From Enterobacter phage phiEap-3, in the sequence record KT321315.1: a stretch of 64,000 nucleotides of DNA; one strand, written 5' to 3'. Positions 1-64,000 of the stretch are shown in pieces. The notes beneath the pieces are model-generated. The model did not search any database and had not been told where the DNA came from. It was given only the letters and a program-made list of their open reading frames with translations. Every line of letters begins with the position of its first letter. The stretch's first letter is position 1. Made by a program: the position numbers and the translations under genes.

Positions 1-83
1 CACTAGCATCAATTCGAAATATCGTAGCTTCACAACAGAAGCACTAACAAACAAGTAGCCCCGAAAGGGGCTATGAGGGTCTT

Positions 84-1130
84 ATGAGAAAGTACTTAAT
101 GATCGGGGATACTCACGCTGGCTTGCGTCAGGACAACCCCTGGAATGAAGAAAACCTATACAATGTATTCGTGCAAATCGTAGAACACTGCAAAGCAAAT
201 GGCATTACCGAGGCTTTCCATGCTGGTGATTTCTTTGATGTGCGCAAGGCCACCACACAAACCACGATGAAATTCATTCGTGAACGTATTGTGCCACTAC
301 TGGAAGAAGCCGGATTACATATCTATGTTCTGGTTGGGAACCACGATTGCCAGTTTAAAGACAAGATCCGCCCTAACTCACCGCGAGAGATTCTTGATCA
401 GTATGATTGCTTTACTGTTGTTGATGAACCGATGACAGTAAATCTTGATACTTCTCCGCTACAATCAATCGATTTGATCCCGTGGATTTGTCAAGAAAAC
501 ACCCAGCAGATTTTTGATTTCATCAAAAAGTCAAAATCTCAATACTGCTTAGGACACTTTGAACTGTCCGGATACTATTTCTATAAGAACAGTAAAGCGG
601 ATCATGGGCTTGAACCTGATTTCTTAAAGAAATATGAGATCGTGTATTCAGGCCACTATCATCACGCTAACGAAGGTGCTAACGTTTTCTATATCGGTAC
701 ACCGCTTACCATGAGCGCGAACGATGAGGACGAAACCAGGGGCTTTTATGAGCTATCTTATGGCGACGGTAAACGTGAATTAACTTTCATTGCTAACCCA
801 GTATGCCATCATCGCCGGATCACCTATCCGGATCAAAAAGATGTTGATGTTGCTGATTACAAAAATTGCTCTGTTCGTTTGATTGTACGCGAAGTTGATA
901 ACGATTTGCCTAAGTTTCAAACAAAACTGGAAGAAACAGTTTATGAGTTGAACATTGTCGATCGTGTGATCACTGATTCAGAAGTTGATACTGACTTTGA
1001 AATCAAAAGCGTATCTGGATTGATTAGTGAGTACATCAACAACATGCAGATCACTCCAGAAGAAAAGACCGAAGTATCTGCAATAATGAGTGCATTGTAT
1101 GCAGAGGTTACGAGCAATGGAAATAGTTGA
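84..1130 (+). CDS. 47: Recombination endonuclease subunit gp47 (Mre11/SbcD-like metallophosphoesterase)
   Basis: N-terminal IGDTHAG and GNHD phosphoesterase motifs; 348 aa, close to T4 gp47 (339 aa); adjacent to the Rad50-like gene. Confidence 0.85.
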   Translation: MRKYLMIGDTHAGLRQDNPWNEENLYNVFVQIVEHCKANGITEAFHAGDFFDVRKATTQTTMKFIRERIVPLLEEAGLHIYVLVGNHDCQFKDKIRPNSPREILDQYDCFTVVDEPMTVNLDTSPLQSIDLIPWICQENTQQIFDFIKKSKSQYCLGHFELSGYYFYKNSKADHGLEPDFLKKYEIVYSGHYHHANEGANVFYIGTPLTMSANDEDETRGFYELSYGDGKRELTFIANPVCHHRRITYPDQKDVDVADYKNCSVRLIVREVDNDLPKFQTKLEETVYELNIVDRVITDSEVDTDFEIKSVSGLISEYINNMQITPEEKTEVSAIMSALYAEVTSNGNS

Positions 1131-1404
1131 TTACGTTAATATTTTAAACGAAGAAGGGCGATATAAAGCCCTTTATAAAATGTTTGGATTTGATGTGATT
1201 GTTGCAGTACAGCAGGATTCCTATAATGAGTATGTGTCATTGGGATTCACTCTGATTAAAGACAACTATCACGAAACAAAGGTTTGGACATTTACTGTCC
1301 TGAATAGCATGGATGAAGATTCCGTGATATACTGCTTTGATAGCACGATTACAAACATGATTAGTGATATATCCCAAAGGATAATTGATGAAACTCAAAT
1401 TTAA
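1117..1404 (+). CDS. hypothetical small protein (46.x/47.x-like position)
   Basis: ORF with GAGG SD before ATG at 1117; the track ORF 1090 start overlaps gene 47. Confidence 0.4.
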   Translation: MEIVDYVNILNEEGRYKALYKMFGFDVIVAVQQDSYNEYVSLGFTLIKDNYHETKVWTFTVLNSMDEDSVIYCFDSTITNMISDISQRIIDETQI

Positions 1405-3085
1405 AACATTGACTTATCAAAATATCTTGTCGGTTGGTAACGTACCGATCGTCATTGATTTTGATTCAGCAAAGAAAACCCTCATTACGGGTAAAAACGG
1501 CGGTGGTAAATCCACCATGATCGAAGCGCTTACATATGCTCTCTTTGGTAAGTCATTTCGTGATCTGAAAGTCGGGCAACTGGTGAACAGTATCAACAAG
1601 AAAAAATGTCTGGTTGAACTGTTGATCGAATACGGCAATGATGAATATAAAATCATCCGTGGACAAAAGCCGAAAGTATTTGAGATCTGGAAGAATGGCG
1701 AAAAACTGCCGGAAGATTCAGCCGCTGGTGATTATCAGTCACAGCTTGAATCAATGTTGAATATTAACCTGGTTGGGTTTAAACAGGTTATCGTTCTGGG
1801 TACTGCTGGTTATGTTCCTTTCATGGAACTGAAAACACCAGACCGCCGTAAATTGGTTGAAGATTTGCTGTCTCTGTCTATTATTAGTGAAATGGACAAG
1901 CTGAACAAATCATACATCCGTGGTGTTAACCGTGAACTGGATACGCTTTCAATGCAGATTGGACACGTACAACAGCAGATCGCAACACATCAAAAGTTCA
2001 TTGACGAACAACGGGCAAAAGCAAATCAGAATACGGCGCGTTACCAGGATATCTATGATTCTCACGTAGAAACAGCAAAACAAATCAAAGCACAATTGGT
2101 CGAACTGCAAAGCCAGATCGCAGAATGTGTGATCAATGGTGAAGACCAAACAGCAAATATTCAAAAATTGCGTGATGGTTATACGCGGCTCTCAATGAAC
2201 GTAGAACAGTTGCAACGTCTTGAGGTGATGTATCGCAAGGGTGGTGAATGTCCGGCCTGTAAACAGCCAATTAGCCCCACTCCTGAACGCATGGAAGAGA
2301 TTGCCGAGAACATTAAAAATGGTACTCAGAAACTTACGCTGATTAAGAACAAGCAAGATCAGCTACAGAAAATCATGGATGATTTACTAACACAACAACG
2401 TACACTAAATGGGCTGAAATCCAAATACGAATCACTACGCGGTACACTTCAAAATGAAGTTGCAGCGGCTAAACGTGTTCGGGCTGTCATGGATAAAGCA
2501 CAGGAAGACGTGGTGATCGACGAATCTCCAGTTGAAAAACTCCGTGAAGATGAAAAGGATCTTGATTCTAAACGTTCTGGATTTGTCAAGGAAAAATATT
2601 TCAGAGGTATTGTTACGGATCTGCTGAAAGATTCCGGCGTTAAAGCGAGCATCGTTAAACGTTATATTCCTTACTTCAATAAACAGATTGCGCACTATCT
2701 GGATCTGTTGGGTGCTGATTATCAGTTCACTCTGGATGATGAATTTAACGAATCGATTAAATCGCTGGGTCGTAATGATTTTAGTTACGCATCGTTCAGT
2801 CAAGGCGAAAGAGCACGTATCAACCTTGCTTTACTGTTCACCTGGCGCGATGTAACCAGTAAAATTTCTGGTGTTGATTTATCCCTTCTGATTCTGGATG
2901 AGGTTTTTGACGGGCCGCTTGACCGAGAAGGCTCATATGCAATCAAAACTTTACTTGACAGCATCGAAGGCAACACTATCATTATCAGTCATCAGGATCT
3001 GGATCCGCAAGACTTCGATCGACATATCACCATGCAGAAAGTTGGACGGTTCACAAAGTGTACTATCAATGATCGAGGTGCATAA
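1385..3085 (+). CDS. 46: Recombination ATPase gp46 (Rad50/SbcC-like)
   Basis: Walker A GKNGGGKST, long coiled-coil middle, C-terminal LLILDEVFDG (Walker B/D-loop); 566 aa vs T4 gp46 560 aa. Confidence 0.85.
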   Translation: MMKLKFKTLTYQNILSVGNVPIVIDFDSAKKTLITGKNGGGKSTMIEALTYALFGKSFRDLKVGQLVNSINKKKCLVELLIEYGNDEYKIIRGQKPKVFEIWKNGEKLPEDSAAGDYQSQLESMLNINLVGFKQVIVLGTAGYVPFMELKTPDRRKLVEDLLSLSIISEMDKLNKSYIRGVNRELDTLSMQIGHVQQQIATHQKFIDEQRAKANQNTARYQDIYDSHVETAKQIKAQLVELQSQIAECVINGEDQTANIQKLRDGYTRLSMNVEQLQRLEVMYRKGGECPACKQPISPTPERMEEIAENIKNGTQKLTLIKNKQDQLQKIMDDLLTQQRTLNGLKSKYESLRGTLQNEVAAAKRVRAVMDKAQEDVVIDESPVEKLREDEKDLDSKRSGFVKEKYFRGIVTDLLKDSGVKASIVKRYIPYFNKQIAHYLDLLGADYQFTLDDEFNESIKSLGRNDFSYASFSQGERARINLALLFTWRDVTSKISGVDLSLLILDEVFDGPLDREGSYAIKTLLDSIEGNTIIISHQDLDPQDFDRHITMQKVGRFTKCTINDRGA

Positions 3086-3276
3086 TGTTAGAAAGAGAAT
3101 TTGAATTAGAAACCGCTCCAGAAATAGAGAGGTTTTATCTCCACAACAATTTTCTTGAAGAAAAACATATAGTTACTATGAGAGATGTTGAGGAAGCATT
3201 CAAAAATAATCCTATAGAGTTGACGCGAATCAAGAACAACAAAAGTTCTGTTTGGTTCCTCGAAAAAATCTATTGA
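3085..3276 (+). CDS. hypothetical small protein
   Basis: ATGA-coupled ORF after gene 46. Confidence 0.35.
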   Translation: MLEREFELETAPEIERFYLHNNFLEEKHIVTMRDVEEAFKNNPIELTRIKNNKSSVWFLEKIY

Positions 3277-3301
3277 CCGAAATCCATAAATACAGTAAAG
3301 T

Positions 3302-3336
3302 AGCCCATGTAACGAAACGTGGGCTTTGTTTTTATT
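3302..3336 (+). terminator. rho-independent terminator-like hairpin
   Basis: AGCCCATGTAACGAAACGTGGGCT stem-loop followed by a T-run. Confidence 0.55.
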
Positions 3337-3349
3337 TGAGGAACAATAA

Positions 3350-5059
3350 ATGATCACCGAATCCAAAATGACTTATCAGGAAGCACTGAAAGTTTTGGGC
3401 GCAACTGGTAGCGAAACCAGCGCTGAAATGTCCAGACTCTTCAAACGTGCATCCTTACGCAATCACCCCGACCGTGGTGGTAGCAATGAATTAATGCAGA
3501 AAATCAACCAGGCTTACGATGTCGTTACAAAAACTGGGCCTAGTGGCGCACGTTCTGAGACTGCTGGTGATGTTCGCGCACGTTATGCCCGTCAAAAGAA
3601 AGAATGGGAAGAAAAAGTTGATGCTTACTTTGTAGTGGCGAAAAACTATTTCAGCACCAAATTTAACGCACAGGAATTTGCGGAATACTTCACCAAATAC
3701 ACTGGATTGCCTACCACTTTCAAACAGGAAGTAACAAAAGGTAGTCACGGTGTTTATGCTTCGTTCCGTTTCACTTCTGGTGATGCTTACTTTGATTTCG
3801 GTTTCAACTGCACCCCTCCTAATGGACAAGGGTTAGCCGCACCGGATTCATCTGCACTGGGTAGCGTTTCTGTTAGTACCTTTGTACTGGTTGGAACTAA
3901 AAAACACAAAATGGCAAGCCGTGATTATCAATGGGGCAAAAACCCAGACAAGATCACTCCGGAAAGCCTGTTCCCGTCTAAAAAACTGGAAAGCATTTTC
4001 AGCCCTGTACAGAAAAATATCAAATACAAACGTGCTGACTACCTGGCGTCATTCCGTAAGCTGTTAGGCGCTGACGTTAGCGGAAACGATATCTTTGTTG
4101 AAGTTGGTACACTGAAAGTTCGTTTCTATCGTCACGTATTCATGCGCAAAGGTGCTTATGTGTTTAGCGCGGTGTATGATCCTGCTGTATCTAAGTATCG
4201 TCCGGCTGCACAACTTCGCGGAACCATGTTCGAAGACGAAGACGGTGCTTGCCTGGATATGATCGTTGATACGTTCAAAGAGTTGCAGAAACTGAAACCG
4301 AGTGTTCAAGGCGTTGTGAACGCTATCGATAAGATGAACGCAGAGTTTGCAGCGGGACATCGTTCAGCATCTTTTGTTAAACGTGTAGCTGCTCAGGAAG
4401 CCGCGCCGAAGCCAGAAGAGAAGCCAAAACGCACTGTTAATCGTATCGGTAAAGAGGAATACTTCGCAGCACTAAAAGATATTGGTGCTCGTGTAATGCC
4501 TACCAGCGGTTATGTTGAATTTGATAACGGCGCTGGTGTTACTATCAACTTCAAGCGTATTGTTGTAAACCGTAAAGCATACTACTCATTCAGTAGCTTT
4601 GATTTCATGTACTCTGGTCAGAAACACATTGAGTGGTTGAAAGGAATCGATATCGCAGAAGATACCAAAGGAGCAAGCATTAGCCTACTCACTGATACTC
4701 TGAAATCTTTACGTGGGATCTCTGACTGGAACACTGTTAAGAGCGCTTTAGATCAAATGAATTCTAACTTCAAAGCGGGTAAATTCTCCGCACCTCATGT
4801 GAAGAAGGAAGCAGAGCAAAAAGCACCGAAACAGAAAGACGAAATCGGCGCACAGCCTACCAAACCACAGGCGGCTAAGAAAGATACACCGGAAGTGGAA
4901 AAATCACAGGCTGTTCATGCAGCACGTGAGAAAGCGAATATGAACAACACTATTCGTAAAATGATGACTATGTTAGTCAAAGCACAGCGTAAAGACACTC
5001 CGGAAGATATCAAGAAGGAAGTTGATGCAGCAATTCAATTGTGGCGCTTGACTTACTAA
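3350..5059 (+). CDS. J-domain (DnaJ-like, HPD motif) protein with internally duplicated C-terminal domains
   Basis: N-terminus YQEALKVLG...LRNHPDRGG...INQAYDVV matches the J-domain signature including HPD; two repeated blocks separated by lysine/proline-rich linkers. Confidence 0.6.
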   Translation: MITESKMTYQEALKVLGATGSETSAEMSRLFKRASLRNHPDRGGSNELMQKINQAYDVVTKTGPSGARSETAGDVRARYARQKKEWEEKVDAYFVVAKNYFSTKFNAQEFAEYFTKYTGLPTTFKQEVTKGSHGVYASFRFTSGDAYFDFGFNCTPPNGQGLAAPDSSALGSVSVSTFVLVGTKKHKMASRDYQWGKNPDKITPESLFPSKKLESIFSPVQKNIKYKRADYLASFRKLLGADVSGNDIFVEVGTLKVRFYRHVFMRKGAYVFSAVYDPAVSKYRPAAQLRGTMFEDEDGACLDMIVDTFKELQKLKPSVQGVVNAIDKMNAEFAAGHRSASFVKRVAAQEAAPKPEEKPKRTVNRIGKEEYFAALKDIGARVMPTSGYVEFDNGAGVTINFKRIVVNRKAYYSFSSFDFMYSGQKHIEWLKGIDIAEDTKGASISLLTDTLKSLRGISDWNTVKSALDQMNSNFKAGKFSAPHVKKEAEQKAPKQKDEIGAQPTKPQAAKKDTPEVEKSQAVHAAREKANMNNTIRKMMTMLVKAQRKDTPEDIKKEVDAAIQLWRLTY

Positions 5060-5075
5060 TCAAATGAACTATAAT

Positions 5076-5104
5076 GGGAACTGTTAACGCAGTTCCCTTT
5101 TTAT
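5076..5104 (+). terminator. rho-independent terminator
   Basis: GGGAACTGTTAACGCAGTTCCC hairpin plus TTTTTATTT. Confidence 0.6.
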
Positions 5105-5118
5105 TTGAGGAAAATATT

Positions 5119-5409
5119 ATGAGTTGTCCAACATGGTTACGTTTGGAAAATCTGAAAGAAGGTACACAAAAACGGATTTATATTAATCTTGGTTGGGTTC
5201 CGCCTACAGATTTTCAAATGGCTGAGATTTTAATCAATGCTGTTAAAGAAGTAAGCGACACTTACGAATGGGAAAGGCTCTATTTTCCTTTGATTGGTTT
5301 GTATATGACGCGAAATAAATTTGAAGAAATGAAACTTGCTGTTATTCGCGCTACGATTATTAATTCCCAACAAAGATTTACTTTGAAAAATGCATGGAGT
5401 TCTGAATGA
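5119..5409 (+). CDS. hypothetical protein
   Basis: ORF with GAGGAAA SD; the track start 5074 reads through the terminator. Confidence 0.45.
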   Translation: MSCPTWLRLENLKEGTQKRIYINLGWVPPTDFQMAEILINAVKEVSDTYEWERLYFPLIGLYMTRNKFEEMKLAVIRATIINSQQRFTLKNAWSSE

Positions 5410-5636
5410 TTATTCAAGTATCTGTACAGGGTGACACTCTGACTGTCACCGAATCCATCAATACCGCTCTTGCTGTATGTCGTGACCATATCTCACAAAA
5501 TCCTCCAGTGACTGAGATCCTGGAAATTGATGTTTGGGATCAGATTGGGATGATCGACGCATCATATGGATTTACCCCGCGAGAGGAAGAACTATCTCGT
5601 ATCGAATCATGGCTGAATGAACAGGAAACGGAATGA
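5406..5636 (+). CDS. hypothetical protein
   Basis: ATGA-coupled ORF. Confidence 0.45.
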   Translation: MIIQVSVQGDTLTVTESINTALAVCRDHISQNPPVTEILEIDVWDQIGMIDASYGFTPREEELSRIESWLNEQETE

Positions 5637-5890
5637 AACTCCCTAAGAACACAACACTACTAACCCGCGAAAAACTTCACTCTGTTGATTGGTGTCCTCT
5701 GGATATCATGATTTTTGATATTGAATCTCGCGTGATCAATGCAAAATATCAGGGGTGTAGTATTTTCTCTGTTGAATTCGAGAAGATTCGCGGATATGAT
5801 GAGAAGTATAAAGAAAAACTGAAAGTTATGATTGAAGCATTAGGCTATATTGTAACTGTTGAAGACAACAAAATGTGGATCGCAATATGA
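5633..5890 (+). CDS. hypothetical protein
   Basis: ATGA-coupled ORF. Confidence 0.45.
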   Translation: MKLPKNTTLLTREKLHSVDWCPLDIMIFDIESRVINAKYQGCSIFSVEFEKIRGYDEKYKEKLKVMIEALGYIVTVEDNKMWIAI

Positions 5891-6465
5891 GCATAGTAAA
5901 AGCGGTGTTTGCACTGGGGCATGATATCTACCACGATGATTTCGCTTTTGGATATCAGCAAGGCTTGCCGTGGGGCCACTGTAAAGAAGATTTACAAAAC
6001 TTCAAAGAAGAAACCGCCGATAGCGTTTTGATCATGGGTGCAAATACGTTTACCTCTCTTCCGGGTAAACTACCTGGTAGGATCCATTGTGTTCTGTCTG
6101 GTTCCGGTAGCTTTTTGAAAACCAAAAAAGGCGACGTTGCTGATTACGTGATCCACGGTGGCGGGTTGTCTGCTGCTATTGGTACAATGCAAGCAACACA
6201 CCCAGATAAAAATGTGTGTGTCATCGGTGGTAAGGGGTTGCTTTTAGATTCAATCAATAATAAAATGGTTGATGAAGTAGTTTTGACACACATTTACGGA
6301 CATCATGTATATAATGCCCCATCATTTAAACGCGATGTTTCGTTTACTGCTTCTGAATTGGGTGATGCATTGTTAAAATATGAATTTACTGATTTCAAAA
6401 CTCAGTACATCAAAGAACATGAACGCATTGAAAAAATCGTAGTCGATCGATATAAAAAGGTATAA
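5887..6465 (+). CDS. frd: Dihydrofolate reductase
   Basis: DHFR-like N-terminus (VFALG...GLPWG); lies immediately upstream of td as in T4; ATG 5887 overlaps the previous stop (the track 5875 start is a GTG). Confidence 0.85.
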   Translation: MSIVKAVFALGHDIYHDDFAFGYQQGLPWGHCKEDLQNFKEETADSVLIMGANTFTSLPGKLPGRIHCVLSGSGSFLKTKKGDVADYVIHGGGLSAAIGTMQATHPDKNVCVIGGKGLLLDSINNKMVDEVVLTHIYGHHVYNAPSFKRDVSFTASELGDALLKYEFTDFKTQYIKEHERIEKIVVDRYKKV

Positions 6466-6466
6466 A

Positions 6467-7342
6467 ATGAAACAGTATCTGGATATTATTAAACTTGTAC
6501 TTGATAACGGTGTTGAGTCAACTGATCGCACTGGTGTAGGTACTATTCGTATTTTCGGCGCACAAGCCCGATGGGATCTAAACAGAGGTTTCCCCGCAAC
6601 TACCTGTAAAAAACTATTCTTCAAGCCGTGCAAGCATGAATTGCAATGGTTCCTGTCCGGTTCAACCAACGTTGAAGAACTTCGCCGGATGACCTGGGGT
6701 GAAAATAGTGATAAGCGCACAATCTGGGATGATAACTATGAGAAACAAGCTATTGATTTAGGATACGATTCTGGTTATCTGGGGCCAATCTATGGTCATC
6801 AATGGCGTTCATTTGGTTCTCTTTATGGGGATGATGATAGTTATTATGGCGGTAGTGGTGTTGATCAGATTGCAAAAGTCATCGAACAACTGAAATCAAC
6901 TCCAGACGATCGCGGGATCATCGTTTCTGCCTGGAATCCTGCTGATCTTGATGATATGGCTCTGCGTCCGTGTCACTGTTTCTTCCAGTTCGTTGTAATC
7001 AACGGTAAACTGTCTCTACAGTGGTATCAGCGTTCAGTTGATGTCTTCTTAGGGTTGCCGTTCAATATCGCCTCCTATGCTCTCCTGACGCATATTATCG
7101 CTGATATTTGCGGGTACGAAGTGGGTGATCTGGTTTGGACTGGTGGTGATGTCCATATCTATAAAAATGCGGTTGAACAGGCAAAAGAACTTTTACAGCC
7201 TAACCGTTCACCAATGCCATTACCGATTCTAAAAATGCCGAAGGTAAATAGCTTACTTGATTTAGATCAAGAATTCTTTGACTCGATAACCTTAGAAGGG
7301 TATCATAATCACGGCTCTCTAAAAGCTGAAATGGCAGTATGA
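6467..7342 (+). CDS. td: Thymidylate synthase
   Basis: Strong similarity to T4 Td (MKQY..DRTGVGT, QWYQRSVDVFLGLPFNIASYA); continuous ORF with no intron. Confidence 0.95.
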   Translation: MKQYLDIIKLVLDNGVESTDRTGVGTIRIFGAQARWDLNRGFPATTCKKLFFKPCKHELQWFLSGSTNVEELRRMTWGENSDKRTIWDDNYEKQAIDLGYDSGYLGPIYGHQWRSFGSLYGDDDSYYGGSGVDQIAKVIEQLKSTPDDRGIIVSAWNPADLDDMALRPCHCFFQFVVINGKLSLQWYQRSVDVFLGLPFNIASYALLTHIIADICGYEVGDLVWTGGDVHIYKNAVEQAKELLQPNRSPMPLPILKMPKVNSLLDLDQEFFDSITLEGYHNHGSLKAEMAV

Positions 7343-7381
7343 AAAATGGGGCTTCGGCCCCTTTCTTAACAAGGTAAGAGA

Positions 7382-9634
7382 ATGAATGACATTAAAGTAG
7401 TAGTAAAATCCTCTGGTGTACGCCAGCCGTTTGACAAAGAAAAAATATACAAAGTGCTCAAGTGGGCCTGTGATGGTCATAATATCGATGTTCGTGCATT
7501 CCTTGAAAATGTATTAGAACTGATCCGCGATGGTATGACTACCAAACAAATTCAACGTATCGCTATCAAGTATGCAGCAGATCATATTTCTGTTAAAGAA
7601 CCGGATTGGCAATACGTAGCATCAAATCTTGAAATGTTTGCATTGCGTAAAGACGTTTACGGTCAGTTCGATCCTATCCCGTTCTACGATCACATCGTTA
7701 AAATGGTTGAAGCGGGGAAATACGATAAAGAGATCCTTGAAAAATACAGCAAGCAAGATATTCAAGTTTTCGAACGTGCAATTGATCATGATAAAGATTT
7801 TGAATTTTCGTATGCTGGTTCCCAACAGTTAATCGGGAAATATCTGGTTCAGGATCGCGATACTGGCGAAATCTTTGAAACCCCTCAGTATGCGTTTATG
7901 CTTATTGCAATGTGTCTGCATCAGGAAGAAACTGGATTAGCACAGGTTACGCATATTGTTGATTTTTATAACGCAATTTCCGATCGCAAACTGTCTCTAC
8001 CAACTCCAATTATGGCGGGTGTACGTACTCCTACGCGCCAGTTCTCCAGTTGTGTAGTAATTGAATCGGGTGATTCTCTTGGTTCTCTTAACGCTGTAAC
8101 CTCTGCGATCGTGAAGTATATTTCACAACGTGCTGGTATTGGGGTTAACGCGGGACATATTCGCGCAATGGGTTCTAAAATCCGTGGTGGTGAAGCTGTT
8201 CATACTGGTGTGATTCCTTTCTGGAAACATATCCAAACCGCTGTTAAATCCTGTTCACAGGGTGGCGTTCGTGGTGGTGCTGCAACACTGTATTATCCTT
8301 TCTGGCATCTGGAAGTTGAAAACCTTCTGGTGTTGAAGAACAACAAAGGCGTAGAAGAAAACCGCGTTCGTCATCTTGATTACGGTGTACAGCTTAACCA
8401 GTTGATGTATAAACGCTTAATGAATCGTGATTACATTACGCTGTTTAGTCCGGATGTTGCTAACGATCGTCTGTATGATCTGTTCTATGAAGCCGATCAG
8501 ACTGCATTTGAAGAACTGTATGAAAGCCTGGAAAAAGACCCAACTGTTCGTAAGAAACGTATCAAAGCGGTTGACCTGTTCCAACTTTTAGCACAGGAAC
8601 GCGCACAGACAGGACGCAAATACATTTTCAACACTCATCACGTCAACCAACAGGGTAGTTTTACGGTTCCTGTCCGTATGTCTAACCTCTGCTGTGAGAT
8701 TGCGATCCCAACGTCGCCGCTGGATGACGATGATAAAATGGCTGGTGAAATTGGATTGTGTACGCTAATGGCTATCGTTCTGGATAACGCTGATATCAGT
8801 GAATTCCCGAAACTCACGCGTATTGCGGTACGTGCGCTTGATAACCTGCTGGATTACCAGAACTACCCTGTAAAAGCCGCTCTGAAAGCTAAACAGCGTC
8901 GTTCTCTGGGTGTTGGTATCACCAACTATGCATCATGGTTAGCAAGCAACTATTGCGACTACTCAGAAGCGTATACAGACAAAGTTCATGAATTAATGGA
9001 AGCGTTTCAGTTTAACCTTCTCGTTGCTTCTATGGAACTGGCGAAAGAACGTGGTGCGTGTGGATTGTACAACGATACCAAATACGCTCGCGGGTTACTG
9101 CCTATCGATTGGTATTGCAAAACTGTTGATGAACTGGTAGCACCTGTTTATAATTGCGATTGGGAATGGTTACGTAGTCAGATTAAGAAATACGGCTTGC
9201 GCAACTCTACTCTTTCTGCTTTAATGCCTTGTGAAAGTAGTTCACAGGTTAGTAACTCTACCAACGGGATCGAACCTCCGCGCGGTTTAGTGAGTATCAA
9301 ATCTTCGAAAGAAGGACACTATAACCAGGTTGTGCCTAACCAGAATAACCAGATTGATTTCTATGATCTGCTCTGGGATATGGCTAAACGCGGTAACAAA
9401 GGGTATCTGTCTCATGTAGCAGTTATGCAGAAGTTTGTCGATCAGTCTATTTCTGCAAACACCAACTATGACCCGGCAAACTATGAAGACGGGAAAGTTA
9501 AAACAGAAGACATCATTGATGATCTGCTGTATGCTAACTACTACGGTGTTAAAACTCTGTACTATCATAATACGCGTGATGGTGCTGGTGATGAAGAAGA
9601 AGCCGCAGAAGATTGCGCGGGTTGTAAGATTTGA
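7382..9634 (+). CDS. nrdA: Ribonucleotide reductase large subunit NrdA
   Basis: 750 aa; ATP-cone N-terminus, catalytic NLCCEI motif, C-terminal CAGCKI-type tail; position after td. Confidence 0.95.
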   Translation: MNDIKVVVKSSGVRQPFDKEKIYKVLKWACDGHNIDVRAFLENVLELIRDGMTTKQIQRIAIKYAADHISVKEPDWQYVASNLEMFALRKDVYGQFDPIPFYDHIVKMVEAGKYDKEILEKYSKQDIQVFERAIDHDKDFEFSYAGSQQLIGKYLVQDRDTGEIFETPQYAFMLIAMCLHQEETGLAQVTHIVDFYNAISDRKLSLPTPIMAGVRTPTRQFSSCVVIESGDSLGSLNAVTSAIVKYISQRAGIGVNAGHIRAMGSKIRGGEAVHTGVIPFWKHIQTAVKSCSQGGVRGGAATLYYPFWHLEVENLLVLKNNKGVEENRVRHLDYGVQLNQLMYKRLMNRDYITLFSPDVANDRLYDLFYEADQTAFEELYESLEKDPTVRKKRIKAVDLFQLLAQERAQTGRKYIFNTHHVNQQGSFTVPVRMSNLCCEIAIPTSPLDDDDKMAGEIGLCTLMAIVLDNADISEFPKLTRIAVRALDNLLDYQNYPVKAALKAKQRRSLGVGITNYASWLASNYCDYSEAYTDKVHELMEAFQFNLLVASMELAKERGACGLYNDTKYARGLLPIDWYCKTVDELVAPVYNCDWEWLRSQIKKYGLRNSTLSALMPCESSSQVSNSTNGIEPPRGLVSIKSSKEGHYNQVVPNQNNQIDFYDLLWDMAKRGNKGYLSHVAVMQKFVDQSISANTNYDPANYEDGKVKTEDIIDDLLYANYYGVKTLYYHNTRDGAGDEEEAAEDCAGCKI

Positions 9635-9639
9635 TTAAT

Positions 9640-9658
9640 GCCCCTTCGGGGGCTTTTT
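9640..9658 (+). promoter_or_regulatory. intercistronic UUCG-tetraloop hairpin plus U-run between nrdA and nrdB (attenuator/terminator-like)
   Basis: GCCCCTTCGGGGGC followed by TTTTT; an identical 18-mer recurs at 24296. Confidence 0.5.
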
Positions 9659-9670
9659 AAAGGTAAAGAC

Positions 9671-10846
9671 ATGTTAACAGTAATGAATACAAACCCAGAT
9701 CATAACCACTTAGATCAACCTATGTTTTTTGGTGAAGATACTGGTGTTGCACGTTATGAATCGCAGAAACACAAAGTTTTCGAAAGCCTGACGCAAAAAC
9801 AGCTTTCTTTCTTCTGGCGTCCGGAAGAAGTCGATCTGTCTACTGACCGTATGCAGTATGCAAAACTTCCTGAACATGAAAAAATCATTTTCGATTCTAA
9901 CCTACAGTATCAAACCCTGTTAGATACCATTCAGGGACGTGGGCCTAACCTCGCATTTTTGCCAATTGCATCCGATGTGAGTATGGAAACCTGGATCGAA
10001 ACGTGGGCGTTTAGTGAAACCATCCACAGCCGTAGTTACACGCATATTCAACGTAACTTGCACATTGATCCTTCTGTACAGTTCGACCAAATCCTTCGCA
10101 ATGAAGCGATTATGAAACGTTCCGCATCAATGACACGGTATTATGATACTCTGATTGATGAATGTCATAAGCTGAAAACCATCATGATGCTACAGGAACA
10201 GGTTAGCGGCTATAAACCAAATGATCCGGCTGTCGTGTATTATAACGAGCAATACACTAAACAGGCCACTAAGTGCAAAGAAGCGCTGTACCTTTGTATG
10301 CACGCTGTGAACGCTCTGGAAGCGATCCGTTTCTATGTGTCGTTTAGTTTCACCTTTAACTTTGCTGAACAAGGCAAGATGGAAGGCAACGCGAAAATTA
10401 TGCGCCTGATTGCGCGTGATGAAGCATTGCATCAGAAAGGTACTCAGAGTAAAATCCGTTTGTGGCAAATGGGTAAAGATGACCCAGAAATGGTTGAAAT
10501 CTCCCGTAGGCTGAAAAAAGAAGCAACGGCGATTTTCCTGGAAGTATATGAACAGGAAAAAGAATGGGCTGAACATTTATTCTCTGTTGGTGATGTAGAA
10601 GGTGTATCGTTGAAAAGCACTATCGCTTATATTGAACACCTTACAGATCAGCGTATGCGAGCGGTAGGGCTTGATTCACCATTCACCCCGATCCCTAACC
10701 CGTATCCGTGGATGAATAAATGGCTCAAAAGTGATAACGTACAGGTTGCCCCGCAAGAGGTTGAAGTAAGTTCTTACCTCGTCGGAAACCTGAATACTGA
10801 AATCAGCGATGAAGCGTATGCAAAATGGGCCAGCAAATACGCGTGA
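9671..10846 (+). CDS. nrdB: Ribonucleotide reductase small subunit NrdB
   Basis: Di-iron ligand motifs typical of class Ia R2; start moved to ATG 9671 (SD AAAGG) because the track start 9638 lies inside the hairpin; no intron. Confidence 0.93.
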   Translation: MLTVMNTNPDHNHLDQPMFFGEDTGVARYESQKHKVFESLTQKQLSFFWRPEEVDLSTDRMQYAKLPEHEKIIFDSNLQYQTLLDTIQGRGPNLAFLPIASDVSMETWIETWAFSETIHSRSYTHIQRNLHIDPSVQFDQILRNEAIMKRSASMTRYYDTLIDECHKLKTIMMLQEQVSGYKPNDPAVVYYNEQYTKQATKCKEALYLCMHAVNALEAIRFYVSFSFTFNFAEQGKMEGNAKIMRLIARDEALHQKGTQSKIRLWQMGKDDPEMVEISRRLKKEATAIFLEVYEQEKEWAEHLFSVGDVEGVSLKSTIAYIEHLTDQRMRAVGLDSPFTPIPNPYPWMNKWLKSDNVQVAPQEVEVSSYLVGNLNTEISDEAYAKWASKYA

Positions 10847-11138
10847 TTGTCGGGTAGTAAACAAGTACAAAACTGATTGGGATGTCGATATTCAAAGAGG
10901 TACGAAGTTCGGCAACCCTTATCACACAGGAACCAGGGGAGAAAACATTTTAGCGTTTATCCCCTGGTTCCAGAATCAGGTTCGTACTGGGGCGATCACG
11001 ATTGAAGAATTGAAAGAACTTGATGGAAAGAGGCTTGGTTGTACCTGTGCGCCTCTTCCCTGTCACGGTGATTACATCGCGCATGTGGTTAATGTTTTGT
11101 GTGGTAAGAAAAGATCACTTGACTTTTTGGATATATAA
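10818..11138 (+). CDS. DUF4326-family protein (occupies the T4 denA position)
   Basis: VVNKYK..DVDIQRGTKFGNPY...LGCTCAPLPCHGD matches the DUF4326 signature. Confidence 0.55.
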   Translation: MQNGPANTRDCRVVNKYKTDWDVDIQRGTKFGNPYHTGTRGENILAFIPWFQNQVRTGAITIEELKELDGKRLGCTCAPLPCHGDYIAHVVNVLCGKKRSLDFLDI

Positions 11139-11141
11139 TGT

Positions 11142-11507
11142 ATGAAATCTGAATTCAACTTAACCCTTGATAAATGTGGTCGCATCGATCGAAGTTTTGT
11201 TAAGTGTGGCGAACTTAGGCATTGTGTTTATTTTATTGCAATTAACGATGAAATAGTATATGTTGGTAAGTGTAGAGATATGTGGAAGCGTTTAGACACA
11301 TATCGCAATGCAAAGTATTGGAGAGAAGCTAACCCCAGCAACATCTTAAAAACGTGTCGATTGGAAATGGCTATCAAAAAACGAAAAACTGTGAAACTTA
11401 TCGTGACTACTCACGATGAAAATACATATCATGATTATGAAATCAACATGATACGAAAATACAACCCTGAATGGAATAAACAGCACTATGACAAAGGCAC
11501 AAACTAA
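11142..11507 (+). CDS. free-standing GIY-YIG domain protein (truncated homing-endonuclease-like)
   Basis: VYFIAINDEIVYVGKCRDMWKRL resembles the I-TevI GIY-YIG core (KVYVGSAKDFEKRWKRH); only 121 aa with no DNA-binding domain. Confidence 0.5.
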   Translation: MKSEFNLTLDKCGRIDRSFVKCGELRHCVYFIAINDEIVYVGKCRDMWKRLDTYRNAKYWREANPSNILKTCRLEMAIKKRKTVKLIVTTHDENTYHDYEINMIRKYNPEWNKQHYDKGTN

Positions 11508-12645
11508 AATTATCAATACCCTTTACAAACAACTCATGCAGTTGTGCGGTGAATCCGAAACATTTTTCTTCGTTGATCAAGTAACCGTGATGGGTACACC
11601 TGTTCGAATCTTTAACTATCGCATGGCCTCATATACAGACTGGCTAAAGCCTGGTGCTCTGGAATGTCGCGGTATCATGTTTGAAATGAATGGAGATACC
11701 CCCGTATCAATCATCAGCCGCCCTATGGAGAAGTTTTTTAACTATGCCGAGGTAAAGGCATGGGAAGCGCTTAACGAGTCTCCTATTGAATTAGGCGACG
11801 TTTTAGACGTGATGATTAAAGAAGATGGTTCCTTGATATCAACTTTCCTTGATGGTGGATTTCTGTCTGTTAAGTCTAAAGGTTCGGTTAAATCAGAACA
11901 AGCTATGGATGCACAAAGTGTGTTAATGGCAAACCGTGAATTGCTGACCCGCTTAACTGAGATCGCAAAAGAAAACTATACGGTGAACATGGAATACGTT
12001 TCCCCGAAAAACCGTATTGTCGTTGGTTATGATTCTCCTGATCTGCGTATCCTGAACGTCCGTCACAACATCACGGGTGAATACATCCCTTATGATGAAC
12101 TCTTTGCTGACGCGCTGTTACGTGCGTATCTGGTTAAGCGTGAGAATATCGAAGTACTGGATCTGGATGCATTCGCAAAAGAAGCATATCAGAATGAAGG
12201 ATTCGAAGGCTATGTTGTTCTGACAACGAAAGGTTTTGTAAAAATCAAAACAAACTGGTATGTCAATCTGCATCGCACAAAAGATAGCATTACCAACAAT
12301 AAGGATCTTTTCCTAAATATTGTTGAGAATACGGTCGATGACCTGAAACAGCTATTCAGTTCGGATCTGGTCTCTCTGAAAAAGATTGACGATTTCGAAA
12401 AACTTTTCCTTGATAGTCTCAATCGTTTAAGTGCAAAAGCATTCAAAGCCATTGAAGATAACAAAGGGAAATCGCGTAAAGATTTTGCTATCAGTCTTAG
12501 CGCGGATTTGTCAAACGACGGTCGGATCATCTTCGGGCCTCTTATGAAGTATTTCGAAGAAACCGATCCGCAAAAACTGGTTGATCGCATCATTGAAATG
12601 ATGGTTAAAAATTACGATCAGTTCATTCCTGAACAATATAAATGA
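11488..12645 (+). CDS. rnlA: RNA ligase 1
   Basis: Strong similarity to T4 Rnl1 (gp63) along the whole length; KxDG-type nucleotidyltransferase lysine context. Confidence 0.9.
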   Translation: MTKAQTKIINTLYKQLMQLCGESETFFFVDQVTVMGTPVRIFNYRMASYTDWLKPGALECRGIMFEMNGDTPVSIISRPMEKFFNYAEVKAWEALNESPIELGDVLDVMIKEDGSLISTFLDGGFLSVKSKGSVKSEQAMDAQSVLMANRELLTRLTEIAKENYTVNMEYVSPKNRIVVGYDSPDLRILNVRHNITGEYIPYDELFADALLRAYLVKRENIEVLDLDAFAKEAYQNEGFEGYVVLTTKGFVKIKTNWYVNLHRTKDSITNNKDLFLNIVENTVDDLKQLFSSDLVSLKKIDDFEKLFLDSLNRLSAKAFKAIEDNKGKSRKDFAISLSADLSNDGRIIFGPLMKYFEETDPQKLVDRIIEMMVKNYDQFIPEQYK

Positions 12646-12653
12646 GGTTCATA

Positions 12654-12965
12654 ATGCCTAAGATATCATCTTGGGTATGGCCTGTAATCGTGGGGCTATC
12701 TTTGATAGCCCTTTTTTACATTGCAGTCGATACCAAAATTGAAAACGCATCGTTACGCAAGGATATCAAATCTTTGCAAGATGATGTGAAGAAAGTAAAA
12801 GAGACAAATACAAGCAATACTGTTATCTACGTGGAACAAAAATCCAAAGATCAGCAGTTAGTCAAGGATGCGGGGCGCAAACATCTTTTGTTTGAGAAAC
12901 CTGGATTGATTGAAATCAAAATCAACAAATCCTTCGACGAATACATGCAGGAATTTGAAAAATGA
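12654..12965 (+). CDS. i-spanin (PseT.3-like): N-terminal TM anchor plus periplasmic coiled coil
   Basis: N-terminal hydrophobic helix then charged coiled-coil region; immediately upstream of a lipoprotein gene and pseT, as the T4 spanins are. Confidence 0.6.
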   Translation: MPKISSWVWPVIVGLSLIALFYIAVDTKIENASLRKDIKSLQDDVKKVKETNTSNTVIYVEQKSKDQQLVKDAGRKHLLFEKPGLIEIKINKSFDEYMQEFEK

Positions 12966-13276
12966 AATTAGCAATGATAGCATTACTTGGTGTTTTTCTC
13001 GTTGGTTGTGCTGAACAGCCACCTGTTAAGGTGCTTCCTACGCTACCAGCAAAGGTTAACCCAGTGAAGGTAAAATGGAAAGTAATTGCAGACGTTAGAG
13101 AGATCGACGGGAAACAATACCTTGTAATGCCATATGACGGTAATCCTTATGTTGCATTGACATATCCAGATTCATTGATTTTACGTAGCTGGATGAATGA
13201 CGTTAAACGACAAAAGGATCAAACCGATAATGTTCTGTGTACGTTGGGATACCCTGAGAAATGCAAATCAAAATAA
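12962..13276 (+). CDS. o-spanin lipoprotein (PseT.2-like)
   Basis: Signal peptide with lipobox LVGC, proline-rich mature region; ATGA-coupled to the i-spanin. Confidence 0.65.
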   Translation: MKLAMIALLGVFLVGCAEQPPVKVLPTLPAKVNPVKVKWKVIADVREIDGKQYLVMPYDGNPYVALTYPDSLILRSWMNDVKRQKDQTDNVLCTLGYPEKCKSK

Positions 13277-13434
13277 CCAAAACGTTTTTTCGTGACATAA
13301 CAGAAGGAAAAGTTTATACTGCGAAAAAGGATAAAGAAGGTCTATGGATAGAAAACGATTGGAATCGTGATATGTGGCTCAATCTGACGAATGAGTATAA
13401 CAAAGAACTAATTGAATATGAGATAGTGAAATGA
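13261..13434 (+). CDS. hypothetical 57-aa protein
   Basis: ORF bridging the o-spanin and pseT with ATGA overlaps at both ends; below the track size cutoff. Confidence 0.3.
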   Translation: MQIKITKTFFRDITEGKVYTAKKDKEGLWIENDWNRDMWLNLTNEYNKELIEYEIVK

Positions 13435-14315
13435 ATCTGTTTATGACTATTGGCGTTCCAGGTAGTGGAAAAACTACCTGGGCGCATGAGAAAGCCCGTG
13501 AATTGGGTAATACTGTTACGATCTCTCGCGATGATCTGCGTAGCTCTTTGTATAATGCTGGTAAAGGTGCTGGCGGATACAAATACACCAAAGCTAAAGA
13601 AGAAATGATTGCGGAAATGCAGGATCACGTTGTTATCTCCACTCTGAAAGATGGTAAAAACGTGATCATACACAACACGCATCTGAAAGAAAGTGATAAA
13701 AATCACTGGCGTGAAATTGCATTGGAACACAAAGCAGATTTTCATATCGAATACTTTGATGTGTCCATTGTTGAACTGCTTCGCCGTAACCACAAACGCG
13801 GTCGTGATGCATTACCCGTTTCACGTCTTTGGGAAATGTTTAATCAGTATCGTAAGATCCGTGGGTTCGTACCAGCAATGGAAATTGTCAACCCCCACAA
13901 TCAGAAGTGTGTGATCTTTGATGTTGACGGTACGCTAACAAAAGTAGGGCAACGTAGCCCGTATGACTTTACCAAAGTGATCAATGATCCGCCAAACATC
14001 CCGATTCAGCAACTGTTTCACCTGTACAAAAATGCAGGGTATAAATGCGTCGTTGTATCTGGGCGTGAAGGTAATCCGCAATGCGCACATGATACATGGG
14101 TTAGCCTGTTAAGTTATGGTGTTGAACCGGATGAAATTTTTATGCGTCAAGAAGGCGATACCAGGACAGATTTTGAAGTAAAAGAAGAAATTTTGTTTGA
14201 CAAGATTTTAGATAAGTATTATCCTGTTATTGCAGTGGACGATAGAGACACTCCGGTCGGAATGTGGCGAGCAAACGGGATTCCGTGCTTACAAGTCGAT
14301 TATGGTGATTTCTGA
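13431..14315 (+). CDS. pseT: Polynucleotide 5'-kinase/3'-phosphatase
   Basis: P-loop GVPGSGKTT kinase domain plus DVDGTL HAD phosphatase domain; collinear with T4 Pnk. Confidence 0.95.
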   Translation: MNLFMTIGVPGSGKTTWAHEKARELGNTVTISRDDLRSSLYNAGKGAGGYKYTKAKEEMIAEMQDHVVISTLKDGKNVIIHNTHLKESDKNHWREIALEHKADFHIEYFDVSIVELLRRNHKRGRDALPVSRLWEMFNQYRKIRGFVPAMEIVNPHNQKCVIFDVDGTLTKVGQRSPYDFTKVINDPPNIPIQQLFHLYKNAGYKCVVVSGREGNPQCAHDTWVSLLSYGVEPDEIFMRQEGDTRTDFEVKEEILFDKILDKYYPVIAVDDRDTPVGMWRANGIPCLQVDYGDF

Positions 14316-14367
14316 TTGACATCTAATGTGGGTATGTTAAAGTACCCACACAAAAGAGGATTACATT

Positions 14368-14655
14368 ATGAACGTTATTCGTGAAGATAAAGGCATCATG
14401 GTTGAACTTGGCGATCGCATTCGCGTAGAAAATCTGGGCGATTTTAATCAAAAAGTTCGTTTGTTGTGCCAAAAAATTGCTAACAAAATCCAGGAACAGA
14501 GAAAAGCACCAGGCGGGTTTGAAGTTAGCGCCACTCCGGTTTCTCAGTACTCGTACATTGTGTATATTCATGACGTGGATACTAACAGCACCCAATCTTT
14601 CGGGCTGGTGTTAAATCCTATTACTGGCTACGTTACATGGGCGGTTGTATTATGA
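14368..14655 (+). CDS. hypothetical protein
   Basis: ORF with SD AAGAGGA. Confidence 0.45.
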   Translation: MNVIREDKGIMVELGDRIRVENLGDFNQKVRLLCQKIANKIQEQRKAPGGFEVSATPVSQYSYIVYIHDVDTNSTQSFGLVLNPITGYVTWAVVL

Positions 14656-14903
14656 AAGTAAAAATTATTGATAGAGCGATGATCACGGACGAATCTGTAT
14701 ACCCGGATCCTCGTTATTATGGCGGTGTTTTCGGATACATCAAAGGAACTGATATTGATGTAGTAACAAGTCCGATCGCTGAATATGATATCAACAAAAA
14801 TCAAACAGAAGTTCGCGTTACTACAATCAACGGTTCAGAATATATCGTTGAAGCGACTCCTGATTTTATCAAACAGTTACTAAAGGTGATGAAAGATGCT
14901 TGA
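14652..14903 (+). CDS. hypothetical protein
   Basis: ATGA-coupled ORF. Confidence 0.45.
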   Translation: MKVKIIDRAMITDESVYPDPRYYGGVFGYIKGTDIDVVTSPIAEYDINKNQTEVRVTTINGSEYIVEATPDFIKQLLKVMKDA

Positions 14904-15180
14904 TCATCCTGGCTCTATGAGCATGGTTCTCCTGGAAGCATTAAAGGCATATGATATCCCTTGTCATTTCGGTGAAGTAACTGTTAATACTATCGTTGAC
15001 GAAATCGACAACCCAAATACTTTCATTGCTTGTCTTGTTCGAAAATTCACAAGTTGTTTTCGTCCGAGTCCAGAAAAAGTAGTAATTAGTTCTGTTTCTG
15101 CACATCATCGAGTGTTGGATGATGGAAAGATTCAAGTTTACTGGAAAGTTCTTTATCACGTGGTATATCATGAAGATTGA
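14896..15180 (+). CDS. hypothetical protein
   Basis: ORF overlapping its neighbours. Confidence 0.4.
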   Translation: MLDHPGSMSMVLLEALKAYDIPCHFGEVTVNTIVDEIDNPNTFIACLVRKFTSCFRPSPEKVVISSVSAHHRVLDDGKIQVYWKVLYHVVYHED

Positions 15181-15676
15181 TGATATTATGTTTATGCTTA
15201 GAGCGGTAAGCGCTTCTAAGTTCTCTCAATGTGTCTCTGTTAATGTCGGTGCTGCGTTGAGAAATGGTAACGGGCGTGTGTTTGTAGGCGCAAATAATAC
15301 GGTTGATCCTAGTCATCGTTGTACAGATCAGTGCAATCACTTATTAGATGATAACGGGAAACTGAGTGAAGAAAAGCGCCCTGAACATTCACAATGGTCA
15401 GATCGCAACGAAGTACACGCAGAAATGCGCGTTATTATGCTGGCGGCGTCTCATGAACAAATCAAAGACGCAACTTTGTATACAACTCATTCCCCTTGCT
15501 CACAATGTGCGAAAAATATCGAATTTTGTGTTGCAACAGGTATGATTAAGCGTGTAGTATATCTACATAAATACGATCGTGGTGGCATCGAGTGGATATG
15601 GCGTCTACAGCAATACGGTGCCGAAGTAGTACAACTTGACCCCGAAGAATTGAATAAACATTTTCGGATCAAATAA
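15170..15676 (+). CDS. cd: dCMP deaminase
   Basis: HAEMRVI...SPCSQCAK zinc-binding cytidine/dCMP deaminase motifs; start taken at the internal ATG 15170. Confidence 0.85.
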   Translation: MKIDDIMFMLRAVSASKFSQCVSVNVGAALRNGNGRVFVGANNTVDPSHRCTDQCNHLLDDNGKLSEEKRPEHSQWSDRNEVHAEMRVIMLAASHEQIKDATLYTTHSPCSQCAKNIEFCVATGMIKRVVYLHKYDRGGIEWIWRLQQYGAEVVQLDPEELNKHFRIK

Positions 15677-15679
15677 CCA

Positions 15680-16033
15680 ATGAGTAAATGTATGTCTGAA
15701 CTGAGTGTAAAAGCATCCTTTGAATATGTCCTGATTGAAACCAACGCTAAAGCGGCTGGAACTGAAATTGTATCACCTTCTGGTATTGTGACTGGTGTTC
15801 GTCAACACGGCGAGGAACCGATCTACGGCACAGTGTTATCATGTGGGCCGGATGTACCGGAAGAATATAAAACCCTGCTTATGGGTAAGCGCGTACCGCT
15901 TCCTCATGCACAAATGGCAAACGTGCCGGATCCTGAACTGATTGCAGGAAAGGCAACAAAAGAAGAAGCTCGCAAGTATCCGGTTAAATATGTAACCGCA
16001 CACTATAAAGCGATTCAAGCAATTTACGAATAA
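15680..16033 (+). CDS. 31: Co-chaperonin gp31 (GroES-like)
   Basis: 117 aa, similar to T4 gp31 (mobile-loop region, C-terminal TAHYKAI); position after cd. Confidence 0.75.
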   Translation: MSKCMSELSVKASFEYVLIETNAKAAGTEIVSPSGIVTGVRQHGEEPIYGTVLSCGPDVPEEYKTLLMGKRVPLPHAQMANVPDPELIAGKATKEEARKYPVKYVTAHYKAIQAIYE

Positions 16034-16043
16034 GAGATCCAAC

Positions 16044-16295
16044 ATGGCTAAACAAATTCAAGCAATCATCGCCGATACCGTCGCAAAATCCAAAAAACTT
16101 TTCGACAAAGGCGACATCCTCGAAGCACCGACCCGCATCGATGTAATGACTTCAATGATCATTGATGCTCACCAGGGAAAACTAAATTCCCGTGCTTCGG
16201 AAGTAATGGAATACATCGTACAGTTCGAGGATGTATGCAAATACGCCAAAGCTGTTGATCCGGCTGTTCGCGAAATCTACCGCAAACAGTTCTAA
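16044..16295 (+). CDS. rIII-like lysis inhibition accessory protein (assigned by position and size)
   Basis: 83 aa ORF directly after gene 31, as in T4; sequence identity not verified. Confidence 0.4.
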   Translation: MAKQIQAIIADTVAKSKKLFDKGDILEAPTRIDVMTSMIIDAHQGKLNSRASEVMEYIVQFEDVCKYAKAVDPAVREIYRKQF

Positions 16296-16302
16296 AAATA
16301 TC

Positions 16303-16379
16303 GGCCCCTTAGCTCAATAGGTAGAGCTAATCACTCATAATGGTTAGGTTCCCGGTTCAAATCACGGGAGGGGCCACCA
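16303..16379 (+). tRNA. tRNA with CAT anticodon (Met, or Ile if the wobble C is lysidine-modified), CCA encoded
   Basis: Cloverleaf: acceptor GGCCCCT/AGGGGCC, D-stem GCTC/GAGC, anticodon stem AATCA/TGGTT with loop CTCATAA, T-loop TTCAAAT; the T-stem has one bulged A. Confidence 0.75.
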
Positions 16380-16384
16380 AACAA

Positions 16385-16461
16385 GGCAAGGCACTTAGAG
16401 AAGCGGGAGGAACAGAATCAGATTCTGTTGGTTGTAGGTGCAAATCCTACCCTTGCCACCA
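16385..16461 (+). tRNA. tRNA-like gene, anticodon probably CAG (Leu) but with a short 5-nt variable arm
   Basis: Acceptor GGCAAGG/CCTTGCC (7 bp), T-arm GTAGG-TGCAAAT-CCTAC, anticodon stem ACAGA/TCTGT with loop ATCAGAT, weak 3-bp D-stem, ACCA 3' end. Confidence 0.5.
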
Positions 16462-16610
16462 AATTTGGGTGCGTAGCGCAATGCCGTTAAATGGTTCGGA
16501 ATATGCAACCTTATCCACGGGAAAGGCTCTGTTGGTATCCGGTAATAGGTTCCCCGGAATGCGGGGTGAAGTAAAGAAACTTCCAGCCCACTAATTTTAA
16601 TGAGGTTTGT

Positions 16611-16892
16611 ATGAAATTTCGTGAAACTGTGAAATACCATAACGCGGTCGAACATACACAGATTTTTGTTGATATGTCTCCTGCAAAATTCAAAGAACGC
16701 TATGGCATGACATTTAATGAATGGAAAAATGGATTGTCCGATGAGGACTACCGAAAAAACTTCAAATTCAATGAATGTTATGTGGATGATGATCCTTACG
16801 ATCTGGATATTTTTGGTAAAACAACGCCTCTCATTGAGAATTCGCCAGAACAGCTTTACGAATCTTGTATTGACTCTGCATACGAAATTTAA
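16611..16892 (+). CDS. hypothetical protein
   Basis: ORF with SD. Confidence 0.45.
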   Translation: MKFRETVKYHNAVEHTQIFVDMSPAKFKERYGMTFNEWKNGLSDEDYRKNFKFNECYVDDDPYDLDIFGKTTPLIENSPEQLYESCIDSAYEI

Positions 16893-16901
16893 AGAGATAA
16901 C

Positions 16902-17324
16902 ATGAAAAATTTACAAAAACTGTTTAAAATGTCTCCGACAATTAGAAAAATCATCGGAGAAAATAGCAATCTAACGAATCGCAACAAAAAGTTGATGGAA
17001 TTTTTTGTAAAAGAGTTCGATGATTTTGATTCTGAACTTCGTAAAGCGCTTGAAGCATATTCCAAACAAGGGTTCTTTGCGTCACCGCAAGTGAATAGTA
17101 AGAAAGAGTATAGCGAACGATTCTTTGATTGGGAGATTGTCAACCTCGTTCGCAGAACAAATGTATCTCCGAGCAATCACCAACTAATTTCTCTTGATAC
17201 TTCGGTATTCTTCATCCAGTATCTTATTAGTGGTGGTTTCAAAAACCCTGCAATTCCGTTTACAAATGAAGCGATTATCAGTGAATTTGATGAATCATTT
17301 GTATACATCAACACAAACAAATAA
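16902..17324 (+). CDS. hypothetical protein
   Basis: ORF. Confidence 0.45.
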   Translation: MKNLQKLFKMSPTIRKIIGENSNLTNRNKKLMEFFVKEFDDFDSELRKALEAYSKQGFFASPQVNSKKEYSERFFDWEIVNLVRRTNVSPSNHQLISLDTSVFFIQYLISGGFKNPAIPFTNEAIISEFDESFVYINTNK

Positions 17325-17365
17325 TCAAACGGCTATCTTCGGATAGCCTTATTTTTGGGGTGTCT

Positions 17366-17932
17366 ATGCGCTTTTTAAAGTATGCAAGTTGGATCGTACT
17401 CGTCCCTCTTGACATTATTACTGGAGTATTAGCAATTCTGTTTGCCCCGTTTGTTGTACCGTTCTACAACGAGAAAACAGGGCATCTTCCTAAAGGCTTC
17501 CGGTGGATGGAAACCTTCGATAACCCTATTGATGGTGATGGTGGACATATCCGCCGTTGGGCGTCCATACGCTATCATCTGGGGGATTTTGGGGTATACA
17601 TGCAGCGTGTTGGCTGGTTGTGGAGAAACAAGGCTTATAACTTCGCATATCACGTTTTAGGACGTGAAGCGACAAGCAAATTCAACTGGAAAGGCAACCC
17701 AAAAACAGAAGGTGGGCCGAACCCTGTAAATCATGGGTATCTGCTCATGTGGAACGAATCAGCATGGGGTTTGTACGTTTACAAACCGTGGATACAGATC
17801 CACAAAGTGCAATTCTGTTTGCGCGTTTATGCTGGATGGAAGCTGAAACAAGAAGTTAGCGACCCAGTTAACCTGGATCGTGCAATGCTGGCGTTTCATT
17901 TCAACCCGTTCAGGTATTATGTAATCAAGTAA
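17366..17932 (+). CDS. hypothetical membrane protein (N-terminal TM helix, Trp-rich)
   Basis: ATG 17366 after GGGG SD (the track start is a GTG); hydrophobic N-terminus. Confidence 0.5.
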
Positions 17933-17942
17933 AGGTAATACA

Positions 17943-18305
17943 ATGAAAGCATTTCAAATTTTAGAAGGTTTGCATACTGGTACAATCTATCTGGAAGAAG
18001 GTAACGACGTTCGGATCGTAGTATCAAAAACATTAACTATGGATTCTGTGATCGGCAAAGCTCGCGTTACTCCGTTTGCAAAGCGTGAGATCGAGATCGA
18101 ATATCAGCCAACTGTTAAAGTGGAAGGTGGACAACATTTAAACGTTAACGTGTTGCGCCGAGAAACTCTCCTGGATGCGGTTGAACATCCTGAAAAATAT
18201 CCGCAATTGACGATCCGTGTATCTGGTTATGCAGTGCGTTTTAACTCACTGACCCCTGAACAGCAACGCGACGTTATTGCTCGTACCTTTACAGAGAGTC
18301 TATAA
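17943..18305 (+). CDS. grcA: Autonomous glycyl-radical cofactor GrcA/YfiD-like (T4 Y06I-like)
   Basis: The C-terminal ~60 aa ([46 protein letters not shown]) are essentially identical to E. coli GrcA, including the glycyl-radical RVSGY motif. Confidence 0.9.
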
Positions 18306-18574
18306 TGGCAATTGCTGATATCAAGGGTTATAAACCCCATACTGATAAAAAAGTAGAAACAGTAAACCGTATCAAAGATGCTGAAAATGCATTAGGTGCA
18401 ATCCTGGAAGATATCGAACAGCGACTATCAAATTCAGATATTGATTCTCTGATAGAGGAAGAATTAGATGAGGTGCTTGAACGTATCCATCAAGTTCAAC
18501 TGGCGAAAGATCGACTGAAAGAAGCCTCTATGTGGGCGTGTCGTGCGGTGTTCCAGCCCGACGAAAAATATTAA
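18305..18574 (+). CDS. hypothetical acidic coiled-coil protein
   Basis: ATGA-coupled to the grcA-like gene. Confidence 0.45.
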   Translation: MAIADIKGYKPHTDKKVETVNRIKDAENALGAILEDIEQRLSNSDIDSLIEEELDEVLERIHQVQLAKDRLKEASMWACRAVFQPDEKY

Positions 18575-18580
18575 AAATCA

Positions 18581-18616
18581 AGCCGTTGCCGAAAGGTAGC
18601 GGCTTTTTTCGTTTTT
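18581..18616 (+). terminator. rho-independent terminator
   Basis: AGCCGTTGCCGAAAGGTAGCGGCT hairpin plus TTTTTTCGTTTTT. Confidence 0.7.
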
Positions 18617-18629
18617 ACATAAAAAGTTG

Positions 18630-18658
18630 TTGACTCCCTTCTCACATTCCCTTATAGT
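18630..18658 (+). promoter_or_regulatory. near-consensus sigma70-type early promoter
   Basis: TTGACT, then a 17-bp spacer, then TATAGT; located about 40 nt upstream of the strong SD of the 18700 gene. Confidence 0.7.
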
Positions 18659-18699
18659 TAATCCCGTAGACAAGAAAACACTTTTATGAGGATGACATT

Positions 18700-18993
18700 A
18701 TGAAACGCTCTTACAACATGAATGAACTGGTTTTCTTCAAAACTCGTCGTGAAGCCCGTGCTTACGTTCTGGCGGCTGGTAAAAATACTTCTGCTGCTAT
18801 CGATATGGGTACTGATAAAGCCGTTGGTGCTCGTTGGGCCGCTGTTATCGTTATCGCTGCTCCGGTTACTCCGGTTAAAACTCTGGTACTTGGTGCGCGT
18901 CACACTGAAACTCTTAACACTGCTGCAAGCGGTAGGGGCCACGAAGTTAAAGTGTTCAAGAAGCGTTCTTATCTTTCATGTGCAAGGGGTTAA
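18700..18993 (+). CDS. small highly basic Ala/Val-rich protein with E. coli-type optimal codon usage
   Basis: SD GAGGATGA; codons almost exclusively GCT/GTT/ACT/CGT/AAA/GGT/CTG/CCG; net charge about +11; the overlapping track frames look like shadow ORFs. Confidence 0.6.
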   Translation: MKRSYNMNELVFFKTRREARAYVLAAGKNTSAAIDMGTDKAVGARWAAVIVIAAPVTPVKTLVLGARHTETLNTAASGRGHEVKVFKKRSYLSCARG

Positions 18994-18995
18994 TT

Positions 18996-19235
18996 ATGGC
19001 ACGATTCATATATAAAGTGGAATACGAAAATACTGAATTATCCGATACCTTTTTGAAGATGATTCGTGACCACGGGCAACGTCTGGAAAGAGTAACGATT
19101 GATACTGCGTTTGATTGTCCTGTTGGGTTGGTTCTAACATTATCTTGCAGCCCTGCAAAAGAATCAGCCCGTGTTGAAATGTTACATAAACTAAATGCAT
19201 TTTATGAAGGTGGTAGTGTATGGCGAGTATTGTAA
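18996..19235 (+). CDS. hypothetical protein
   Basis: ATG 18996 after AAGGGG SD. Confidence 0.45.
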   Translation: MARFIYKVEYENTELSDTFLKMIRDHGQRLERVTIDTAFDCPVGLVLTLSCSPAKESARVEMLHKLNAFYEGGSVWRVL

Positions 19236-19390
19236 AATTTTTCACCGACTCAGTGAAAGAAATTAAAAGCGCTCTGGAACAATGGAACACTCGCTGTGAT
19301 GTATCCATTAAATCAGAGTACGAAACAACTTATGATCGTTATGATCAGGCCCGTGGCTTGCACAATAACCCCCATGAGGTGGAAGTGTGA
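19220..19390 (+). CDS. hypothetical 56-aa protein
   Basis: Small ORF below the track cutoff; coordinates approximate. Confidence 0.3.
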   Translation: MASIVKFFTDSVKEIKSALEQWNTRCDVSIKSEYETTYDRYDQARGLHNNPHEVEV

Positions 19391-19622
19391 AATACTACGG
19401 ATTCAAAACGAGTCATTTTGGTAAAGCGTATCGTACAGAAAACATCGATCGCAAACGACCGTACTATGATTCTTTAGTACGCGCGGGACGCAAACGCGCT
19501 CGCCAGGAAGGGAAGAAAGAAGGTGAAGATCGTGGATAATTGGAAAACATGGGTATCAATTATCGTTGGTGTTATCATCGGTCGGGGTTTGTATGATTTA
19601 ATATTTTCGGCGGGGGTTCATT

Positions 19623-20063
19623 ATGGACATTGGTTCTGGTAGTCAGTACCCATCATGCGCATTGAGCAACTTCGCCCCTCATCCATTCACGTTTGACGGG
19701 GTAGAATGTGCATCAATGGAGGGCTTTTTACAAAGCCTTAAATTCAGCAATCCCGATATGCAAGCCCATGTATGTACTCTGGTAGGCAAGGCCGCAAAAT
19801 TCAAAGGCAAAAAGAAAAAATGGTGGACTAACCAGACCCTATACTGGAAAGGTATCCCTATTCATCGTTCCTCTGAGGCGTATCAAATCCTGATTGAAAA
19901 CGCATATAATGCGTTATTCCTTAATGAAGGGTTTCGCCGTGCGCTGGCAGCAACCGGAAAAAGTACCTTGACACATTCAATGGGAAAGAATAAAATAAAC
20001 GAAACTGTACTGACTGAAAGAGAGTTTGTACGCAACTTAACCCGATTGAGAGATCTGTTATGA
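19623..20063 (+). CDS. NADAR (YbiA-like) domain protein
   Basis: LSNFAPHPFTFDGVECASMEGFLQSLKF closely matches the YbiA/NADAR core (FSNFAAWPIKVDGKTWPTSEHYFQAQKF). Confidence 0.8.
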   Translation: MDIGSGSQYPSCALSNFAPHPFTFDGVECASMEGFLQSLKFSNPDMQAHVCTLVGKAAKFKGKKKKWWTNQTLYWKGIPIHRSSEAYQILIENAYNALFLNEGFRRALAATGKSTLTHSMGKNKINETVLTEREFVRNLTRLRDLL

Positions 20064-20323
20064 GTGAAAAAGAAAGAGTAGAATGCGTGTTTCTGTTCAA
20101 AGGCGCGATTAATCCATTAGCGTTACTGTATGCGCAACATGCATTACGTTCAACGTTGATTCAGAGTGTTATCTATAAAGCAGGTGTGTATTATGTTACC
20201 ATCGGCGCAAATAACATGGTTGTTATTGAATCCTACGTTAAGGAATGTGCATTAAACGGCGTTGTCTTTGATAAAGTCGATTTTGATGCTGGGGTAGATG
20301 CTGTTTATATGTATAAGGGTTGA
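20060..20323 (+). CDS. hypothetical protein
   Basis: ATGA-coupled ORF. Confidence 0.4.
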   Translation: MSEKERVECVFLFKGAINPLALLYAQHALRSTLIQSVIYKAGVYYVTIGANNMVVIESYVKECALNGVVFDKVDFDAGVDAVYMYKG

Positions 20324-20324
20324 T

Positions 20325-20546
20325 ATGAGTTACGTAGTTTATTTCGATTGTTCGGATCTCGATCCGTTCGTTCTTCAACAGGCAAAGAAATATCATCAGG
20401 ATGTCGTTGGCATTGGTGTAACAAATGATGATATGTTGTGCATCGAATTTGAATATTATCGGACATTTGAGCGTGATTATTTCCTGGGTGAATTGAACGC
20501 ATTCAAAAGTACCCTTTTCTTTGATCGTTATGAGGTTATATCTTGA
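20325..20546 (+). CDS. hypothetical protein
   Basis: ATG 20325 after AAGGG SD. Confidence 0.4.
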   Translation: MSYVVYFDCSDLDPFVLQQAKKYHQDVVGIGVTNDDMLCIEFEYYRTFERDYFLGELNAFKSTLFFDRYEVIS

Positions 20547-21157
20547 AACCTGTTATTCTTACCGATATTGACGGGATCGCCGTAAAATGGCAAAGCGGCC
20601 TCCCGTTCTTTTTGTCTAAGCACAACATGCCTACTGATATTGCATTGGAAATGGTTACGGATGAAAAATTTCGTGATATGACTGAAATCTTCGGATGTGA
20701 TCAGCAGTTGGCTAAAATCCTTATGGAAGAATACAATAACAGTTCTTTCATTCGTTATCTGAACGCGTATGATGATGCATTGATTGTGATCAACCGTCTG
20801 AAAACGCAATATGATTTCGTTGCCGTTACCGCCCTGGGAACAACACCAACAGCAAGCCTTAACCGAATTGCTAACCTGAATACTCTTTTTCCTTCTGCGT
20901 TTAAAGAGGTGATGGTCGTGGGCCACGGTGAAACAAAAACTCATCGTTACCTGGAAGCAAAAGCAAAGTATGGTAATCGTCTGGTTTGCTTTGTCGATGA
21001 TCTCGCGATAAACTTAAACGAATGTCATAACGTCATTAGTCAGTTGCCGTTATTCCATATGTTACGTGGTGAACGTGAAGAAACAAATGCACCTCACCAG
21101 TTAGTAAAATCGTGGTTTGAAATTGAAGAGAAACTAAATGATCTTGTCAATCCTTAA
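20543..21157 (+). CDS. HAD-superfamily hydrolase-like protein (putative nucleotidase/phosphatase)
   Basis: N-terminal ILTDIDG (HAD motif I) and a C-terminal FVDD-type motif. Confidence 0.45.
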   Translation: MKPVILTDIDGIAVKWQSGLPFFLSKHNMPTDIALEMVTDEKFRDMTEIFGCDQQLAKILMEEYNNSSFIRYLNAYDDALIVINRLKTQYDFVAVTALGTTPTASLNRIANLNTLFPSAFKEVMVVGHGETKTHRYLEAKAKYGNRLVCFVDDLAINLNECHNVISQLPLFHMLRGEREETNAPHQLVKSWFEIEEKLNDLVNP

Positions 21158-22667
21158 TGAACTTGCTTCTACTCTGAAAACTAAAGAGAAAGAAGCAATT
21201 TTAAAACGTAATGCAGATAATGAATTGTTGAAAGAAGTTTTCCGCATTACGTATACAAAACAGATTATGTTTTATGTGCGTCAATTCCCTCTGGTAGAAG
21301 GGAAACCAGGCACAACACCGCTTTCCGATGCAATCAAAGCATTGCTGGAAGATTTAGCAAGCCGGAAATATACAGGCAATGCAGCGCGTGATCGTTTACT
21401 GGATATTGTATCATCAGTGAACATTAACGATCGTGAAGTGCTACGCCGTATCATTAACCGCGATCTGGAATGTGGTGCTGGCACAACCTTACCAAACCGG
21501 GTATGGAAGAAACTTATACCTGAACAGCCTCAATGCCTCGCTACGCCGTTTAGCGAAAAGGCTTTACGTCGCATCATTTTCCCGGCTTACTCGCAGCTTA
21601 AAGCCGATGGTGCGCGTTGTATGGCTGATTTGTTGGAAGCATTAAACCGTAAGGTATCGAGGGCGGGTAACGAGTACGAAGGGTTAACCCAACTTGATAT
21701 CGATCTGAAAAAGATACGTGATTATCTGGGATATGATGTAGTTCTGGATGGAGAATTGATTTATGTTCCTTCCGGAACCGTACCAACATTACCTGAACCT
21801 GAAACAGACATGCCTTTTTCTTTATCTGCTTTCATGGACGATGATGATAACGACATTGCGCTATTTGCGGAAGAAGTTAGAAAAGTATCGACCCCAGAAG
21901 AAGAACAGGCCGAAGCAAAACGCGAAGAAGGGAACGGGATCGTAAACAAATCTCTGAAAGGGACGATCACCGAAGAAGAACAGCGAAACATTGTTTATGT
22001 TGTTTGGGATATTATTCCATATGAGGTGTATTACGGCGAAGCTGAAAGTGTTCAGACTTATGATGAACGGTTTAGCCTGTTGCGTGATATCCTCCTGGAT
22101 CTTTCTCTGCCTTCTGTTCGCTTGATTCAGTCTAAGCTAGTGAATAACATTGCAGAAGCGAAACAGGACTATAACAATTACCGCAATGACGGTAAAGAAG
22201 GTTCTATTCTCAAAAACAGAAACTTCAAATGGAAAGATTCGCGAGTAGCTGATCAGGTTAAGCTGAAAAACAAAACCCCGATTGAACTACGGATCATTGA
22301 TATCTACGCGCACACTAAAGAAGACCATAAGGTCGGCGGGTTTGTTGTGGAAGATTTATCCGGAATGGCTCGAACGAATACCGGATCTGGGTTAACTGAT
22401 ACAGATTATCGTTACGATGATGATGGTATTACCCGTGTATACATTCCATTAGATGAACGTGGTGAACTGGATCGCGAATACATCATGGCGCATAAAGATG
22501 AATACATTGGGGCCATTGTAGAAATGGAAGTTGACGGCCTCCAGAAGTCGAAAACGCGTAAGAAAGGGGAACCGGAATACAGTTTCTTCCTTCCTATTAT
22601 CAAGAAGATAAGACGCGATAAGACTGAACCAGACGATATTCATGTTGTCTTTGCAGATCTATTTTAA
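21138..22667 (+). CDS. 30: ATP-dependent DNA ligase
   Basis: Collinear similarity to T4 gp30 (MILxILNE..., active-site LKADGARC KxDG motif); 509 aa. Confidence 0.95.
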   Translation: MILSILNELASTLKTKEKEAILKRNADNELLKEVFRITYTKQIMFYVRQFPLVEGKPGTTPLSDAIKALLEDLASRKYTGNAARDRLLDIVSSVNINDREVLRRIINRDLECGAGTTLPNRVWKKLIPEQPQCLATPFSEKALRRIIFPAYSQLKADGARCMADLLEALNRKVSRAGNEYEGLTQLDIDLKKIRDYLGYDVVLDGELIYVPSGTVPTLPEPETDMPFSLSAFMDDDDNDIALFAEEVRKVSTPEEEQAEAKREEGNGIVNKSLKGTITEEEQRNIVYVVWDIIPYEVYYGEAESVQTYDERFSLLRDILLDLSLPSVRLIQSKLVNNIAEAKQDYNNYRNDGKEGSILKNRNFKWKDSRVADQVKLKNKTPIELRIIDIYAHTKEDHKVGGFVVEDLSGMARTNTGSGLTDTDYRYDDDGITRVYIPLDERGELDREYIMAHKDEYIGAIVEMEVDGLQKSKTRKKGEPEYSFFLPIIKKIRRDKTEPDDIHVVFADLF

Positions 22668-22669
22668 TA

Positions 22670-22720
22670 AAAAGCCCTTGACTCCGGTCGGGGGCTTTGT
22701 TATATTGCATATCGAAACGT
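22670..22720 (+). repeat. PeSL-like cassette copy a (terminator hairpin, TATATT box, CATATCGAAACG leader)
   Basis: AAAAGCCCTTGACTCCGGTCGGGGGCTTT hairpin, then TATATTGCATATCGAAACG, then SD and ATG 22742. Confidence 0.6.
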
Positions 22721-22741
22721 AAATCACTGAGAGAATATATT

Positions 22742-23311
22742 ATGACTAGTAGTTATCAGAAACACAAAACCCTTATGGCAAACCTGTCCGGTAAACATAT
22801 CGACGAAGTAAAATCCCTGCTGACAGTAACCGAAGGCTCCCGTTTTGACACAAATCACATTATCAAACCTTCTGTGAAGAAAGTACTGAAAGTGATTTAC
22901 CGACATCCGGTGTATCAGTGCGTTCATATCATGAACAGCAACGCATTTATTTTCGTATATAACGAATCCGATGATACGTGTGTTGGTATTTTCCGAAAAC
23001 CTAACTTTGAATGCATGAGCGAAGCGGCTGTTGCAACCCCTATCGTTGAAGAATATCCGGATTATGTTCAACGCAACATGCGTTATGTGCAATCCCGACT
23101 TGATTATGCACACGATTTCAATTCTGACGCGGTAGAAGCGCTGGCGGATATCCTTTGCAAAAACCAGAAAGATCGTCAAATGACAAAATATCTGACAGAT
23201 CCAACACCGTCAACAATCCGAATTTCTGTTGAAGTTCCGTTTGAAAATCATTTCATGGCGGTTGAAGCGCTTGCTAAACTTGGTTTAGAAGTGAAAACAG
23301 AAGCCGTTTAA
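22742..23311 (+). CDS. hypothetical protein
   Basis: ORF; the track start 22697 reads through the cassette. Confidence 0.5.
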   Translation: MTSSYQKHKTLMANLSGKHIDEVKSLLTVTEGSRFDTNHIIKPSVKKVLKVIYRHPVYQCVHIMNSNAFIFVYNESDDTCVGIFRKPNFECMSEAAVATPIVEEYPDYVQRNMRYVQSRLDYAHDFNSDAVEALADILCKNQKDRQMTKYLTDPTPSTIRISVEVPFENHFMAVEALAKLGLEVKTEAV

Positions 23312-23386
23312 TAGCACTTTTTGTTAAAGAAGCCTCTTGCAATGCAGGGGGCTTTTTTGTATAGTGTGTTCATCGAAACGAAACAC
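23312..23386 (+). repeat. PeSL-like cassette copy b
   Basis: TAGCACTTTTTG, a terminator hairpin, TATAGT, then GTGTTCATCGAAACGAAACAC. Confidence 0.65.
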
Positions 23387-23399
23387 GGAGATAAACAAA

Positions 23400-23603
23400 A
23401 TGGCTCACATGATGAAGAAAGCAGAATTCCTTAACCTGGTTAAAGATTGCGGATTCGCTCACTTGAAAACTTTTCGTGGTAGTGTTTACCTCTATGACCG
23501 TGAAATCCAGGTTGCAGAAGTCTATTGCGCTTCTAACATGCAAGAATCTGGCATTATCTCTGCAATGAACCAATCAATCAAATACCGTAAATGGATGGGC
23601 TGA
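23400..23603 (+). CDS. hypothetical protein
   Basis: ATG 23400 downstream of the cassette. Confidence 0.45.
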   Translation: MAHMMKKAEFLNLVKDCGFAHLKTFRGSVYLYDREIQVAEVYCASNMQESGIISAMNQSIKYRKWMG

Positions 23604-23605
23604 TT

Positions 23606-23782
23606 ATGAAAGTTAACGTTTCTTATGAATCTCGCGTTAATGGCGCACAGTGGCGGAAGCTGGATAACGGGCAAGTAGAAAGGCGTTTACCTGGTTCCGA
23701 TGAATGGACACTTGCGGCAGTGTTGGAAACCGAAATCGATCTGGCAACAAAAGACGGCATTTTGTTTGAGGTGAAGAAATGA
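23606..23782 (+). CDS. hypothetical 58-aa protein
   Basis: Internal ATG of the track ORF 23591. Confidence 0.4.
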   Translation: MKVNVSYESRVNGAQWRKLDNGQVERRLPGSDEWTLAAVLETEIDLATKDGILFEVKK

Positions 23783-23943
23783 TCACACTCAGTGATTATC
23801 TTCTGTTTACTGCTTTTTGGGTGGCGTCGATATTCATAACTGTTTTGATTTACAACAAACGTGATGATTTTGGGTTGTTATTATTCATTCACGGGCTTCC
23901 TCTTTCTATGTGGATCGTGATGACTGCTGAAATTCTCCATTAA
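23779..23943 (+). CDS. hypothetical small membrane protein (54 aa, 2 TM)
   Basis: ATGA-coupled ORF below the track cutoff; hydrophobic. Confidence 0.35.
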   Translation: MITLSDYLLFTAFWVASIFITVLIYNKRDDFGLLLFIHGLPLSMWIVMTAEILH

Positions 23944-24007
23944 TAGCACTTTTTGCTAAAACTATCCTGTTCTTGTTTGGTATAGTGTGTTCATCGAAAC
24001 GAAACAG
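23944..24007 (+). repeat. PeSL-like cassette copy c
   Basis: TAGCACTTTTTGCTAAAAC...TGGTATAGT, then GTGTTCATCGAAACGAAACAG. Confidence 0.65.
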
Positions 24008-24025
24008 ACAAAAGGAACTACGAAA

Positions 24026-24289
24026 ATGGCTAGAACAATCAAAGATTTCCACGATGACCAGATTATCTCTAATGCAATGGGTGGACGCATGATCCTGTTG
24101 ATGGACAGTGACGGTGATATCGTACTGGTTGTTGAAAACGTAGTTCACTACAGTAACCGTAGTCTGGAAGGGATGTTTAACTGGTTGATGCGCCAGCATA
24201 GCGCGGAGAAAAGCAGTCTCCCAGCGGCATGTAAAGCCCACGCTAAAAACCTGGTAATTATCACTAAGTTAAGAATCAGATCTTACTAA
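24026..24289 (+). CDS. hypothetical protein
   Basis: ATG 24026 after AAAGGAA SD. Confidence 0.45.
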   Translation: MARTIKDFHDDQIISNAMGGRMILLMDSDGDIVLVVENVVHYSNRSLEGMFNWLMRQHSAEKSSLPAACKAHAKNLVIITKLRIRSY

Positions 24290-24295
24290 AAAGTT

Positions 24296-24313
24296 GCCCC
24301 TTCGGGGGCTTTT
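24296..24313 (+). terminator. UUCG-tetraloop hairpin terminator (identical to the 9640 copy)
   Basis: GCCCCTTCGGGGGCTTTT. Confidence 0.55.
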
Positions 24314-24336
24314 AACCCCAACAAAAGGAACATCAC

Positions 24337-24627
24337 ATGAACTTCATCGATATCAACAAAGATTTGGAAGGTAAAAACATCAAACTCGTTAACCGTGAAA
24401 TGTTAGAGAGTCTTGGTAACGGTGGCGAAAAATTCAGTGAAGAATTCTATAACAATTTATCGTTGATGACGGTCAAGCGCGTTGATGTTCAGGGTGGTTC
24501 TGGTTGGGTTTCTGCAATTCCGGTTTCCCTGGTAGATCAAGCAACATATGACCCAGTTGCTGATTCATGGGATCTAGAAATGCCGTTGGTATTCGAAGAA
24601 GTCATGAAGTGCTACGAAATCGCATAA
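24337..24627 (+). CDS. hypothetical protein
   Basis: ORF with SD AAAGGAA. Confidence 0.45.
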   Translation: MNFIDINKDLEGKNIKLVNREMLESLGNGGEKFSEEFYNNLSLMTVKRVDVQGGSGWVSAIPVSLVDQATYDPVADSWDLEMPLVFEEVMKCYEIA

Positions 24628-24638
24628 GGAGATTTATC

Positions 24639-24893
24639 ATGAATTTCAATAAAAACAACAAAGCGATCAGCGAAACAATCACCAACAAGAAACACGCTAT
24701 CTTTATCACAAAATACTGTGAAGGTGTTACTCTGCTGTATCGTCGATATGCTGTTATTGAACTATCCCCATGTATCTATAAAACCTATAAAGAAAACAAT
24801 GGATACTGGGAACGTTGTGATGATCTGGTTAGTTTTCTTATGTGGAACGGTGAGTTTCAAGGATATGACGATATCACTCCGTTGATAAAATAG
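24639..24893 (+). CDS. hypothetical protein
   Basis: ATG after AAGGAG SD. Confidence 0.45.
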   Translation: MNFNKNNKAISETITNKKHAIFITKYCEGVTLLYRRYAVIELSPCIYKTYKENNGYWERCDDLVSFLMWNGEFQGYDDITPLIK

Positions 24894-24950
24894 CACTTTT
24901 TGCTAAAACATTAACGATGTCATTTGGTATAGTATGTTCATCGAAACAAA
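24891..24950 (+). repeat. PeSL-like cassette copy d
   Basis: TAGCACTTTTTGCTAAAAC...TGGTATAGT, then ATGTTCATCGAAACAAAGGAG. Confidence 0.6.
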
Positions 24951-24961
24951 GGAGACTAACC

Positions 24962-25261
24962 ATGAAAAACTTATTCACTGTGCCAGCATGGATTGACCAC
25001 AAAGGCGATTACGATTTTATCAACTTCTTTGAGGTTATGGCTTTACTGAATATTGAAAATCAGTGGGTTCGTATGACAGCCAATGATCAGCGTAAACTGT
25101 TCGGTGTTACCCTGTTTGGCAAAAAGCAATTCATGGTTAAATCTTCTGGTGAAGTAATGGTTTGTTGGTCTACTTGCTTCGGAACTGATTCTGAAATCGT
25201 TACTGTCAATCGTGATAATTTGAAAGAAGCAATCAACGACAAAAAGGCGCTTGTATTATGA
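24962..25261 (+). CDS. hypothetical protein
   Basis: ATG 24962. Confidence 0.45.
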   Translation: MKNLFTVPAWIDHKGDYDFINFFEVMALLNIENQWVRMTANDQRKLFGVTLFGKKQFMVKSSGEVMVCWSTCFGTDSEIVTVNRDNLKEAINDKKALVL

Positions 25262-25551
25262 GTAAGGGTACAATGGAAATTAGCGAAGAAGAAGTTAAAG
25301 AACGGTTATCAGTAGCAAGGAGATTCCTTGAATCTATCGATCCGGATAAACTTGGAAAATGCCCCGATACTATTTGCCTTAATTGTGGGCGTTCTGTTCT
25401 TGTTGGTAAGTGTTGCGATAATCCAAATATCGTTGTGATGGAAAAGGAACAAGTATCCCCCGAAACATGGGATCAGATCCAGGAAATCATTAAAAATCCG
25501 CCAGCGCCAACTAAAAAATTACGTGAATTGATGACAAGGAAAATGAAATGA
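25258..25551 (+). CDS. hypothetical zinc-ribbon protein (CxxC...CC)
   Basis: CPDTICLNCG...GKCCDNP cysteine cluster. Confidence 0.45.
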   Translation: MSKGTMEISEEEVKERLSVARRFLESIDPDKLGKCPDTICLNCGRSVLVGKCCDNPNIVVMEKEQVSPETWDQIQEIIKNPPAPTKKLRELMTRKMK

Positions 25552-25925
25552 GCAAATTTAAACTGAGTGCAACCGTTCGCCTTATTCGTTGGAATGGTGA
25601 AGAGATCCGTTATGATGACCCTGAATTCGCCCATGAAATTCTTTCGCATCGTCTGGGATTGAAAAACGCGTCATTGGTTCAGACTGTTAAAACATCAGCA
25701 GATCCGGAAATTTGGCGTTGTGTTATCCTGGATCTCGATAGCAACATTGACTATGACGATCCTAAGAACTATCCGCTTCTGGAAGCACAAGTTGATAATG
25801 CTCCAGAAGACAGACAGTGTTTTTTGGTTGAGTTACCGCGTGAACATTACGAAAACATCATAAAGGCCCGTAGAAAGGTCAACAACAATGTTTTCGATCT
25901 CCACCTCGGATTATTTGAGGATTAA
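25548..25925 (+). CDS. hypothetical protein
   Basis: ATGA-coupled ORF; convergent with the baseplate gene. Confidence 0.45.
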   Translation: MSKFKLSATVRLIRWNGEEIRYDDPEFAHEILSHRLGLKNASLVQTVKTSADPEIWRCVILDLDSNIDYDDPKNYPLLEAQVDNAPEDRQCFLVELPREHYENIIKARRKVNNNVFDLHLGLFED

Positions 25926-27031
25926 GTACTGCTAGTTGTGTTCGTAGTAGCGGCGCTTGTAGGTTCCCCCACCTGTATACATTCAAGTGTTTGCAGGTGG
26001 AAATCTTTTGATACGTCTCGAACACATTCAACGATCAGATATTTTCCTGCATACTCTTCCCCAAATACCTCAATGATTGTTCCTACCTTAACATCTAAAC
26101 GACCCTGCTTTATATCGAATCGGATCCGGCGTTCATAGCTGGATAGCAATTGCATTTTAGAAGCCTGGAACGGTTTACCTTCTGAATCTGGGTTCTGAAA
26201 GTTGGTATCATAGATTGCATTACGGTTTGTGAAGATCCATGTATTCTCTGTGTCTGTATCAGCCAGTATATCACCGTACATCTTTTTATCAGTCAATGAC
26301 AGACTAAAGAAACTGGCGTCTTTAAACAGCGTTGTGTTATCCTTATGGGTAATATACTGGGCTTCTGTGAATATGACAGTATCGCCAACAAACACGTTAT
26401 CAACGTTAAATTTGTATGCTGGGATCGGTGTCTGGGCCAGAATGTCAGTTGAACTTTTAAGGAAAATACCGGAACCGTCTTCCCACAGATAACAGAAGTC
26501 AGAAGAAACTACACTTTGCCCGTTGTCCCTGATATAATCAAATATATCCTGATATGTACCATTTAGACATCCAGGAGGGATACGTATGTTACCGCCGTCA
26601 ATTTCGGGGGTAAGCAGTTTCATTTTGCTATACAGTGCCGTCATACACTCTGTAATCGTCTGTACGGCGTTATTGCTAAATGAACGGGCAAACTTACGTC
26701 TGAACGTTTTGTGCAGCGGAGAGAGGTTCATACGCAGCACAGAACGGTTTTTATCGTCAGTATCTACGTTAGAGTAAAGCAATCCGTAATAATGTTGTTC
26801 CTGTGTACCGTTATACTGGAAAGATACCTGTATGATCGGCTGGATAAGTTGCTGATAGATTAACTGTGCGTCGTATATCTGCATCAGCGTTTCCGATGAG
26901 CCGTTAATCATCGTCTTTTCACTAAACGAGACAAGAGCGGGTAGCAATTCAGTATATGCGTTATCAATGTATTTTTCGTATGATGTATATAATTTAATCG
27001 ATGTGACTCGATTGACGATTTTTTCAGCCAT
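25922..27031 (-). CDS. baseplate hub subunit, gp27-like (putative)
   Basis: 369 aa (T4 gp27 is 391 aa); AGGAGGG SD; divergent from the baseplate operon; weak recalled motif similarity only. Confidence 0.4.
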   Translation of the reverse strand: MAEKIVNRVTSIKLYTSYEKYIDNAYTELLPALVSFSEKTMINGSSETLMQIYDAQLIYQQLIQPIIQVSFQYNGTQEQHYYGLLYSNVDTDDKNRSVLRMNLSPLHKTFRRKFARSFSNNAVQTITECMTALYSKMKLLTPEIDGGNIRIPPGCLNGTYQDIFDYIRDNGQSVVSSDFCYLWEDGSGIFLKSSTDILAQTPIPAYKFNVDNVFVGDTVIFTEAQYITHKDNTTLFKDASFFSLSLTDKKMYGDILADTDTENTWIFTNRNAIYDTNFQNPDSEGKPFQASKMQLLSSYERRIRFDIKQGRLDVKVGTIIEVFGEEYAGKYLIVECVRDVSKDFHLQTLECIQVGEPTSAATTNTTSST

Positions 27032-27100
27032 AAAAATCCCTCCTAATATATCCTATTTACTAAATAGTAAATAATGACCCAGGTTCAATTTGAGGCAATA

Positions 27101-27676
27101 ATGAAAAATAAAACTCTTGATAAATTTATGACTACACGGCTTGAAATCAAGAAGACTAACGTTAAAACCGTTCATCTTCCGGATGGAACAGCCATTGAGA
27201 TTCCTAAGATGTCGTATCGTCATTTTGTAAAGATTAAGACTCTGAAAGATGACCCAGTTGCGATCATGCGATTCATCATTGATGACATCAAACCGCGTGA
27301 ACTGACAGCAGCGGAAATTGAATTTGTGTTGATCCATATGTATGCACACAATAACGCTGATTATGCCAATACGCTTAAAGAAATTGGGCTAAATCTTGAT
27401 GACCTCAAAATCTCCGAACCTTGCTATGATTTTACGTTTAACAATGTGCGGTTAGTCTTTGACAACCCCAGCCTGTTAAATGCTCACCTTCCGTTCCTCA
27501 TCAAAGAGGCATATGTTGACGGTAAGCCAGTAGAATTAACTGAGGATAAACGAGACGAATTAATTAATTGCCTGTACCGATTCGAATATGATCAGGTATC
27601 GCGTGGTGTCCTCCAGGAAGTATACATTATCCATGAGGGGAAAACCATCAAAGGGCTTAACATCATTGGTGAATGA
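27101..27676 (+). CDS. baseplate hub component, gp28-like (assigned by position and size)
   Basis: Precedes gp29; GAGG SD before ATG 27101. Confidence 0.4.
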   Translation: MKNKTLDKFMTTRLEIKKTNVKTVHLPDGTAIEIPKMSYRHFVKIKTLKDDPVAIMRFIIDDIKPRELTAAEIEFVLIHMYAHNNADYANTLKEIGLNLDDLKISEPCYDFTFNNVRLVFDNPSLLNAHLPFLIKEAYVDGKPVELTEDKRDELINCLYRFEYDQVSRGVLQEVYIIHEGKTIKGLNIIGE

Positions 27677-29466
27677 TAATGGCTAACTCTTATTTCAACG
27701 AAGAACAAAAGAAAAAGTTTCTGAACAGAAACAACAGCAAACAACCAGCGGTCACCAAAGTAACAGCCTCCCTTGATGCTGAAAGCGCCCGTGACCTAAA
27801 GGAAATCAACGATAACACCCTTGAAAGTGCAATCAATACGCTTGATATCAAAGAAGGGTTGAAATCGTTCGAAGAAAAATTCCGTGACAAGTTCGCGGGG
27901 TTCAAAGAACAGTACGAAGAGGATAAAAAGGAATCATTAGCCGAACAACTACCTGATTTCGTCGGCCCGATCCGTCCTATATCCTTAACCGATGATAACT
28001 CAAAAACTGTTGACAATACAGTAAACGTTAACCAAAATGGTCAGTTCGGTAAGCTGGAAGAAAACACTGAATCTATTTTTCATGCTATCAACAAACTTGT
28101 TGATTTATATGAAAATACTGATAAGCATAAGCCGCTTCCTGAACCAGTGGAAGAACCTGATCCGTATGTTGACACTAAGAAAAAACGCATCATTGATGAT
28201 GAAGACAAAAGAAGCAAAACTCTGGATAGCATTGCTAAAAGTCTGGTTTCTATTAAAGGCTTTACATCGCAGATCCTTAGCCGTTTCATTGGTTACTCTC
28301 TGGAAGCAATGGCAAAGTTTGCTAAATGGACGCTCCTTATTGGTTCGCTAATCTTTACATTCGATGTGTTGCGCGTCACAATACGCAAATGGTTCGAAGA
28401 TATCCTGAAAGAAGGGGAATCCTCAAAGAAACTATTTGGTACATATCTGGGTAACGTAAAGGCTATCGTAACAAAGATTGAAGAAGGTCTGAACAACTTC
28501 AATATGAATAACTTAGGCGAATCACTTCGTGATTTGTTCGTTGAGCCTATGAAGCTGTTGGGGCAAACTGTACAAACGGCAATCACTGAGGGTATCGGTC
28601 GCCTTATTCAATCATTGGGTGAATCAACTGGTATCGACAGCATTACCAATGCCGGACGCGGAATGCAGATCACCGCTTTACGTGATAAACAGAAATTTGG
28701 TCTTGAGTTGACCAAAGACGATATTATCATGATTAAGAAACAAGAACTGGCAGAACAACAGGAAGCATTGGAAAAAGAAGATAAAGCCATTGCAGCACGT
28801 CAGGCGTTGACGATCACTCCTAGCCAGATCCCTAATGGTTCGATTTACAAAGTAGCTCCTACTGATTATCAGGAAAGAAATCAGAAGATTGTCGATGCTG
28901 ACAAAGAACGCCTGGATACTATGAAAAAACACACCGACGAATTAAAAAGTCAGGTGAAATTGATTGAAGGCAGTGCAGAAGAAGCACAGAAGTTAGCCGA
29001 TGAGGAAAACAAACGCAACAGAGAGCGTGTTCGTCAGGCACAAATCGAAGCGGATCGCCTGAAACAAGCGCGTAAGGAAGGCAAACAACCGCCAGAAGGA
29101 TCCGAGAAAAAAGGCGATGATCTGTTGGGTAAAGCAACCAATTATGCTAACTCTGAAAATCTGGATGCAGCCGATATCAAATACATTAACGATGAACTGT
29201 TGGATCAGCTTGAAAAACGTCGTAATGAAGGCAATCTGGACGATGTACAGAAGGATAGAATCTCTGACCTTATCGAGCAATTACAAAACAAGATTGCAGC
29301 CCGTACAGAATCCAGCGCCCCGATCGACGCACAGCCACCGTTAGCAGCAAATAAACCGGATGCTGATAAAGCAAGCAACATTCAGGTTAACAACAAAACT
29401 GTTAACAACAACGTAACTCATTCAGTACAACGCACAGAGCATAAACCGCTCGTAGCGCTGGCATAA
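27673..29466 (+). CDS. 29: baseplate hub / tail-length determinant gp29-like
   Basis: 597 aa (T4 gp29 is 590 aa), extended coiled-coil low-complexity region; position before gp48. Confidence 0.6.
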   Translation: MIMANSYFNEEQKKKFLNRNNSKQPAVTKVTASLDAESARDLKEINDNTLESAINTLDIKEGLKSFEEKFRDKFAGFKEQYEEDKKESLAEQLPDFVGPIRPISLTDDNSKTVDNTVNVNQNGQFGKLEENTESIFHAINKLVDLYENTDKHKPLPEPVEEPDPYVDTKKKRIIDDEDKRSKTLDSIAKSLVSIKGFTSQILSRFIGYSLEAMAKFAKWTLLIGSLIFTFDVLRVTIRKWFEDILKEGESSKKLFGTYLGNVKAIVTKIEEGLNNFNMNNLGESLRDLFVEPMKLLGQTVQTAITEGIGRLIQSLGESTGIDSITNAGRGMQITALRDKQKFGLELTKDDIIMIKKQELAEQQEALEKEDKAIAARQALTITPSQIPNGSIYKVAPTDYQERNQKIVDADKERLDTMKKHTDELKSQVKLIEGSAEEAQKLADEENKRNRERVRQAQIEADRLKQARKEGKQPPEGSEKKGDDLLGKATNYANSENLDAADIKYINDELLDQLEKRRNEGNLDDVQKDRISDLIEQLQNKIAARTESSAPIDAQPPLAANKPDADKASNIQVNNKTVNNNVTHSVQRTEHKPLVALA

Positions 29467-29476
29467 GGAACATATA

Positions 29477-30550
29477 ATGAAGTTTTCTATTATTGATGAC
29501 AGTATAAACACTCTCAAAAATATTAAAAATCGCGGTATCCCCTCTGGGGGTGCCGCTATCACAGAATCCGTATTAAAGCAAACTATCGTTACCGCCGAAT
29601 TTCCGGCCCAACGTGCAGCAGGTATCGATAACGCTTATAATGCTTCGAGTCTGTATAATAACGGCCTTCTGTTCACTGCATATGATTTTAATGGTGTTGG
29701 TAGTAAAGACAACTATCGTTCATTACGTCAGGCAGCACAGAACCCAAAACAAATACTATCATCTGCGACGGGTAATATTAAGTACAAACAAGTGTTGAAT
29801 AGTTCTATTGGTACTATGGAACCTGTTTGCCAAATCCTGCTACCGCGAAGCCTGAACGATAATGAAGTAAACAGCCACCGCTATCAAGATGCAAACGATA
29901 GTTTCTTAACCAAAGGGTTGAGCCGTGTTGTTTCAAACATGGTATGGGGCGCTGTAGAATCCGTTTCTGGCGGTATTATGGCAGACCGAAGAGAAGCCCT
30001 TGATGTTGGTACTAAAGCCGCTTTCCAGGGTTCTGACAAGCGAACAAAGATGTATTACAATACATTCGTGATCGAAAGCCGTAACGATTTGCTGGAACTG
30101 ATTAAAATCTACTATCTGTTTACTGTTCTGGGATACGGTACAACTTCTGGCGGTACTGCTAAAGAGGTTGCTGCATTGGTTAAACAGTATTACGGTGTTC
30201 TGGGTGCTAAAACCGCTAACGCAATTAGCCCTTCCAGTAGCCCAGTAACAGCGTCAGATTTTGATAATAGTCTGGGTAACGATGTGGTTGATTTCATTTC
30301 AAACGTAGAGGTTATTAAATCGCCCCCTGTCTGGTTTATTCGTGATTTCCAGTCTGGGGATTCCTTGCGTTTACCTCATTCAACCTTTGGGCCAGCAGGT
30401 ATTACCAGTGTTCGCTTTGGTCGTTCTATTGATAATATTGTAAATACATTAAGAGAATCACCAAATACCCCGATCTCACTTGAGGTCGAAATTCAATTTA
30501 TGGAACTGATCGATATGCGTCAGGATTCTATTTTTGATACAAATTACTAA
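29477..30550 (+). CDS. 48: baseplate tail-tube junction protein gp48-like
   Basis: 357 aa (T4 gp48 is 364 aa); synteny 29-48-54. Confidence 0.55.
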   Translation: MKFSIIDDSINTLKNIKNRGIPSGGAAITESVLKQTIVTAEFPAQRAAGIDNAYNASSLYNNGLLFTAYDFNGVGSKDNYRSLRQAAQNPKQILSSATGNIKYKQVLNSSIGTMEPVCQILLPRSLNDNEVNSHRYQDANDSFLTKGLSRVVSNMVWGAVESVSGGIMADRREALDVGTKAAFQGSDKRTKMYYNTFVIESRNDLLELIKIYYLFTVLGYGTTSGGTAKEVAALVKQYYGVLGAKTANAISPSSSPVTASDFDNSLGNDVVDFISNVEVIKSPPVWFIRDFQSGDSLRLPHSTFGPAGITSVRFGRSIDNIVNTLRESPNTPISLEVEIQFMELIDMRQDSIFDTNY

Positions 30551-30556
30551 GGAGAT

Positions 30557-31423
30557 ATGATGTTTTACAACGTAGATGAATTTTTATCAGGTATGGCTAA
30601 TCGCGATTTTCAGCGTAGCAACCTGTTTAGCGTTGTATTTGCAACCAGCCCTGCATCACGTATCCTTGACAACACGATCGGTAGTATTCGAGATACTTTG
30701 ATTGATGGATCTATTAGTTCTATCAACGCGAACAACCCGAACGAATTCATTAATGCTATCACTGGCGGTGTGAGTAAATTGTTTAGTTACACCGTTGATA
30801 AAGCGATTATGTCGCTGAACAAAACAGGATTTAGCAAAATCATCGGGGCAATTAGTCCCCGTTTGATTACTTCCCTGTTTGGTGATAGCATGTATGGACA
30901 ACTGCTATCTGAATTCCGTGATGAAATGATGTATAATATGGGTTTAAGCATTATGGGAGTTAACCTCCCTGGTAAATCCATTGGGTACGAGTACGTTTAT
31001 AATGGTGGCGTACCTCAAATCAGATTCACTCGCCCTGAGAATGGGGAATTGTCGTTGACGTTCCGCACCGATTCAGAAGCCCGTAACCTGAAAATCTTTA
31101 ACGAATGGATTTCCGCTATTCGCGATGATGTAACAGGACAATACGCCTTCATTGATGAAGTGACAAGTACTATTCAGGTTAACTTACACGATCGTGATGG
31201 TTCACCGCATACAACATACGTATTTCAGAAGTGTTTGCCCGTCAAAATCAGTAACAGTGAATTGAGCTATGAGAACAACAACGAAATCTGGACGTTTACT
31301 GTTGATTTTGCCTATAAAACATCATGGGTTGTCGAGGCTGATAAAGAAGGCTGGGAAGGGTTCAAACAATCCGTAGAGGAAGGTTTAGCCATTGCAGCAC
31401 GTACCGCAATTACAGGACAATAA
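30557..31423 (+). CDS. 54: baseplate tail-tube initiator gp54-like
   Basis: 288 aa; synteny after gp48. Confidence 0.5.
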   Translation: MMFYNVDEFLSGMANRDFQRSNLFSVVFATSPASRILDNTIGSIRDTLIDGSISSINANNPNEFINAITGGVSKLFSYTVDKAIMSLNKTGFSKIIGAISPRLITSLFGDSMYGQLLSEFRDEMMYNMGLSIMGVNLPGKSIGYEYVYNGGVPQIRFTRPENGELSLTFRTDSEARNLKIFNEWISAIRDDVTGQYAFIDEVTSTIQVNLHDRDGSPHTTYVFQKCLPVKISNSELSYENNNEIWTFTVDFAYKTSWVVEADKEGWEGFKQSVEEGLAIAARTAITGQ

Positions 31424-31425
31424 AG

Positions 31426-31446
31426 GGGCTACGGCCCCTTTTGAGG
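31426..31446 (+). terminator. intercistronic hairpin GGGGCTACGGCCCC plus TTTT
   Basis: Stem-loop with a U-run between gp54 and the next gene. Confidence 0.45.
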
Positions 31447-31451
31447 ATCTT

Positions 31452-32195
31452 ATGTTTGATATTATTCGAGTAACATTACCATCAGGGATCAAACGATTCC
31501 CTATGTTTACAGTTAAAGACCAGTTTAAACTAATGCTGACCCGTATTGATATGGAAGGTCGGCCCCTTAAAGAGCAACAGGAAATACTGGATGAAGTGCT
31601 GGATCTGCTTTATCCTGGGTATTCCAAAACAGAACAGGAATACATTTTCAGCCGGGTGTATTGTGGTTCGTTCGGTAAAAACGTTATCAAGGTTGTGATA
31701 GGCGGTAAAGGCGGGGGCCACTCCGAAGCCTTCATGGTGATTAATGATATTCAACTAGAAAATGAATACAAGCTGAATGATGAAATCACATTAGGGTTTA
31801 ACTTCCCCCGTACACGCAATACAAGCGAAGAGTTGTTTCTTGAATGTATCAGTTATGTAATATACAACGAACAGCGCTATGAATGGACATCACTAACCGA
31901 AGAAACAAAAGAAAACATTCTTGATATCGTCGAACTTGATGATGTCGAAAAAATCGTTACTATGCTAACGAAATCGGTTGATGTGTCTATGCGCGGTAAA
32001 TCATTTAGTGGTATGTTAACCCTGTTCAAGATCCTGTTTAGTCGCGGGGATCTGGATGAATTTGTGAAGACCAACTATCTGCTAAATAAAAACGGCCTGA
32101 ACCTGGAACCTATCATGAATAGTAGCCCGATGGAAAGGCAAATTTATACTGCATTGCTTGCAGAAGACTTGAAAAAACAAGGTGCTGTTAAATGA
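31452..32195 (+). CDS. baseplate hub-associated protein (gp51-like by size)
   Basis: 247 aa from ATG 31452 (GAGGA SD); the track start lies in the hairpin. Confidence 0.35.
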   Translation: MFDIIRVTLPSGIKRFPMFTVKDQFKLMLTRIDMEGRPLKEQQEILDEVLDLLYPGYSKTEQEYIFSRVYCGSFGKNVIKVVIGGKGGGHSEAFMVINDIQLENEYKLNDEITLGFNFPRTRNTSEELFLECISYVIYNEQRYEWTSLTEETKENILDIVELDDVEKIVTMLTKSVDVSMRGKSFSGMLTLFKILFSRGDLDEFVKTNYLLNKNGLNLEPIMNSSPMERQIYTALLAEDLKKQGAVK

Positions 32196-32746
32196 GAAAG
32201 CATGAATATAAACACGTTGAGAAATATAATGTTGATTATCGTCCTCTGACACATACAGAGTTTACCCCCGACGCAGATTTTATCAAAGGGGATGTTTACC
32301 TGTATCAAAGAGAATATCTTTTCATTCTGGCACTTCTGGAAAGTAAAAATATTGATACCCGTCAACTGTTCATCAACTGTGAAGAATGTCAGGAAAGAAT
32401 TGAATTCCAGCTTAAACGCAATCAAATAATGGTTGAAGATTTCGACGATAAGCTATACGGCAATGACGGGATCGCGTTATCTGTTCACCCTCGTAAGACT
32501 GGTGATGAAGAGATCCCCGATCTTATCGATTACGTAATGATAGACGGCGAACAGATCATGTGGAGTGATTGCAGCGACAAAGATAAAGAAATGGTGTTGG
32601 ATGCAATCGACTATGCAACCTATAAATCGATTTCTACCGCCCTGGATAAGCCAGCAGTGGTCGCAAACATTCCGGTAAGGTGTTCGTGTGGACACAGCCA
32701 TATCGTCTCTCTGAGAGGCTTACAGCAATTTTTAAAGGTGGTCTAA
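32192..32746 (+). CDS. baseplate hub-associated protein (gp26-like by size), Cys/His cluster
   Basis: 184 aa; CEEC...CSCGHSH motif; ATGA-coupled. Confidence 0.35.
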   Translation: MRKHEYKHVEKYNVDYRPLTHTEFTPDADFIKGDVYLYQREYLFILALLESKNIDTRQLFINCEECQERIEFQLKRNQIMVEDFDDKLYGNDGIALSVHPRKTGDEEIPDLIDYVMIDGEQIMWSDCSDKDKEMVLDAIDYATYKSISTALDKPAVVANIPVRCSCGHSHIVSLRGLQQFLKVV

Positions 32747-33139
32747 ATGGGTGTAAATCTGAGGTTGCTATATAGCGATATAGAACCTAACATGCAACGA
32801 GATTGGAATAATGACGTAGCGGCCTCAAAAGGGGCCGCAGCAGTGAGAAATAGTTTGATTGGTATCGTAACCACGATCAAAGGTACACGTCCGTTTGATA
32901 GTAACTTTGGTTGCGCTATTAGTGATATGCTGTTTGAGAACATGAACCCTCTGACAGCGGAATCAATCAGAACGTCTATCGTATCTGCTATCCGGGCTTA
33001 TGAGCCGAGGGTATACAATCTTTCTGTTGAAGTCATTCCACAGTATGATGATAACTCAGTAACAGTAACTATCTATTACAGCATCATTGATGACCCGGAT
33101 GACGTAGAGCAAATCAAACTACAGCTTTCCGCATCATAA
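32747..33139 (+). CDS. 25: baseplate wedge protein gp25 (lysozyme-like fold)
   Basis: Collinear with T4 gp25 (LYSDI.P.M..DWN.DV, RPFD..FGC..SD.LFENM.PLTA, DDPDD.EQIKLQL). Confidence 0.9.
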   Translation: MGVNLRLLYSDIEPNMQRDWNNDVAASKGAAAVRNSLIGIVTTIKGTRPFDSNFGCAISDMLFENMNPLTAESIRTSIVSAIRAYEPRVYNLSVEVIPQYDDNSVTVTIYYSIIDDPDDVEQIKLQLSAS

Positions 33140-33140
33140 C

Positions 33141-33172
33141 AAAAAGCCCCTTCCTTTCGGTTGGGGCTTTCT
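33141..33172 (+). terminator. bidirectional terminator between convergent genes
   Basis: AAAAGCCCCTTCCTTTCGGTTGGGGCTTTCTTTT. Confidence 0.6.
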
Positions 33173-33173
33173 T

Positions 33174-33629
33174 TTAGAATTCAATGAATCCCATTAGTGT
33201 TTGATATCGCAATTCAAACGGGGAGATATAACTTTGCATCTGGTTTTGGTCGGATACGATGTAATAATACACCTCATCATTATCATCATATAGCGCTTCT
33301 TTGATGATGCAATAACGATCGGTTTCCACGTTCACATAAAGAGTATCCATGTACTTTGTAACTTTGGAACCCTGTGAACTGATTTCACGAATAGCGTTAT
33401 CTATGAAAAGCGACAATGCTTGCATGAAGTTATCAAACTCACCATATTCACAGCCCATAATAGAAATTGCAGTGTATTGGTGCCAGCCTTTGATTGTGTC
33501 TCCACGGCGGATCCATCCAATTTGTCTACCCCCGATAGATACACACCACACTTTACCAACTGGACTATAGAACCGCACAACTTCTTTTAATAACAGGGAC
33601 ATGATCCCACATTTTGTATAAGGATTCAT
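33174..33629 (-). CDS. hypothetical protein
   Basis: ORF. Confidence 0.45.
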   Translation of the reverse strand: MNPYTKCGIMSLLLKEVVRFYSPVGKVWCVSIGGRQIGWIRRGDTIKGWHQYTAISIMGCEYGEFDNFMQALSLFIDNAIREISSQGSKVTKYMDTLYVNVETDRYCIIKEALYDDNDEVYYYIVSDQNQMQSYISPFELRYQTLMGFIEF

Positions 33630-33636
33630 TTCAACC

Positions 33637-33861
33637 TCATTTCATATCAAGTAGCCAGGAAGGGCTAGTTTCAAGCGAAATCGCAGTATATTCGTATTTT
33701 ACAGTATAACCTTTGAAACCGAAAGGAATGATTGCATTTTCATTGAGATATTTTACTTTATGCTTTGCTTCTTCTTCATTCAGAGCAGCACAGACTGTTG
33801 TTTGTTCAACGTTACCAGCAGGAGAAGTAAATTTTTCAATGATGATGTATACGCAGTTCAT
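33637..33861 (-). CDS. hypothetical protein
   Basis: ORF. Confidence 0.45.
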   Translation of the reverse strand: MNCVYIIIEKFTSPAGNVEQTTVCAALNEEEAKHKVKYLNENAIIPFGFKGYTVKYEYTAISLETSPSWLLDMK

Positions 33862-33870
33862 ATCGTTTCC

Positions 33871-34167
33871 TTATTTCAGTTTCTTTCCGGTTTTGAGTTC
33901 ATATTCTAACTCACGAACTTTGATTCGTAAAGTCATTAAACATACCTGGTTCTGACTGTAAAGGTACTGGGTGATAACTTTGGTTTTCAACTTCTCATCG
34001 ACTTTGGAATCTTTGAGCCAATCAGACATCATCTGATACGTTGGGAGGTGTTCGCACTTCTCATCGTCTGACATCGCATCATACGTTGCTTTGTCCATCG
34101 GAGGCGGTTCCTCGAACGCGAGAGCGGGGGTTGCGAGAAGACTAAGTGCAAGTAGTAGATATTTCAT
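33871..34167 (-). CDS. secreted/periplasmic small protein (signal peptide)
   Basis: MKYLLLALSLLATPALA signal sequence; start at the internal ATG after the cassette. Confidence 0.5.
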   Translation of the reverse strand: MKYLLLALSLLATPALAFEEPPPMDKATYDAMSDDEKCEHLPTYQMMSDWLKDSKVDEKLKTKVITQYLYSQNQVCLMTLRIKVRELEYELKTGKKLK

Positions 34168-34181
34168 AATGTATTCCTCAT

Positions 34182-34236
34182 TGTTTTCGATAGAACCAAT
34201 ATAGCAAAAAGCCCCGACCGAAGTCAAGGGCTTTTT
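34182..34236 (-). repeat. terminator-plus-promoter cassette copy k
   Basis: Minus strand reads AAAAAGCCCTTGACTTCGGTCGGGGCTTTTTGCTATATTGGTTCTATCGAAAACAATGAGGAATACATTATG. Confidence 0.6.
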
Positions 34237-34238
34237 CA

Positions 34239-34523
34239 TCAATGCAAGAAAGATTTCACGTACTGTTCGATCTTTTCACGACATGTATCAACTGAGGTAC
34301 TTTCCGCAATTACGGCATGACATAACGCCTCACCGCCGACCCAGAAACTCATCATGTACTGAATATCACGACCTTCCATTTCTTTTTGATGCGCTTTGAT
34401 TCGATCGAAAGCGTTTTCGATTGTTTCAGTAGCAGTAAGCATTTCGGATTCCCCGTCAACCTCCGCCAGTTCCCCATCGATCATTTCGCTTTCGACTTCT
34501 TCCCAGTATACTATCGTTATCAT
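34239..34523 (-). CDS. hypothetical acidic protein
   Basis: ORF. Confidence 0.45.
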   Translation of the reverse strand: MITIVYWEEVESEMIDGELAEVDGESEMLTATETIENAFDRIKAHQKEMEGRDIQYMMSFWVGGEALCHAVIAESTSVDTCREKIEQYVKSFLH

Positions 34524-34538
34524 GCATTACCCCAGTGG

Positions 34539-35009
34539 TTAACCGTCGTAATCCCCGCCACAATTCACATCACCTTCAATGAACAGTTCGCGGTTATCAC
34601 GTAATAAATTATACTTTCTTTCGAGTTCAGGCCCGAACGCGTCGGCGTCGTCATACCAGGAATAGTTATAACATCCGGCTTCATCGTCATAATCTGGTTC
34701 ATCGCCGCGTTCATTGAAGTGAACAATTTTGATATCGTCCATCCCCAGTTCTTTCAACTTATCCCAGATATACGAAATCTCAACGCTATGGGAACCGAAC
34801 GCTTCCAGTGAGATCGTACCGTCGCTATCGACTTGAGGAACACCCCATTTCGAACGAGTATCATCGGTGATCATATCTATTAATGACTCAATATTATTCT
34901 CACCGTAGATATCAGCAACTTCCTTTTCTTTACCAGGACGAACCAGCCCGATCCCGATAATAAAGCTACTGCTTGAGCTATTGCTCACAAACCCAGAACG
35001 AATTTTCAT
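34539..35009 (-). CDS. hypothetical protein, MKIRSGFVSNSSSSSF-leader family, paralog 1
   Basis: Shares its first 17 aa (about 55 nt at ~85% identity) with the 38392..38907 gene. Confidence 0.5.
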   Translation of the reverse strand: MKIRSGFVSNSSSSSFIIGIGLVRPGKEKEVADIYGENNIESLIDMITDDTRSKWGVPQVDSDGTISLEAFGSHSVEISYIWDKLKELGMDDIKIVHFNERGDEPDYDDEAGCYNYSWYDDADAFGPELERKYNLLRDNRELFIEGDVNCGGDYDG

Positions 35010-35164
35010 CGCATCACCATATTACCAATCATGAATAGAGGGATTAACGCGAAGACGATACCCCATAGAATGACCTTATCTTCACGACGGTCGCACCCAT
35101 GATAGATAACACCTCCAGCGAAAACCAATACGACAACTGAAACGAACGCGAATAAAGAAATCAT
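35006..35164 (-). CDS. hypothetical small membrane protein (52 aa)
   Basis: ATGA overlaps at both ends; two hydrophobic segments; below the track cutoff. Confidence 0.35.
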   Translation of the reverse strand: MISLFAFVSVVVLVFAGGVIYHGCDRREDKVILWGIVFALIPLFMIGNMVMR

Positions 35165-35811
35165 TTGCGGGTATCCATTCTCATAGAAACTTCTTTCAGG
35201 ATCTTATTCAGATCGTGAAGCGCATCTTTTACGTTACCTTCATTATAGGTAAGCATATCCTGGTAAAGCCCTTTCAAGCAACGATTGATAACATATGCTT
35301 TTTCAGAAGGTAACATTGTACCAGAACGATTGTAATCTCTGAAAATGTCCATCATCGTGCCGTTGTTGCCAGATAATGACGGGTTGAAGTTAACCATACC
35401 GGACATCAAACTATCAATATACACAACGGTTGTGTTATCAGAACGATACGCGCCACCAACTTTAAACCAGTTGCTGAACACATACGGAGATTCCCGCACT
35501 TCGCTCAAATCGGTTCCGATTTCATCGATGTTTACACGAATGTTGTTAAAATACACCGATTCATCAATAGAACCAGGACGCCATACGATAGCACCGTTGT
35601 TATTTTTGAATCCGACTACATCAACCTGCCAGCCGTTATCTGTTAACCGGACATCATCAACGACGATGAAATCAGGTAGCTGTGAATGAAAGCCGATGTT
35701 TTCAGGACGGGAATTACGAAACCCATCACGATTGGAGAAATAAAGGATGTCACCTTGATTCAGTTCGCATATATTCATAAGATTTTTAAAGTCCAATTCA
35801 AGTAATTCCAC
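35161..35811 (-). CDS. hypothetical protein
   Basis: 216-aa ORF. Confidence 0.5.
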   Translation of the reverse strand: MELLELDFKNLMNICELNQGDILYFSNRDGFRNSRPENIGFHSQLPDFIVVDDVRLTDNGWQVDVVGFKNNNGAIVWRPGSIDESVYFNNIRVNIDEIGTDLSEVRESPYVFSNWFKVGGAYRSDNTTVVYIDSLMSGMVNFNPSLSGNNGTMMDIFRDYNRSGTMLPSEKAYVINRCLKGLYQDMLTYNEGNVKDALHDLNKILKEVSMRMDTRK

Positions 35812-35822
35812 AAGTCACCTCA

Positions 35823-35846
35823 AAGCCCCCTTTCGGGGGCAAATTC
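35823..35846 (-). terminator. hairpin AAAGCCCCCTTTCGGGGGC
   Basis: GC stem with a TTTC loop downstream of the vWA gene. Confidence 0.45.
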
Positions 35847-35847
35847 A

Positions 35848-38064
35848 TTAGAGTTTGACTTCTTTTTCTTCCAGAACGATTGTGCAATCAAATTTCACAT
35901 CTTTCCAGAATTCCGCTGCAACGATATCTGTTGCGGTAACGCTTACGCTGGTTTCTTCGAAATCCAGATCCGCAAACCATGCGTGTCCGACTACAATACC
36001 GTACATTACACGACTCAGGCGATTATTAAGGGCGCGAACCTCTTTAATAGTTTCCTTTGTCTGCTTATCAAGATACTCGATCAGGTCATTCTTGTCAAGC
36101 GCTTCGATCTCTTTAGATACGGTATCGTAAGCCCACAGAATGATCAGGTCACCATTGTTGAGTTTCTTTTTACCTTCGGCGCGTTTTGCAACGGTAGCAG
36201 CAACAGCCGGAAGTGATGAAACGCCTTTGATCTTCACGTTCAGTTCTTTCGACATGTAAACATCAGTCGATTCTGTGCGCTCAACCTTCGGAGAGAAGCC
36301 GTAATCACGGATCCCTTGCTCAGACAACCATTCACCAGCCGCCTCGCCAAAACGCTGTTTAAGCCCTTCTGCGTTGCGTAAACCAATCGCGTTATCACGG
36401 AAGAACTTCATTACTTTCTGACGGCCTTTCAGGATTTCCAGACGGACGTTATCAGCAACAAATTCCTTACCAGAAATACCGCGAGTCATCGAACGGTTAA
36501 CCAGAGGCAGAGAGGTAAAGTCAACCAGTACGGACATACGGTCTTCACCAATTTTAGCCAGCGGTTTGATAGTCAGACCAGAAGCACGTAAGTTTTTCAG
36601 AGTCGGAATATCGGTTTCCAGCGGAAGTACCTTAACGTTCACGATACCATCTTTAACAATGGTAAAGTTACGCACTTGTTTGGTTTCTACTTTTTCCGGC
36701 AATCCAAACTCTTTTTGTTTGCTTTCCGGAATAGTTACGTAACCTTGCAGATCCGTATTGATGGAAATGTTCGGACGGGAACTGTTACCCACCAGGTGTT
36801 TCACTGCAACTTTCGTTGTGGTTTGGGTAAATTCCGGTTTCCATACTTCGTGCGCTACCAGTTGAGCCGCCAGTGCTTTTCGTTCTTCCGGAGTAGAAGC
36901 ATTTGCAATCTGTTCTGACAGTTTATCCAGTGTATCATCATCTTTCTGGACAGTCTGACGGCCTGTACGATTGTACGCCCAGTGTTCAGAAGACAGGTCG
37001 ATCACTGTGTCGGTTTCTGCCAGCAGTTCGAGAGCATCAACCAGAGTAAACGCGTTTTCATCAGGAACCATGTTGTAATCAACACCATCCATCAGACGTT
37101 TAGCCGGATCAACAACCGCTTCGGAGATCATATCTTTAGCGTTTGAATAATCCTGTTTGGTAAAGCAGTTATCGTATGCTTTAATCAGACGCACATCACC
37201 CAGCTTTTTCAGAACTTTCCATGCCAGATCTGGATTCATGGTATGAAGCGCATGATACAGAACCACATACAGAACCTGTTCACCTTCTGCTGTTGCCGGA
37301 TCGAAGCCGTCAACGTCATTGATCGCGTTTTCACCCAGCGCCCAAATGTTTTTGATATGTTCCGGAACCAGAACAACACCATTTGCAGCATTCAGGACGT
37401 ACACACGGCCTTCATCCAGGTAGATCGCATGGGTTGCATCGCCAACTTTGACTTCAACACGTGCTGAGGTTTGCGCGGTAATGATTTCATCAAATGCAGG
37501 TACATACGCATCAAACCCTTCAACGAATTTGTGTAATGCGTTGGTTGCTTCCGCCATTTTTTCCAGCAGAGGACGGTTTACATAATAACCATATTCCAGG
37601 AAAGCAATGTTGTTAAACGTCAACGGCAGAGTAGAACACGCTTTCAGGATATCATCAGTACGCCAGCAGTTATCATAACCATCAGTCAGGAAGATCAGAC
37701 TGTTCAGATTGCCATTATCCGCTTGCAGATCGGTAGCGACTTCAACCGCCAGTTGCAGAGGTTCAACGAAGCCAGTACATCCGGTCGGACGCAGATAACG
37801 ATCGATAGCATCATTGATTTTGCTCAGGTCGGATACAGAGCTAACCTTTTCGCCCACGAATACAGAACCGAACTGACCACGGCTGGAGAAATACAGAATA
37901 GATACGGTATCATCCTGTTTAACCAGCGTTGCCAGGTTGTTTTTCAGGTGCTGACGAATGCGCGGGAGTTCGTTATACATCGATCCGGATACGTCACAAA
38001 CAAAAACGTGGTTAGTCGGGGTTGGTTTGGCTACGGCGTTTTTGAATTCAATGTTAGTGATCAT
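35848..38064 (-). CDS. large von Willebrand factor A (vWA, MIDAS motif) domain protein
   Basis: N-terminal VFVCDVSGSM (DxSxS), downstream Thr and LTDGYDN (MIDAS Asp); 738 aa with an unassigned ~550-aa C-terminal region. Confidence 0.7.
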   Translation of the reverse strand: MITNIEFKNAVAKPTPTNHVFVCDVSGSMYNELPRIRQHLKNNLATLVKQDDTVSILYFSSRGQFGSVFVGEKVSSVSDLSKINDAIDRYLRPTGCTGFVEPLQLAVEVATDLQADNGNLNSLIFLTDGYDNCWRTDDILKACSTLPLTFNNIAFLEYGYYVNRPLLEKMAEATNALHKFVEGFDAYVPAFDEIITAQTSARVEVKVGDATHAIYLDEGRVYVLNAANGVVLVPEHIKNIWALGENAINDVDGFDPATAEGEQVLYVVLYHALHTMNPDLAWKVLKKLGDVRLIKAYDNCFTKQDYSNAKDMISEAVVDPAKRLMDGVDYNMVPDENAFTLVDALELLAETDTVIDLSSEHWAYNRTGRQTVQKDDDTLDKLSEQIANASTPEERKALAAQLVAHEVWKPEFTQTTTKVAVKHLVGNSSRPNISINTDLQGYVTIPESKQKEFGLPEKVETKQVRNFTIVKDGIVNVKVLPLETDIPTLKNLRASGLTIKPLAKIGEDRMSVLVDFTSLPLVNRSMTRGISGKEFVADNVRLEILKGRQKVMKFFRDNAIGLRNAEGLKQRFGEAAGEWLSEQGIRDYGFSPKVERTESTDVYMSKELNVKIKGVSSLPAVAATVAKRAEGKKKLNNGDLIILWAYDTVSKEIEALDKNDLIEYLDKQTKETIKEVRALNNRLSRVMYGIVVGHAWFADLDFEETSVSVTATDIVAAEFWKDVKFDCTIVLEEKEVKL

Positions 38065-38071
38065 AATTTTC

Positions 38072-38392
38072 TCATTTATAGGTAAATTTGATTAAAATTT
38101 CGTTTACTTTTTTGCTAATAATATCTAATGCATCATCGCATCCAAACTTACTACTCAACAATGAAACAAAATCATCCATCGTTGTTGTTTGAGACTCGCC
38201 AACGTCAAAAGACAGAGCGTAGGCAACAGGATTTTTAATCCTTACGATTTGAATAGTATACTCATTCAGGTCAAACCGTTCAAGATATTTTCGCAAAGAA
38301 AATAAATCAATCGGTACTGGTAGAGTTTGACTAAACGTTATTTCTTCCCCCAGTTGATAGGGGGGCATTTTTACACAGATTTCGTATTCCAT
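38072..38392 (-). CDS. hypothetical protein
   Basis: ORF. Confidence 0.45.
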   Translation of the reverse strand: MEYEICVKMPPYQLGEEITFSQTLPVPIDLFSLRKYLERFDLNEYTIQIVRIKNPVAYALSFDVGESQTTTMDDFVSLLSSKFGCDDALDIISKKVNEILIKFTYK

Positions 38393-38907
38393 CAGTGATG
38401 ACTCGTCATAGTGTGTTCCAGGTTACGGAAAATTTGCCCGTGTTCAAGCTGGGATTGAAATTCTCCGCATTCATCAGAGTAAGTAAATTCATAAATGAAT
38501 ACACCGTTCTGATTGCCAAATTTAGCGTTGTACTCTTCATACAGCCACATCTTGATCAGAGCGTCTTTCTCTTCTGTTTCCAGATCATACCAGTCACGCC
38601 CATCATAAGCAAGTGCAATTTGAGGATTAGACCGATATCGAGTTTCGGCGTTATCTTCGGTTTCCCATTCATAACGCTTATCATCATAGTATGATTCGAA
38701 ACCATCACCCATATGACCGCCCAGGTCGCGGTGTACTTGCTGTACAACTTCTTCCGCTGTCGGGCAAGTCATCCAGCTATAACCACAGTTAGGAACACAA
38801 TCACCCATCATTTCGCGGAGATTGTTGATATCAGTCGGATCCTTCGGGAACCGTACAATAAAGCTACTTGATGAACTATTGCTCACAAAACCAGAACGGA
38901 TTTTCAT
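38392..38907 (-). CDS. hypothetical protein, MKIRSGFVSNSSSSSF-leader family, paralog 2
   Basis: Same N-terminal 17 aa as the 34539..35009 gene; the rest is unrelated and Cys/Trp-rich. Confidence 0.5.
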   Translation of the reverse strand: MKIRSGFVSNSSSSSFIVRFPKDPTDINNLREMMGDCVPNCGYSWMTCPTAEEVVQQVHRDLGGHMGDGFESYYDDKRYEWETEDNAETRYRSNPQIALAYDGRDWYDLETEEKDALIKMWLYEEYNAKFGNQNGVFIYEFTYSDECGEFQSQLEHGQIFRNLEHTMTSHH

Positions 38908-39146
38908 TTGATTTCCTCAAATTCAAAAGCGGTGAAATGTTTTCTTTCGTCATACCCAACAGTACAACGATGCGTTTGCTTTCCGGTAAACCCGTCAAAC
39001 ACAGTTACACAATAGTAATGCAACGACGGAAGCGGTGTATGTTTAATGTATTTGATCGCGACGTTCAGGTCAACAGTAGAACATACACAATCAGACGTTT
39101 GCTCAAAACGGTCATCAAAAATCAACTCAATACTATAGATGTTCAT
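38904..39146 (-). CDS. hypothetical protein
   Basis: Internal ATG of the track ORF, ATGA-coupled. Confidence 0.4.
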   Translation of the reverse strand: MNIYSIELIFDDRFEQTSDCVCSTVDLNVAIKYIKHTPLPSLHYYCVTVFDGFTGKQTHRCTVGYDERKHFTAFEFEEIK

Positions 39147-39382
39147 GATTTTCCCTTTGTTTCTGATTTCAGGACGATATTGCTGTAAGGATCTTTTGCT
39201 ACCAGTTCCCACAGATCGCCGGGATGTTCCCCGCTACGATATACGGATGAACGAACGATTTCGTTAAACTTGCTTAGGGCTTCGTCGATATCGTCATACC
39301 CACGTTTGAGGGGCTTACGATTGTGACGAATGAAAAACATTTCTTTGGTTTTCTCCCAACGTTCAGCATTTTTAACCTTCAT
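39143..39382 (-). CDS. hypothetical protein
   Basis: ORF. Confidence 0.4.
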   Translation of the reverse strand: MKVKNAERWEKTKEMFFIRHNRKPLKRGYDDIDEALSKFNEIVRSSVYRSGEHPGDLWELVAKDPYSNIVLKSETKGKS

Positions 39383-39656
39383 CTTTCACTTCCTTCATGT
39401 TTTTCATAACTTCTTCAAAAGTTACGGGAATTTCGTTGTACTGTTGAGATTCATCATCCCATACATCGCGATGCCCGAATGTTGAACTTTTTGCAATGAG
39501 TTTTTCATTTTCCCATACATCAATAGTAACATGATCACCAAGATAAGGGAAATTAGGAACTTTATTCAGCGCATCAACGCAGTTTTGCAATGATTCAGAA
39601 ACATGGGCAATTTCAGTGAATTCATAATCAGCACTATAAGAAGCTACGTAAATCAT
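39372..39656 (-). CDS. hypothetical protein
   Basis: ATG at 39656 (the track start is a GTG). Confidence 0.4.
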   Translation of the reverse strand: MIYVASYSADYEFTEIAHVSESLQNCVDALNKVPNFPYLGDHVTIDVWENEKLIAKSSTFGHRDVWDDESQQYNEIPVTFEEVMKNMKEVKDEG

Positions 39657-39823
39657 CACCACCCCCTAACGATGCTAACCAGCAGTAAACCCAGGATCCA
39701 GAACACAGCAACCGCACAAATACGGGCCATTACTACATTTCCGCGACTAGTCCACTCCGCACTAAGAAACAAGAGGACAAACGTTAACGCGTATAAAACC
39801 ATTTCAATAACTTCGGTAATCAT
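39656..39823 (-). CDS. hypothetical small membrane protein (55 aa)
   Basis: Hydrophobic 2-TM ORF, stop overlapping the next ATG; below the track cutoff. Confidence 0.3.
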   Translation of the reverse strand: MITEVIEMVLYALTFVLLFLSAEWTSRGNVVMARICAVAVFWILGLLLVSIVRGW

Positions 39824-39835
39824 ATAAACCTCACG

Positions 39836-39854
39836 AAAAAGCCCCTTTCGGGGC
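39836..39854 (-). terminator. terminator hairpin AAAAGCCCCTTTCGGGGCT (identical copy at 55209)
   Basis: GC-rich stem with a TTTC loop flanked by an A/T run. Confidence 0.55.
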
Positions 39855-39862
39855 TTGATTAA

Positions 39863-40141
39863 TCAATGTCCGAACACACCACGAATAGACTCTGCGAATG
39901 CATACAGTTCAGGATTTTTAGCTTTCACTGTTTCGATTTGCTCCAGAATGTAATCTGGTTTGTATTTCGCACCGAACCAGCAGTAAGAGAAAGAGCGATC
40001 CCACATGAACACGTTATAGTATTCACCGTTGCGAACTTCAACCATCACATAACCAGGATTAGAACCCAGCGGATAATCTTTCAGAAGATTGAATTTCGCG
40101 CCAGCACCAGTACATCCGTTAAACAGGTCATTAAAAGTCAT
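39863..40141 (-). CDS. hypothetical protein
   Basis: ORF. Confidence 0.45.
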   Translation of the reverse strand: MTFNDLFNGCTGAGAKFNLLKDYPLGSNPGYVMVEVRNGEYYNVFMWDRSFSYCWFGAKYKPDYILEQIETVKAKNPELYAFAESIRGVFGH

Positions 40142-40199
40142 GGTATGTTCCTTTTGTCAGTTTCGTTTCAACAAGGTCACTATACTATTCTTCTTTAGC

Positions 40200-41111
40200 C
40201 TATGCAAGCGCTTTTTTGATTTGTTTTGCAATTGCTTCGATCACCGGAACAGATACAGAGTTACCCGCTTGTTTGTACGCCTGTGTTTTGCTCTTATGCA
40301 TCTTGAATGAATCCGGAAATCCTTGCAACCGGAAACACTCGCGAGGTGATAACATTCGAGGGTTCTTACCTTCCTGCAATACCAGACATTGAACACCATC
40401 CTTATAGTATTGGGCTGTTATCGTCCCAGTACACACAGAATCAACTGTAACGGCCTGATAGCCAAACCCCTTACCGTTTGCCTTGTTTCGTTCTTTACGC
40501 TCTCTAAAGCCCTTCCAGGCACGATCTGATATGGTGTATTGATCATTATCCGGTTCGAGAATGTCGCCTACCCTTGTTGGGGTACGTGGAGGAATAGGAA
40601 AACTAAAGAACACCGGATCGCGAAAGCAGACAATAAACACACGCTCTCTTCGTTGAGGCAATCCAAAATCTTTTGTATTCATTACCTGATAATGGATATC
40701 GTATCCTTCGTCCTGTAACAGCCTGTAGATGGTTTTAAACGTGTTTCCCTTGTCATGAGTTAATAGCTGGGGAACATTCTCAAAGAACAGCACAGAGGGC
40801 TTTTTAGCCCGTATAATGCGGAGTATTTCAAAGATGATAGTACCGCGAGGATCTAACATGCCCTGTTTTAACCCTGCTTTACTAAACGCCTGACAAGGAA
40901 ACCCCGCCAACAGGATATCGTGATCAGGCACATCGTTTTCATCAATGGCGAATATATCACCCTGAATATTTTCATCGCCCCAGTTATCAGCATATGTTTG
41001 TTGTGCATGTTTATCGATTTCAGACGTTAAAAGGCATTCGACCCCGCCGAATGCCTTATCGAAACCGAGCCTCACGCCACCAACACCAGCGCAAAGGTCA
41101 ATTATTTTCAT
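40200..41111 (-). CDS. DNA (cytosine-5)-methyltransferase
   Basis: Motif I DLCAGVGG, motif IV GFPCQAFS, motif VI FFENVPQL, QRRERV; 303 aa. Confidence 0.85.
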   Translation of the reverse strand: MKIIDLCAGVGGVRLGFDKAFGGVECLLTSEIDKHAQQTYADNWGDENIQGDIFAIDENDVPDHDILLAGFPCQAFSKAGLKQGMLDPRGTIIFEILRIIRAKKPSVLFFENVPQLLTHDKGNTFKTIYRLLQDEGYDIHYQVMNTKDFGLPQRRERVFIVCFRDPVFFSFPIPPRTPTRVGDILEPDNDQYTISDRAWKGFRERKERNKANGKGFGYQAVTVDSVCTGTITAQYYKDGVQCLVLQEGKNPRMLSPRECFRLQGFPDSFKMHKSKTQAYKQAGNSVSVPVIEAIAKQIKKALA

Positions 41112-41377
41112 ACGTCGAAATCAACCTCATCGATTTTGTATGATTCTTCGCCAATATCAGCCCATAGCTGAATATTCACGCTTTTTGCATCACGATAAAG
41201 AGATTGACCGCAAAGCCCACCTGTATAACAAGTTTCTGTAATCTCGTTAACTTCCAGGCGGAGGCTATCGCGCATAATTTTAACAACAGCCTGTTCCAGT
41301 GTAACCGCGTCTGGGTTTTTGGTATCACCCAATACTACATCTTTAACGTTCAAAATAACATCACTCATTATCGCCAC
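41108..41377 (-). CDS. hypothetical protein
   Basis: ATGA-coupled ORF. Confidence 0.4.
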   Translation of the reverse strand: MAIMSDVILNVKDVVLGDTKNPDAVTLEQAVVKIMRDSLRLEVNEITETCYTGGLCGQSLYRDAKSVNIQLWADIGEESYKIDEVDFDV

Positions 41378-41613
41378 TCCGTTTCAATTCCGTGTTTGTA
41401 TGCGTCAACGCCCAGAGGGGTGATCACTAAACACATATCAGTATTTTTCGTTGGTGAACTAAACGCCATTGATGCGTAACCTTTTTGAATCAGGGAATCA
41501 CGCCCTGATTTACTGGGAACATCGTTGAAATCTAAATCCAACATTTTTGACGAGTATCCGTAAAGTTTACACAAAACATCAATCTCAGCGCCGGATAATT
41601 TCGGATATGTCAT
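41368..41613 (-). CDS. hypothetical protein
   Basis: Overlapping ORF. Confidence 0.4.
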   Translation of the reverse strand: MTYPKLSGAEIDVLCKLYGYSSKMLDLDFNDVPSKSGRDSLIQKGYASMAFSSPTKNTDMCLVITPLGVDAYKHGIETEWR

Positions 41614-42617
41614 TTGTAATACCTCACAACATGTTCAGAATACACACGTTCAATGAAATCATTCCAGAAATCGCGATCAACTTCTTTCGGATAACCAGAT
41701 ACAGCCGCCAGCTTTTCAACTTCACACATCGTTGATTCTAGCGCCTCTTGTACGGTTGCGAAAGGAACACCGCCAGCTTTAACCATTTTCAAAAATGCGC
41801 TGTCCGGAAGAGGATACACAATATCACCTTCTTTGAAAATCTGGATCAATTGCATACCACCGCGCAAAGCATGAGAAAGAGCTTTCCAGTCGATCCCGTT
41901 GTTGGCTTCTGCTTGCCGTGCGCGTTCCCCGTATTCATCCCAGAGTTTATACACGGATTTCTTCATTTCCGCTACGGTGATCGTAGACTGGAATTTACGC
42001 CCCAGAACTTCATAAAATTCCTGACAACCTGATTTCATTGTTTTGTCTGTAACGAATCGACAAAACTCGTTGGTCGGGAATCGGTTAGAAATCTCACCAA
42101 CTTTGATGCGCTTGCCGTAGTTAGATTCATCCACGTTACCCAGCAATGATGTACCATACCAGCAATCAGGAATCGTCTGTAACACATCGACAACTTCACG
42201 CAGTGCAGCCAGGCGAGAGCCTTTAACGCCATACTTCGCCGCTTGCTTACGAACATAACCAAACAGGCCAGTGAGTTCCGTAGTGTAGAAGCGTGAACGG
42301 TTAGCGCGGAGATATTGCCAGATATCAGAGTTAGCGATCAGTTTGCTATCATCTGCATGAAGCATATCAATCGCCACGGTGTCACCATCACATGCGAGGC
42401 TGATAAACTTTTGCAGACTGTAAATCTGACGATCTACGTCATTAACACCGTTCTTTGAGTTTTTATCGCCAGTTGATGTATCAATAGACTTCTTCGCAGT
42501 GCCTAACAGGATTTCGCGAGGATGAGGGAGATAGATCCCTTTGTAGTCTTTATCGCTTGTTGGTGTTTCCAGTCCGTACAGGTGAGAACCGAATACGGTT
42601 TCCATAATCATTTTCAT
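41610..42617 (-). CDS. pol-beta superfamily nucleotidyltransferase (Cid1/OAS/CD-NTase-like GS...D.D motif)
   Basis: VFGSHLYGLETPTSDKDYKGIY matches hG[GS]x9-13[DE]h[DE]h; a further acidic pair (AIDMLHADD) lies downstream; 335 aa. Confidence 0.6.
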   Translation of the reverse strand: MKMIMETVFGSHLYGLETPTSDKDYKGIYLPHPREILLGTAKKSIDTSTGDKNSKNGVNDVDRQIYSLQKFISLACDGDTVAIDMLHADDSKLIANSDIWQYLRANRSRFYTTELTGLFGYVRKQAAKYGVKGSRLAALREVVDVLQTIPDCWYGTSLLGNVDESNYGKRIKVGEISNRFPTNEFCRFVTDKTMKSGCQEFYEVLGRKFQSTITVAEMKKSVYKLWDEYGERARQAEANNGIDWKALSHALRGGMQLIQIFKEGDIVYPLPDSAFLKMVKAGGVPFATVQEALESTMCEVEKLAAVSGYPKEVDRDFWNDFIERVYSEHVVRYYK

Positions 42618-42994
42618 CAGAATTCAACCTTTAATGTTTTTGCGATCCCGCGCAATTCAGCGGTAGTAATATCCGGAATGTTTGTTCCGTAGCTATTCCC
42701 AAATACTTTTTTAATCTTATCACACAAATCGCGGCGATACACCATTTCTTTGTATTCTTCTTCGCTACGATACAGTTGATAACCCATCCACCCCTCAGCC
42801 CATCCGGAATTGCGCTTGATTTTAATATTAGTACAACAATCAGACCCATCTTCCGGTCGGAAAGATGCATACAGGTACTGACGCGCAACTTTTTGTACGT
42901 AAAGGGTTTTGGGGTTGCGATTTTGTCGCTGGTCACTACGGATCCCAGCATCATACAACGTATCACCAACTTTCACATCACTTAAATCAATCAT
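42617..42994 (-). CDS. hypothetical protein (VKVGD motif)
   Basis: ORF coupled to the NTase gene. Confidence 0.4.
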   Translation of the reverse strand: MIDLSDVKVGDTLYDAGIRSDQRQNRNPKTLYVQKVARQYLYASFRPEDGSDCCTNIKIKRNSGWAEGWMGYQLYRSEEEYKEMVYRRDLCDKIKKVFGNSYGTNIPDITTAELRGIAKTLKVEF

Positions 42995-43218
42995 TTACGT
43001 CTCCAGCAATTAGTTTTTTCACAGTAATGAACGGGAACAGGCACACCCAACGTTTCTTTACTGCTTCTGTTGTATGTTATCACAACGAATCGGTTTTCGC
43101 CACCCCTAACACACTCCAGATCCAAAATCTCGCGGGTTCCCTTCGTGTTAATGTCTGCAACATAATATTCTTCGTTGTTGACAATCACTATATCCGACAT
43201 GATCAAGCGAGGTTTCAT
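42991..43218 (-). CDS. hypothetical protein
   Basis: ORF. Confidence 0.4.
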   Translation of the reverse strand: MKPRLIMSDIVIVNNEEYYVADINTKGTREILDLECVRGGENRFVVITYNRSSKETLGVPVPVHYCEKTNCWRRK

Positions 43219-43826
43219 GCAGCGTACACCTCTGATTCATCGATCCATTCCAGATCCTGATTGAGTGATTCAATCAGCTTTTTATCGCGTCTGGAAATAA
43301 CAACGGTAGAACCTTTTTCTGCCTTCACGATGATATCACCAGAAGAGGTGATGTATTCAACCACATAATCACGGCGAGGGCTTCCGAGTCTATCACCAAC
43401 TTTAACAGCACGTCTAACCGATTCATGAGATTTTTCGGTGAACACTAATTCATCACCTACGTGGGTAACAATACCATCAACAGCAGAACGAGAATTAACA
43501 TAAATTTTGCTAATCTCCGCCATGAAAACACTATCTCTCAGATATCGAGCAGCCACTTTATCTAAACACTGAGAAGATACTTTATCTCCGCCAGGATATA
43601 CTGAGATAATCATTACATGACCCTGAACACGGGCGGTTCCTACTTTATGCAGAATGTAAACCATTGAACCATCAGAATCTTTAGATACAAGGATCACGCT
43701 GAAAGATTCTTTGTGTTGCTTCTGAGTTTCTCCACAGGTAAAACTCACGTCCAGAAAATCACCAACTTTAACAGCACGGGGTTTTGCTACTTGTTCACGA
43801 GCACTAATAACAGGGATCATAATCAT
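43215..43826 (-). CDS. hypothetical protein with duplicated RAVKVGD-containing domains
   Basis: Internal repeat RAVKVGDFLDVSF / RAVKVGDRLGSPR. Confidence 0.45.
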   Translation of the reverse strand: MIMIPVISAREQVAKPRAVKVGDFLDVSFTCGETQKQHKESFSVILVSKDSDGSMVYILHKVGTARVQGHVMIISVYPGGDKVSSQCLDKVAARYLRDSVFMAEISKIYVNSRSAVDGIVTHVGDELVFTEKSHESVRRAVKVGDRLGSPRRDYVVEYITSSGDIIVKAEKGSTVVISRRDKKLIESLNQDLEWIDESEVYAA

Positions 43827-44092
43827 TTCCTCACAGTTTCAAATTCTTCATCAGATTTCCAATACACGTTAAAATTACGACAATCATGTTCGGCTGTCAA
43901 CGTATATTTTTCATTTGTTTTCTCATCGGTGATAACCATAGTTTCATTATCGATTGAGTTAACACCATAAACGAAAACATTCTCACCGCGTTTGTTTAAA
44001 AACGCATCACCCTTTTCAATCAACTGCCAACAGGCAACAGGCAACCCACCTGGACAAATCGGACGGGTAACAAGACAATAGGGATGTTTCAT
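43823..44092 (-). CDS. hypothetical Cys-rich protein
   Basis: Internal ATG after the cassette. Confidence 0.4.
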   Translation of the reverse strand: MKHPYCLVTRPICPGGLPVACWQLIEKGDAFLNKRGENVFVYGVNSIDNETMVITDEKTNEKYTLTAEHDCRNFNVYWKSDEEFETVRK

Positions 44093-44148
44093 AATAAGCC
44101 TCTTTTGTTTCTGTAGGCCCAATATAGCAAAAGCCCCTGACCTAAGTC
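44093..44148 (-). repeat. terminator-plus-promoter cassette copy l
   Basis: Minus strand reads CAAAGCCCTTGACTTAGGTCAGGGGCTTTTGCTATATTGGGCCTACAGAAACAAAAGAGGCTTATTATG. Confidence 0.55.
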
Positions 44149-44160
44149 AAGGGCTTTGTT

Positions 44161-45231
44161 TTAAATTCCGGTAAATGCTACGATGATTTGATAATGATCA
44201 TCGAAGAATAGATCCCGCATCGCGATCACTTCGTGCATCGGTAGCCAGAACGCGTCTGCTGCATCATCAGAGCCGCCCATAATACGAGGCAATGAACCAT
44301 CGTTATTAGGTTCGAGCTTGATATATTGTGCTACAGTCGGTTTTGAGAAGTACACCGAACGTTTCGGATGATCGAACAGCATCGAATTACGGATAGAACC
44401 ACGAATAACCTTTTCTGGTACTTTAATTCGTACTTCTTCCAGCAATTCACGGATCGCACAATCAAGGAACGTTTCGTTACCGTTTTTGTGTCCACCAGGA
44501 AGCGCTAACGCATCTTTACCAGGCGCAAACTTACGACGGATTACTAACACGTGGTTATTACATACGACCACTGAGTCAGCCGTGCAACAGTTCAGAGAAT
44601 CCGGATACGGATATTTTTTGAACTTGTCAATCTCTCGTTGCCAGTGTGCATCTTCATGGGACAAACGCTGGAATTCTTTTGTTTGTGTCCATTCATCGAT
44701 AAAGGAAACCGTAGTGCTAGGCGCATATTTTAACAAATCTTCGTCCCAGCCTTCATGGTGTTCCCAGATAATTTTGCGTAAATTGGTCGAGGACAGATCC
44801 TGATCTCCAACCTTCACAGGTTCAACCGGAATATGATTCCATCCGAATGCTTTAAGCCAGTAAGAATCTTTGTCTTTTTCGTATCCGACGATCGCAATTC
44901 GATCATTTCGAGTTTCATCGATTGCCATACGAACGCGGGATTTCCATTTTTCCTCGTTATAGAGGTAATCTGGAATGTGCGCGAATTTGATTCTGGCTGC
45001 ATCTTCAACATCAAGTTTGCAGATAGACCAGCGAGTGATCATTGCTTGACGCTGTTTAGCGGTCAATGGGTTTAATGTGTTCGGATATGCATAAGCAGAA
45101 CCGATCAGAATGTAAACCGTATTAGCAACAGCAAGGGCTTCCCTTACCATTTTCTCATGACCATAGTGAAAAGGTTGAAAACGTCCAATTACTACAGCTT
45201 TATCATATTTGTGTTTCATAACGTGCTCCAC
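44161..45231 (-). CDS. natV: bifunctional NMN adenylyltransferase / Nudix ADP-ribose pyrophosphatase (NadM-Nudix, NatV-like)
   Basis: N-terminal GRFQPFHYGH (HxGH nucleotidyltransferase motif); C-terminal Nudix box GGHKNGNETFLDCAIRELLEEV. Confidence 0.8.
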   Translation of the reverse strand: MEHVMKHKYDKAVVIGRFQPFHYGHEKMVREALAVANTVYILIGSAYAYPNTLNPLTAKQRQAMITRWSICKLDVEDAARIKFAHIPDYLYNEEKWKSRVRMAIDETRNDRIAIVGYEKDKDSYWLKAFGWNHIPVEPVKVGDQDLSSTNLRKIIWEHHEGWDEDLLKYAPSTTVSFIDEWTQTKEFQRLSHEDAHWQREIDKFKKYPYPDSLNCCTADSVVVCNNHVLVIRRKFAPGKDALALPGGHKNGNETFLDCAIRELLEEVRIKVPEKVIRGSIRNSMLFDHPKRSVYFSKPTVAQYIKLEPNNDGSLPRIMGGSDDAADAFWLPMHEVIAMRDLFFDDHYQIIVAFTGI

Positions 45232-45244
45232 GTTTAAAGGTTAA

Positions 45245-45343
45245 TCATAAAACAGACGCAATTATCAACACACCAAACAATCCACCAATGAAACCAAAGA
45301 ATAGTGAAATGAGTATAGTCAGTACGATCTGTTTTATGTTCAT
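45245..45343 (-). CDS. possible 32-aa single-TM micro-protein
   Basis: MNIKQIVLTILISLFFGFIGGLFGVLIIASVL; coordinates approximate. Confidence 0.25.
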   Translation of the reverse strand: MNIKQIVLTILISLFFGFIGGLFGVLIIASVL

Positions 45344-45395
45344 TATAGTATTCTCGTTTTAGATGTCAAGCCCCCAAAGAGGGGGCTTTAAAACA

Positions 45396-46322
45396 TTATT
45401 TACGAGAATCGAAAATCACTTTACCAGCATAATCCGAACCCATTACAGTTTGAGGTACGCCACCTTTATAGCGGGTAGAGTAGTTCATCTGTACATCCAG
45501 TTCTTTCCAGCGGATCATTTCCGGCGTAATGGTGCGTTGCAGGGCGGCGTTGGCTTCTGCTTCTTTCTTCGCTGCATACAGACGGGCATCAGCATCACGT
45601 TCGTTAGCGATTGCAGCGTTTTCACGCGCCTGACGATCGGCTTCCGCTTGTTTTACTGCTTGTAGTGAAGTTTGTTCTACTTTTTGCAGTTCAGCTTTAG
45701 CAGCGTTAACCTGTTCTTCGCGGATCTTCGTGTTAGTTACCTGTTCCATGATAACTTCCGGCAGGGTGATATCCTGCAAGAATACCTGTTTCACAGTGTA
45801 ACCGTAAGGCCGCGCATAATCTTCTACTTCCTGCTGAATCGCAATTTGCAGTTGGTTTTGGATCTTCGCATCAAACAGGTCTTGCGCTTTCGGTACGGAT
45901 TTACCAAATTCGCGAACAGTGGAAAGCAGTTTTTCAGTTACATACTTATCCAGTGCCTGATCCTGATTACCCGCGTTGATACGGTTGATCGGTGCTTTGC
46001 TACCGTCGAATTGCAGCATTACGGTCATATCCACAGTGGATTTAAATTTATCCTGGGACGGAACCTGTAATTTGTCGAACTTCATCGCGATGTCTTTGGT
46101 GCTGAACGTATCAAACGTTGCCAGCGGGTTTACAATGTGGAAACCGGGTAGTACGGGTTTCGGTGATACTTTACCCATGAAGGTTTCAGTTTTAACCGTA
46201 CCGTCTTGCACAATGGTATACATGTTAGGCACTAACCACAGTGCTGCAACTACGCCCAGAGCGATCAGAGAGGTTTTCTTCGGGTTGTTCACGATAGTGT
46301 TTAAGTTCATCATAATTTCCAT
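45396..46322 (-). CDS. SPFH/Band-7 (prohibitin/HflKC-like) domain membrane protein
   Basis: N-terminal TM segment, SPFH core, then an Ala/Glu/Gln-rich coiled-coil tail. Confidence 0.7.
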   Translation of the reverse strand: MEIMMNLNTIVNNPKKTSLIALGVVAALWLVPNMYTIVQDGTVKTETFMGKVSPKPVLPGFHIVNPLATFDTFSTKDIAMKFDKLQVPSQDKFKSTVDMTVMLQFDGSKAPINRINAGNQDQALDKYVTEKLLSTVREFGKSVPKAQDLFDAKIQNQLQIAIQQEVEDYARPYGYTVKQVFLQDITLPEVIMEQVTNTKIREEQVNAAKAELQKVEQTSLQAVKQAEADRQARENAAIANERDADARLYAAKKEAEANAALQRTITPEMIRWKELDVQMNYSTRYKGGVPQTVMGSDYAGKVIFDSRK

Positions 46323-46382
46323 AAGTTGTTGTTCAATTCGATAGTTATTCTATCATCACATTTCACGCTGTCAAACTATTTT

Positions 46383-46805
46383 TTAAGAAAGTTTTGTCAG
46401 CTTGTAGATTGTTTGATAGCACAAGCCCTTAATCTCGTCCAGGATGTTCTTCAAAGAACTATCTACTGATTCGTAGATCTCGTTTGCTTCGTTGGCTATT
46501 TTACGGAGATACGCTACCGTGTCAAGCATATTTTCGGTTTTTAGCACAGGTTTGTATCTTCCCGTGATTCCTATGTGGATTTCGGTGAATTTATCAACCA
46601 AATCCTGCATATCTTCGTAAAAACCCTCATATGCTTTATGTTGTGAGTAGGAACCTGTTGCAAAATGTGCGCTATGCATATACGTAACGGACATAAGGCA
46701 CATGCCAATAAAGGCATCTATCTTGCTTGAGTTCTCAGATTCTGTAATTTGTTTAAATGATTGCATGATGATCCCTTTATGAACGATGGATACTTGCAAA
46801 CTCAT
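46383..46805 (-). CDS. hypothetical protein
   Basis: ORF. Confidence 0.45.
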   Translation of the reverse strand: MSLQVSIVHKGIIMQSFKQITESENSSKIDAFIGMCLMSVTYMHSAHFATGSYSQHKAYEGFYEDMQDLVDKFTEIHIGITGRYKPVLKTENMLDTVAYLRKIANEANEIYESVDSSLKNILDEIKGLCYQTIYKLTKLS

Positions 46806-47079
46806 ACGCGACCCTAATTCCTAGCTTTGCGCATTCGGATTCAGATCGGCATTGTTTTTGGTGCCATTTTCGTTCCATGTAGTTGTAGAATAGTTCGCTT
46901 GTATTTACGCTGGGAGGGATCGTTGTGATGTATACTTGAAGGGCCGCATTAATATAATCGTCAAATTCTTTCTGAACCGGACGGTCGGCGGCGTGTGTTG
47001 TGGGTGTCATCATCAACAATCCGAACAGCACAGCCATTGATATGCGTTTAATGTTCATAACAATTACTCTTTTACTCAT
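46777..47079 (-). CDS. secreted small protein (signal peptide)
   Basis: MAVLFGLLMMTPTTHA signal sequence. Confidence 0.45.
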   Translation of the reverse strand: MSKRVIVMNIKRISMAVLFGLLMMTPTTHAADRPVQKEFDDYINAALQVYITTIPPSVNTSELFYNYMERKWHQKQCRSESECAKLGIRVAYEFASIHRS

Positions 47080-47164
47080 AGACCCACTATAGGTCTACTC
47101 CTGTATATATTTATAGCAAAAACGAGGCCGAAGCCTCGTTATAATATTTTTGCTGTAAAGTCAA

Positions 47165-47557
47165 TCAAGTAATGTCATACCAACACAAACTTCTTTCGAA
47201 AGCGCGTATTTTGTTCACGTTTTCTACGTTTTCATCCCAACCGATCACGCCAGCTTTCATACGTTTCAGTTCCTGACGTAAACGGGTACGTACTTTTGAA
47301 TCAATTTTCTTTACTGCAATAGAAAGCATTGCATTCAGATCGCCATGAGCTTTGTTACCGTCGCGACACAGATTATTATCAAATCGAATATATGCACATC
47401 CTGATTTGTGTTTCCAGTTGGTTGAGTACCAACGCAACCCATCCGGATCAATACCATGTTGAGCATAATAACGAGAATACTCTTTTACTTCTTCGATCTT
47501 TTCGTTAGATGAACGGTCACGAAGAGGGTTGTATTTCTTACGGTAAGTGCGACTCAT
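47165..47557 (-). CDS. hypothetical basic protein
   Basis: ORF. Confidence 0.45.
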   Translation of the reverse strand: MSRTYRKKYNPLRDRSSNEKIEEVKEYSRYYAQHGIDPDGLRWYSTNWKHKSGCAYIRFDNNLCRDGNKAHGDLNAMLSIAVKKIDSKVRTRLRQELKRMKAGVIGWDENVENVNKIRAFERSLCWYDIT

Positions 47558-47573
47558 AATGATCTCCTTTTGT

Positions 47574-48182
47574 TTATGCTTCCACTGTATCAGGGTTGTT
47601 CTTTAGTTGCAAGTAATGTTTTCGACAAAGTGAAACATATTTGTCTTCGGCCCCGATCTCAATCTGGTCGCCATTAGCAACAAATTTGCCATTTGCATCA
47701 ATACGGGCTACGGTAGTTGCTTTCTTTCCACAATGACAAACCCCCCGCAACTCCCTGATCTCATCAGCAAGCGCCAGCAACATATAAGAACCTTCAAACA
47801 AGTTCAACTGAAAATCGGTTCTTAGTCCATATGTCATTACGGGTATATCTAATTCGTCAACAACCCGACACAGATCCATGACATTTTTCCTGGAAAGGAA
47901 TTGCGCTTCATCCACAAACACGCAAGAAACCAGTTTCTCGCTATCACCGTAAAAATGATTGTTGTGAACATCATAATACAAGTCCATATCAGGCGTGATC
48001 ATGGTGCATGTTGCTTCCAACCCAATACGCGAAGAGATACTCTGTTTACCTTCTCGCGTATCAATTGCTGGTTTGTACATCAGGATCCGCATACCGCGTT
48101 CCTGGTAGTTGTATGCATCAGTGAGTAAACGAGCACTCTTGCCAGCATTCATTGATGCATAATGAAAATATAGTTTAGCCAT
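47574..48182 (-). CDS. tk: Thymidine kinase
   Basis: YASMNAGKS P-loop, zinc-ribbon CHCGKKA...C; similar to T4 Tk. Confidence 0.9.
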   Translation of the reverse strand: MAKLYFHYASMNAGKSARLLTDAYNYQERGMRILMYKPAIDTREGKQSISSRIGLEATCTMITPDMDLYYDVHNNHFYGDSEKLVSCVFVDEAQFLSRKNVMDLCRVVDELDIPVMTYGLRTDFQLNLFEGSYMLLALADEIRELRGVCHCGKKATTVARIDANGKFVANGDQIEIGAEDKYVSLCRKHYLQLKNNPDTVEA

Positions 48183-48372
48183 TTATCCTCTCAACAAAAT
48201 CTGGGGTATTTTGGAATTTCCCTTCCCCTTCATGGTTTTTGCATGTTTTATTTGAACAGTAGATCCACCAATCCCACTCATCATAAGGGGGTTTGGTAAT
48301 GTTCATTACACAAATTAAAGGGAAATGACAATCCCGACAGCGAACATTTTCTATAATGTTTGCGTTAGCCAT
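48175..48372 (-). CDS. hypothetical zinc-ribbon protein
   Basis: CRDCHF...CSNKTC. Confidence 0.4.
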   Translation of the reverse strand: MANANIIENVRCRDCHFPLICVMNITKPPYDEWDWWIYCSNKTCKNHEGEGKFQNTPDFVERING

Positions 48373-48652
48373 GCGTATAACCGCCCATTTCGTTATCTTG
48401 TGCTTGATGAATATCAAGATACCACATATTGATTTTGCTTTTCAGTTCGTCCATTTCTTTATCAAGCCCACTGTCAACAAGACAGAGAATGTCAACCACC
48501 GTTTTACGCTGGGTGATGTTGATTTTGTTCGCTTTCATCGCTTGCGCCAATGCATTGCAGGTTTTAACCAGTGCGGCGCGTTGTCCTTTGATTACGGCGA
48601 TCCGTTTGTTCGCTTTCTTGATCGCCCGACCTGCTTTGATAGGATCCATCAT
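48365..48652 (-). CDS. hypothetical basic protein
   Basis: ORF. Confidence 0.4.
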   Translation of the reverse strand: MMDPIKAGRAIKKANKRIAVIKGQRAALVKTCNALAQAMKANKINITQRKTVVDILCLVDSGLDKEMDELKSKINMWYLDIHQAQDNEMGGYTHG

Positions 48653-48654
48653 GA

Positions 48655-49128
48655 TTAATTCGCCTTACGAGGATCGAAATGAACGACAATGATCGGGTAA
48701 TCACCAGTCACCTCATTAATAATGCGCTTAATGAGTTCCCAGTCGCCCCCAGCAAGGCCAGCACCGATTAAAGGTGTGATGATAGGCTTTCCAGTTTTAA
48801 CGGCGTCAGCAAGCCCTACAGCCTGTTTAAACGCATTACCTATTGCATCATAATCGACACGCGGCCCAGGTGTCCAGAAATCATATTGAGTGTATGCATT
48901 GAAAACAATGTTGCCTTTTTCGCCAATGTAAACAGAACAAGTTCCGAGCTTATCACGGGAACCTTTTAACGTATTGGCATCAACTTGAAATGCACCAGGA
49001 ATACGATCGCGGATTTCGCGAGCAATACCAGCGCCCATATTGCAATAGCAGTTGCATCCGTGGATCAAATGGCCTTCACCATTCAGATACATATTGACAG
49101 CATTACCTTTCACTTCTTTAATGATCAT
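48655..49128 (-). CDS. macro-domain (ADP-ribose binding/hydrolase-like) protein
   Basis: IHGCNCYCNMGAGIA aligns with the macro IVNAANxxLxGGGGVxxAI block, and PLIGAGLAGG with the ISTGVYGYP block; start at ATG 49128 (the track start is a TTG). Confidence 0.55.
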   Translation of the reverse strand: MIIKEVKGNAVNMYLNGEGHLIHGCNCYCNMGAGIAREIRDRIPGAFQVDANTLKGSRDKLGTCSVYIGEKGNIVFNAYTQYDFWTPGPRVDYDAIGNAFKQAVGLADAVKTGKPIITPLIGAGLAGGDWELIKRIINEVTGDYPIIVVHFDPRKAN

Positions 49129-49425
49129 TTTTATTTTTCCGATATAGTAGGGCCACAACAAGGCCCATCAAAATCACAAGGATCCACAATACAGTGAATT
49201 GAACCCCTACGCTCATTTTCTCGCTTTCCGTTCGCGGCGGCGGTCTTCTTGATGACACATATACATTACACCAGTAAAGACCACAAGGCCAATAACAAAC
49301 CCGATGAAATTACACATAGTCATCATCCCCGCAATAATAACAAGGCCCAGTGCTCTCATGCTTACCAGCATTGTACGCCAAGAACACCACAACCGCCGCC
49401 ATAATAATAAAAATCCAGATAGCCA

Positions 49426-49749
49426 TTAGTAAAGCCCTATGCCAGCATTAAATTCGTCAACCAAATAAGTACGGAACTTTTCGCACCGTTCCTTATTTGG
49501 CGCTTGTTTGCATAGATTCATCATTGGTTCAGACTGCAAAAACTCTTTTTGTTTCAGCAACTTACCGCGTTTATACAGGTGAGCATTTTCCTCTCCCCAC
49601 ATATAAGCAACATCTAACTGTTCTGCGATCACTTGCTTACATACTGCGACATCTTTAATATCACGATTGTTGCATAACTCATCCAGGCGAGCATCACCCG
49701 CGTGAGCAAATCCAGCAACCAGAGTTAAAAGCAGTGCTAACTTTTTCAT
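49426..49749 (-). CDS. secreted small protein (signal peptide)
   Basis: MKKLALLLTLVAGFAHA signal sequence. Confidence 0.5.
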   Translation of the reverse strand: MKKLALLLTLVAGFAHAGDARLDELCNNRDIKDVAVCKQVIAEQLDVAYMWGEENAHLYKRGKLLKQKEFLQSEPMMNLCKQAPNKERCEKFRTYLVDEFNAGIGLY

Positions 49750-49758
49750 GATGATTCC

Positions 49759-50349
49759 TTATTCATCCTCTTCGATAGGGGTATAATAATGCGCATTGCA
49801 GATATACGCAAGAACTTTTTTCAGAGACATATCCGAGAATGTCGGATCCTGATTTCGTCTCATCCCACTACCAGTTTCAACAGCCCAACGTTTGTTAGCT
49901 GGATTGTATGTCAGCCAGTAACAATCCCATTCAGACAGAGTATGTTCGAACAGATCGAAACGCTTACGCCCATTTGCTTGCGGCCTAACAAAAGGTTCAA
50001 CCATTTCTAAAGCGGTTAAAACTCGATTAAGGTTTGAACCGTCTTCATCCATCGCGATCCGCAAACAGTACTGGTTAATGTCCGGATCCATACCATCGAT
50101 ACCCAGGCCGATAGATTCGAAAAATTGTGTCGCCGCGTGATAAGACACACTAGAAGAACGATATTCCAACATCACGGGGATCTTTTCCCCATCCTTGACG
50201 TTGTTAATGATATCCTGATCGATAAGTTCAATCAGGTCTCTTTTATCCTTGATCAAGGTAGAAATTTCTTCTTGCAGAGGGGCTATCTGTGCATGAAGTT
50301 CTTTGATCCGTTGATCAATTACGGTTACTTCGAAAGCTAAATTTCTCAT
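49759..50349 (-). CDS. hypothetical protein
   Basis: ORF starting at an ATGA overlap. Confidence 0.45.
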   Translation of the reverse strand: MRNLAFEVTVIDQRIKELHAQIAPLQEEISTLIKDKRDLIELIDQDIINNVKDGEKIPVMLEYRSSSVSYHAATQFFESIGLGIDGMDPDINQYCLRIAMDEDGSNLNRVLTALEMVEPFVRPQANGRKRFDLFEHTLSEWDCYWLTYNPANKRWAVETGSGMRRNQDPTFSDMSLKKVLAYICNAHYYTPIEEDE

Positions 50350-50492
50350 TGTACCCATTCCCCGTTTTTGTCAATGTACATGATCCAATCAGCAACCGCC
50401 CAATGGGAAGTATTGCCTTTCGGAGTCGCTACGATGTAGGAACCAGCTTTAAACAGTACGCGTTTAGTTTCGTTCAGGATCAGGTCGCTCAT
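50346..50492 (-). CDS. hypothetical 48-aa protein
   Basis: SD GAGAGGAATACATT ATG; the same leader as the gene at 34167. Confidence 0.35.
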   Translation of the reverse strand: MSDLILNETKRVLFKAGSYIVATPKGNTSHWAVADWIMYIDKNGEWVQ

Positions 50493-50506
50493 AATGTATT
50501 CCTCTC

Positions 50507-50558
50507 AATTAGATGCATCTATAATAAAAAAGCCCCAGACCGAAGTCAAGGGCTTTTT
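50507..50558 (-). repeat. terminator-plus-promoter cassette copy m
   Basis: Minus strand reads AAAAAGCCCTTGACTTCGGTCTGGGGCTTTTTTATTATAGATGCATCTAATTGAGAGGAATACATTATG. Confidence 0.55.
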
Positions 50559-50559
50559 G

Positions 50560-51201
50560 TCAAATGATTTGTTTTTCTTCTAACAGCTTCGCGGTTGTAT
50601 TAACCATACGAGCATAATCACGGGCTTCTTTCTTTGTATACTTGAAACCAGCGTTATAGCTCGCCAGCGCCTTTTTCAAGTCGCCTTTGTGGTAATCAAG
50701 CCAGTACTCCAGTTCATAGATCGCATACTTCGATCCACCTTGAAGAGTTTCGAGCTTTTTGATTACTACGCGTTTAGGATATGACTTATCCATTCGTGCG
50801 CTGGCGCTCCTTGCGGTAACTTGCCAGCATCCATAAGCGTGATGGCCTTTTTTACCTTTACCGACATTCTCACATGCGCGAGACTCGATCCAGGCAATAG
50901 CCGCTAAATGATAGCCTAAACGTTTAGCCTTATCTTTTTCTACAGGTTTTGCAGTCTTCAAATCATAGTTGTGTCCAACTCGATAAGCATACTCCAGAAC
51001 CTCTTTCTGCTTCGGTGTGATGTTATCCAAATCCTTGATGTAGGATGGAGAATTTTTGTTTGCCGGAGGCTTTACAGTAGCCTTTTGTAAAGGCAATTGA
51101 TGAGTAGGCAAATCCGCAATGAAATCCCCTAGCGGATCCGTCGCAGCGTTGCCAGAAAAAGAGCACAAGAAAATGCTGGCAGCAATAATAATTTTCTTCA
51201 T
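50560..51201 (-). CDS. soluble lytic transglycosylase-like (SLT domain) protein with signal peptide
   Basis: IAWIESR...GCWQV...YNAG SLT motifs; N-terminal signal peptide from ATG 51201. Confidence 0.7.
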   Translation of the reverse strand: MKKIIIAASIFLCSFSGNAATDPLGDFIADLPTHQLPLQKATVKPPANKNSPSYIKDLDNITPKQKEVLEYAYRVGHNYDLKTAKPVEKDKAKRLGYHLAAIAWIESRACENVGKGKKGHHAYGCWQVTARSASARMDKSYPKRVVIKKLETLQGGSKYAIYELEYWLDYHKGDLKKALASYNAGFKYTKKEARDYARMVNTTAKLLEEKQII

Positions 51202-51265
51202 TTTAATACCTATGTTGCAAAAAGAGGGGCAATAATACACCCCACTTTATATTTATGCAACTATT

Positions 51266-51820
51266 TTAGATAGTTTTCGCGTCACGTAGTTTATCAGCGA
51301 TAAACTCAGCAATGTTATAATTTGAAATAGCCTTGTTAGGATCGTATAGTGCAGTGATTTCATCTAACGATACCATAACGGCATGTTTAAAGTAGACACT
51401 CCAGCTAGTAGTAAGGATCTCGCTGTTGTCAAACCCACAGTTAGGGCTGAACAACGCGCGGTATTTGTACCCACTGTATTTCGTCAGACGATTCGTGCTG
51501 TGCGCATCACTGGTGATCAGAAAAGTTCCCTGGTGGGTTTCCACAACGAAAAAGTATCCGAGGCGTTCTTTGTTGTCCAGCATCTTTTCAAACTTGCGAT
51601 CGGTTTCTTCGCGAACAATACGAGAAGTCAGCATTTCCAACACTTTATCATATTCAGGCCAATCATTCTCGATCACGATCGCATCAAATGGTTTCTTACC
51701 ATTAATCCCGCGCCCGATTTCGATTTTCATGCAAATTTCGTTGAACGTTTTTAAATCTTCTGGCGTCAGTTCTTTAAGATCGCTCAATTTTGCTACATAA
51801 TAACGTTTTTCTAGTTTCAT
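51266..51820 (-). CDS. hypothetical protein
   Basis: ORF. Confidence 0.45.
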   Translation of the reverse strand: MKLEKRYYVAKLSDLKELTPEDLKTFNEICMKIEIGRGINGKKPFDAIVIENDWPEYDKVLEMLTSRIVREETDRKFEKMLDNKERLGYFFVVETHQGTFLITSDAHSTNRLTKYSGYKYRALFSPNCGFDNSEILTTSWSVYFKHAVMVSLDEITALYDPNKAISNYNIAEFIADKLRDAKTI

Positions 51821-51832
51821 TTTACGGAAACC

Positions 51833-52036
51833 TCAATTCAAAAATAATTTCACAGAGTTACCACATTTAGGACATGTGATAAATTTTTTCACGACATAAT
51901 CAGCAGCAGAGAAAAATCCATTGTAAATCGATTCTCTCTTTTGCTGTATATCAGATAATTCGTATTCTAACCCACTTTTACAGCAACTGCAAACAGTAAT
52001 TAGTTTTTGGCTATGGATGACAGTAATCATATACAC
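51833..52036 (-). CDS. hypothetical zinc-ribbon protein
   Basis: CSCCKSG...CPKCGN. Confidence 0.4.
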   Translation of the reverse strand: MYMITVIHSQKLITVCSCCKSGLEYELSDIQQKRESIYNGFFSAADYVVKKFITCPKCGNSVKLFLN

Positions 52037-52040
52037 CTCA

Positions 52041-52062
52041 CAAAAAGGGGGCTTTCGCCCCC
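52041..52062 (-). terminator. hairpin AAAAGGGGGCTTTCGCCCCCAT
   Basis: GC stem-loop downstream of phoH. Confidence 0.45.
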
Positions 52063-52066
52063 ATCA

Positions 52067-53410
52067 TTAGAAATTGTCTTCGACAAACGCCGCGAGACGG
52101 GAACGATACACTGTATCAAGAATGATATGGCTTGAGTGTTCGTATTCTTTCAGCTTTTCAACAGCCCATACAAACCCGTTGTTTACGGCAGTGTTTCGAG
52201 GGTTATCGATCTGCTTAATGTTCCCGCATAGTATCAGAAGTGTGTTCTCTCCGCAACGAGAAATGATAGATTTAATTTCGTGGTTGCTAAGGTTTTGACA
52301 TTCATCAACAATTAGCACAGAACCTTTGCCCGGATCCGGATGTCCGATACTGCGACCACGGAAGTAATACAGGCTAGGGAATTGCACCACCCCTTTTTCA
52401 ATCAAACCTTCAATGTATTTTTCAGATTCCGGATTATCCTTAAACAGAATATTCAGGCTAGTAATACAAGGTTCGATAGAAGGCCGGAGTTTTTCGCCCA
52501 ATGTACCAGGAAGGAAGCCAATTTCACTTGATAACGGGCTATCTGACTTCACATACATCAAGTTAGCGTAATGTCCACTATTAACCAGGTGCATAGCACC
52601 GGAAACAGCAAGCATTGTTTTACCAGAACCAGCGCCGCCCATAATGGTAGCAACATCGATTTCATTGCTCATAATGGATTCAACGAAAGCCGCTTGCAGA
52701 GAATCACGGGGCTGAATAGCTTTCATGAGTTTGCGTTTCATAGCCTGTTCGTGCTTAACAGGTAAGACATTCAAGCAAATCTCATCAGCAGTCACCACAC
52801 GCCCGACTAACTCACCATTTGAGGTAATGTACTGGTTAGGATAAAAATCTTCGTCAGGAAGCGAACTGTAAGTGATTTGGGCTACATTATCCGTATATCC
52901 CAACACTTCTACGGTATCCCAGAAATCAGGGATCTCTACATAACCGGAATACAACACATCGCTATCTTTTAACGTATCGTCGCCAGTATACTGTTCTACC
53001 TTACACCCACGGGACATTGCGATCAGCAACATCATAATATCGCGAGTAACTAAGGTTGCATCCTGTTGCATACAAGTTTCAATGATTCGTTCGTCTTGCT
53101 TGTCAAGAGCAAACGTTTTGTTTCCGACATAATCAACCACTTTAAGGGTGATAGTGTCAGACAGTGCTGGGTTTGTCAGGTTTAAAGGAATACCTGATTT
53201 CGTAATCGCATCATATGACTGACCGAAAATAACTTTTGACAGAAGCCGGATCGCCAATCGTGCTTCGTGCGCTGTTCGTTCTTTCGTTTTCAGGTGATCT
53301 AATTCACCCATAGTAGCAGAGGTAATAATGATTTCTGTACCAGGTTGAGTGAATGAATAGATTGAATAGGGGTTCGAGACTAAAACGTTAGTGTCTAAAA
53401 CATATTTCAT
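52067..53410 (-). CDS. phoH: PIN-domain / PhoH-like ATPase fusion protein
   Basis: N-terminal PIN (MKYVLDTNVL), C-terminal PhoH with Walker A GGAGSGKT. Confidence 0.8.
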   Translation of the reverse strand: MKYVLDTNVLVSNPYSIYSFTQPGTEIIITSATMGELDHLKTKERTAHEARLAIRLLSKVIFGQSYDAITKSGIPLNLTNPALSDTITLKVVDYVGNKTFALDKQDERIIETCMQQDATLVTRDIMMLLIAMSRGCKVEQYTGDDTLKDSDVLYSGYVEIPDFWDTVEVLGYTDNVAQITYSSLPDEDFYPNQYITSNGELVGRVVTADEICLNVLPVKHEQAMKRKLMKAIQPRDSLQAAFVESIMSNEIDVATIMGGAGSGKTMLAVSGAMHLVNSGHYANLMYVKSDSPLSSEIGFLPGTLGEKLRPSIEPCITSLNILFKDNPESEKYIEGLIEKGVVQFPSLYYFRGRSIGHPDPGKGSVLIVDECQNLSNHEIKSIISRCGENTLLILCGNIKQIDNPRNTAVNNGFVWAVEKLKEYEHSSHIILDTVYRSRLAAFVEDNF

Positions 53411-53465
53411 AGAAAATTCCTGATTTGATTACGGGGTACGCGGATTCGCACCCCGCGTACTGCAA

Positions 53466-53924
53466 TCACATACCCAGCGAAATTACGTGAATATATGCTA
53501 ATGGATGTTTCTTTTGTACACAATGCATGAGTGTATTATACACAATGTCCATGCGTTCATTGCGCGTAAGATCACACTCATCAAAAATAAGGTTTATTGC
53601 CTGGTGCTCTATTCGACGTCCACGGAAATGATTAAGAATTGCCCCTTTACTGGTCAATACATCACATCCGGTAGCACCATTTAGCTGTTTGACGTCTTGT
53701 GCTGCATTTAACGTATGCGCTACGTAAATGTTAAGGGAACTATGGGAACGTTTCATAAAATCAAACGCGCCTTTAGTCTTTTGCGTTTCTCTGCCCAGAT
53801 CCAGCCTGGTTTCGAATACCATAAAATCGTTAGGGCCGTAATTATGCGTTGGTTCTTCCAACTCTCGCATAAGATGCATCTTACGACATTCTTCAATTGT
53901 CTTTACATAAAATTCACTATTCAT
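53466..53924 (-). CDS. hypothetical protein
   Basis: ORF. Confidence 0.45.
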   Translation of the reverse strand: MNSEFYVKTIEECRKMHLMRELEEPTHNYGPNDFMVFETRLDLGRETQKTKGAFDFMKRSHSSLNIYVAHTLNAAQDVKQLNGATGCDVLTSKGAILNHFRGRRIEHQAINLIFDECDLTRNERMDIVYNTLMHCVQKKHPLAYIHVISLGM

Positions 53925-53930
53925 GTTTTA

Positions 53931-53950
53931 CCTTTAAGGGGCCAAAGCCC
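53931..53950 (-). terminator. hairpin GGGGCCAAAGCCCC
   Basis: Stem-loop downstream of the endolysin gene. Confidence 0.4.
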
Positions 53951-53955
53951 CTTTG

Positions 53956-54351
53956 TTACGCTAATTCCACATGCGGGGCATCAATGAATTTTGTTTCGAT
54001 TGGAAGGTTCGGATCATTTTTCCAGTTGATACCAAAACGCAGTTTAACACCCAGTTCATCACCTGCTTGTTTAACAGCATTCAGGACAGGCAACCACACT
54101 TTAGGGTTTGTTTGCCAGCCTTGAGGCAACACGCTAGGATACAGATCCACAGCATCACCCGTGATGTGTTTTGAGTTCATTGTTTGAGATACACCCTTAC
54201 GGACGTTCTCGCGCTGTTGTTCCACAGTACGCAGACCTTCACGTACACCAAAATCAACAGGAGACAGTTGCAGAGCACGTTCTACGACTTTCACCAGTTG
54301 AGGTTTAACACCTTTAAGGTTGTTAAGGCTTTTTTGACTGAATTTAAACAT
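53956..54351 (-). CDS. peptidase M15 (L-alanyl-D-glutamate / VanY-like) endolysin
   Basis: SKHITGDAVDL and C-terminal DAPH zinc-ligand motifs typical of M15 endolysins. Confidence 0.75.
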   Translation of the reverse strand: MFKFSQKSLNNLKGVKPQLVKVVERALQLSPVDFGVREGLRTVEQQRENVRKGVSQTMNSKHITGDAVDLYPSVLPQGWQTNPKVWLPVLNAVKQAGDELGVKLRFGINWKNDPNLPIETKFIDAPHVELA

Positions 54352-54418
54352 AAATCACCTCTTGTAAAAATACCCTGTTTGGGTACACAGGGTATTTATG
54401 GTTTAAGAGGTTCGATAA

Positions 54419-54820
54419 TTAATAATCGTAAAGATCACCGAAGCATAATTCAAATTCACGTTTACGTTTCATCTGTTCTTCTTTTCGCTCTTTCATATCA
54501 GGAGGAAGACGGTCTTCATTGACTTCATCAATATAAGCCTGTGCATCCTCTTTTGTTAGAAAGAACGCATGGAAGTTATATCCGTTACGACCATTCATAC
54601 TACGGTCGTCAAGAGAGAATTGAGTGTGACAGTCCCAGTCATCAAACAGGGTGATGCATTTTGCAAACAGCCCGATACCGCGATTCATATAAGGGAAGCC
54701 AGTAACAATCATCTTTCTACCCATTTCCGCCTTTTCGCCGTCCACGCAGAATACTTCATACATGATCGCACCTGGTTTAACATCTTTCTTAACAGCACGT
54801 TTTTCAAAAGCACTTTTCAT
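54419..54820 (-). CDS. hypothetical protein
   Basis: ORF. Confidence 0.45.
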   Translation of the reverse strand: MKSAFEKRAVKKDVKPGAIMYEVFCVDGEKAEMGRKMIVTGFPYMNRGIGLFAKCITLFDDWDCHTQFSLDDRSMNGRNGYNFHAFFLTKEDAQAYIDEVNEDRLPPDMKERKEEQMKRKREFELCFGDLYDY

Positions 54821-54874
54821 AATATATTCCTCTCAATTGGTGTAACTACAGACTACTAGTTTATTTTCTGGATG

Positions 54875-55198
54875 TCAACAAGGTTTATCGTTTTTTGACG
54901 GAAAAGTTAGAGTGAATAAACGATCGTGAAGGTTGTCGATCCGTTCACAAGCCTGTTTCAGTATGGTTTTATCACCATCATTTGTTGTTTCAATGCATCC
55001 AAGTTCATCGGCGTCAATGTTCACTACATCGCTCATCAATGAAGCAAACACGTTAGCATCAGGATGTAACAGTTCTTCGATTTCGGCCTTCATGCCGTCG
55101 TGTTCAGAAAGGATATCAATAATATCGCGGGTTAAATCTCCCTGGTACGGGAACCCTGTTTCTAAATGATTAATGATCCTTTGTGCTTTCGTAATCAT
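54875..55198 (-). CDS. hypothetical acidic protein
   Basis: ORF. Confidence 0.45.
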   Translation of the reverse strand: MITKAQRIINHLETGFPYQGDLTRDIIDILSEHDGMKAEIEELLHPDANVFASLMSDVVNIDADELGCIETTNDGDKTILKQACERIDNLHDRLFTLTFPSKNDKPC

Positions 55199-55208
55199 AA
55201 TTTTACCT

Positions 55209-55229
55209 ACAAAAAAGCCCCTTTCGGGG
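55209..55229 (-). terminator. terminator hairpin AAAAGCCCCTTTCGGGGCT (identical to the 39836 copy)
   Basis: GC stem with a TTTC loop. Confidence 0.5.
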
Positions 55230-55237
55230 CTAGTTAA

Positions 55238-55501
55238 TTAGAGTTCACAGCAACGGCACACACCGTATTTTGTAAATGGAGCATCACCGCTAACGTAGGC
55301 CCAGAAATCACATGCTTCTTCGGCAGTATCGAAGATTGCGGCATCATAGAACCCGTGGGCTTCGTTACCGTTCTCATCGATGAAAACCGGAGTCCAGATA
55401 TTAGGATTGAAGCAATCGTCAACAACAACCCAACCTTCTTTAGCTTTCATTGCTTCTTTGTTGACTTCGATGTGAGCTAAGATTTCGTTCATGATGTCCA
55501 T
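55238..55501 (-). CDS. hypothetical protein (C-terminal CRCC)
   Basis: ORF downstream of cassette e. Confidence 0.45.
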   Translation of the reverse strand: MDIMNEILAHIEVNKEAMKAKEGWVVVDDCFNPNIWTPVFIDENGNEAHGFYDAAIFDTAEEACDFWAYVSGDAPFTKYGVCRCCEL

Positions 55502-55514
55502 TTTTCTCTCCTAA

Positions 55515-55545
55515 AGTGTGTTTCGTTTCGACAGGGCTATAGTCT
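55515..55545 (-). repeat. PeSL-like cassette copy e
   Basis: Minus strand reads CTATAGCCCTGTCGAAACGAAACACAC. Confidence 0.55.
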
Positions 55546-55570
55546 CATAACCCCGTATCTACGTCAACAC

Positions 55571-55831
55571 TTATTTGAAGCGAATTGTGCTATTTTTGAA
55601 AAATAATCCAGAGCACACCGCACCTTCAATTTTCACCCCTGTAGGGCTTTTAGCAACGAACCCTGTTGCGTAGGTGTCTTTCTCATCACATGCAAACCAG
55701 GCGTGGCCTGTGTACGTGATATCGGTAAACCCGTTAGCAGTCAGAATACGTTCGGCTTCTTTCTCATCGGTGCATCCGGATTGTGCTAAAACGACAATAA
55801 CGACTAACACCAAAGCAATAATATATTTCAT
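55571..55831 (-). CDS. small lipoprotein
   Basis: Signal peptide with lipobox LAQSGC. Confidence 0.5.
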   Translation of the reverse strand: MKYIIALVLVVIVVLAQSGCTDEKEAERILTANGFTDITYTGHAWFACDEKDTYATGFVAKSPTGVKIEGAVCSGLFFKNSTIRFK

Positions 55832-55832
55832 G

Positions 55833-56264
55833 TTAAACTCTTTTTAAGTTGGTTTTACTGGCTTCAATCCAGTACACGGGATCAGAATAGTTACCGCACA
55901 TACCCAGTAACACAGTTGTACACCCTAAATGATCGGAAGGTCGCAATCCATCAGGATGAAAAGGCAATTCGTTAACACCAATACTGGTAGCAAAAAGAGC
56001 ACCTCCAGTACTGTAAAATGTTTTGATATGATCGTATGCATCATCAGGCCACTGAAAACGATAAGTTTTATTATCAATGGTTACTGTATACATATCATAT
56101 TCCGTAAACAACGGATCTTTTCCTTGTGTTGCCCCATACAGAGCACCGCGCCACTCAACCAGATTTGCTTCAATGTCGCTTACACAAATTTCGTTACCCA
56201 TACGCAAATCATGAAGGATCCCTTCAATGGTACGAATAGCCCCGCTAAGTTCATTAGTTAACAT
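55833..56264 (-). CDS. hypothetical protein
   Basis: ORF. Confidence 0.45.
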   Translation of the reverse strand: MLTNELSGAIRTIEGILHDLRMGNEICVSDIEANLVEWRGALYGATQGKDPLFTEYDMYTVTIDNKTYRFQWPDDAYDHIKTFYSTGGALFATSIGVNELPFHPDGLRPSDHLGCTTVLLGMCGNYSDPVYWIEASKTNLKRV

Positions 56265-56275
56265 ATAGTTTCCTT

Positions 56276-56530
56276 TTAAAGTCTTTCCAGCATATCAGGC
56301 CCGAATGCCATAACAAAAGAACCCCTCAACGCTTGCCACTTTTTATGGAGGCGCTTAGGTACGTTTACTTGCAAACGATCCATTTTACGAATAAGTTCTA
56401 ATGCATCGTTGCTTGTGATTTCATTGTAACCAGGATTTATAGTTGCGATCCCATATCTAAACGCCATTCCAGCTTCTGTATTTCCAACAAAAACAGAGGC
56501 TTTCATTTCATCAAAAGATTGTTCAAACAT
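56276..56530 (-). CDS. hypothetical protein
   Basis: ORF. Confidence 0.4.
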   Translation of the reverse strand: MFEQSFDEMKASVFVGNTEAGMAFRYGIATINPGYNEITSNDALELIRKMDRLQVNVPKRLHKKWQALRGSFVMAFGPDMLERL

Positions 56531-56543
56531 GAGATCAGTTCCT

Positions 56544-56717
56544 TTAAATTGGTTTAATGGTTTTCAGGTGTAGTTTAGCATAAGAAGAACCAAATGAGTT
56601 ACCATTATGATCGAACTTATGTTCTTCACTCTTCCAGTATTTCCCCGATTTCATCAAGGGTATACGCTTCTTACCTGCTGTTATCGTTTCAACCATTCCG
56701 GTATGTGTGAAAATCAT
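56544..56717 (-). CDS. hypothetical protein
   Basis: Internal ATG, ATGA-coupled. Confidence 0.35.
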   Translation of the reverse strand: MIFTHTGMVETITAGKKRIPLMKSGKYWKSEEHKFDHNGNSFGSSYAKLHLKTIKPI

Positions 56718-57061
56718 ACAATACCCTCTTCTTCGAGCACTTCCCAGATCAGGCGATCCAGGTGCATCAGGTTCCACATAACAGAGTCATAAGAACCCAG
56801 TGAGCGGGAGTAAATAACTCCCCATGAACGATACGCCTTTTGGAATTCCCCTGCACTATCTACATCATACGGCATATCATCACCGGAAGCAATCAAAAGT
56901 TTTAGGATCATCAGACTGTTCAGAAGTTTTGAACTAGCGTCTTGTGCTTGTACTTTTGCACAATAATTTTCAATAATCGCTTTTGCCTTTGGTTCGGTGA
57001 TGCGTCCATTTTTGCATCGCTCTTTGTACACATACATAAGTTCATCGATTATTTCTTGCAT
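56714..57061 (-). CDS. hypothetical protein
   Basis: ORF in the rSAM operon. Confidence 0.45.
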   Translation of the reverse strand: MQEIIDELMYVYKERCKNGRITEPKAKAIIENYCAKVQAQDASSKLLNSLMILKLLIASGDDMPYDVDSAGEFQKAYRSWGVIYSRSLGSYDSVMWNLMHLDRLIWEVLEEEGIV

Positions 57062-57395
57062 ACATTCTTTCCTTCTGTTCTGTGCTCATGCCATACAACT
57101 GAGAGCGTATACGGTCTTGTATACGACGCGTTTCGTTTTGCATCAGTTGGTTTGAAAGAATCAAATCGACTACCGCGCCGCGAACTTTCCATAGATAATC
57201 AATCATCGCCATATCTTCATCAGTATGGAAACCTTTCGCATCACATTCATAGATAATGCTTTGTCTTTCCGCCATTGCCATTTCTGCTGTCGCCGGAGTA
57301 GCCAGAGAATATTCATACTTCTCGATCAACGATTCCAGTGTACGCGGTTTTACTGGAATGTCAATAGCTATTGGACGAATCATATGCACCCCCAA
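57042..57395 (-). CDS. hypothetical protein
   Basis: ORF in the rSAM operon. Confidence 0.45.
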   Translation of the reverse strand: MGVHMIRPIAIDIPVKPRTLESLIEKYEYSLATPATAEMAMAERQSIIYECDAKGFHTDEDMAMIDYLWKVRGAVVDLILSNQLMQNETRRIQDRIRSQLYGMSTEQKERMYARNNR

Positions 57396-57676
57396 TTCTC
57401 GCCATCTGCTTTAATCTGTAAATTAGCCAGGAATGAAAACATAATATCACAGTTGCTTTCGATTAGATAGCGATATTTTAATACCGTGCTCACTTCTTCC
57501 GGTTCTACCGTAGTAACCTTAATGTCTTTAGCACAAAGGTCATAATCGTTACAGTACCCGTCAATATCCATAAGCGTTTTGTTTTCATCTGGATATAATT
57601 CCAGCAGGTATGCGTCTTCATCAGTTACCAGCGCAACTATCCGGTTGCGCCTTGTGTTATAGGTTAAGATCTTCAT
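57380..57676 (-). CDS. hypothetical Cys-containing protein, ATGA-coupled to the rSAM gene
   Basis: Five Cys; its start overlaps the rSAM stop. Confidence 0.45.
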   Translation of the reverse strand: MKILTYNTRRNRIVALVTDEDAYLLELYPDENKTLMDIDGYCNDYDLCAKDIKVTTVEPEEVSTVLKYRYLIESNCDIMFSFLANLQIKADGENWGCI

Positions 57677-58818
57677 TTCAATTCCACCGCGTACACATCC
57701 AATTCAGGGGCTTTGTGTACGCGCATATCTTTACCACATACAGCATAAGCCGGACAGTTACGGCAACCGTTATGATCCTTGTTACCAATCAATTCCTGAC
57801 GGAATTTCTTAGTTTTCGGATGTTCCCAGATATCTTTGATAAAGTCACTGGCTTCCAGGACGTTAAGCCCTTCTGACCATCCACCCTCGACCCAACCTTC
57901 GGTAAAGGAACAAGGGAAGAATTCACCCTTCTCGTTGATGTACGAGCTAAACATAGTAGCTTCGCAATCTTCCGCATACTGTTTGTACTGTTCAAAATTT
58001 TCATGCCCTTCCATAGCCTCTACAAAGGCCGGAGCGGAACAAGAATCAAAACCGAACCCTACACCAGATTCAAGGCAATACTCTACCAGAGCTTTATACT
58101 GCTCGCGTGTAACGGTATCCCAGTTCTTCCCACGGCCTTTTTGTTTCAGACCCAGGAATACGATCGCGTTAACTTGTTTCAAACGCGGATCATTCTTCAC
58201 AGCATCAACCACGTTAAACGCATCATCATAGGTTTTAGAGCTAACCATGAAATGAAGGTTGATTTGCTGTTGTCCGGCTTCCGCCAGATTAGCCACTGAA
58301 TTAAATGCGACATCGAATCCAGCATGTTTGTATACTGATACCGCAACAGCCCCAGCAACAGCCGCTAAACGCGCTGCAACGTCTTTTGATACATCAGCAA
58401 TGGTAAGGTTAGGCACAATGCCTTTAGAACGCGCATAGGCCATCATATCAAACATATCAGGGTTTGTTTGTCCCTGTGCATCAGCACCGAGGGCGCATTG
58501 TGTTAACCAGGGCATTTTATCAATGATAGATTTGAATGTATCAAGATCCATATTGAAGCCGTTAGGGTTATTAGACTTGTAGCAGAAACCGCAAAGTTTA
58601 CCAGCGGGGCCATTGCATTTAGTTGTGATCTCAATATCGAGAATTTCAGGGAATGGGGCATAGGTAGGATCAGTTTCGAACGATGTTCCCCAGCGAGCAA
58701 ACTCACCAGTTTTAACGTTGAAATTGTAGTTATACCACTTAGAGCGAGCGTAACGGATATCACCATCTTGATAGATGAACAGGGTAGGAGCTTTCAGAAC
58801 AGTTTGTGCGTTATTCAT
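57673..58818 (-). CDS. radical-SAM-like enzyme with a C-terminal SPASM/twitch-like Cys cluster (non-canonical CX7CX2C)
   Basis: IEITTKCNGPAGKLCGFCY equals the canonical TxxCNxxCxYC with a 4-aa insert; C-terminal CSAP...CEAT...CSF...CRNCPAYAVCG; start taken at M40 after the upstream stop. Confidence 0.5.
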   Translation of the reverse strand: MNNAQTVLKAPTLFIYQDGDIRYARSKWYNYNFNVKTGEFARWGTSFETDPTYAPFPEILDIEITTKCNGPAGKLCGFCYKSNNPNGFNMDLDTFKSIIDKMPWLTQCALGADAQGQTNPDMFDMMAYARSKGIVPNLTIADVSKDVAARLAAVAGAVAVSVYKHAGFDVAFNSVANLAEAGQQQINLHFMVSSKTYDDAFNVVDAVKNDPRLKQVNAIVFLGLKQKGRGKNWDTVTREQYKALVEYCLESGVGFGFDSCSAPAFVEAMEGHENFEQYKQYAEDCEATMFSSYINEKGEFFPCSFTEGWVEGGWSEGLNVLEASDFIKDIWEHPKTKKFRQELIGNKDHNGCRNCPAYAVCGKDMRVHKAPELDVYAVELK

Positions 58819-58828
58819 AATATAATTC

Positions 58829-59044
58829 TCAAAATCTAACATGGGATTGGAAGACAGCGCGAGCGAGACTTTCATTATCAAACGGTATTGATTGGTGTTG
58901 CCCTTTGCTATCAATGTTAACGCGCCAAAATTCACTAGAACAATTTTCAGTGGAGTAGTTCAACAGCGTTACCGTTTTATTCTTTTCCAAAAATACTCGT
59001 TTGTCAATCTCTGTTTTGATTACGTGTTCCATCATTTTACCCAC
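58829..59044 (-). CDS. hypothetical protein immediately upstream of the rSAM gene
   Basis: ORF; its start may be an internal Met near 59032. Confidence 0.4.
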   Translation of the reverse strand: MGKMMEHVIKTEIDKRVFLEKNKTVTLLNYSTENCSSEFWRVNIDSKGQHQSIPFDNESLARAVFQSHVRF

Positions 59045-59289
59045 CGTTGTTTGCGTTCGTCAGCCAGTTCTTTTTTGTACACCTTGATGTATTCACCGTT
59101 CAAGGCACGGAGATTTGAAAATACACGATTGAAAAGATTTTTCTTTTCTTTGTATGCCGGAGACATACGGATCGATTCAATAGTCATACCCATTTCATTT
59201 TTAGGATACGCTCTTAACTCTGCGCCGATCTCATCGATCCATTTTTGGTACAGATCACGCTTTTCTTTGTACTGTTCAAAAGTCAACAT
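59032..59289 (-). CDS. hypothetical protein
   Basis: ORF. Confidence 0.45.
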   Translation of the reverse strand: MLTFEQYKEKRDLYQKWIDEIGAELRAYPKNEMGMTIESIRMSPAYKEKKNLFNRVFSNLRALNGEYIKVYKKELADERKQRWVK

Positions 59290-59296
59290 AACAACC

Positions 59297-59470
59297 TCAC
59301 TTCATTTTAGCAATGTATTTGTCAATACTCATGTAAACACGGGTATACATTACAGCAGCGTGACGGTCGAAGAATCTTTCCCACCATTCCAGCGCTTCCG
59401 CTTTAGAAGGTTTCGCGCCCAGGGCATCATGCATTTTGGCTTTGATTTCTGTTACTGTCAACATGTCCAT
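59297..59470 (-). CDS. hypothetical 57-aa protein
   Basis: ORF below the track cutoff directly downstream of cassette f; coordinates approximate. Confidence 0.3.
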   Translation of the reverse strand: MDMLTVTEIKAKMHDALGAKPSKAEALEWWERFFDRHAAVMYTRVYMSIDKYIAKMK

Positions 59471-59479
59471 TTTTTATCC

Positions 59480-59525
59480 CCGTTTCGTTTCGGTATGGGT
59501 GTAAGATAACATCATCCTACACCCA
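59480..59525 (-). repeat. PeSL-like cassette copy f
   Basis: Minus strand reads GGGTGTAGGATGATGTTATCTTACACCCATACCGAAACGAAACGGGG. Confidence 0.5.
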
Positions 59526-59534
59526 GCGCAAGAG

Positions 59535-59705
59535 TTATTTGTACTCCATGAAGAATTTTATTGCTTCTTCTGGCGTCATACCGTCAGAGAAAAATCCAAA
59601 GAAAGTACAGTGATGGTCGTTGTATGAAATATTCAAAGGAGATAGTAAACTTCGAACATGTTCAGCCCACAAACGATATTTTTTGCTGAATGGTTGATCT
59701 CTCAT
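59535..59705 (-). CDS. hypothetical 56-aa protein
   Basis: ATGA-coupled to the upstream gene; below the track cutoff. Confidence 0.3.
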   Translation of the reverse strand: MRDQPFSKKYRLWAEHVRSLLSPLNISYNDHHCTFFGFFSDGMTPEEAIKFFMEYK

Positions 59706-59899
59706 TCTTCGTCCCCTTGTGCGTAATATTCACATACTGCATCTTCTGGGGTGCAACCGTCCGAGTAAAGAGCATACATCAGATCTTCGTCATAATCAGA
59801 AGAACCCAGCATATGTTGAACAGAACGTTTCCATTTATTGTAATCTTTTTCGCCCTGGGTTTCGCTGTTTTCTGATTTAAGCATTTCGTACATGTTCAT
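59702..59899 (-). CDS. hypothetical acidic protein
   Basis: ORF. Confidence 0.4.
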   Translation of the reverse strand: MNMYEMLKSENSETQGEKDYNKWKRSVQHMLGSSDYDEDLMYALYSDGCTPEDAVCEYYAQGDEE

Positions 59900-60045
59900 A
59901 GGAATCTCCCGTAGTCGGTTGCTGCATCTTCCGGATCCGCATCCAGTTCGTACAGTTCGCGAGCTAGTGCGCTGGGTTTAATATCGCGCCCTAAGTGGGC
60001 GCTAACATTACGTAGCCATTTCATATAGGGTTCGAATTTGTTCAT
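59896..60045 (-). CDS. hypothetical 49-aa protein
   Basis: ATGA-coupled at both ends. Confidence 0.3.
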   Translation of the reverse strand: MNKFEPYMKWLRNVSAHLGRDIKPSALARELYELDADPEDAATDYGRFL

Positions 60046-60293
60046 TTTATACGTACCGCGTTAAAAGCCTGGTTCCGGAGATCATACGCTTTTTCAAGCT
60101 GTTCTGTAGTGAACAGAGAACTATCCGAGTTTACCGTGAAACTGCAAATGGTTTTGTTGTCGGCGTTGACTTCTTCAACAACGATATCATAACCCCAAAT
60201 ACCACTTAGTTCACATTTCACGTTACGGTACTTGATATAAACCGCAACAACATCTTCTTTTTTGTAGTTACGGCTTTTGTATAAAATTTCCAT
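60042..60293 (-). CDS. hypothetical protein
   Basis: ORF after cassette g. Confidence 0.45.
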   Translation of the reverse strand: MEILYKSRNYKKEDVVAVYIKYRNVKCELSGIWGYDIVVEEVNADNKTICSFTVNSDSSLFTTEQLEKAYDLRNQAFNAVRIK

Positions 60294-60304
60294 TTCAAAC
60301 TCCC

Positions 60305-60340
60305 TCTGCTTCGTTTCGATGTAGTAACGATACCAAATTC
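60305..60340 (-). repeat. PeSL-like cassette copy g (degenerate)
   Basis: Minus strand reads GGTATCGTTACTACATCGAAACGAAGCAGAGGGAG. Confidence 0.45.
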
Positions 60341-60366
60341 AAAACATGATTGTTTAGCAATTAGTG

Positions 60367-60528
60367 CTATAACACAAACGAACGTCCATCTGTTATAGAT
60401 CGTTCCAGCGATGAAGCGGTTACTGTAAATTCAGGAAACCAGCACCCAAGATTACTTGACCACCACCATACGTTAACACCATCTGTTTTAAATTCGATGT
60501 TCAGGTAAGTATTGAAAATGTGTTTCAT
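60367..60528 (-). CDS. hypothetical Trp-rich small protein
   Basis: ATG after AAGGGG SD; the track start overlaps the upstream gene. Confidence 0.35.
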   Translation of the reverse strand: MKHIFNTYLNIEFKTDGVNVWWWSSNLGCWFPEFTVTASSLERSITDGRSFVL

Positions 60529-60538
60529 GTTGTTCCCC

Positions 60539-60817
60539 TTATGCCATTTTCTTAGCGATTTTCCAGGAAGTTTTGAACGCCGGAACATCTTCAATATCAA
60601 TCCAGAAACCAGATCCGAAACCATCACTATAGCAAGGGCAACCGTCGCAGTAGTTTTCCCAGGTCATAACTTCACCACCAACAGAAGCACCAGTTTCCAT
60701 AGCACGTAATGCATCTTCAACTTTTTCCAGTTTTTCGGCGTTGTCGTCGTAAATGACAAAGTACCATTTACCGTTGTATTCGTTACCCAGTTTGATTGAT
60801 TCGCGAACAAGTTTCAT
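60539..60817 (-). CDS. hypothetical protein
   Basis: ATG 60817 after cassette h; the track extension translates the cassette. Confidence 0.45.
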   Translation of the reverse strand: MKLVRESIKLGNEYNGKWYFVIYDDNAEKLEKVEDALRAMETGASVGGEVMTWENYCDGCPCYSDGFGSGFWIDIEDVPAFKTSWKIAKKMA

Positions 60818-60832
60818 GATGATTTCCTTTTT

Positions 60833-60870
60833 GTCTGTTTCGTTTCTATGTGTGTAATATACCACACCCA
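60833..60870 (-). repeat. PeSL-like cassette copy h
   Basis: Minus strand reads GGTATATTACACACATAGAAACGAAACAGAC. Confidence 0.6.
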
Positions 60871-60886
60871 GATTTTAATGCAACAT

Positions 60887-61219
60887 TTATTTTGCTTCGA
60901 GTTCGATATTTTTCCAGGTTTTCATCGGAACCCCTATCGCATCCCAAAACTTAACATCTTCCGCTGCAATCAGAGTAAAGAAGATCCCAGTTTTCCAGTA
61001 TTTCCCGTTTCTGATTTCGTTTGCGATCTCATTCAACTGGTCACAAAAATGCTCAGTCCAACTAACATCACCATCCCAATGAGAACGTGGGTTGTACAGA
61101 GAAAATATGAAACTATCAATATAAGAAGATTTTCCGGTAGAGACGCCCATCAAAACAGCCAGGATTGTGCGAACTGCATATAAATTCTGAACCTCAACAC
61201 TTCTCGTTTTAATAATCAT
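60887..61219 (-). CDS. hypothetical protein
   Basis: ATG 61219 after cassette i. Confidence 0.45.
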   Translation of the reverse strand: MIIKTRSVEVQNLYAVRTILAVLMGVSTGKSSYIDSFIFSLYNPRSHWDGDVSWTEHFCDQLNEIANEIRNGKYWKTGIFFTLIAAEDVKFWDAIGVPMKTWKNIELEAK

Positions 61220-61231
61220 TTCATAATTCCT

Positions 61232-61290
61232 CTGTTTTGTTTCGATGAATGCAATATAACAAAACCCCTCACCATTGGCAAGGGGTTTTT
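61232..61290 (-). repeat. PeSL-like cassette copy i with terminator hairpin
   Basis: Minus strand reads AAAACCCCTTGCCAATGGTGAGGGGTTTTGTTATATTGCATTCATCGAAACAAAACAGAGG. Confidence 0.6.
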
Positions 61291-61297
61291 GCAAAAA

Positions 61298-61558
61298 TTA
61301 TCGTTTGATTGGGGTATTATCTATAACCCTTTGAATTTCCGAACGTATCGTAGAATACTGGCACAATTCGGTAAGCGCCCGATCCAGGTGCATCATAGCG
61401 TAAGGAAAATCTTTTCCGCATTTGTCACATCGAGCGTATAAATGTAAATGGATGCGTCCGATCCCATCTACCTGACTATATTTCTGGAATATGTAAGGTT
61501 TTGCACCTCGATAGCCAGTAGCTTCATGCTTACACTCTCGTTTTTTGAACCATGACAT
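61298..61558 (-). CDS. hypothetical zinc-ribbon protein
   Basis: CKHE...CDKCGKDF. Confidence 0.4.
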   Translation of the reverse strand: MSWFKKRECKHEATGYRGAKPYIFQKYSQVDGIGRIHLHLYARCDKCGKDFPYAMMHLDRALTELCQYSTIRSEIQRVIDNTPIKR

Positions 61559-62133
61559 TAATAATATCCTTGTACGTTGAAGCGGTCACACAACAATTTT
61601 TTTGTTTGGTTAGTATCGCTTTGGATAGAATGCAACATAGCGCTGAACATGTTTAGGTTATTTTGCATCATTTCCGCGCTCATGAGAACTTCCATACGCG
61701 CACGTAAGCGTTTATTTTCTTCTTCCAACTCAACCATACGGTCATATGCTTTGATGCGCTCTAAGGGCATATCAGGACGCTCTTTGAGTACGCGAGCACG
61801 TTCAACCTCACAAGCATGATTTGCTTTCCAGTGGTTCGATTCCGCTTCAAATTTATTAAGGCGGCGGATCTCTTCAACCAGCTTTTTGATCATGTGTGGA
61901 TCCATCATGTCGATGAATTTCATCAGGCAATTGGATTTTGTTTTGTTGTCAGCACCAGACCAAGACGAATTATACGTAACCGTAAACGTGCGGCCCATTT
62001 CATCAACAACCCCGATCTTGTTATCATCGGTGATTGTAGCCGCCCATTTCTCCCGCATGGCTGTACAGGTTCCGCTGGCGACACTATGCAACTTGTTTAA
62101 TGTTGCATCATCAAATACAATTTCATCACTCAT
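61558..62133 (-). CDS. hypothetical protein with C-terminal coiled coil
   Basis: ORF. Confidence 0.45.
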   Translation of the reverse strand: MSDEIVFDDATLNKLHSVASGTCTAMREKWAATITDDNKIGVVDEMGRTFTVTYNSSWSGADNKTKSNCLMKFIDMMDPHMIKKLVEEIRRLNKFEAESNHWKANHACEVERARVLKERPDMPLERIKAYDRMVELEEENKRLRARMEVLMSAEMMQNNLNMFSAMLHSIQSDTNQTKKLLCDRFNVQGYY

Positions 62134-62140
62134 ATATGCC

Positions 62141-62539
62141 TCACATAGATTTCAAAATACGCAAAAGTGCGTTAGTAAAGATATCAGGAACACAACCACC
62201 AAACAACTTATGATTCATCAGCGCTAATTTCATGCTGTGATTTTCAGTATATCGCCCGTTCTGGATCCCCCAGGCAACGACATTACCAGGTTCATGAATA
62301 ACTAAGTTGGTGAGAGTAACGGTCATGCGCTCTTTATCATTGATAGAGAATGAATAGCAGTAACCGGATCCAATGTCGCCATAAAGGTTAAGGTCTTTCA
62401 ATTTCCCTTGCTCATGCAAGCGTTTCATATGAACTGCACATGCATGATTAATGGTCATTTCGTCATCCCTAGCCCAGTCATCAATACCAGAGGTATAACG
62501 AATATTGAAATAGTTAGTCAGTTCATTTGATACGCTCAT
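62141..62539 (-). CDS. hypothetical protein
   Basis: ATG after AAAGTGAGG SD. Confidence 0.4.
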   Translation of the reverse strand: MSVSNELTNYFNIRYTSGIDDWARDDEMTINHACAVHMKRLHEQGKLKDLNLYGDIGSGYCYSFSINDKERMTVTLTNLVIHEPGNVVAWGIQNGRYTENHSMKLALMNHKLFGGCVPDIFTNALLRILKSM

Positions 62540-62717
62540 TAGAAACCTCACTTTTATAAAATTCTTTACCAGTCCCATTACAGCTACTGCATTTGGGAGA
62601 ACGGTTGCTATCATACCGCCCCGATCCGTTACATGCAACACATTTCCTTAATTTCCAGCCATACACGAACCTCATGTAATGATCGGTTCGTGCGGCCTTG
62701 CGTTCGTGGAAATTCAT
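62523..62717 (-). CDS. small DnaJ-type zinc-finger-like protein (two CxxCxGxG repeats)
   Basis: CVACNGSG and CSSCNGTG. Confidence 0.4.
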   Translation of the reverse strand: MNFHERKAARTDHYMRFVYGWKLRKCVACNGSGRYDSNRSPKCSSCNGTGKEFYKSEVSNERIK

Positions 62718-62914
62718 GCTTTGTAAACCTGAACCAACCACATTTCGATGTTAGGCGCGTAAGTAACGTTTACCTTATGCATTGTGCGGTATTTGTAAGC
62801 GGCTTTGTACGCATCGAGTTCAGTCGGAACACAGAAAGAGAAACCGTTGTCATAGCGTTCTGCGTTAGAAACTTCACAACCAACTACAGCGGCAATATTT
62901 TTGTTCATGTTCAT
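62714..62914 (-). CDS. hypothetical protein
   Basis: ATG 62914 after cassette j. Confidence 0.4.
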   Translation of the reverse strand: MNMNKNIAAVVGCEVSNAERYDNGFSFCVPTELDAYKAAYKYRTMHKVNVTYAPNIEMWLVQVYKA

Positions 62915-62929
62915 GATGTTTTCCTTTCT

Positions 62930-62989
62930 CTGTTTCGTTTCGATGTGTGTAATATAACAAAGCCCCTGCACGAATGCAAGGGCTTTTTT
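62930..62989 (-). repeat. PeSL-like cassette copy j with terminator hairpin
   Basis: Minus strand reads AAAAAAGCCCTTGCATTCGTGCAGGGGCTTTGTTATATTACACACATCGAAACGAAACAGAG. Confidence 0.65.
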
Positions 62990-62991
62990 GA

Positions 62992-63906
62992 TTATTTTGG
63001 TAATTTTTCGATGGTTGCTTTCAACTCATTGATTTTATTAAAGAGTTCATCGCTATATTTCATCAACTCACTACGGCGCTTTTCGGCCCACTTGATCAGG
63101 AATTCAGGAGAATCTACACCATACGTGTAACCTTCGGCACTCAGTTGAATACGAGCACGGGAACCATAATCAACAGAACTTTGCTCAATGAGAAACTTAA
63201 CCGCATCAAGCAGGGCTAAATCTTCATGACTTACCATGATTCCTTCTGCCTTTGGAAGATCCACAACTTCATCTTGGATGAGTTCACGGCGGGTTGTTTC
63301 TTCCAGTGTTTCATGATTCTGGATCATCGTTTCAACCGGATCCTTTACCACGACTGGTTTGTTTTCACCTACTTCTTCCAAAAACATCAACATCCATCCA
63401 GGAATTTTAGTCCGGAAAGAACTTTGCACTTCACTGGTGCATGAATTTCCCAGAATGTGGATCGCGTTGCCATGCATATCAACTTTATTGATATAGATAA
63501 CGTTCTGCTGTTCCTGTCGGTTGCTACCATAAGAAAGGAAGCGGCGTAACGATGTGTTATGACCATACTTCCCTAAATCGATTTCAGCCAGGCAATCAAT
63601 GATCCCACGGTTAGAAACCTTGTAGCGCTTACCCTGTTTGAAAAATAACGGTTCTTCCATGTGAGTAGGGTTAAACTCTTCGTAAAGCACATAGAATTCT
63701 TTAGGAATTTTGCGTTGAACCAGATTCAGTTTACAATTATTAGAAGGAACGATAACAGAGTGAATGTTTCCTTCTGTATCACACATAGCTTGCATTACTT
63801 GCGGATAGTAAAGATGGTCTTTCTTGCAAGTATAGCTATGGATACGACTCTGACGTTTTTTGAAGTACCATTTACCAGTTTCAAAAGGCGCTGTTGTAAA
63901 ATTCAT
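62992..63906 (-). CDS. hypothetical protein
   Basis: 304-aa ORF. Confidence 0.5.
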   Translation of the reverse strand: MNFTTAPFETGKWYFKKRQSRIHSYTCKKDHLYYPQVMQAMCDTEGNIHSVIVPSNNCKLNLVQRKIPKEFYVLYEEFNPTHMEEPLFFKQGKRYKVSNRGIIDCLAEIDLGKYGHNTSLRRFLSYGSNRQEQQNVIYINKVDMHGNAIHILGNSCTSEVQSSFRTKIPGWMLMFLEEVGENKPVVVKDPVETMIQNHETLEETTRRELIQDEVVDLPKAEGIMVSHEDLALLDAVKFLIEQSSVDYGSRARIQLSAEGYTYGVDSPEFLIKWAEKRRSELMKYSDELFNKINELKATIEKLPK

Positions 63907-64000
63907 TTTGCATTCTCATACATAGTTAAAATTGCTTGCATATGTTCCGGTGATTGTGGAACCCCTGCAAAGTTCACTTTCAAAAAGAAATTCAACCGAT

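Follow-up and report, generated by a model that had tools for sequence, protein, structure and literature searches.

Fourteen intergenic repeats in a 64,000-nt stretch of phage DNA (the window) are real and, by their sequence architecture, form compact terminator-promoter-leader units placed before small early genes. The window is assigned, by 97-99% identity to Slopekvirus genomes in sequence comparison, to the T4-type, KP15/KP27-like Klebsiella phages. Taking the reading as a whole, we put the probability that the repeats are cassettes of the PeSL (promoter-early stem-loop) type at about 0.75.

Each cassette stands ahead of a small ORF in the correct orientation, and in all 14 the -10, the spacing and the SD and ATG lie on the coding strand (Table 1). 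This bears out an earlier note on this DNA, which had described many promoter cassettes before small ORFs on both strands. The ten leader positions given there were all right, those on the plus strand (cassettes 1-4) as well as those on the minus strand (cassettes 9-14), and two further copies were found at -40184 and, in weaker form, at -44126. The case for the cassettes rests on this joint architecture rather than on hexamer counts; a generic sigma-70 consensus scan of the window, taken alone, did not rise above shuffles. The -10 is preceded by TG at -15/-14 in 10/14 cassettes. Cassettes 9 and 10 match the -35 and -10 poorly. From the predicted +1 to the ATG there are 22-33 nt in the 14 cassettes.

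Table 1. Cassettes in the window, with predicted promoter elements and variation among relatives (coordinates on the minus strand run 5' to 3' of that strand where given in descending order).
Cassette	Span	Strand	Upstream elements	-10	Predicted +1 and leader	ATG	Surroundings and relatives
1	22668..22744	+	Hairpin 22671-22698 (-20.4 kcal/mol, z -5.3); -35 TTGACT 22678-22683 in 5' arm	TATATT 22701-22706, TG-extended	Degenerate leader ATCGAAACG 22711-22719	22742	190-codon ORF after DNA ligase
2	23312..23402	+	Perfect marbox 23314-23328; hairpin 23330-23355 containing -35 TTGCAA 23337-23342	TATAGT 23360-23365; 31 nt from marbox AAA (zwf-like; zwf, 32)	A at 23372 of ATCGAAACGAAACAC	23400	
3	23944..24028	+	Class II type; perfect marbox 23946-23960, no -35	TATAGT 23981-23986, TG-extended, 20 nt past marbox	23993 (ATCGAAACGAAACAG)	24026	Leader/SD ACAAAAGGAAC is crossover of 303-bp gene indel vs 05F, R4_1, Matisse
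4	24891..24964	+	Class II type; perfect marbox 24893-24907	TATAGT 24928-24933, TG-extended, 20 nt past marbox	24940 (ATCGAAACAAAGGAG)	24962	Within 627-bp block 24645-25271, absent from 05F, KP5, Matisse
5	34165..34242	-	Hairpin with -35 TTGACT 34227-34222	TATATT 34203-34198	Near 34191; degenerate leader ATCGAAAACAAUGAGG	34167	
6	40139..40215	-	TTGCAT, -35-like hexamer	TATAGT 40184-40179	Leader GUUGAAACGAAACUG	40141	Not in earlier note; KP27 ortholog annotated 'putative middle promoter'
7	44090..44162	-	Hairpin with -35 TTGACT 44150-44145	TATATT 44126-44121	Leader ACAGAAACAAAAGAGG	44092	Flanking replacement vs KP27 and KMI9, junctions 44089 and 44228
8	50490..50562	-	Hairpin with -35 TTGACT 50549-50544	TATTAT 50526-50521	Leader of another kind, AUCUAAUUGAGAGGAAUACAUU	50492	19-bp SD-ATG stretch (GAGGAATACATTATGAGCG) is crossover of 387-bp extra gene in 05F, KMI9, Prick1
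9	55499..55572	-	TTGACG 20 nt upstream of -10	TATAGC 55541-55536 (weak core)	Leader (G)UCGAAACGAAACAC	55501	
10	59468..59535	-	TTGCGC, 17 nt from -10	TATCTT 59508-59503, TG-extended	Leader AUACCGAAACGAAACGG	59470	Downstream 57-codon gene absent from 05F; 8-bp crossover ATGTTGAC (167-bp indel)
11	60291..60383	-	Class II type; perfect marbox 60367-60353	TATCGT 60332-60327, TG-extended, 20 nt past marbox	60320 (AUCGAAACGAAGCAG)	60293	Variable segment 60322-60539 immediately upstream
12	60815..60890	-	TTGCAT, 16 nt from -10	TATATT 60861-60856, TG-extended	60849 (AUAGAAACGAAACAG)	60817	Cargo gene 60539-60817
13	61217..61292	-	Hairpin 61289-61261; -35 TTGCCA 61281-61276	TATATT 61258-61253	61246 (AUCGAAACAAAACAG)	61219 (true ATG)	Cassettes 12 and 13 flank gene 60887-61219, absent from KP27
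14	62912..62990	-	Hairpin 62986-62959; -35 TTGCAT 62979-62974	TATATT 62956-62951	62944 (AUCGAAACGAAACAG)	62914	

Seven cassettes carry a terminator hairpin of 12-13 bp whose 5' arm contains the -35 hexamer, a placement of the -35 within the stem that the earlier note had not pointed out. The hairpins fold with energies of -16.5 to -20.4 kcal/mol (z -3.6 to -5.6). Across 19 hairpin variants, four of the six consensus pairs stay paired through two-sided changes, and the -35 variant co-varies with the 3' arm. All seven copies listed previously are correct, the minus-strand positions 34182, 44093 and 50507 marking the leader/ATG end rather than the hairpin. The PeSL architecture invoked for them, a stem-loop overlapping the -35/spacer in cassettes before small ORFs of variable early regions, agrees with the published descriptions (PMC2839356, PMC4122927).

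The leader AUCGAAACGAAACAG is found in 12 of the 14 cassettes and starts where +1 is predicted, in most cases 6 nt past the extended -10; this coincidence with +1 is likewise absent from the earlier note. Its distance from the -10, previously described as fixed, is 6 nt to the A of ATCGAAAC in 10/14 cassettes and 3-8 nt in the others. Searching the window for the exact 19-mer with up to three mismatches gave four matches against 0.05 expected, and a 16-nt PWM trained on 11 of the copies gave 12 matches at 14 bits or more, training copies included, against 0.9 in Markov shuffles. All matches sit just past a -10 and ahead of an SD-ATG on the coding strand, and all three frames relative to the downstream ORFs are used, as had been claimed.

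We evaluated whether the leader is instead a structured or protein-bound RNA, either forming the GTGTT/AACAC stem proposed earlier or being recognised, in post-transcriptional co-regulation, by an RNA-binding regulator or a processing enzyme of the phage. The leader is the most repeated element of the cassette, early mRNA leaders are known targets of RegA/RegB-type regulators in T4-type phages, and GGAG occurs within several of the SDs. Against this, leaders folded from the predicted +1 have an MFE of 0 to -1.2 kcal/mol (z +0.4 to +1.3), no better than shuffles. The proposed stem is present in one copy only; its GTGTT arm, which lies upstream of the predicted start, occurs in only two or three copies and is elsewhere ACACAC, TACTAC or GCATTC without compensation. 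No Rfam match was found for the leader, which also counts against an RNA element, and the transcripts of T1-like, Vequintavirinae and phi80-type phages share the leader but no such regulator. We consider a structured or bound RNA improbable; the leader is unstructured and U-free, with a U-free stretch past +2 of 15-26 nt in 9/14 cassettes. Since its conservation is loose in T1 promoters picked by their marbox, and it is absent from cassette 8 and several related hairpin promoters, the 15-nt identity of the leader within the genome may stem from recent copying and not from any function tied to its sequence.

The remaining upstream element is the motif TAGCACTTTTTGCTAAAAC. On the plus strand it lies at 23312, 23944 and 24891, where the stop codon of the preceding gene falls within it or abuts it, and we found a fourth copy, not listed in the earlier note, on the minus strand (60383-60353). 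All four copies (at 23314, 23946, 24893 and 60367) match the published marbox at 15/15 positions, so that the TAGCAC motif is, as had not been recognised, a perfect marbox with class II spacing. The cassette sites depart from the older 20-mer consensus at position 19. The marbox is defined as gcannwwntgnnaaa (PMC12052159), and the window holds six perfect matches against 1.2 in shuffles. The consensus is degenerate. Many genomic marboxes are non-functional (PMC12052159). Class II sites lie in forward orientation at about -41 without a recognisable -35 (PMC10268841, PMC8811837); in three cassettes the marbox AAA lies 20 nt from the -10, and E. coli micF, read directly, also has 20 nt. Cassette 2 was compared with the arrangement at zwf (PMC9638938; Table 1). 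Among 35 non-redundant cassettes gathered by -10 and leader only, forward marboxes lie at -40/-41 in eight and at -51 in three, where about 0.6 would be expected over all positions. In phage T1 there are about 20 perfect marboxes where 0.67 would be expected; a -10 lies exactly 20 nt downstream in 14 of the 19 analysable (control, 6% for 19-21 nt), and these promoters show a G at -14 together with an A at +1. Slopekvirus and T1-like records yielded no MarA homolog. A forward marbox at 20-nt spacing without a -35 is, as read from the DNA, the architecture of class II MarA/SoxS/Rob/RamA promoters, and we lean towards the module being a functional site for these activators. A perfect marbox standing where a -35 is normally found suggests wiring of certain phage genes into host antibiotic-stress circuitry.

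An unlikely alternative is that TAGCA-N5-TGCTA resembles a marbox by coincidence, being either the palindromic operator of a dimeric DNA-binding protein or a short RNA hairpin located at the stop codon. Its outer five bases on either side form an inverted repeat around a variable centre (TTTTT, GAATT, TAATT), and a change from TGCTA to TGTTA would give a G-U wobble in RNA. However, conservation is asymmetric and reaches past the palindrome (ATA-GCAC ... TAAA-A/C), the variable C/T position is exactly the marbox Y, and both published marbox definitions are matched in one orientation only. The motif also occupies two discrete positions, the same as in micF and zwf, neither of which a 5-bp A/U-rich stem would need.

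The cassette with its leader is not confined to Slopekvirus but is common to unrelated phage families, a further point new to this analysis, being found also in T1-like, Vequintavirinae and phi80-type phages. A Klebsiella siphovirus encodes a 73%-identical homolog of the cassette 12 cargo gene, headed by the same cassette. The pattern -10 + N6 + leader recurs at 120 or more viral loci, where a rough estimate resting on an assumed IMG/VR collection size would predict about ten. Within the genus, gene-indel junctions were found inside cassettes when relatives were compared, as anticipated (indels of 303, 387 and 167 bp; Table 1). KP27, which lacks the gene lying between two window cassettes, has one chimeric cassette in which the hairpin/-10 of window positions 61300-61253 is fused to the leader from 60855 onward. 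The suggestion that cassettes specifically drive such shuffling is not borne out: junction ends are enriched in cassettes when compared with bulk sequence (P=6e-4), but a comparison with gene starts generally shows cassettes to be no hotter (P=0.25).

These junction statistics would also fit a reading that we think has little chance of being right, in which the repeats are recent paralogous intergenic copies, duplicated with their genes and selected for nothing more than ordinary promoter activity, and the cross-family matches are chance or simple remnants of horizontal transfer. Weak conservation of the leader in T1 favours it as well, as does the joint transfer of one cassette and its cargo gene between myovirus and siphovirus. 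Yet the copies preserve lengths, pairing and spacings even where their spacer and hairpin sequences differ, most of the downstream genes have no relation to each other, and the cross-family loci exceed the rough expectation given above. Very unlikely are phage middle promoters, with TTGCAT/TTGCTA read by a MotA-like phage activator and AsiA-remodelled sigma-70: the KP27 GenBank record tags six sites 'putative middle promoter; discovered using MEME' and TTTTTGCTAAA superficially resembles the Mot box wwwTGCTTtA, but Mot boxes lie 11-13 bp from the -10, centred at about -30, against 20 nt for TGCTAAA here, MotA is reported in T4, RB69 and 44RR only and not in RB43-type phages (PMC1524935), the motif is abundant at equal spacing in T1, a phage without a MotA/AsiA system, and the hairpin-type sites have an ordinary TTGACT -35 at 17-18 nt.

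These data allow us to propose a mechanism for the terminator-promoter-leader cassettes. They would be control units of early accessory genes, transcribed by host RNA polymerase and made of interchangeable modules. In one upstream module, an intrinsic terminator hairpin would halt transcription from the preceding gene, its 5' arm carrying a putative sigma-70 -35 (TTGACT/TTGCAT) and its U-tract running into the -10. A second would do without a -35, offering a consensus marbox, forward and centred at about -40 as in the class II promoter of E. coli micF, to the host AraC-family activators MarA/SoxS/Rob and, in Klebsiella, RamA. A third would combine hairpin/-35 and marbox, the latter about 6-7 bp upstream of the -35 as in zwf. 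The predicted core is a TG-extended -10 with a 6-nt discriminator. In the downstream module the transcript would begin at the A of AUCGAAACGAAACAG with a U-free, A-rich, unstructured 5' UTR, an initial transcribed sequence that probably favours promoter escape and ribosome loading; the SD follows, and the ATG lies 22-33 nt past +1. Repetition of the modules would allow homologous or microhomology recombination, acting at the -10, leader/SD or start codon, to insert, delete or swap genes. Such PeSL-type shuffling would leave a working cassette after each exchange, and the same modules may circulate among unrelated enterobacterial phages.

Several known systems resemble parts of this arrangement. 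Strong phage early promoters with a U-poor initial transcribed sequence include T7 A1 (AUCGAGAGGGACACGG) and T7 A3 (AUGAAACGACAGUG), which likewise start at the A of CAUC/CAUG and continue with a U-free purine-/C-rich stretch, whereas here a specific 14-15-mer recurs within the genome and is common to several phage families. Like temperate-phage morons (genes flanked by their own promoter and terminator), the cassettes serve small accessory genes with a promoter and terminator of their own, and in one instance gene and cassette have been exchanged together between unrelated phages that infect the same host genus; the phages here are lytic, however, and copies of a common module take the place of the promoter private to each moron. 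With class II MarA/SoxS/Rob/RamA promoters such as E. coli/Klebsiella micF the cassettes share a forward consensus marbox near -40, no -35 and 20 nt from AAA to -10, and with zwf-type forward soxboxes a box about 6-7 bp upstream of a real -35. Those promoters belong to a host regulon, in contrast to the lytic phage genomes here, and the predicted phage sites are much nearer consensus than most host marboxes. The closest parallel is with the PeSL cassettes of RB49/phi1, T4/PST and KVP40/nt-1 (Arbiol et al. 2010, PMC2839356; Comeau et al. 2014, PMC4122927). Slopekvirus is a genus outside those covered in the PeSL papers found, and its predicted cassettes differ in having a conserved transcribed leader, in some cases a marbox for the -35, and crossovers in the -10, leader/SD and start codon rather than in the A/T-rich upstream region. 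Common to both are a sigma-70-type early promoter joined with a G/C-rich stem-loop over the -35/spacer, a 5' edge at the upstream stop codon and a 3' edge at the SD and ATG, small accessory ORFs in variable regions, and the reduction, in a close relative, of a gene between two cassettes to one chimeric cassette.

Sequence comparison places the window among Klebsiella phages of the genus Slopekvirus (the KP15/KP27/Matisse group): identity is 97-99%, with vB_KpnM_05F as the closest match, and falls to about 80% against the RB43 group. Its 14 cassettes, intergenic promoter units numbered along the window (1-4 on the plus strand, 5-14 on the minus strand), occupy two early-gene regions. The leader, a transcribed stretch between the predicted start and the Shine-Dalgarno (SD) sequence and ATG, has the form AUCGAAACGAAACAG and is a genuine repeat, as the earlier note had claimed: a 19-mer searched at up to 3 mismatches gave 4 matches against 0.05 expected, and a position weight matrix built from 11 copies found 12 sites of at least 14 bits, compared with 0.9 in shuffled sequence. 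All 12 lie between a -10 box and an SD-ATG, on the coding strand. The ten leader positions listed in that note were all correct, and we add two copies absent from its list (-40184 and -44126).

In 10 of the 14 cassettes the gap between the -10 and the A of ATCGAAAC is exactly 6 nt, and because of this spacing we take that A as the predicted +1. The ATG lies a further 22-33 nt downstream, with all three frames used, and a TG is found at -15/-14 in 10/14. Seven cassettes carry an intergenic, sigma-70-like promoter with a TTGACT/TTGCNN -35, a 16-18 nt spacer and a TATAnT -10; a generic sigma-70 scan returned promoter counts not above those in shuffles. The unit is bounded on its 5' side by the upstream stop codon and on its 3' side by a small ORF's SD and start codon. 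Half of the cassettes (7/14) contain a hairpin with a G/C-rich stem of 12-13 bp, a loop of tetraloop size and a T run after it; the folding energy ranges from -16.5 to -20.4 kcal/mol (z from -3.6 to -5.6), and no comparable hairpin was found in the other seven. The 5' arm contains the -35 hexamer (TTGACT, TTGCAT, TTGCCA or TTGCAA), and its variants are matched by changes in the 3' arm; across 19 aligned variants from the window and related phages, pairing is kept through double changes at 4 of 6 consensus pairs. Given that the -35 lies within the hairpin arm, a single 45-nt element is predicted to end the upstream transcript and to start the next. Together these features support, at the level of sequence, the promoter-early stem-loop (PeSL) architecture proposed in the earlier note, PeSL being a composite promoter/stem-loop element (Arbiol et al., PMC2839356; Comeau et al., PMC4122927). 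The functional roles discussed here, namely start sites, termination, activator dependence and the part played by the leader, are those that we infer from these features.

Folded from the predicted +1, the leaders show no structure (minimum free energies of 0 to -1.2 kcal/mol, z +0.4 to +1.3), and after a U at +2 a U-free run of 15-26 nt follows in 9/14 cassettes. The GTGTT/AACAC stem suggested earlier does not hold: it occurs in one copy, is uncompensated elsewhere and lies upstream of the predicted start, and leaders folded with and without GTGTT gave no stable or conserved structure and did no better than shuffles. An Rfam search of the window matched only a tRNA gene and no leader family, and the same search of five leader-carrying lambdoid loci returned nothing; with no stable fold and no Rfam match, a structured cis-regulatory RNA is unlikely. 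Among possible host factors for the leader, the consensus sequences of CsrA, Hfq, IHF, Cra, CpxR, OmpR and NAD-capping were compared, and none fits. A literature search for the leader sequence found nothing. We read the leader as an initial transcribed sequence and 5' UTR, poor in U and rich in A, that may help the polymerase to escape the promoter and ribosomes to load. Copying is the probable reason for its strict 15-nt identity. Some related hairpin promoters have other leaders, and T1 promoters chosen by their upstream motif alone have an A at +1 in 14/16, with the next positions weakly conserved.

Two other observations concern the window. A second repeated translation-initiation module is common to several cassettes. 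Separately, two sigma-70-like promoters have a terminator-like hairpin and T run after the promoter, in the leader before the SD-ATG; these look attenuator-like and differ from the cassettes.

Positions of features in the window and in comparison phage records
Feature	Position	Strand	Remark
Plus-strand early block	22.7-25.9 kb	+	after DNA ligase
Long minus-strand early block	33-64 kb	-	
tRNA gene	16303-16376	+	Rfam RF00005, 54.6 bits; upstream of cassette regions
Predicted +1 (A of ATCGAAAC)	23372, 23993, 24940, 60320, 60849, 61246, 62944		
Perfect marboxes in cassettes	23314, 23946, 24893, 60367		15/15 consensus match
(A)TTGAGAGGAATAyATTATG module	50490-50515, 54820-54850, 34165-34190, 22725-22744		
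Promoter with hairpin downstream	3273-3360	+	TTGACC/TAAAGT
Promoter with hairpin downstream	5048-5125	+	TTGACT/TATAAT
Lambdoid PL leader site	L125 (phi80 X13065) 260-375		
Lambdoid PL leader site	L044 6190-6260	-	
T1 marbox examples	L364 (AY216660) 1453-1510, 2272-2330, 3538-3600, 4347-4400		

Each of the four copies of aaTAGCACTTTTTGCTAAAAC, the motif upstream of the -10 in cassettes 2, 3, 4 and 11, fits the published marbox definition gcannwwntgnnaaa (PMC12052159) without a mismatch (15/15). Perfect marboxes, the sites of the host regulators MarA, SoxS, Rob and RamA, number 6 in the window compared with 1.2 in shuffles. An older marbox consensus, the 20-mer AYnGCACnnWnnRYYAAAYn, is matched at 19/20 positions. 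In cassettes 3, 4 and 11 the marbox is forward and centred at -40 relative to the predicted +1, its AAA lies 20 nt from the -10, and the best -35 scores only 2-4/6, so that no -35 is recognisable. Class II promoters of MarA/SoxS/Rob/RamA are described by a forward marbox centred near -41, over the -35 position (PMC10268841, PMC12052159), and by the lack of a recognisable -35 hexamer. Cassette 2 differs in having a real -35, with the marbox about 6-7 bp upstream of it and 31 nt from the -10. Three independent checks (marbox placement in other viral cassettes, the marboxes of phage T1 and a search for phage MarA homologs, all given below) support the identification of the upstream motif as a putative marbox, of class II type in cassettes 3, 4 and 11.

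The same placement was seen in other phages. Among 35 non-redundant viral cassettes picked by '-10 + N6 + leader' alone, forward marboxes occur at -40/-41 (8) and -51 (3) and one is reverse, with about 0.6 expected over all positions. In phage T1 perfect marboxes number 20, compared with 0.67 expected, and most are intergenic; in 14 of 19 analysable sites a -10 follows exactly 20 nt after the marbox (controls, 6% for 19-21 nt). Conservation in T1, ATA-GCAC...TG-Y-T-AAA, falls on the positions that the marbox consensus specifies. Many T1 marbox promoters also have an inverted repeat around the -10 (for example GGGGTAtcttgcTATAGTTACCCC), so that a stem-loop of PeSL-like form spans the -10 box. 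A viral scan for marbox plus -10, which had many chance matches in coding sequence, found marbox promoters with varied A/C-rich leaders; it was under-sampled because its gap was set at 19 nt, one below the dominant spacing of 20.

The KP27 GenBank record tags several cassette sites 'putative middle promoter', and the upstream motif could on that reading be a MotA site. A Mot box (TGCTTtA) is centred about -30, 11-13 bp from the -10, and RB43-type phages are reported to lack MotA (PMC1524935). The cassette motif does not have this geometry, its spacing being 20 nt, and it is abundant in T1; a MotA promoter is therefore unlikely. A phage-encoded MarA-like factor is likewise improbable: tblastn with MarA found no homolog in any Slopekvirus or T1-like record, and because of this a factor binding the marbox would be the host's. 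A palindromic operator or stop-codon RNA hairpin (TAGCA-N5-TGCTA) is dismissed, as conservation is asymmetric and the motif occurs in one orientation at two discrete positions.

Phages that are not T4-type also carry the leader, often with the whole cassette. In Cronobacter phage CR3 (Vequintavirinae) the arrangement is GGGGTTGACTTCGGTCAACCCC-TTTTGC-TATTCT-N6-ATCGAAACGAAACAGAGAAAAGGAAC, and in T1-like Klebsiella and E. coli siphoviruses the leader is accompanied by marbox, hairpin and -10. Lambdoid phages of the phi80/HK225/HK639 type have PL promoters that open with the same 14 nt, before the antiterminator region. At PL of these phages and of many prophages an identical ATCGAAACGAAACA stands at the start, followed by two hairpins and a boxA-like TGCTTTTTAACAA, with highly diverse operator regions upstream. 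The cargo gene of cassette 12 (60539-60817, minus strand; 92 aa) has 73% protein identity to a gene of Klebsiella siphovirus vB_KpnS_Bubbly_ER22 (L003 451-732), where it stands behind the same marbox-hairpin-(-10)-leader cassette. This indicates likely transfer of cassette and gene together between unrelated phages, a myovirus and a siphovirus, of one host genus. A scan of bacterial genomes for -10 plus leader says little, because its 111 matches are near the roughly 70 expected by chance; only those in Enterobacterales and Vibrio look real.

We compared the window with 05F, R4_1, KP5, Matisse, KP27, KMI9 and Prick1, and the recombination junctions that the earlier note had proposed to seek at cassette boundaries were found. 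The gene lying between cassettes 13 and 12 (60862-61230) is missing from KP27, which has a single chimeric cassette: its hairpin and -10 are those of the window's upstream cassette, and at TATATT they pass into the discriminator and leader of the downstream one. A 303-bp gene with its terminator (24019-24321) is missing in three relatives, with the crossover in ACAAAAGGAAC, common to the cassette 3 leader and the next gene's SD. An extra 387-bp gene follows cassette 8 in 05F, KMI9 and Prick1, with a 19-bp SD-ATG repeat at the junction, and in 05F the gene behind cassette 10 is absent, with 8 bp repeated at the junction. The remaining indels are HNH endonuclease genes or plain gene boundaries. 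Given these indel junctions inside cassettes, we conclude that cassettes take part in modular shuffling. In a test resting on four relatives, 8 of 37 junction ends fell in cassettes, which make up 5% of the sequence (P=6e-4 versus bulk), but there was no excess over gene starts in general (P=0.25). The proposal that cassettes drive shuffling thus keeps the chimera and the three further leader/SD/ATG junctions and lacks a preference beyond that of gene starts; the PeSL interpretation finds support in the architecture and partial support in the dynamics.

Three side observations belong here. The crossover of the 387-bp indel (50486-50504) is the 19-bp core of the second translation-initiation module. 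HNH/homing endonuclease insertions in KP27, KMI9 and Prick1 at 53402-53465 and 42596-43805 are unrelated to cassettes. In another RB43/Slopek-type phage (L117, 2040-2130) an ortholog of the cassette 3 gene (MARTIKDF...; window 23944-24028) is preceded by a marbox and hairpin/-35 cassette with the same leader; relative to cassette 3 the upstream module is apparently swapped, with leader and gene kept.

These data allow us to put forward, at even odds (about 0.5), a model where unrelated lytic enterobacterial phages wire part of their early or accessory expression to host MarA/SoxS/Rob/RamA through marbox cassettes. The phages in question are T1-like Drexlerviridae, in which this would be the main promoter type, and Slopekvirus/RB43-type T4-like phages; the consensus class II marboxes would be carried on a horizontally exchanged terminator-promoter-leader cassette. 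The MarA/SoxS/Rob/RamA regulon is a core route to multidrug resistance. If the model is true, phage gene expression would depend on the stress or drug-resistance state of the host, examples being overexpression of RamA or MarA in clinical Klebsiella and E. coli, and exposure to bile, salicylate or oxidative stress; it would also account for the few canonical -35 boxes in T1-type phages and form the first direct link between this regulon and phage promoter recognition. It predicts altered phage gene expression in antibiotic-resistant mar/ram mutants or stressed cells, which would bear on phage-antibiotic combinations. Limited open-access literature yielded no paper linking marboxes to phage promoters, which does not by itself prove novelty. 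The marbox reading is more consequential than the PeSL part, and the new content is the marbox module together with the cross-family distribution, in which the leader appears as a ready-made, compact and apparently portable expression module.

PeSL-type cassettes account for the way in which T4-type phages gain, lose and swap small accessory genes without breaking expression, and those of the therapeutically used KP15/KP27 group extend the PeSL picture and give exact junctions. The window's hairpin elements share the layout given by Arbiol et al. and Comeau et al. The 20 nt from marbox AAA to -10 in cassettes 3, 4 and 11 is also that of micF, a structurally characterised class II promoter whose spacing we took directly from an E. 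coli genome, and the 31 nt of cassette 2 compares with 32 nt from the forward soxbox of zwf to its -10.

What the first reader, a model, noticed from the sequence alone, without database searches (positions are those of the whole stretch)
56544..59289. Phage-encoded radical-SAM/SPASM-like enzyme in a tight operon with small Cys-containing ORFs (possible peptide- or protein-modifying system)
The protein at 57673..58818 has IEITTKCNGPAGKLCGFCY, which is the canonical radical-SAM TxxCNxxCxYC with a 4-residue GPAG insertion. This gives a CX7CX2C spacing that is not the textbook CX3CX2C. A glycine-rich stretch (GADAQGQTNP) sits where the GGE SAM-binding motif is expected. The C-terminal cluster CSAP..CEAT..CSF..CRNCPAYAVC resembles SPASM/twitch auxiliary-cluster domains, and such maturases usually act on peptides or proteins. 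The gene is ATGA-coupled to a 98-aa five-Cys protein and is followed by three more coupled small ORFs. A 71-aa ORF lies immediately upstream. No precedent for such an enzyme in T4-type phages is known to the author.
Basis: partly seen in the sequence, partly recalled or inferred. Interest (0 to 1): 0.72.

Follow-up and report, generated by a model that had tools for sequence, protein, structure and literature searches.

The report
Phage radical-SAM enzyme with tagged partner proteins
The gene is a real radical-SAM/SPASM-type enzyme that is already annotated in related phages, but its conserved partners are two distant genes carrying an invariant serine-rich N-terminal tag, not the small ORFs next to it, and this points to an undescribed enzyme-plus-tagged-protein system shared by many large phages and some bacteria.

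Summary

The adjacent small ORFs occur only in the close clade (p98 in 57 of about 172 genomes) and never next to distant homologs.

In 50 of 64 non-redundant homolog loci, the enzyme is instead flanked on the same strand by 1-9 paralogous genes. Their products all begin MK-x-R-x-GFVSNSSSSSF and are then hypervariable. The window has two such genes (38392..38907 and 34539..35009, minus strand). Searches starting from the tag recover the enzyme within a few kb in 45/120 viral and 49/93 genomic chunks. Bacteria such as Veillonella and Acetatifactor carry a translationally coupled tag-protein/enzyme pair.

Best reading: a tag-directed protein maturase acting on many hypervariable proteins. The chemistry is unknown, and no library or paper searched describes the system.

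The parts
57673..58818 (-). Radical-SAM / SPASM-derived enzyme, 381 aa (PHROG 7293)
58582..58617 (-). Radical-SAM cluster triad C68-X7-C76-X2-C79
   Evidence: All three Cys are invariant in 29 homologs. The loop length varies across the family: X3, X5-8 and X11-15. X3 is the bacterial form.
58471..58488 (-). GADAQG, the candidate equivalent of the GGE SAM-binding motif
   Evidence: G111 is invariant and D113 is >=90% conserved. The assignment rests on position only.
57736..58041 (-). Auxiliary Fe-S domain: C260, C285-X12-G-X4-C303, C352-X2-C355-X5-C361
   Evidence: Only C260, C285, C303 and C355 are invariant. CX9-15GX4C is kept in 111 of 126 homologs. The full CX2CX5CX3C motif is present in 18 bacterial homologs and in 0 of 95 viral ones.
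58654..58818 (-). N-terminal beta-strand domain (aa 1-55), a family hallmark (..YNYNFN..TG.F.RWG..)
   Evidence: It is conserved in alignment A1 and in the Veillonella and Acetatifactor homologs. The model shows strands only. A docking role for the tag is inferred, not tested.
38392..38907 (-). Tag protein 1, 171 aa (PHROG 7397); tag MKIRSGFVSNSSSSSF at 38860..38907
   Evidence: It occurs in 173 phage records. In the AF2 model, residues 1-10 are disordered and strand 13-20 lies in a small sheet.
34539..35009 (-). Tag protein 2, 156 aa; tag MKIRSGFVSNSSSSSF at 34962..35009
   Evidence: It occurs in 172 phage records. RB16 and an RB43-like metagenomic contig carry the same two copies; the RB43 chunk retrieved shows only the 156-aa type.
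57380..57676 (-). 98-aa, 4-Cys ORF, ATGA-coupled to the enzyme (PHROG 17765). Tested as a partner and rejected.
   Evidence: It has 4 Cys. It appears in 1 of 8 close-clade loci, in no distant locus, and in only 57 phage records.
58829..59035 (-). 68-aa ORF upstream of the enzyme (PHROG 8584). Tested as a partner and rejected.
   Evidence: It is restricted to the close clade and occurs in 149 phage records.

Best explanation
57673..58818(-) encodes an active-looking radical-SAM enzyme. Its C-terminal domain is a SPASM domain reduced to one fully liganded auxiliary cluster, which makes it twitch-like.

The enzyme belongs to a large, mostly phage-borne family. The only widely conserved genomic partner of that family is a set of proteins that begin with the near-invariant 16-residue tag M-K-x-R-x-G-F-V-S-N-S-S-S-S-S-F and are hypervariable afterwards. 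The window phage has two such proteins, of 171 and 156 aa, in the same minus-strand early/middle gene block.

Most likely mechanism (inferred): the enzyme recognises the exposed N-terminal tag, much as a leader peptide is recognised. It reductively cleaves SAM, abstracts a hydrogen atom from a tag residue (a Ser/Asn C-alpha or C-beta, or a residue next to Phe7 or Phe16), and installs one post-translational modification. One enzyme would thereby mature many unrelated acidic phage proteins.

Candidate chemistries, which the data cannot rank:
- a C-C or C-O cross-link to Phe, of the streptide or triceptide type (F7-V8-S9 fits an aromatic-X-X motif);
- Ser oxidation to formylglycine, as by anSME;
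- epimerisation.

Shown: the enzyme class, and the genomic coupling in both directions. Inferred: that the tag is the substrate, and the chemistry.
For: Enzyme:
- SPASM Pfam hit above threshold, and an N-terminal match to a radical-SAM maturase core.
- Invariant C68/C76/C79 plus C260/C285/C303/C355.
- AF2 pLDDT 92.3.
- Foldseek best hit is SuiB bound to SuiA, E 4.6e-10.
- Bacterial homologs pass PF04055 and carry the complete SPASM Cys motifs.

Coupling:
- One neighbour family occurs in 63 of 87 enzyme-centred loci, with 215 genes, all on the enzyme's strand.
- After dereplication, 50 of 64 enzyme clusters have 1-9 tag genes within 5 kb.
- No other neighbour family is shared beyond the close clade.
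- In the reverse direction, scans for the tag alone recover an enzyme homolog in the same chunk in 45 of 120 viral chunks (mean 7.9 kb) and 49 of 93 genomic chunks (<=8 kb).
- In Veillonella, the tag-protein stop overlaps the enzyme start, and the same cassette recurs in Acetatifactor and Lachnobacterium; Vibrio harveyi has a tag-variant gene directly upstream of the enzyme.
- Several enzyme contigs with no tag gene within 5 kb carry tag genes elsewhere on the contig.
- In the RB43-type clade, the enzyme (172 records), p171 (173) and p156 (172) are equally universal.

Tag:
- Positions 1-16 are near-invariant across 358 unique proteins, and conservation collapses from residue 19.
- All six Ser codons are used, so selection acts on the protein.
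- Residues 1-10 are disordered in the p171 model.
- The tag variant tracks the enzyme clade: T14 is 100% with full-SPASM enzymes and 8% with truncated ones.
Against: - There is no direct evidence that the enzyme touches the tag. A co-fold could not be run.
- In this window the genes are 19-24 kb apart, not in one operon.
- 14 of 64 enzyme clusters have no strict-tag gene within 5 kb. 51 of 109 tag-bearing viral contigs have no enzyme known to me. Only chunks could be read, so both figures are bounds.
- No PqqD-like recognition element is detectable.
- The window protein gets no PF04055 hit and scores just below the TIGR04085 cut-off.
- In the p171 model the Ser run leads into a beta-strand of the fold. 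Part of the motif could therefore be structural rather than a modification site.
Confidence: 0.55

Rival explanations
1. One reading: the enzyme modifies the small proteins encoded directly beside it, namely the 98-aa Cys-containing ORF and the 68-71-aa upstream ORF.
For: The ORFs are translationally coupled to the enzyme through an ATGA overlap and a 10-nt gap. p98 has four Cys.
Against: These ORFs occur only in the close clade and in none of about 75 distant enzyme loci. p98 is in 57 phage records against 172 for the enzyme, and 31 of those are below 60% identity. ATGA coupling is general in this gene block.
Confidence: 0.04
2. The tag proteins are adaptors or partner subunits, not substrates. 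The conserved tag docks them onto the enzyme, and their variable bodies recruit other targets, such as host proteins, for radical modification.
For: The coupling evidence is the same as for the best explanation. One enzyme is paired with many hypervariable acidic bodies. The enzyme has a conserved N-terminal beta domain that could accept a strand.
Against: No known radical-SAM/SPASM enzyme works this way. The precursor-then-maturase gene order with overlapping stop and start in bacteria is typical of substrate-enzyme pairs.
Confidence: 0.15
3. The enzyme acts on a small molecule, nucleotide or DNA, as viperin, BlsE, DesII or a DNA-modification enzyme does. The tag proteins would be linked only indirectly, for example as users of the product.
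Against: The closest structures are peptide maturases, and SuiB aligns over 306 residues. The Slopekvirus papers do not implicate this gene, and the restriction-resistance phenotype differs between phages that both carry it. There is no PADLOC or viperin hit for the window protein. Small-molecule chemistry does not explain the tight pairing with a tagged protein family.
Confidence: 0.12
4. The co-localisation has no functional meaning. Enzyme and tag genes would simply share the same accessory, hyperplastic regions of large phage genomes.
For: Both lie among fast-evolving ORFans. In the window clade they are well separated.
Against: The pairing recurs in phages whose enzymes are only 25-50% identical. 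It also recurs in bacterial chromosomes beside housekeeping genes, with overlapping coding regions. No other neighbour family travels with the enzyme. The tag variant co-varies with the enzyme clade.
Confidence: 0.06
5. The enzyme is a degenerate, inactive radical-SAM relic, because the cluster loop is CX7CX2C and the second auxiliary cluster is lost.
For: The window protein gets no PF04055 hit. The fourth Cys of CX2CX5CX3C is missing.
Against: All seven key Cys are invariant across 46-88%-identical homologs. The protein is 86-99% conserved in the clade while its neighbours drift. Loop insertions in this triad are tolerated in known active enzymes, for example QueE from B. multivorans with CX14CX2C (general knowledge). 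Single-auxiliary-cluster 'twitch' enzymes are active.
Confidence: 0.03

Closest known systems
SuiB/StrB (streptide) and related SPASM/twitch peptide maturases (SkfB, CteB, PqqE, ChlB)
   Different: Sequence identity is only 13-16%, and every curated family cut-off is missed. No PqqD-like recognition domain is present. The partners here are 90-690-aa proteins with an N-terminal tag, not short peptides. The phage enzymes keep only four invariant auxiliary Cys.
FxSxx-COOH / FxsB system (Haft & Basu 2011; Kaur et al. 2020, PMC7159879) and triceptide cyclophane-forming radical-SAM enzymes
   Same: In both, a rapidly diverging protein carries a short conserved terminal motif containing F-x-S and is coupled to a radical-SAM/SPASM gene. 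The tag's invariant F7-V8-S9 fits the aromatic-X-X pattern that cyclophane-forming enzymes use (general knowledge).
   Different: The FxSxx motif sits at the extreme C-terminus. That system is actinobacterial and comes with a metallopeptidase and vWA/AP-ATPase partners. Here the motif is at the N-terminus, no peptidase is conserved, and no FxsB model appeared among the hits listed for the enzyme.
Anaerobic sulfatase-maturating enzyme (anSME/AtsB)
   Different: anSME substrates carry (C/S)-x-(P/A)-x-R, which the tag lacks. anSME has two auxiliary clusters. The tag proteins have no sulfatase fold.
Leader-guided multi-substrate maturation (e.g. ProcM with about 30 prochlorosin precursors)
   Same: One enzyme serves many paralogous precursors that share a conserved N-terminal segment and have hypervariable remainders, often encoded in arrays (general knowledge). 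The arrays here hold up to 9 copies.
   Different: The enzyme class is different (a lanthipeptide synthetase). Those products are short peptides, not 100-300-aa acidic proteins. This system is viral.
T4 internal proteins with a capsid-targeting sequence
   Same: It is a T4-type phage precedent for a short conserved N-terminal signal fused to hypervariable bodies encoded in plastic loci (general knowledge).
   Different: The tag sequence is unrelated. Tag-enzyme pairs also sit in bacterial chromosomes away from virion genes. No link to the prohead protease was found.

Membership tests
Radical SAM superfamily (PF04055) | Three-Cys motif binding the SAM-cleaving [4Fe-4S] cluster (canonical CX3CX2C) | tested here: met
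   C68/C76/C79 are invariant. The spacing is CX7CX2C here. It is CX3CX2C in P0116 and in bacterial homologs, and the loop ranges from X3 to X15 across 126 homologs.
Radical SAM superfamily (PF04055) | Profile match to the radical-SAM core | tested here: inconclusive
   The window protein has no PF04055 hit. Residues 60-135 match the core of TIGR04317 at E 1.9e-7. The Veillonella homolog scores 49 bits against a cut-off of 29.5.
Radical SAM superfamily (PF04055) | Partial TIM-barrel fold | tested here: met
Radical SAM superfamily (PF04055) | Reductive cleavage of SAM to the 5'-deoxyadenosyl radical | not testable with these tools
   This needs purified, reconstituted protein.
SPASM domain (PF13186 / TIGR04085) | Profile match above the curated cut-off | tested here: met
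   PF13186 scores 26.4 bits against 21.5. TIGR04085 scores 25.2 against 27, just below the cut-off.
SPASM domain (PF13186 / TIGR04085) | Seven-Cys pattern CX9-15GX4C ... CX2CX5CX3C ... C, ligating two auxiliary clusters | tested here: not met
   C285-X12-G-X4-C303 is present. The second block is only C352-X2-C355-X5-C361, with no fourth Cys. Only C355 of that block is invariant. None of 95 viral homologs has the full block, while 18 bacterial homologs do.
Twitch subclass (single auxiliary cluster, e.g. BtrN, SkfB, MoaA) | Truncated SPASM with ligands for one auxiliary cluster | tested here: inconclusive
RiPP maturase with RiPP recognition element | PqqD-like winged-helix recognition domain | tested here: not met
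   There is no PqqD or RRE Pfam or NCBIfam hit. In the model the N-terminal 55 residues form strands only.
Anaerobic sulfatase-maturating enzymes | Partner protein with a (C/S)-x-(P/A)-x-R motif in a sulfatase fold | tested here: not met
   The tag is MKxRxGFVSNSSSSSF. 148 tag proteins give no sulfatase or other Pfam domain.
FxsB / FxSxx-COOH system | Conserved F-x-S-x-x at the extreme C-terminus of the partner, with a zincin peptidase | tested here: not met
   The motif is at residues 1-16, and matches start at residue 1 in nearly all of the 150 listed hits out of 5432. The C-termini are not conserved. No peptidase is conserved in the loci.
Prokaryotic viperins / known defence radical-SAM enzymes | PADLOC model match | tested here: not met
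   The window enzyme has no PADLOC hit. The bacterial homolog matches only the generic core of the pVip models, over residues 45-143.

The most novel reading that the evidence does not exclude
A previously unrecognised, widespread two-component system. A radical-SAM maturase installs one radical post-translational modification on a universal 16-residue N-terminal tag. That tag is carried by thousands of otherwise unrelated, acidic, hypervariable proteins of large phages, up to 9 per locus. A single-copy ancestral version sits in bacterial chromosomes, in one case beside an Avs-type defence system. The tag would then be a new kind of 'maturation handle' for virus-host conflict effectors.
Probability: 0.5. 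Interest if true: 0.85.

Novelty: new variant of a known kind. Interest (0 to 1): 0.7.

Why it matters
Radical-SAM/SPASM maturases are known almost only from bacterial peptide natural products and a few cofactor or enzyme maturations. Here one enzyme family appears dedicated to a tag shared by at least 5,400 distinct protein clusters. These clusters have no Pfam domain and no structural relatives, and they are encoded in arrays in T4-like and jumbo phages.

If the tag is modified, this would:
- give a function to a gene that is conserved in every RB43/Slopekvirus-type therapeutic Klebsiella phage;
- define a large block of viral 'dark matter' as one substrate class;
- possibly reveal new radical chemistry on Ser/Asn/Phe.

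It is directly testable with two genes from this window.

Tried and rejected
- **Adjacent ORFs as partners.** BLAST of nine window neighbours against 86 homolog loci hit only the close clade. Rejected.
- **Any other conserved neighbour.** All-against-all clustering of 3,743 ORFs found none beyond the tag family.
- **PDB sequence searches.** The enzyme, its profile and bacterial gene D gave nothing useful.
- **DNA-modification role.** Slopekvirus papers report an unknown DNA modification but never mention this gene.
- **Defence literature.** The Ophion radical-SAM system is unrelated, being rSAM+PHP+PRTase.
- **Literature search for the tag string.** It returned no papers.
- **Conserved C-terminal motif across tag proteins.** None exists overall. 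Only the p171 subfamily shares ..SD.DG..EHG..F....H...S.H.
- **Promoter motifs.** No T4-type late promoter lies near either gene set. Beyond that the result was uninformative.
- **Distant cultured phages.** I could not list the one Vibrio phage and one other distant cultured phage that carry the enzyme.
Full report
**Source of the window.** The window comes from a T4-like Klebsiella phage of the Slopekvirus / RB43-RB16 group. Region 56200-59600 is 97-98% identical to phages KpCCP1, vB_KpnM_M1, Matisse and PMBT1. From about 64 kb down to 33 kb the genes run on the minus strand. They form a block of mostly small, translationally coupled ORFs mixed with accessory enzymes: Dcm, a PIN-PhoH protein, Tk and an NMNAT-Nudix protein.

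**Observation check.**
- The ORF at 57673..58818(-) is 381 aa and carries IEITTKCNGPAGKLCGFCY, giving C68-X7-C76-X2-C79.
- GADAQGQTNP lies at residues 111-120.
- C-terminal cysteines lie at 260, 285, 303, 352, 355 and 361.
- The enzyme stop overlaps the start of the 98-aa ORF as ATGA. The next three ORFs are coupled by ATGA, a 20-nt overlap and ATGA. The two upstream ORFs are also ATGA-coupled, and the nearer one ends 10 nt before the enzyme start.

Two statements are wrong. The 98-aa protein has four cysteines, not five. The enzyme also has ample precedent. tblastn finds it in 172 of 50,697 phage records, nearly all of them RB43/RB16/Slopekvirus/Karamvirus-like phages of Klebsiella, Enterobacter, Cronobacter, Citrobacter and Escherichia. 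Depositors often name it 'radical SAM protein', 'SPASM domain-containing protein' or 'Fe-S oxidoreductase'. It is PHROG 7293, of unknown function.

**What the enzyme is.**
- Pfam SPASM (PF13186) matches residues 285-356 at 26.4 bits, above the 21.5 cut-off. TIGR04085 scores 25.2, just under its cut-off of 27.
- Residues 60-135 match the radical-SAM core of TIGR04317 (E 1.9e-7). PF04055 itself does not hit.
- A search of 5.8 billion proteins returns 2,667 homologs. Many lie on 100-460-kb phage-like contigs.
- In 29 homologs of 46-88% identity, the invariant cysteines are C68, C76, C79, C260, C285, C303 and C355. C352 and C361 are not conserved.
- An AlphaFold2 model built on that alignment has mean pLDDT 92.3.
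- Its best Foldseek match is SuiB bound to its precursor peptide (E 4.6e-10).

The enzyme call stands.

The unusual CX7CX2C spacing is a lineage-specific loop insertion. Among 126 full-length homologs in fetched loci, the loop is X7 in 49, X3 in 43 and X6 in 12, and it is X5, X8 or X11-X15 in the remaining 22. The canonical X3 dominates the bacterial versions.

The first SPASM block (C-X12-G-X4-C) is retained. The second block (CX2CX5CX3C) is complete only in 18 bacterial homologs and in none of 95 viral ones. The phage enzymes therefore look like SPASM reduced to one fully liganded auxiliary cluster, which is twitch-like.

**Are the adjacent small ORFs the partners? No.** I fetched 86 loci around homologs, 80 from IMG/VR and 6 from assemblies. 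I then searched them with the window's neighbours.
- The neighbours appear only in the eight loci of the close clade. They appear in none of the roughly 75 loci whose enzymes are 40-70% identical.
- p98 is found in just one of the eight close-clade loci, at 47% identity.
- Across cultured phages, p98 occurs in 57 records, p71 in 149 and the enzyme in 172.

These are fast-evolving clade-specific ORFans. ATGA coupling is the norm in this gene block and says nothing specific.

**What does travel with the enzyme.** All-against-all clustering of 3,743 ORFs from these loci gave exactly one widely shared neighbour family.
- It comprises 215 genes in 63 of 87 loci, all on the enzyme's strand and mostly immediately downstream, in tandem arrays.
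- After dereplicating the enzymes at 90% identity, 50 of 64 clusters have 1-9 such genes within 5 kb, with a mean of 2.7.
- The products are 90-270 aa or longer. They share only their first 16-18 residues, M-K-x-R-x-G-F-V-S-N-S-S-S-S-S-F-[IVC]-[IV].
- In 358 unique proteins, positions 1-16 are near-invariant and conservation collapses from position 19.
- The serines use all six codons (AGT 846, TCA 427, AGC 336, TCT 244, TCC 107, TCG 93), so selection acts on the peptide and not the DNA.
- The bodies are acidic (E 11.2%, D 10.3%) and have no common C-terminus.
- 148 diverse members align at 6% mean column identity. None has a credible Pfam domain. 99 of them touch PHROG 7397, of unknown function, and most are unrelated to the p171 subfamily beyond the tag.

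**The window has two such genes.** Both lie on the enzyme's strand:
- 38392..38907, 171 aa, MKIRSGFVSNSSSSSFIVRF..., PHROG 7397;
- 34539..35009, 156 aa, MKIRSGFVSNSSSSSFIIGI....

They flank a 738-aa vWA protein. They occur in 173 and 172 phage records, the same set as the enzyme. RB16 and an RB43-like metagenomic contig carry the same two copies in the same arrangement; the RB43 chunk I retrieved shows only the 156-aa type.

**Reverse test.**
- 45 of the 120 chunks (mean 7.9 kb) also encode an enzyme homolog. Some of these are only 25-27% identical to the window enzyme.
- 58 of the 109 contigs have an enzyme known from either search.
- Several enzyme loci that lacked a tag gene within 5 kb have tag genes elsewhere on the same contig, for example the contigs of L071, L078 and L083.
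- The same scan of one genome per GTDB species gave 93 chunks of at most 8 kb. 49 of them encode an enzyme homolog.
- A profile of the p171 family finds 5,432 cluster representatives at E<=1e-3 among 1.84 billion proteins. Nearly all of the 150 listed matches start at residue 1.

The background frequency of the enzyme is a few hundred contigs among 2.9 million. The two-way association is therefore far beyond chance.

**Bacterial version.** Veillonella parvula, Acetatifactor muris DSM 23669, Lachnobacterium bovis and related Firmicutes carry a conserved four-gene cassette:
- A, 136-142 aa;
- B, 137 aa, starting MKIRNGFVTNSSSTSF...;
- C, a radical-SAM/SPASM enzyme of 338-347 aa;
- D, 302-332 aa.

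In Veillonella the B stop overlaps the C start. The Veillonella C has canonical CX3CX2C, PF04055 at 49 bits, SPASM at 28.4 bits and the full seven-Cys SPASM pattern. Verrucomicrobial and other loci keep only the B-C core. A Vibrio harveyi contig has MKLRAGHVSNSSSSSF... directly upstream of a 69%-identical enzyme.

In V. parvula the cassette sits among ordinary-looking chromosomal genes, of which two gave Pfam hits (tRNA_edit, ABM). In A. muris it abuts an Avs1-like MBL plus protease-STAND pair, a defence-island context.

C resembles MftC, WgkB, PqqE and GeoRSP maturases, but it scores far below every curated family cut-off. A, B and D match nothing in Pfam, NCBIfam or PADLOC.

The tag variant tracks the enzyme clade. 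With full-SPASM enzymes, T14 is 100% and T9 is 70%, with about one tag gene per locus. With truncated enzymes, S9 is 100% and S14 is 86%, with at least two tag genes per locus.

**Interpretation.** Two things are shown: the enzyme class, and a strong, two-way, phylogenetically deep genomic coupling between this enzyme family and tag-bearing proteins. The rest is inferred. I infer that the invariant, exposed N-terminal tag is the recognition and modification site. One enzyme would then mature many hypervariable proteins. This is the logic of leader-guided peptide maturases, applied to full-size proteins.

The chemistry cannot be decided. Candidates are a cross-link involving Phe7 or Phe16 (F-V-S fits the aromatic-X-X motif of cyclophane-forming radical-SAM enzymes), Ser oxidation as by anSME, or epimerisation.

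The nearest described analogue in logic is the actinobacterial FxSxx-COOH/FxsB system, which pairs a diverging protein bearing a conserved terminal F-x-S motif with a radical-SAM/SPASM enzyme (PMC7159879). That system differs in three ways. Its motif is C-terminal, it includes a peptidase, and its enzyme family does not match.

**Rivals.** The tag proteins could be adaptors rather than substrates. The enzyme could have a small-molecule or DNA substrate. The co-localisation could be meaningless. The evidence for and against each is given in the Rival explanations section, and none explains the pairing as simply.

**Literature.**
- Full-text search found no paper containing the tag string.
- The only paper holding both 'radical SAM' and 'RB43' is a Vibrio phage genome description that I did not open.
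- The Slopekvirus papers on an unexplained DNA modification do not mention this gene.
- The recently described radical-SAM defence system Ophion has a different architecture.

**Verdict.** The gene as flagged is an already-annotated member of the radical-SAM/SPASM kind. The proposed operon partners are rejected. Following the homologs uncovers a conserved enzyme-plus-tagged-protein system that none of the libraries or papers I searched describes. It is a new variant of the maturase-substrate theme, with unknown chemistry and biology, and it can be tested directly with three genes from this window.

Noticed in passing
window 35848..38064 (-): A 738-aa protein with an N-terminal von Willebrand A domain (VWA_2 E 1.5e-6; PHROG 2426, unknown function) lies exactly between the two tag-protein genes. 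No MoxR/CobS-type ATPase was seen among the larger ORFs nearby. Whether it relates to the tag proteins is unknown.
   Followed up: partly
L207 (Acetatifactor muris NZ_JANJZD010000002) 1061..7997; L237 (Veillonella parvula) 5009..7757: Bacteria carry a conserved four-gene cassette A-B(tag)-C(rSAM/SPASM)-D. A and D match nothing in Pfam, NCBIfam or PADLOC. In A. muris the cassette is adjacent to an Avs1-like MBL plus protease-STAND pair, so it is a candidate defence-island component.
   Followed up: partly
window 34539..35009 (-): The 156-aa tag protein weakly matches PHROG 132 'head-tail adaptor' (E 6.5e-9). Some GenBank records (Roth41, phi1_146054, Olmo) therefore label it 'head-tail adaptor'. 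Given its position in an early/middle accessory block, this is probably a mis-annotation.
   Followed up: no
L300 (Klebsiella phage Matisse KT001918) 17137..17913: A different Matisse gene is annotated 'radical SAM protein', while its note describes a SAM-binding DNA methyltransferase domain. This looks like a naming error in the record.
   Followed up: no
window 56714..57061 (-): The 115-aa ORF two genes downstream of the enzyme is a full-length DUF7238 (E 2.6e-49). It is the only adjacent small ORF with a Pfam family.
   Followed up: no
window 40200..53410 (-): The accessory genes between the enzyme and the tag genes are a Dcm-type C5 methylase (40200..41111), an RlaP-like nucleotidyltransferase (41610..42617), an NMN adenylyltransferase-Nudix fusion (44161..45231), a Band 7/SPFH protein (45396..46322), thymidine kinase (47574..48182), an SLT-domain protein (50560..51240) and a PIN-PhoH fusion (52067..53410).
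   Followed up: no
window about 33000-34000: The GC-skew sign and the coding strand switch here, from plus-strand genes up to about 32.7 kb to minus-strand genes from about 33.2 kb. This marks a divergent transcription boundary.
   Followed up: no
L001 and L301 (Vibrio harveyi JBNGUC010000020): The Vibrio-type enzyme/tag pair sits near SIR2, DUF2913, YkuD, DsbB and ARPP-1/ARPP-2 genes on a 97-kb contig. This may be a mobile element or a conflict island rather than a typical phage.
   Followed up: no
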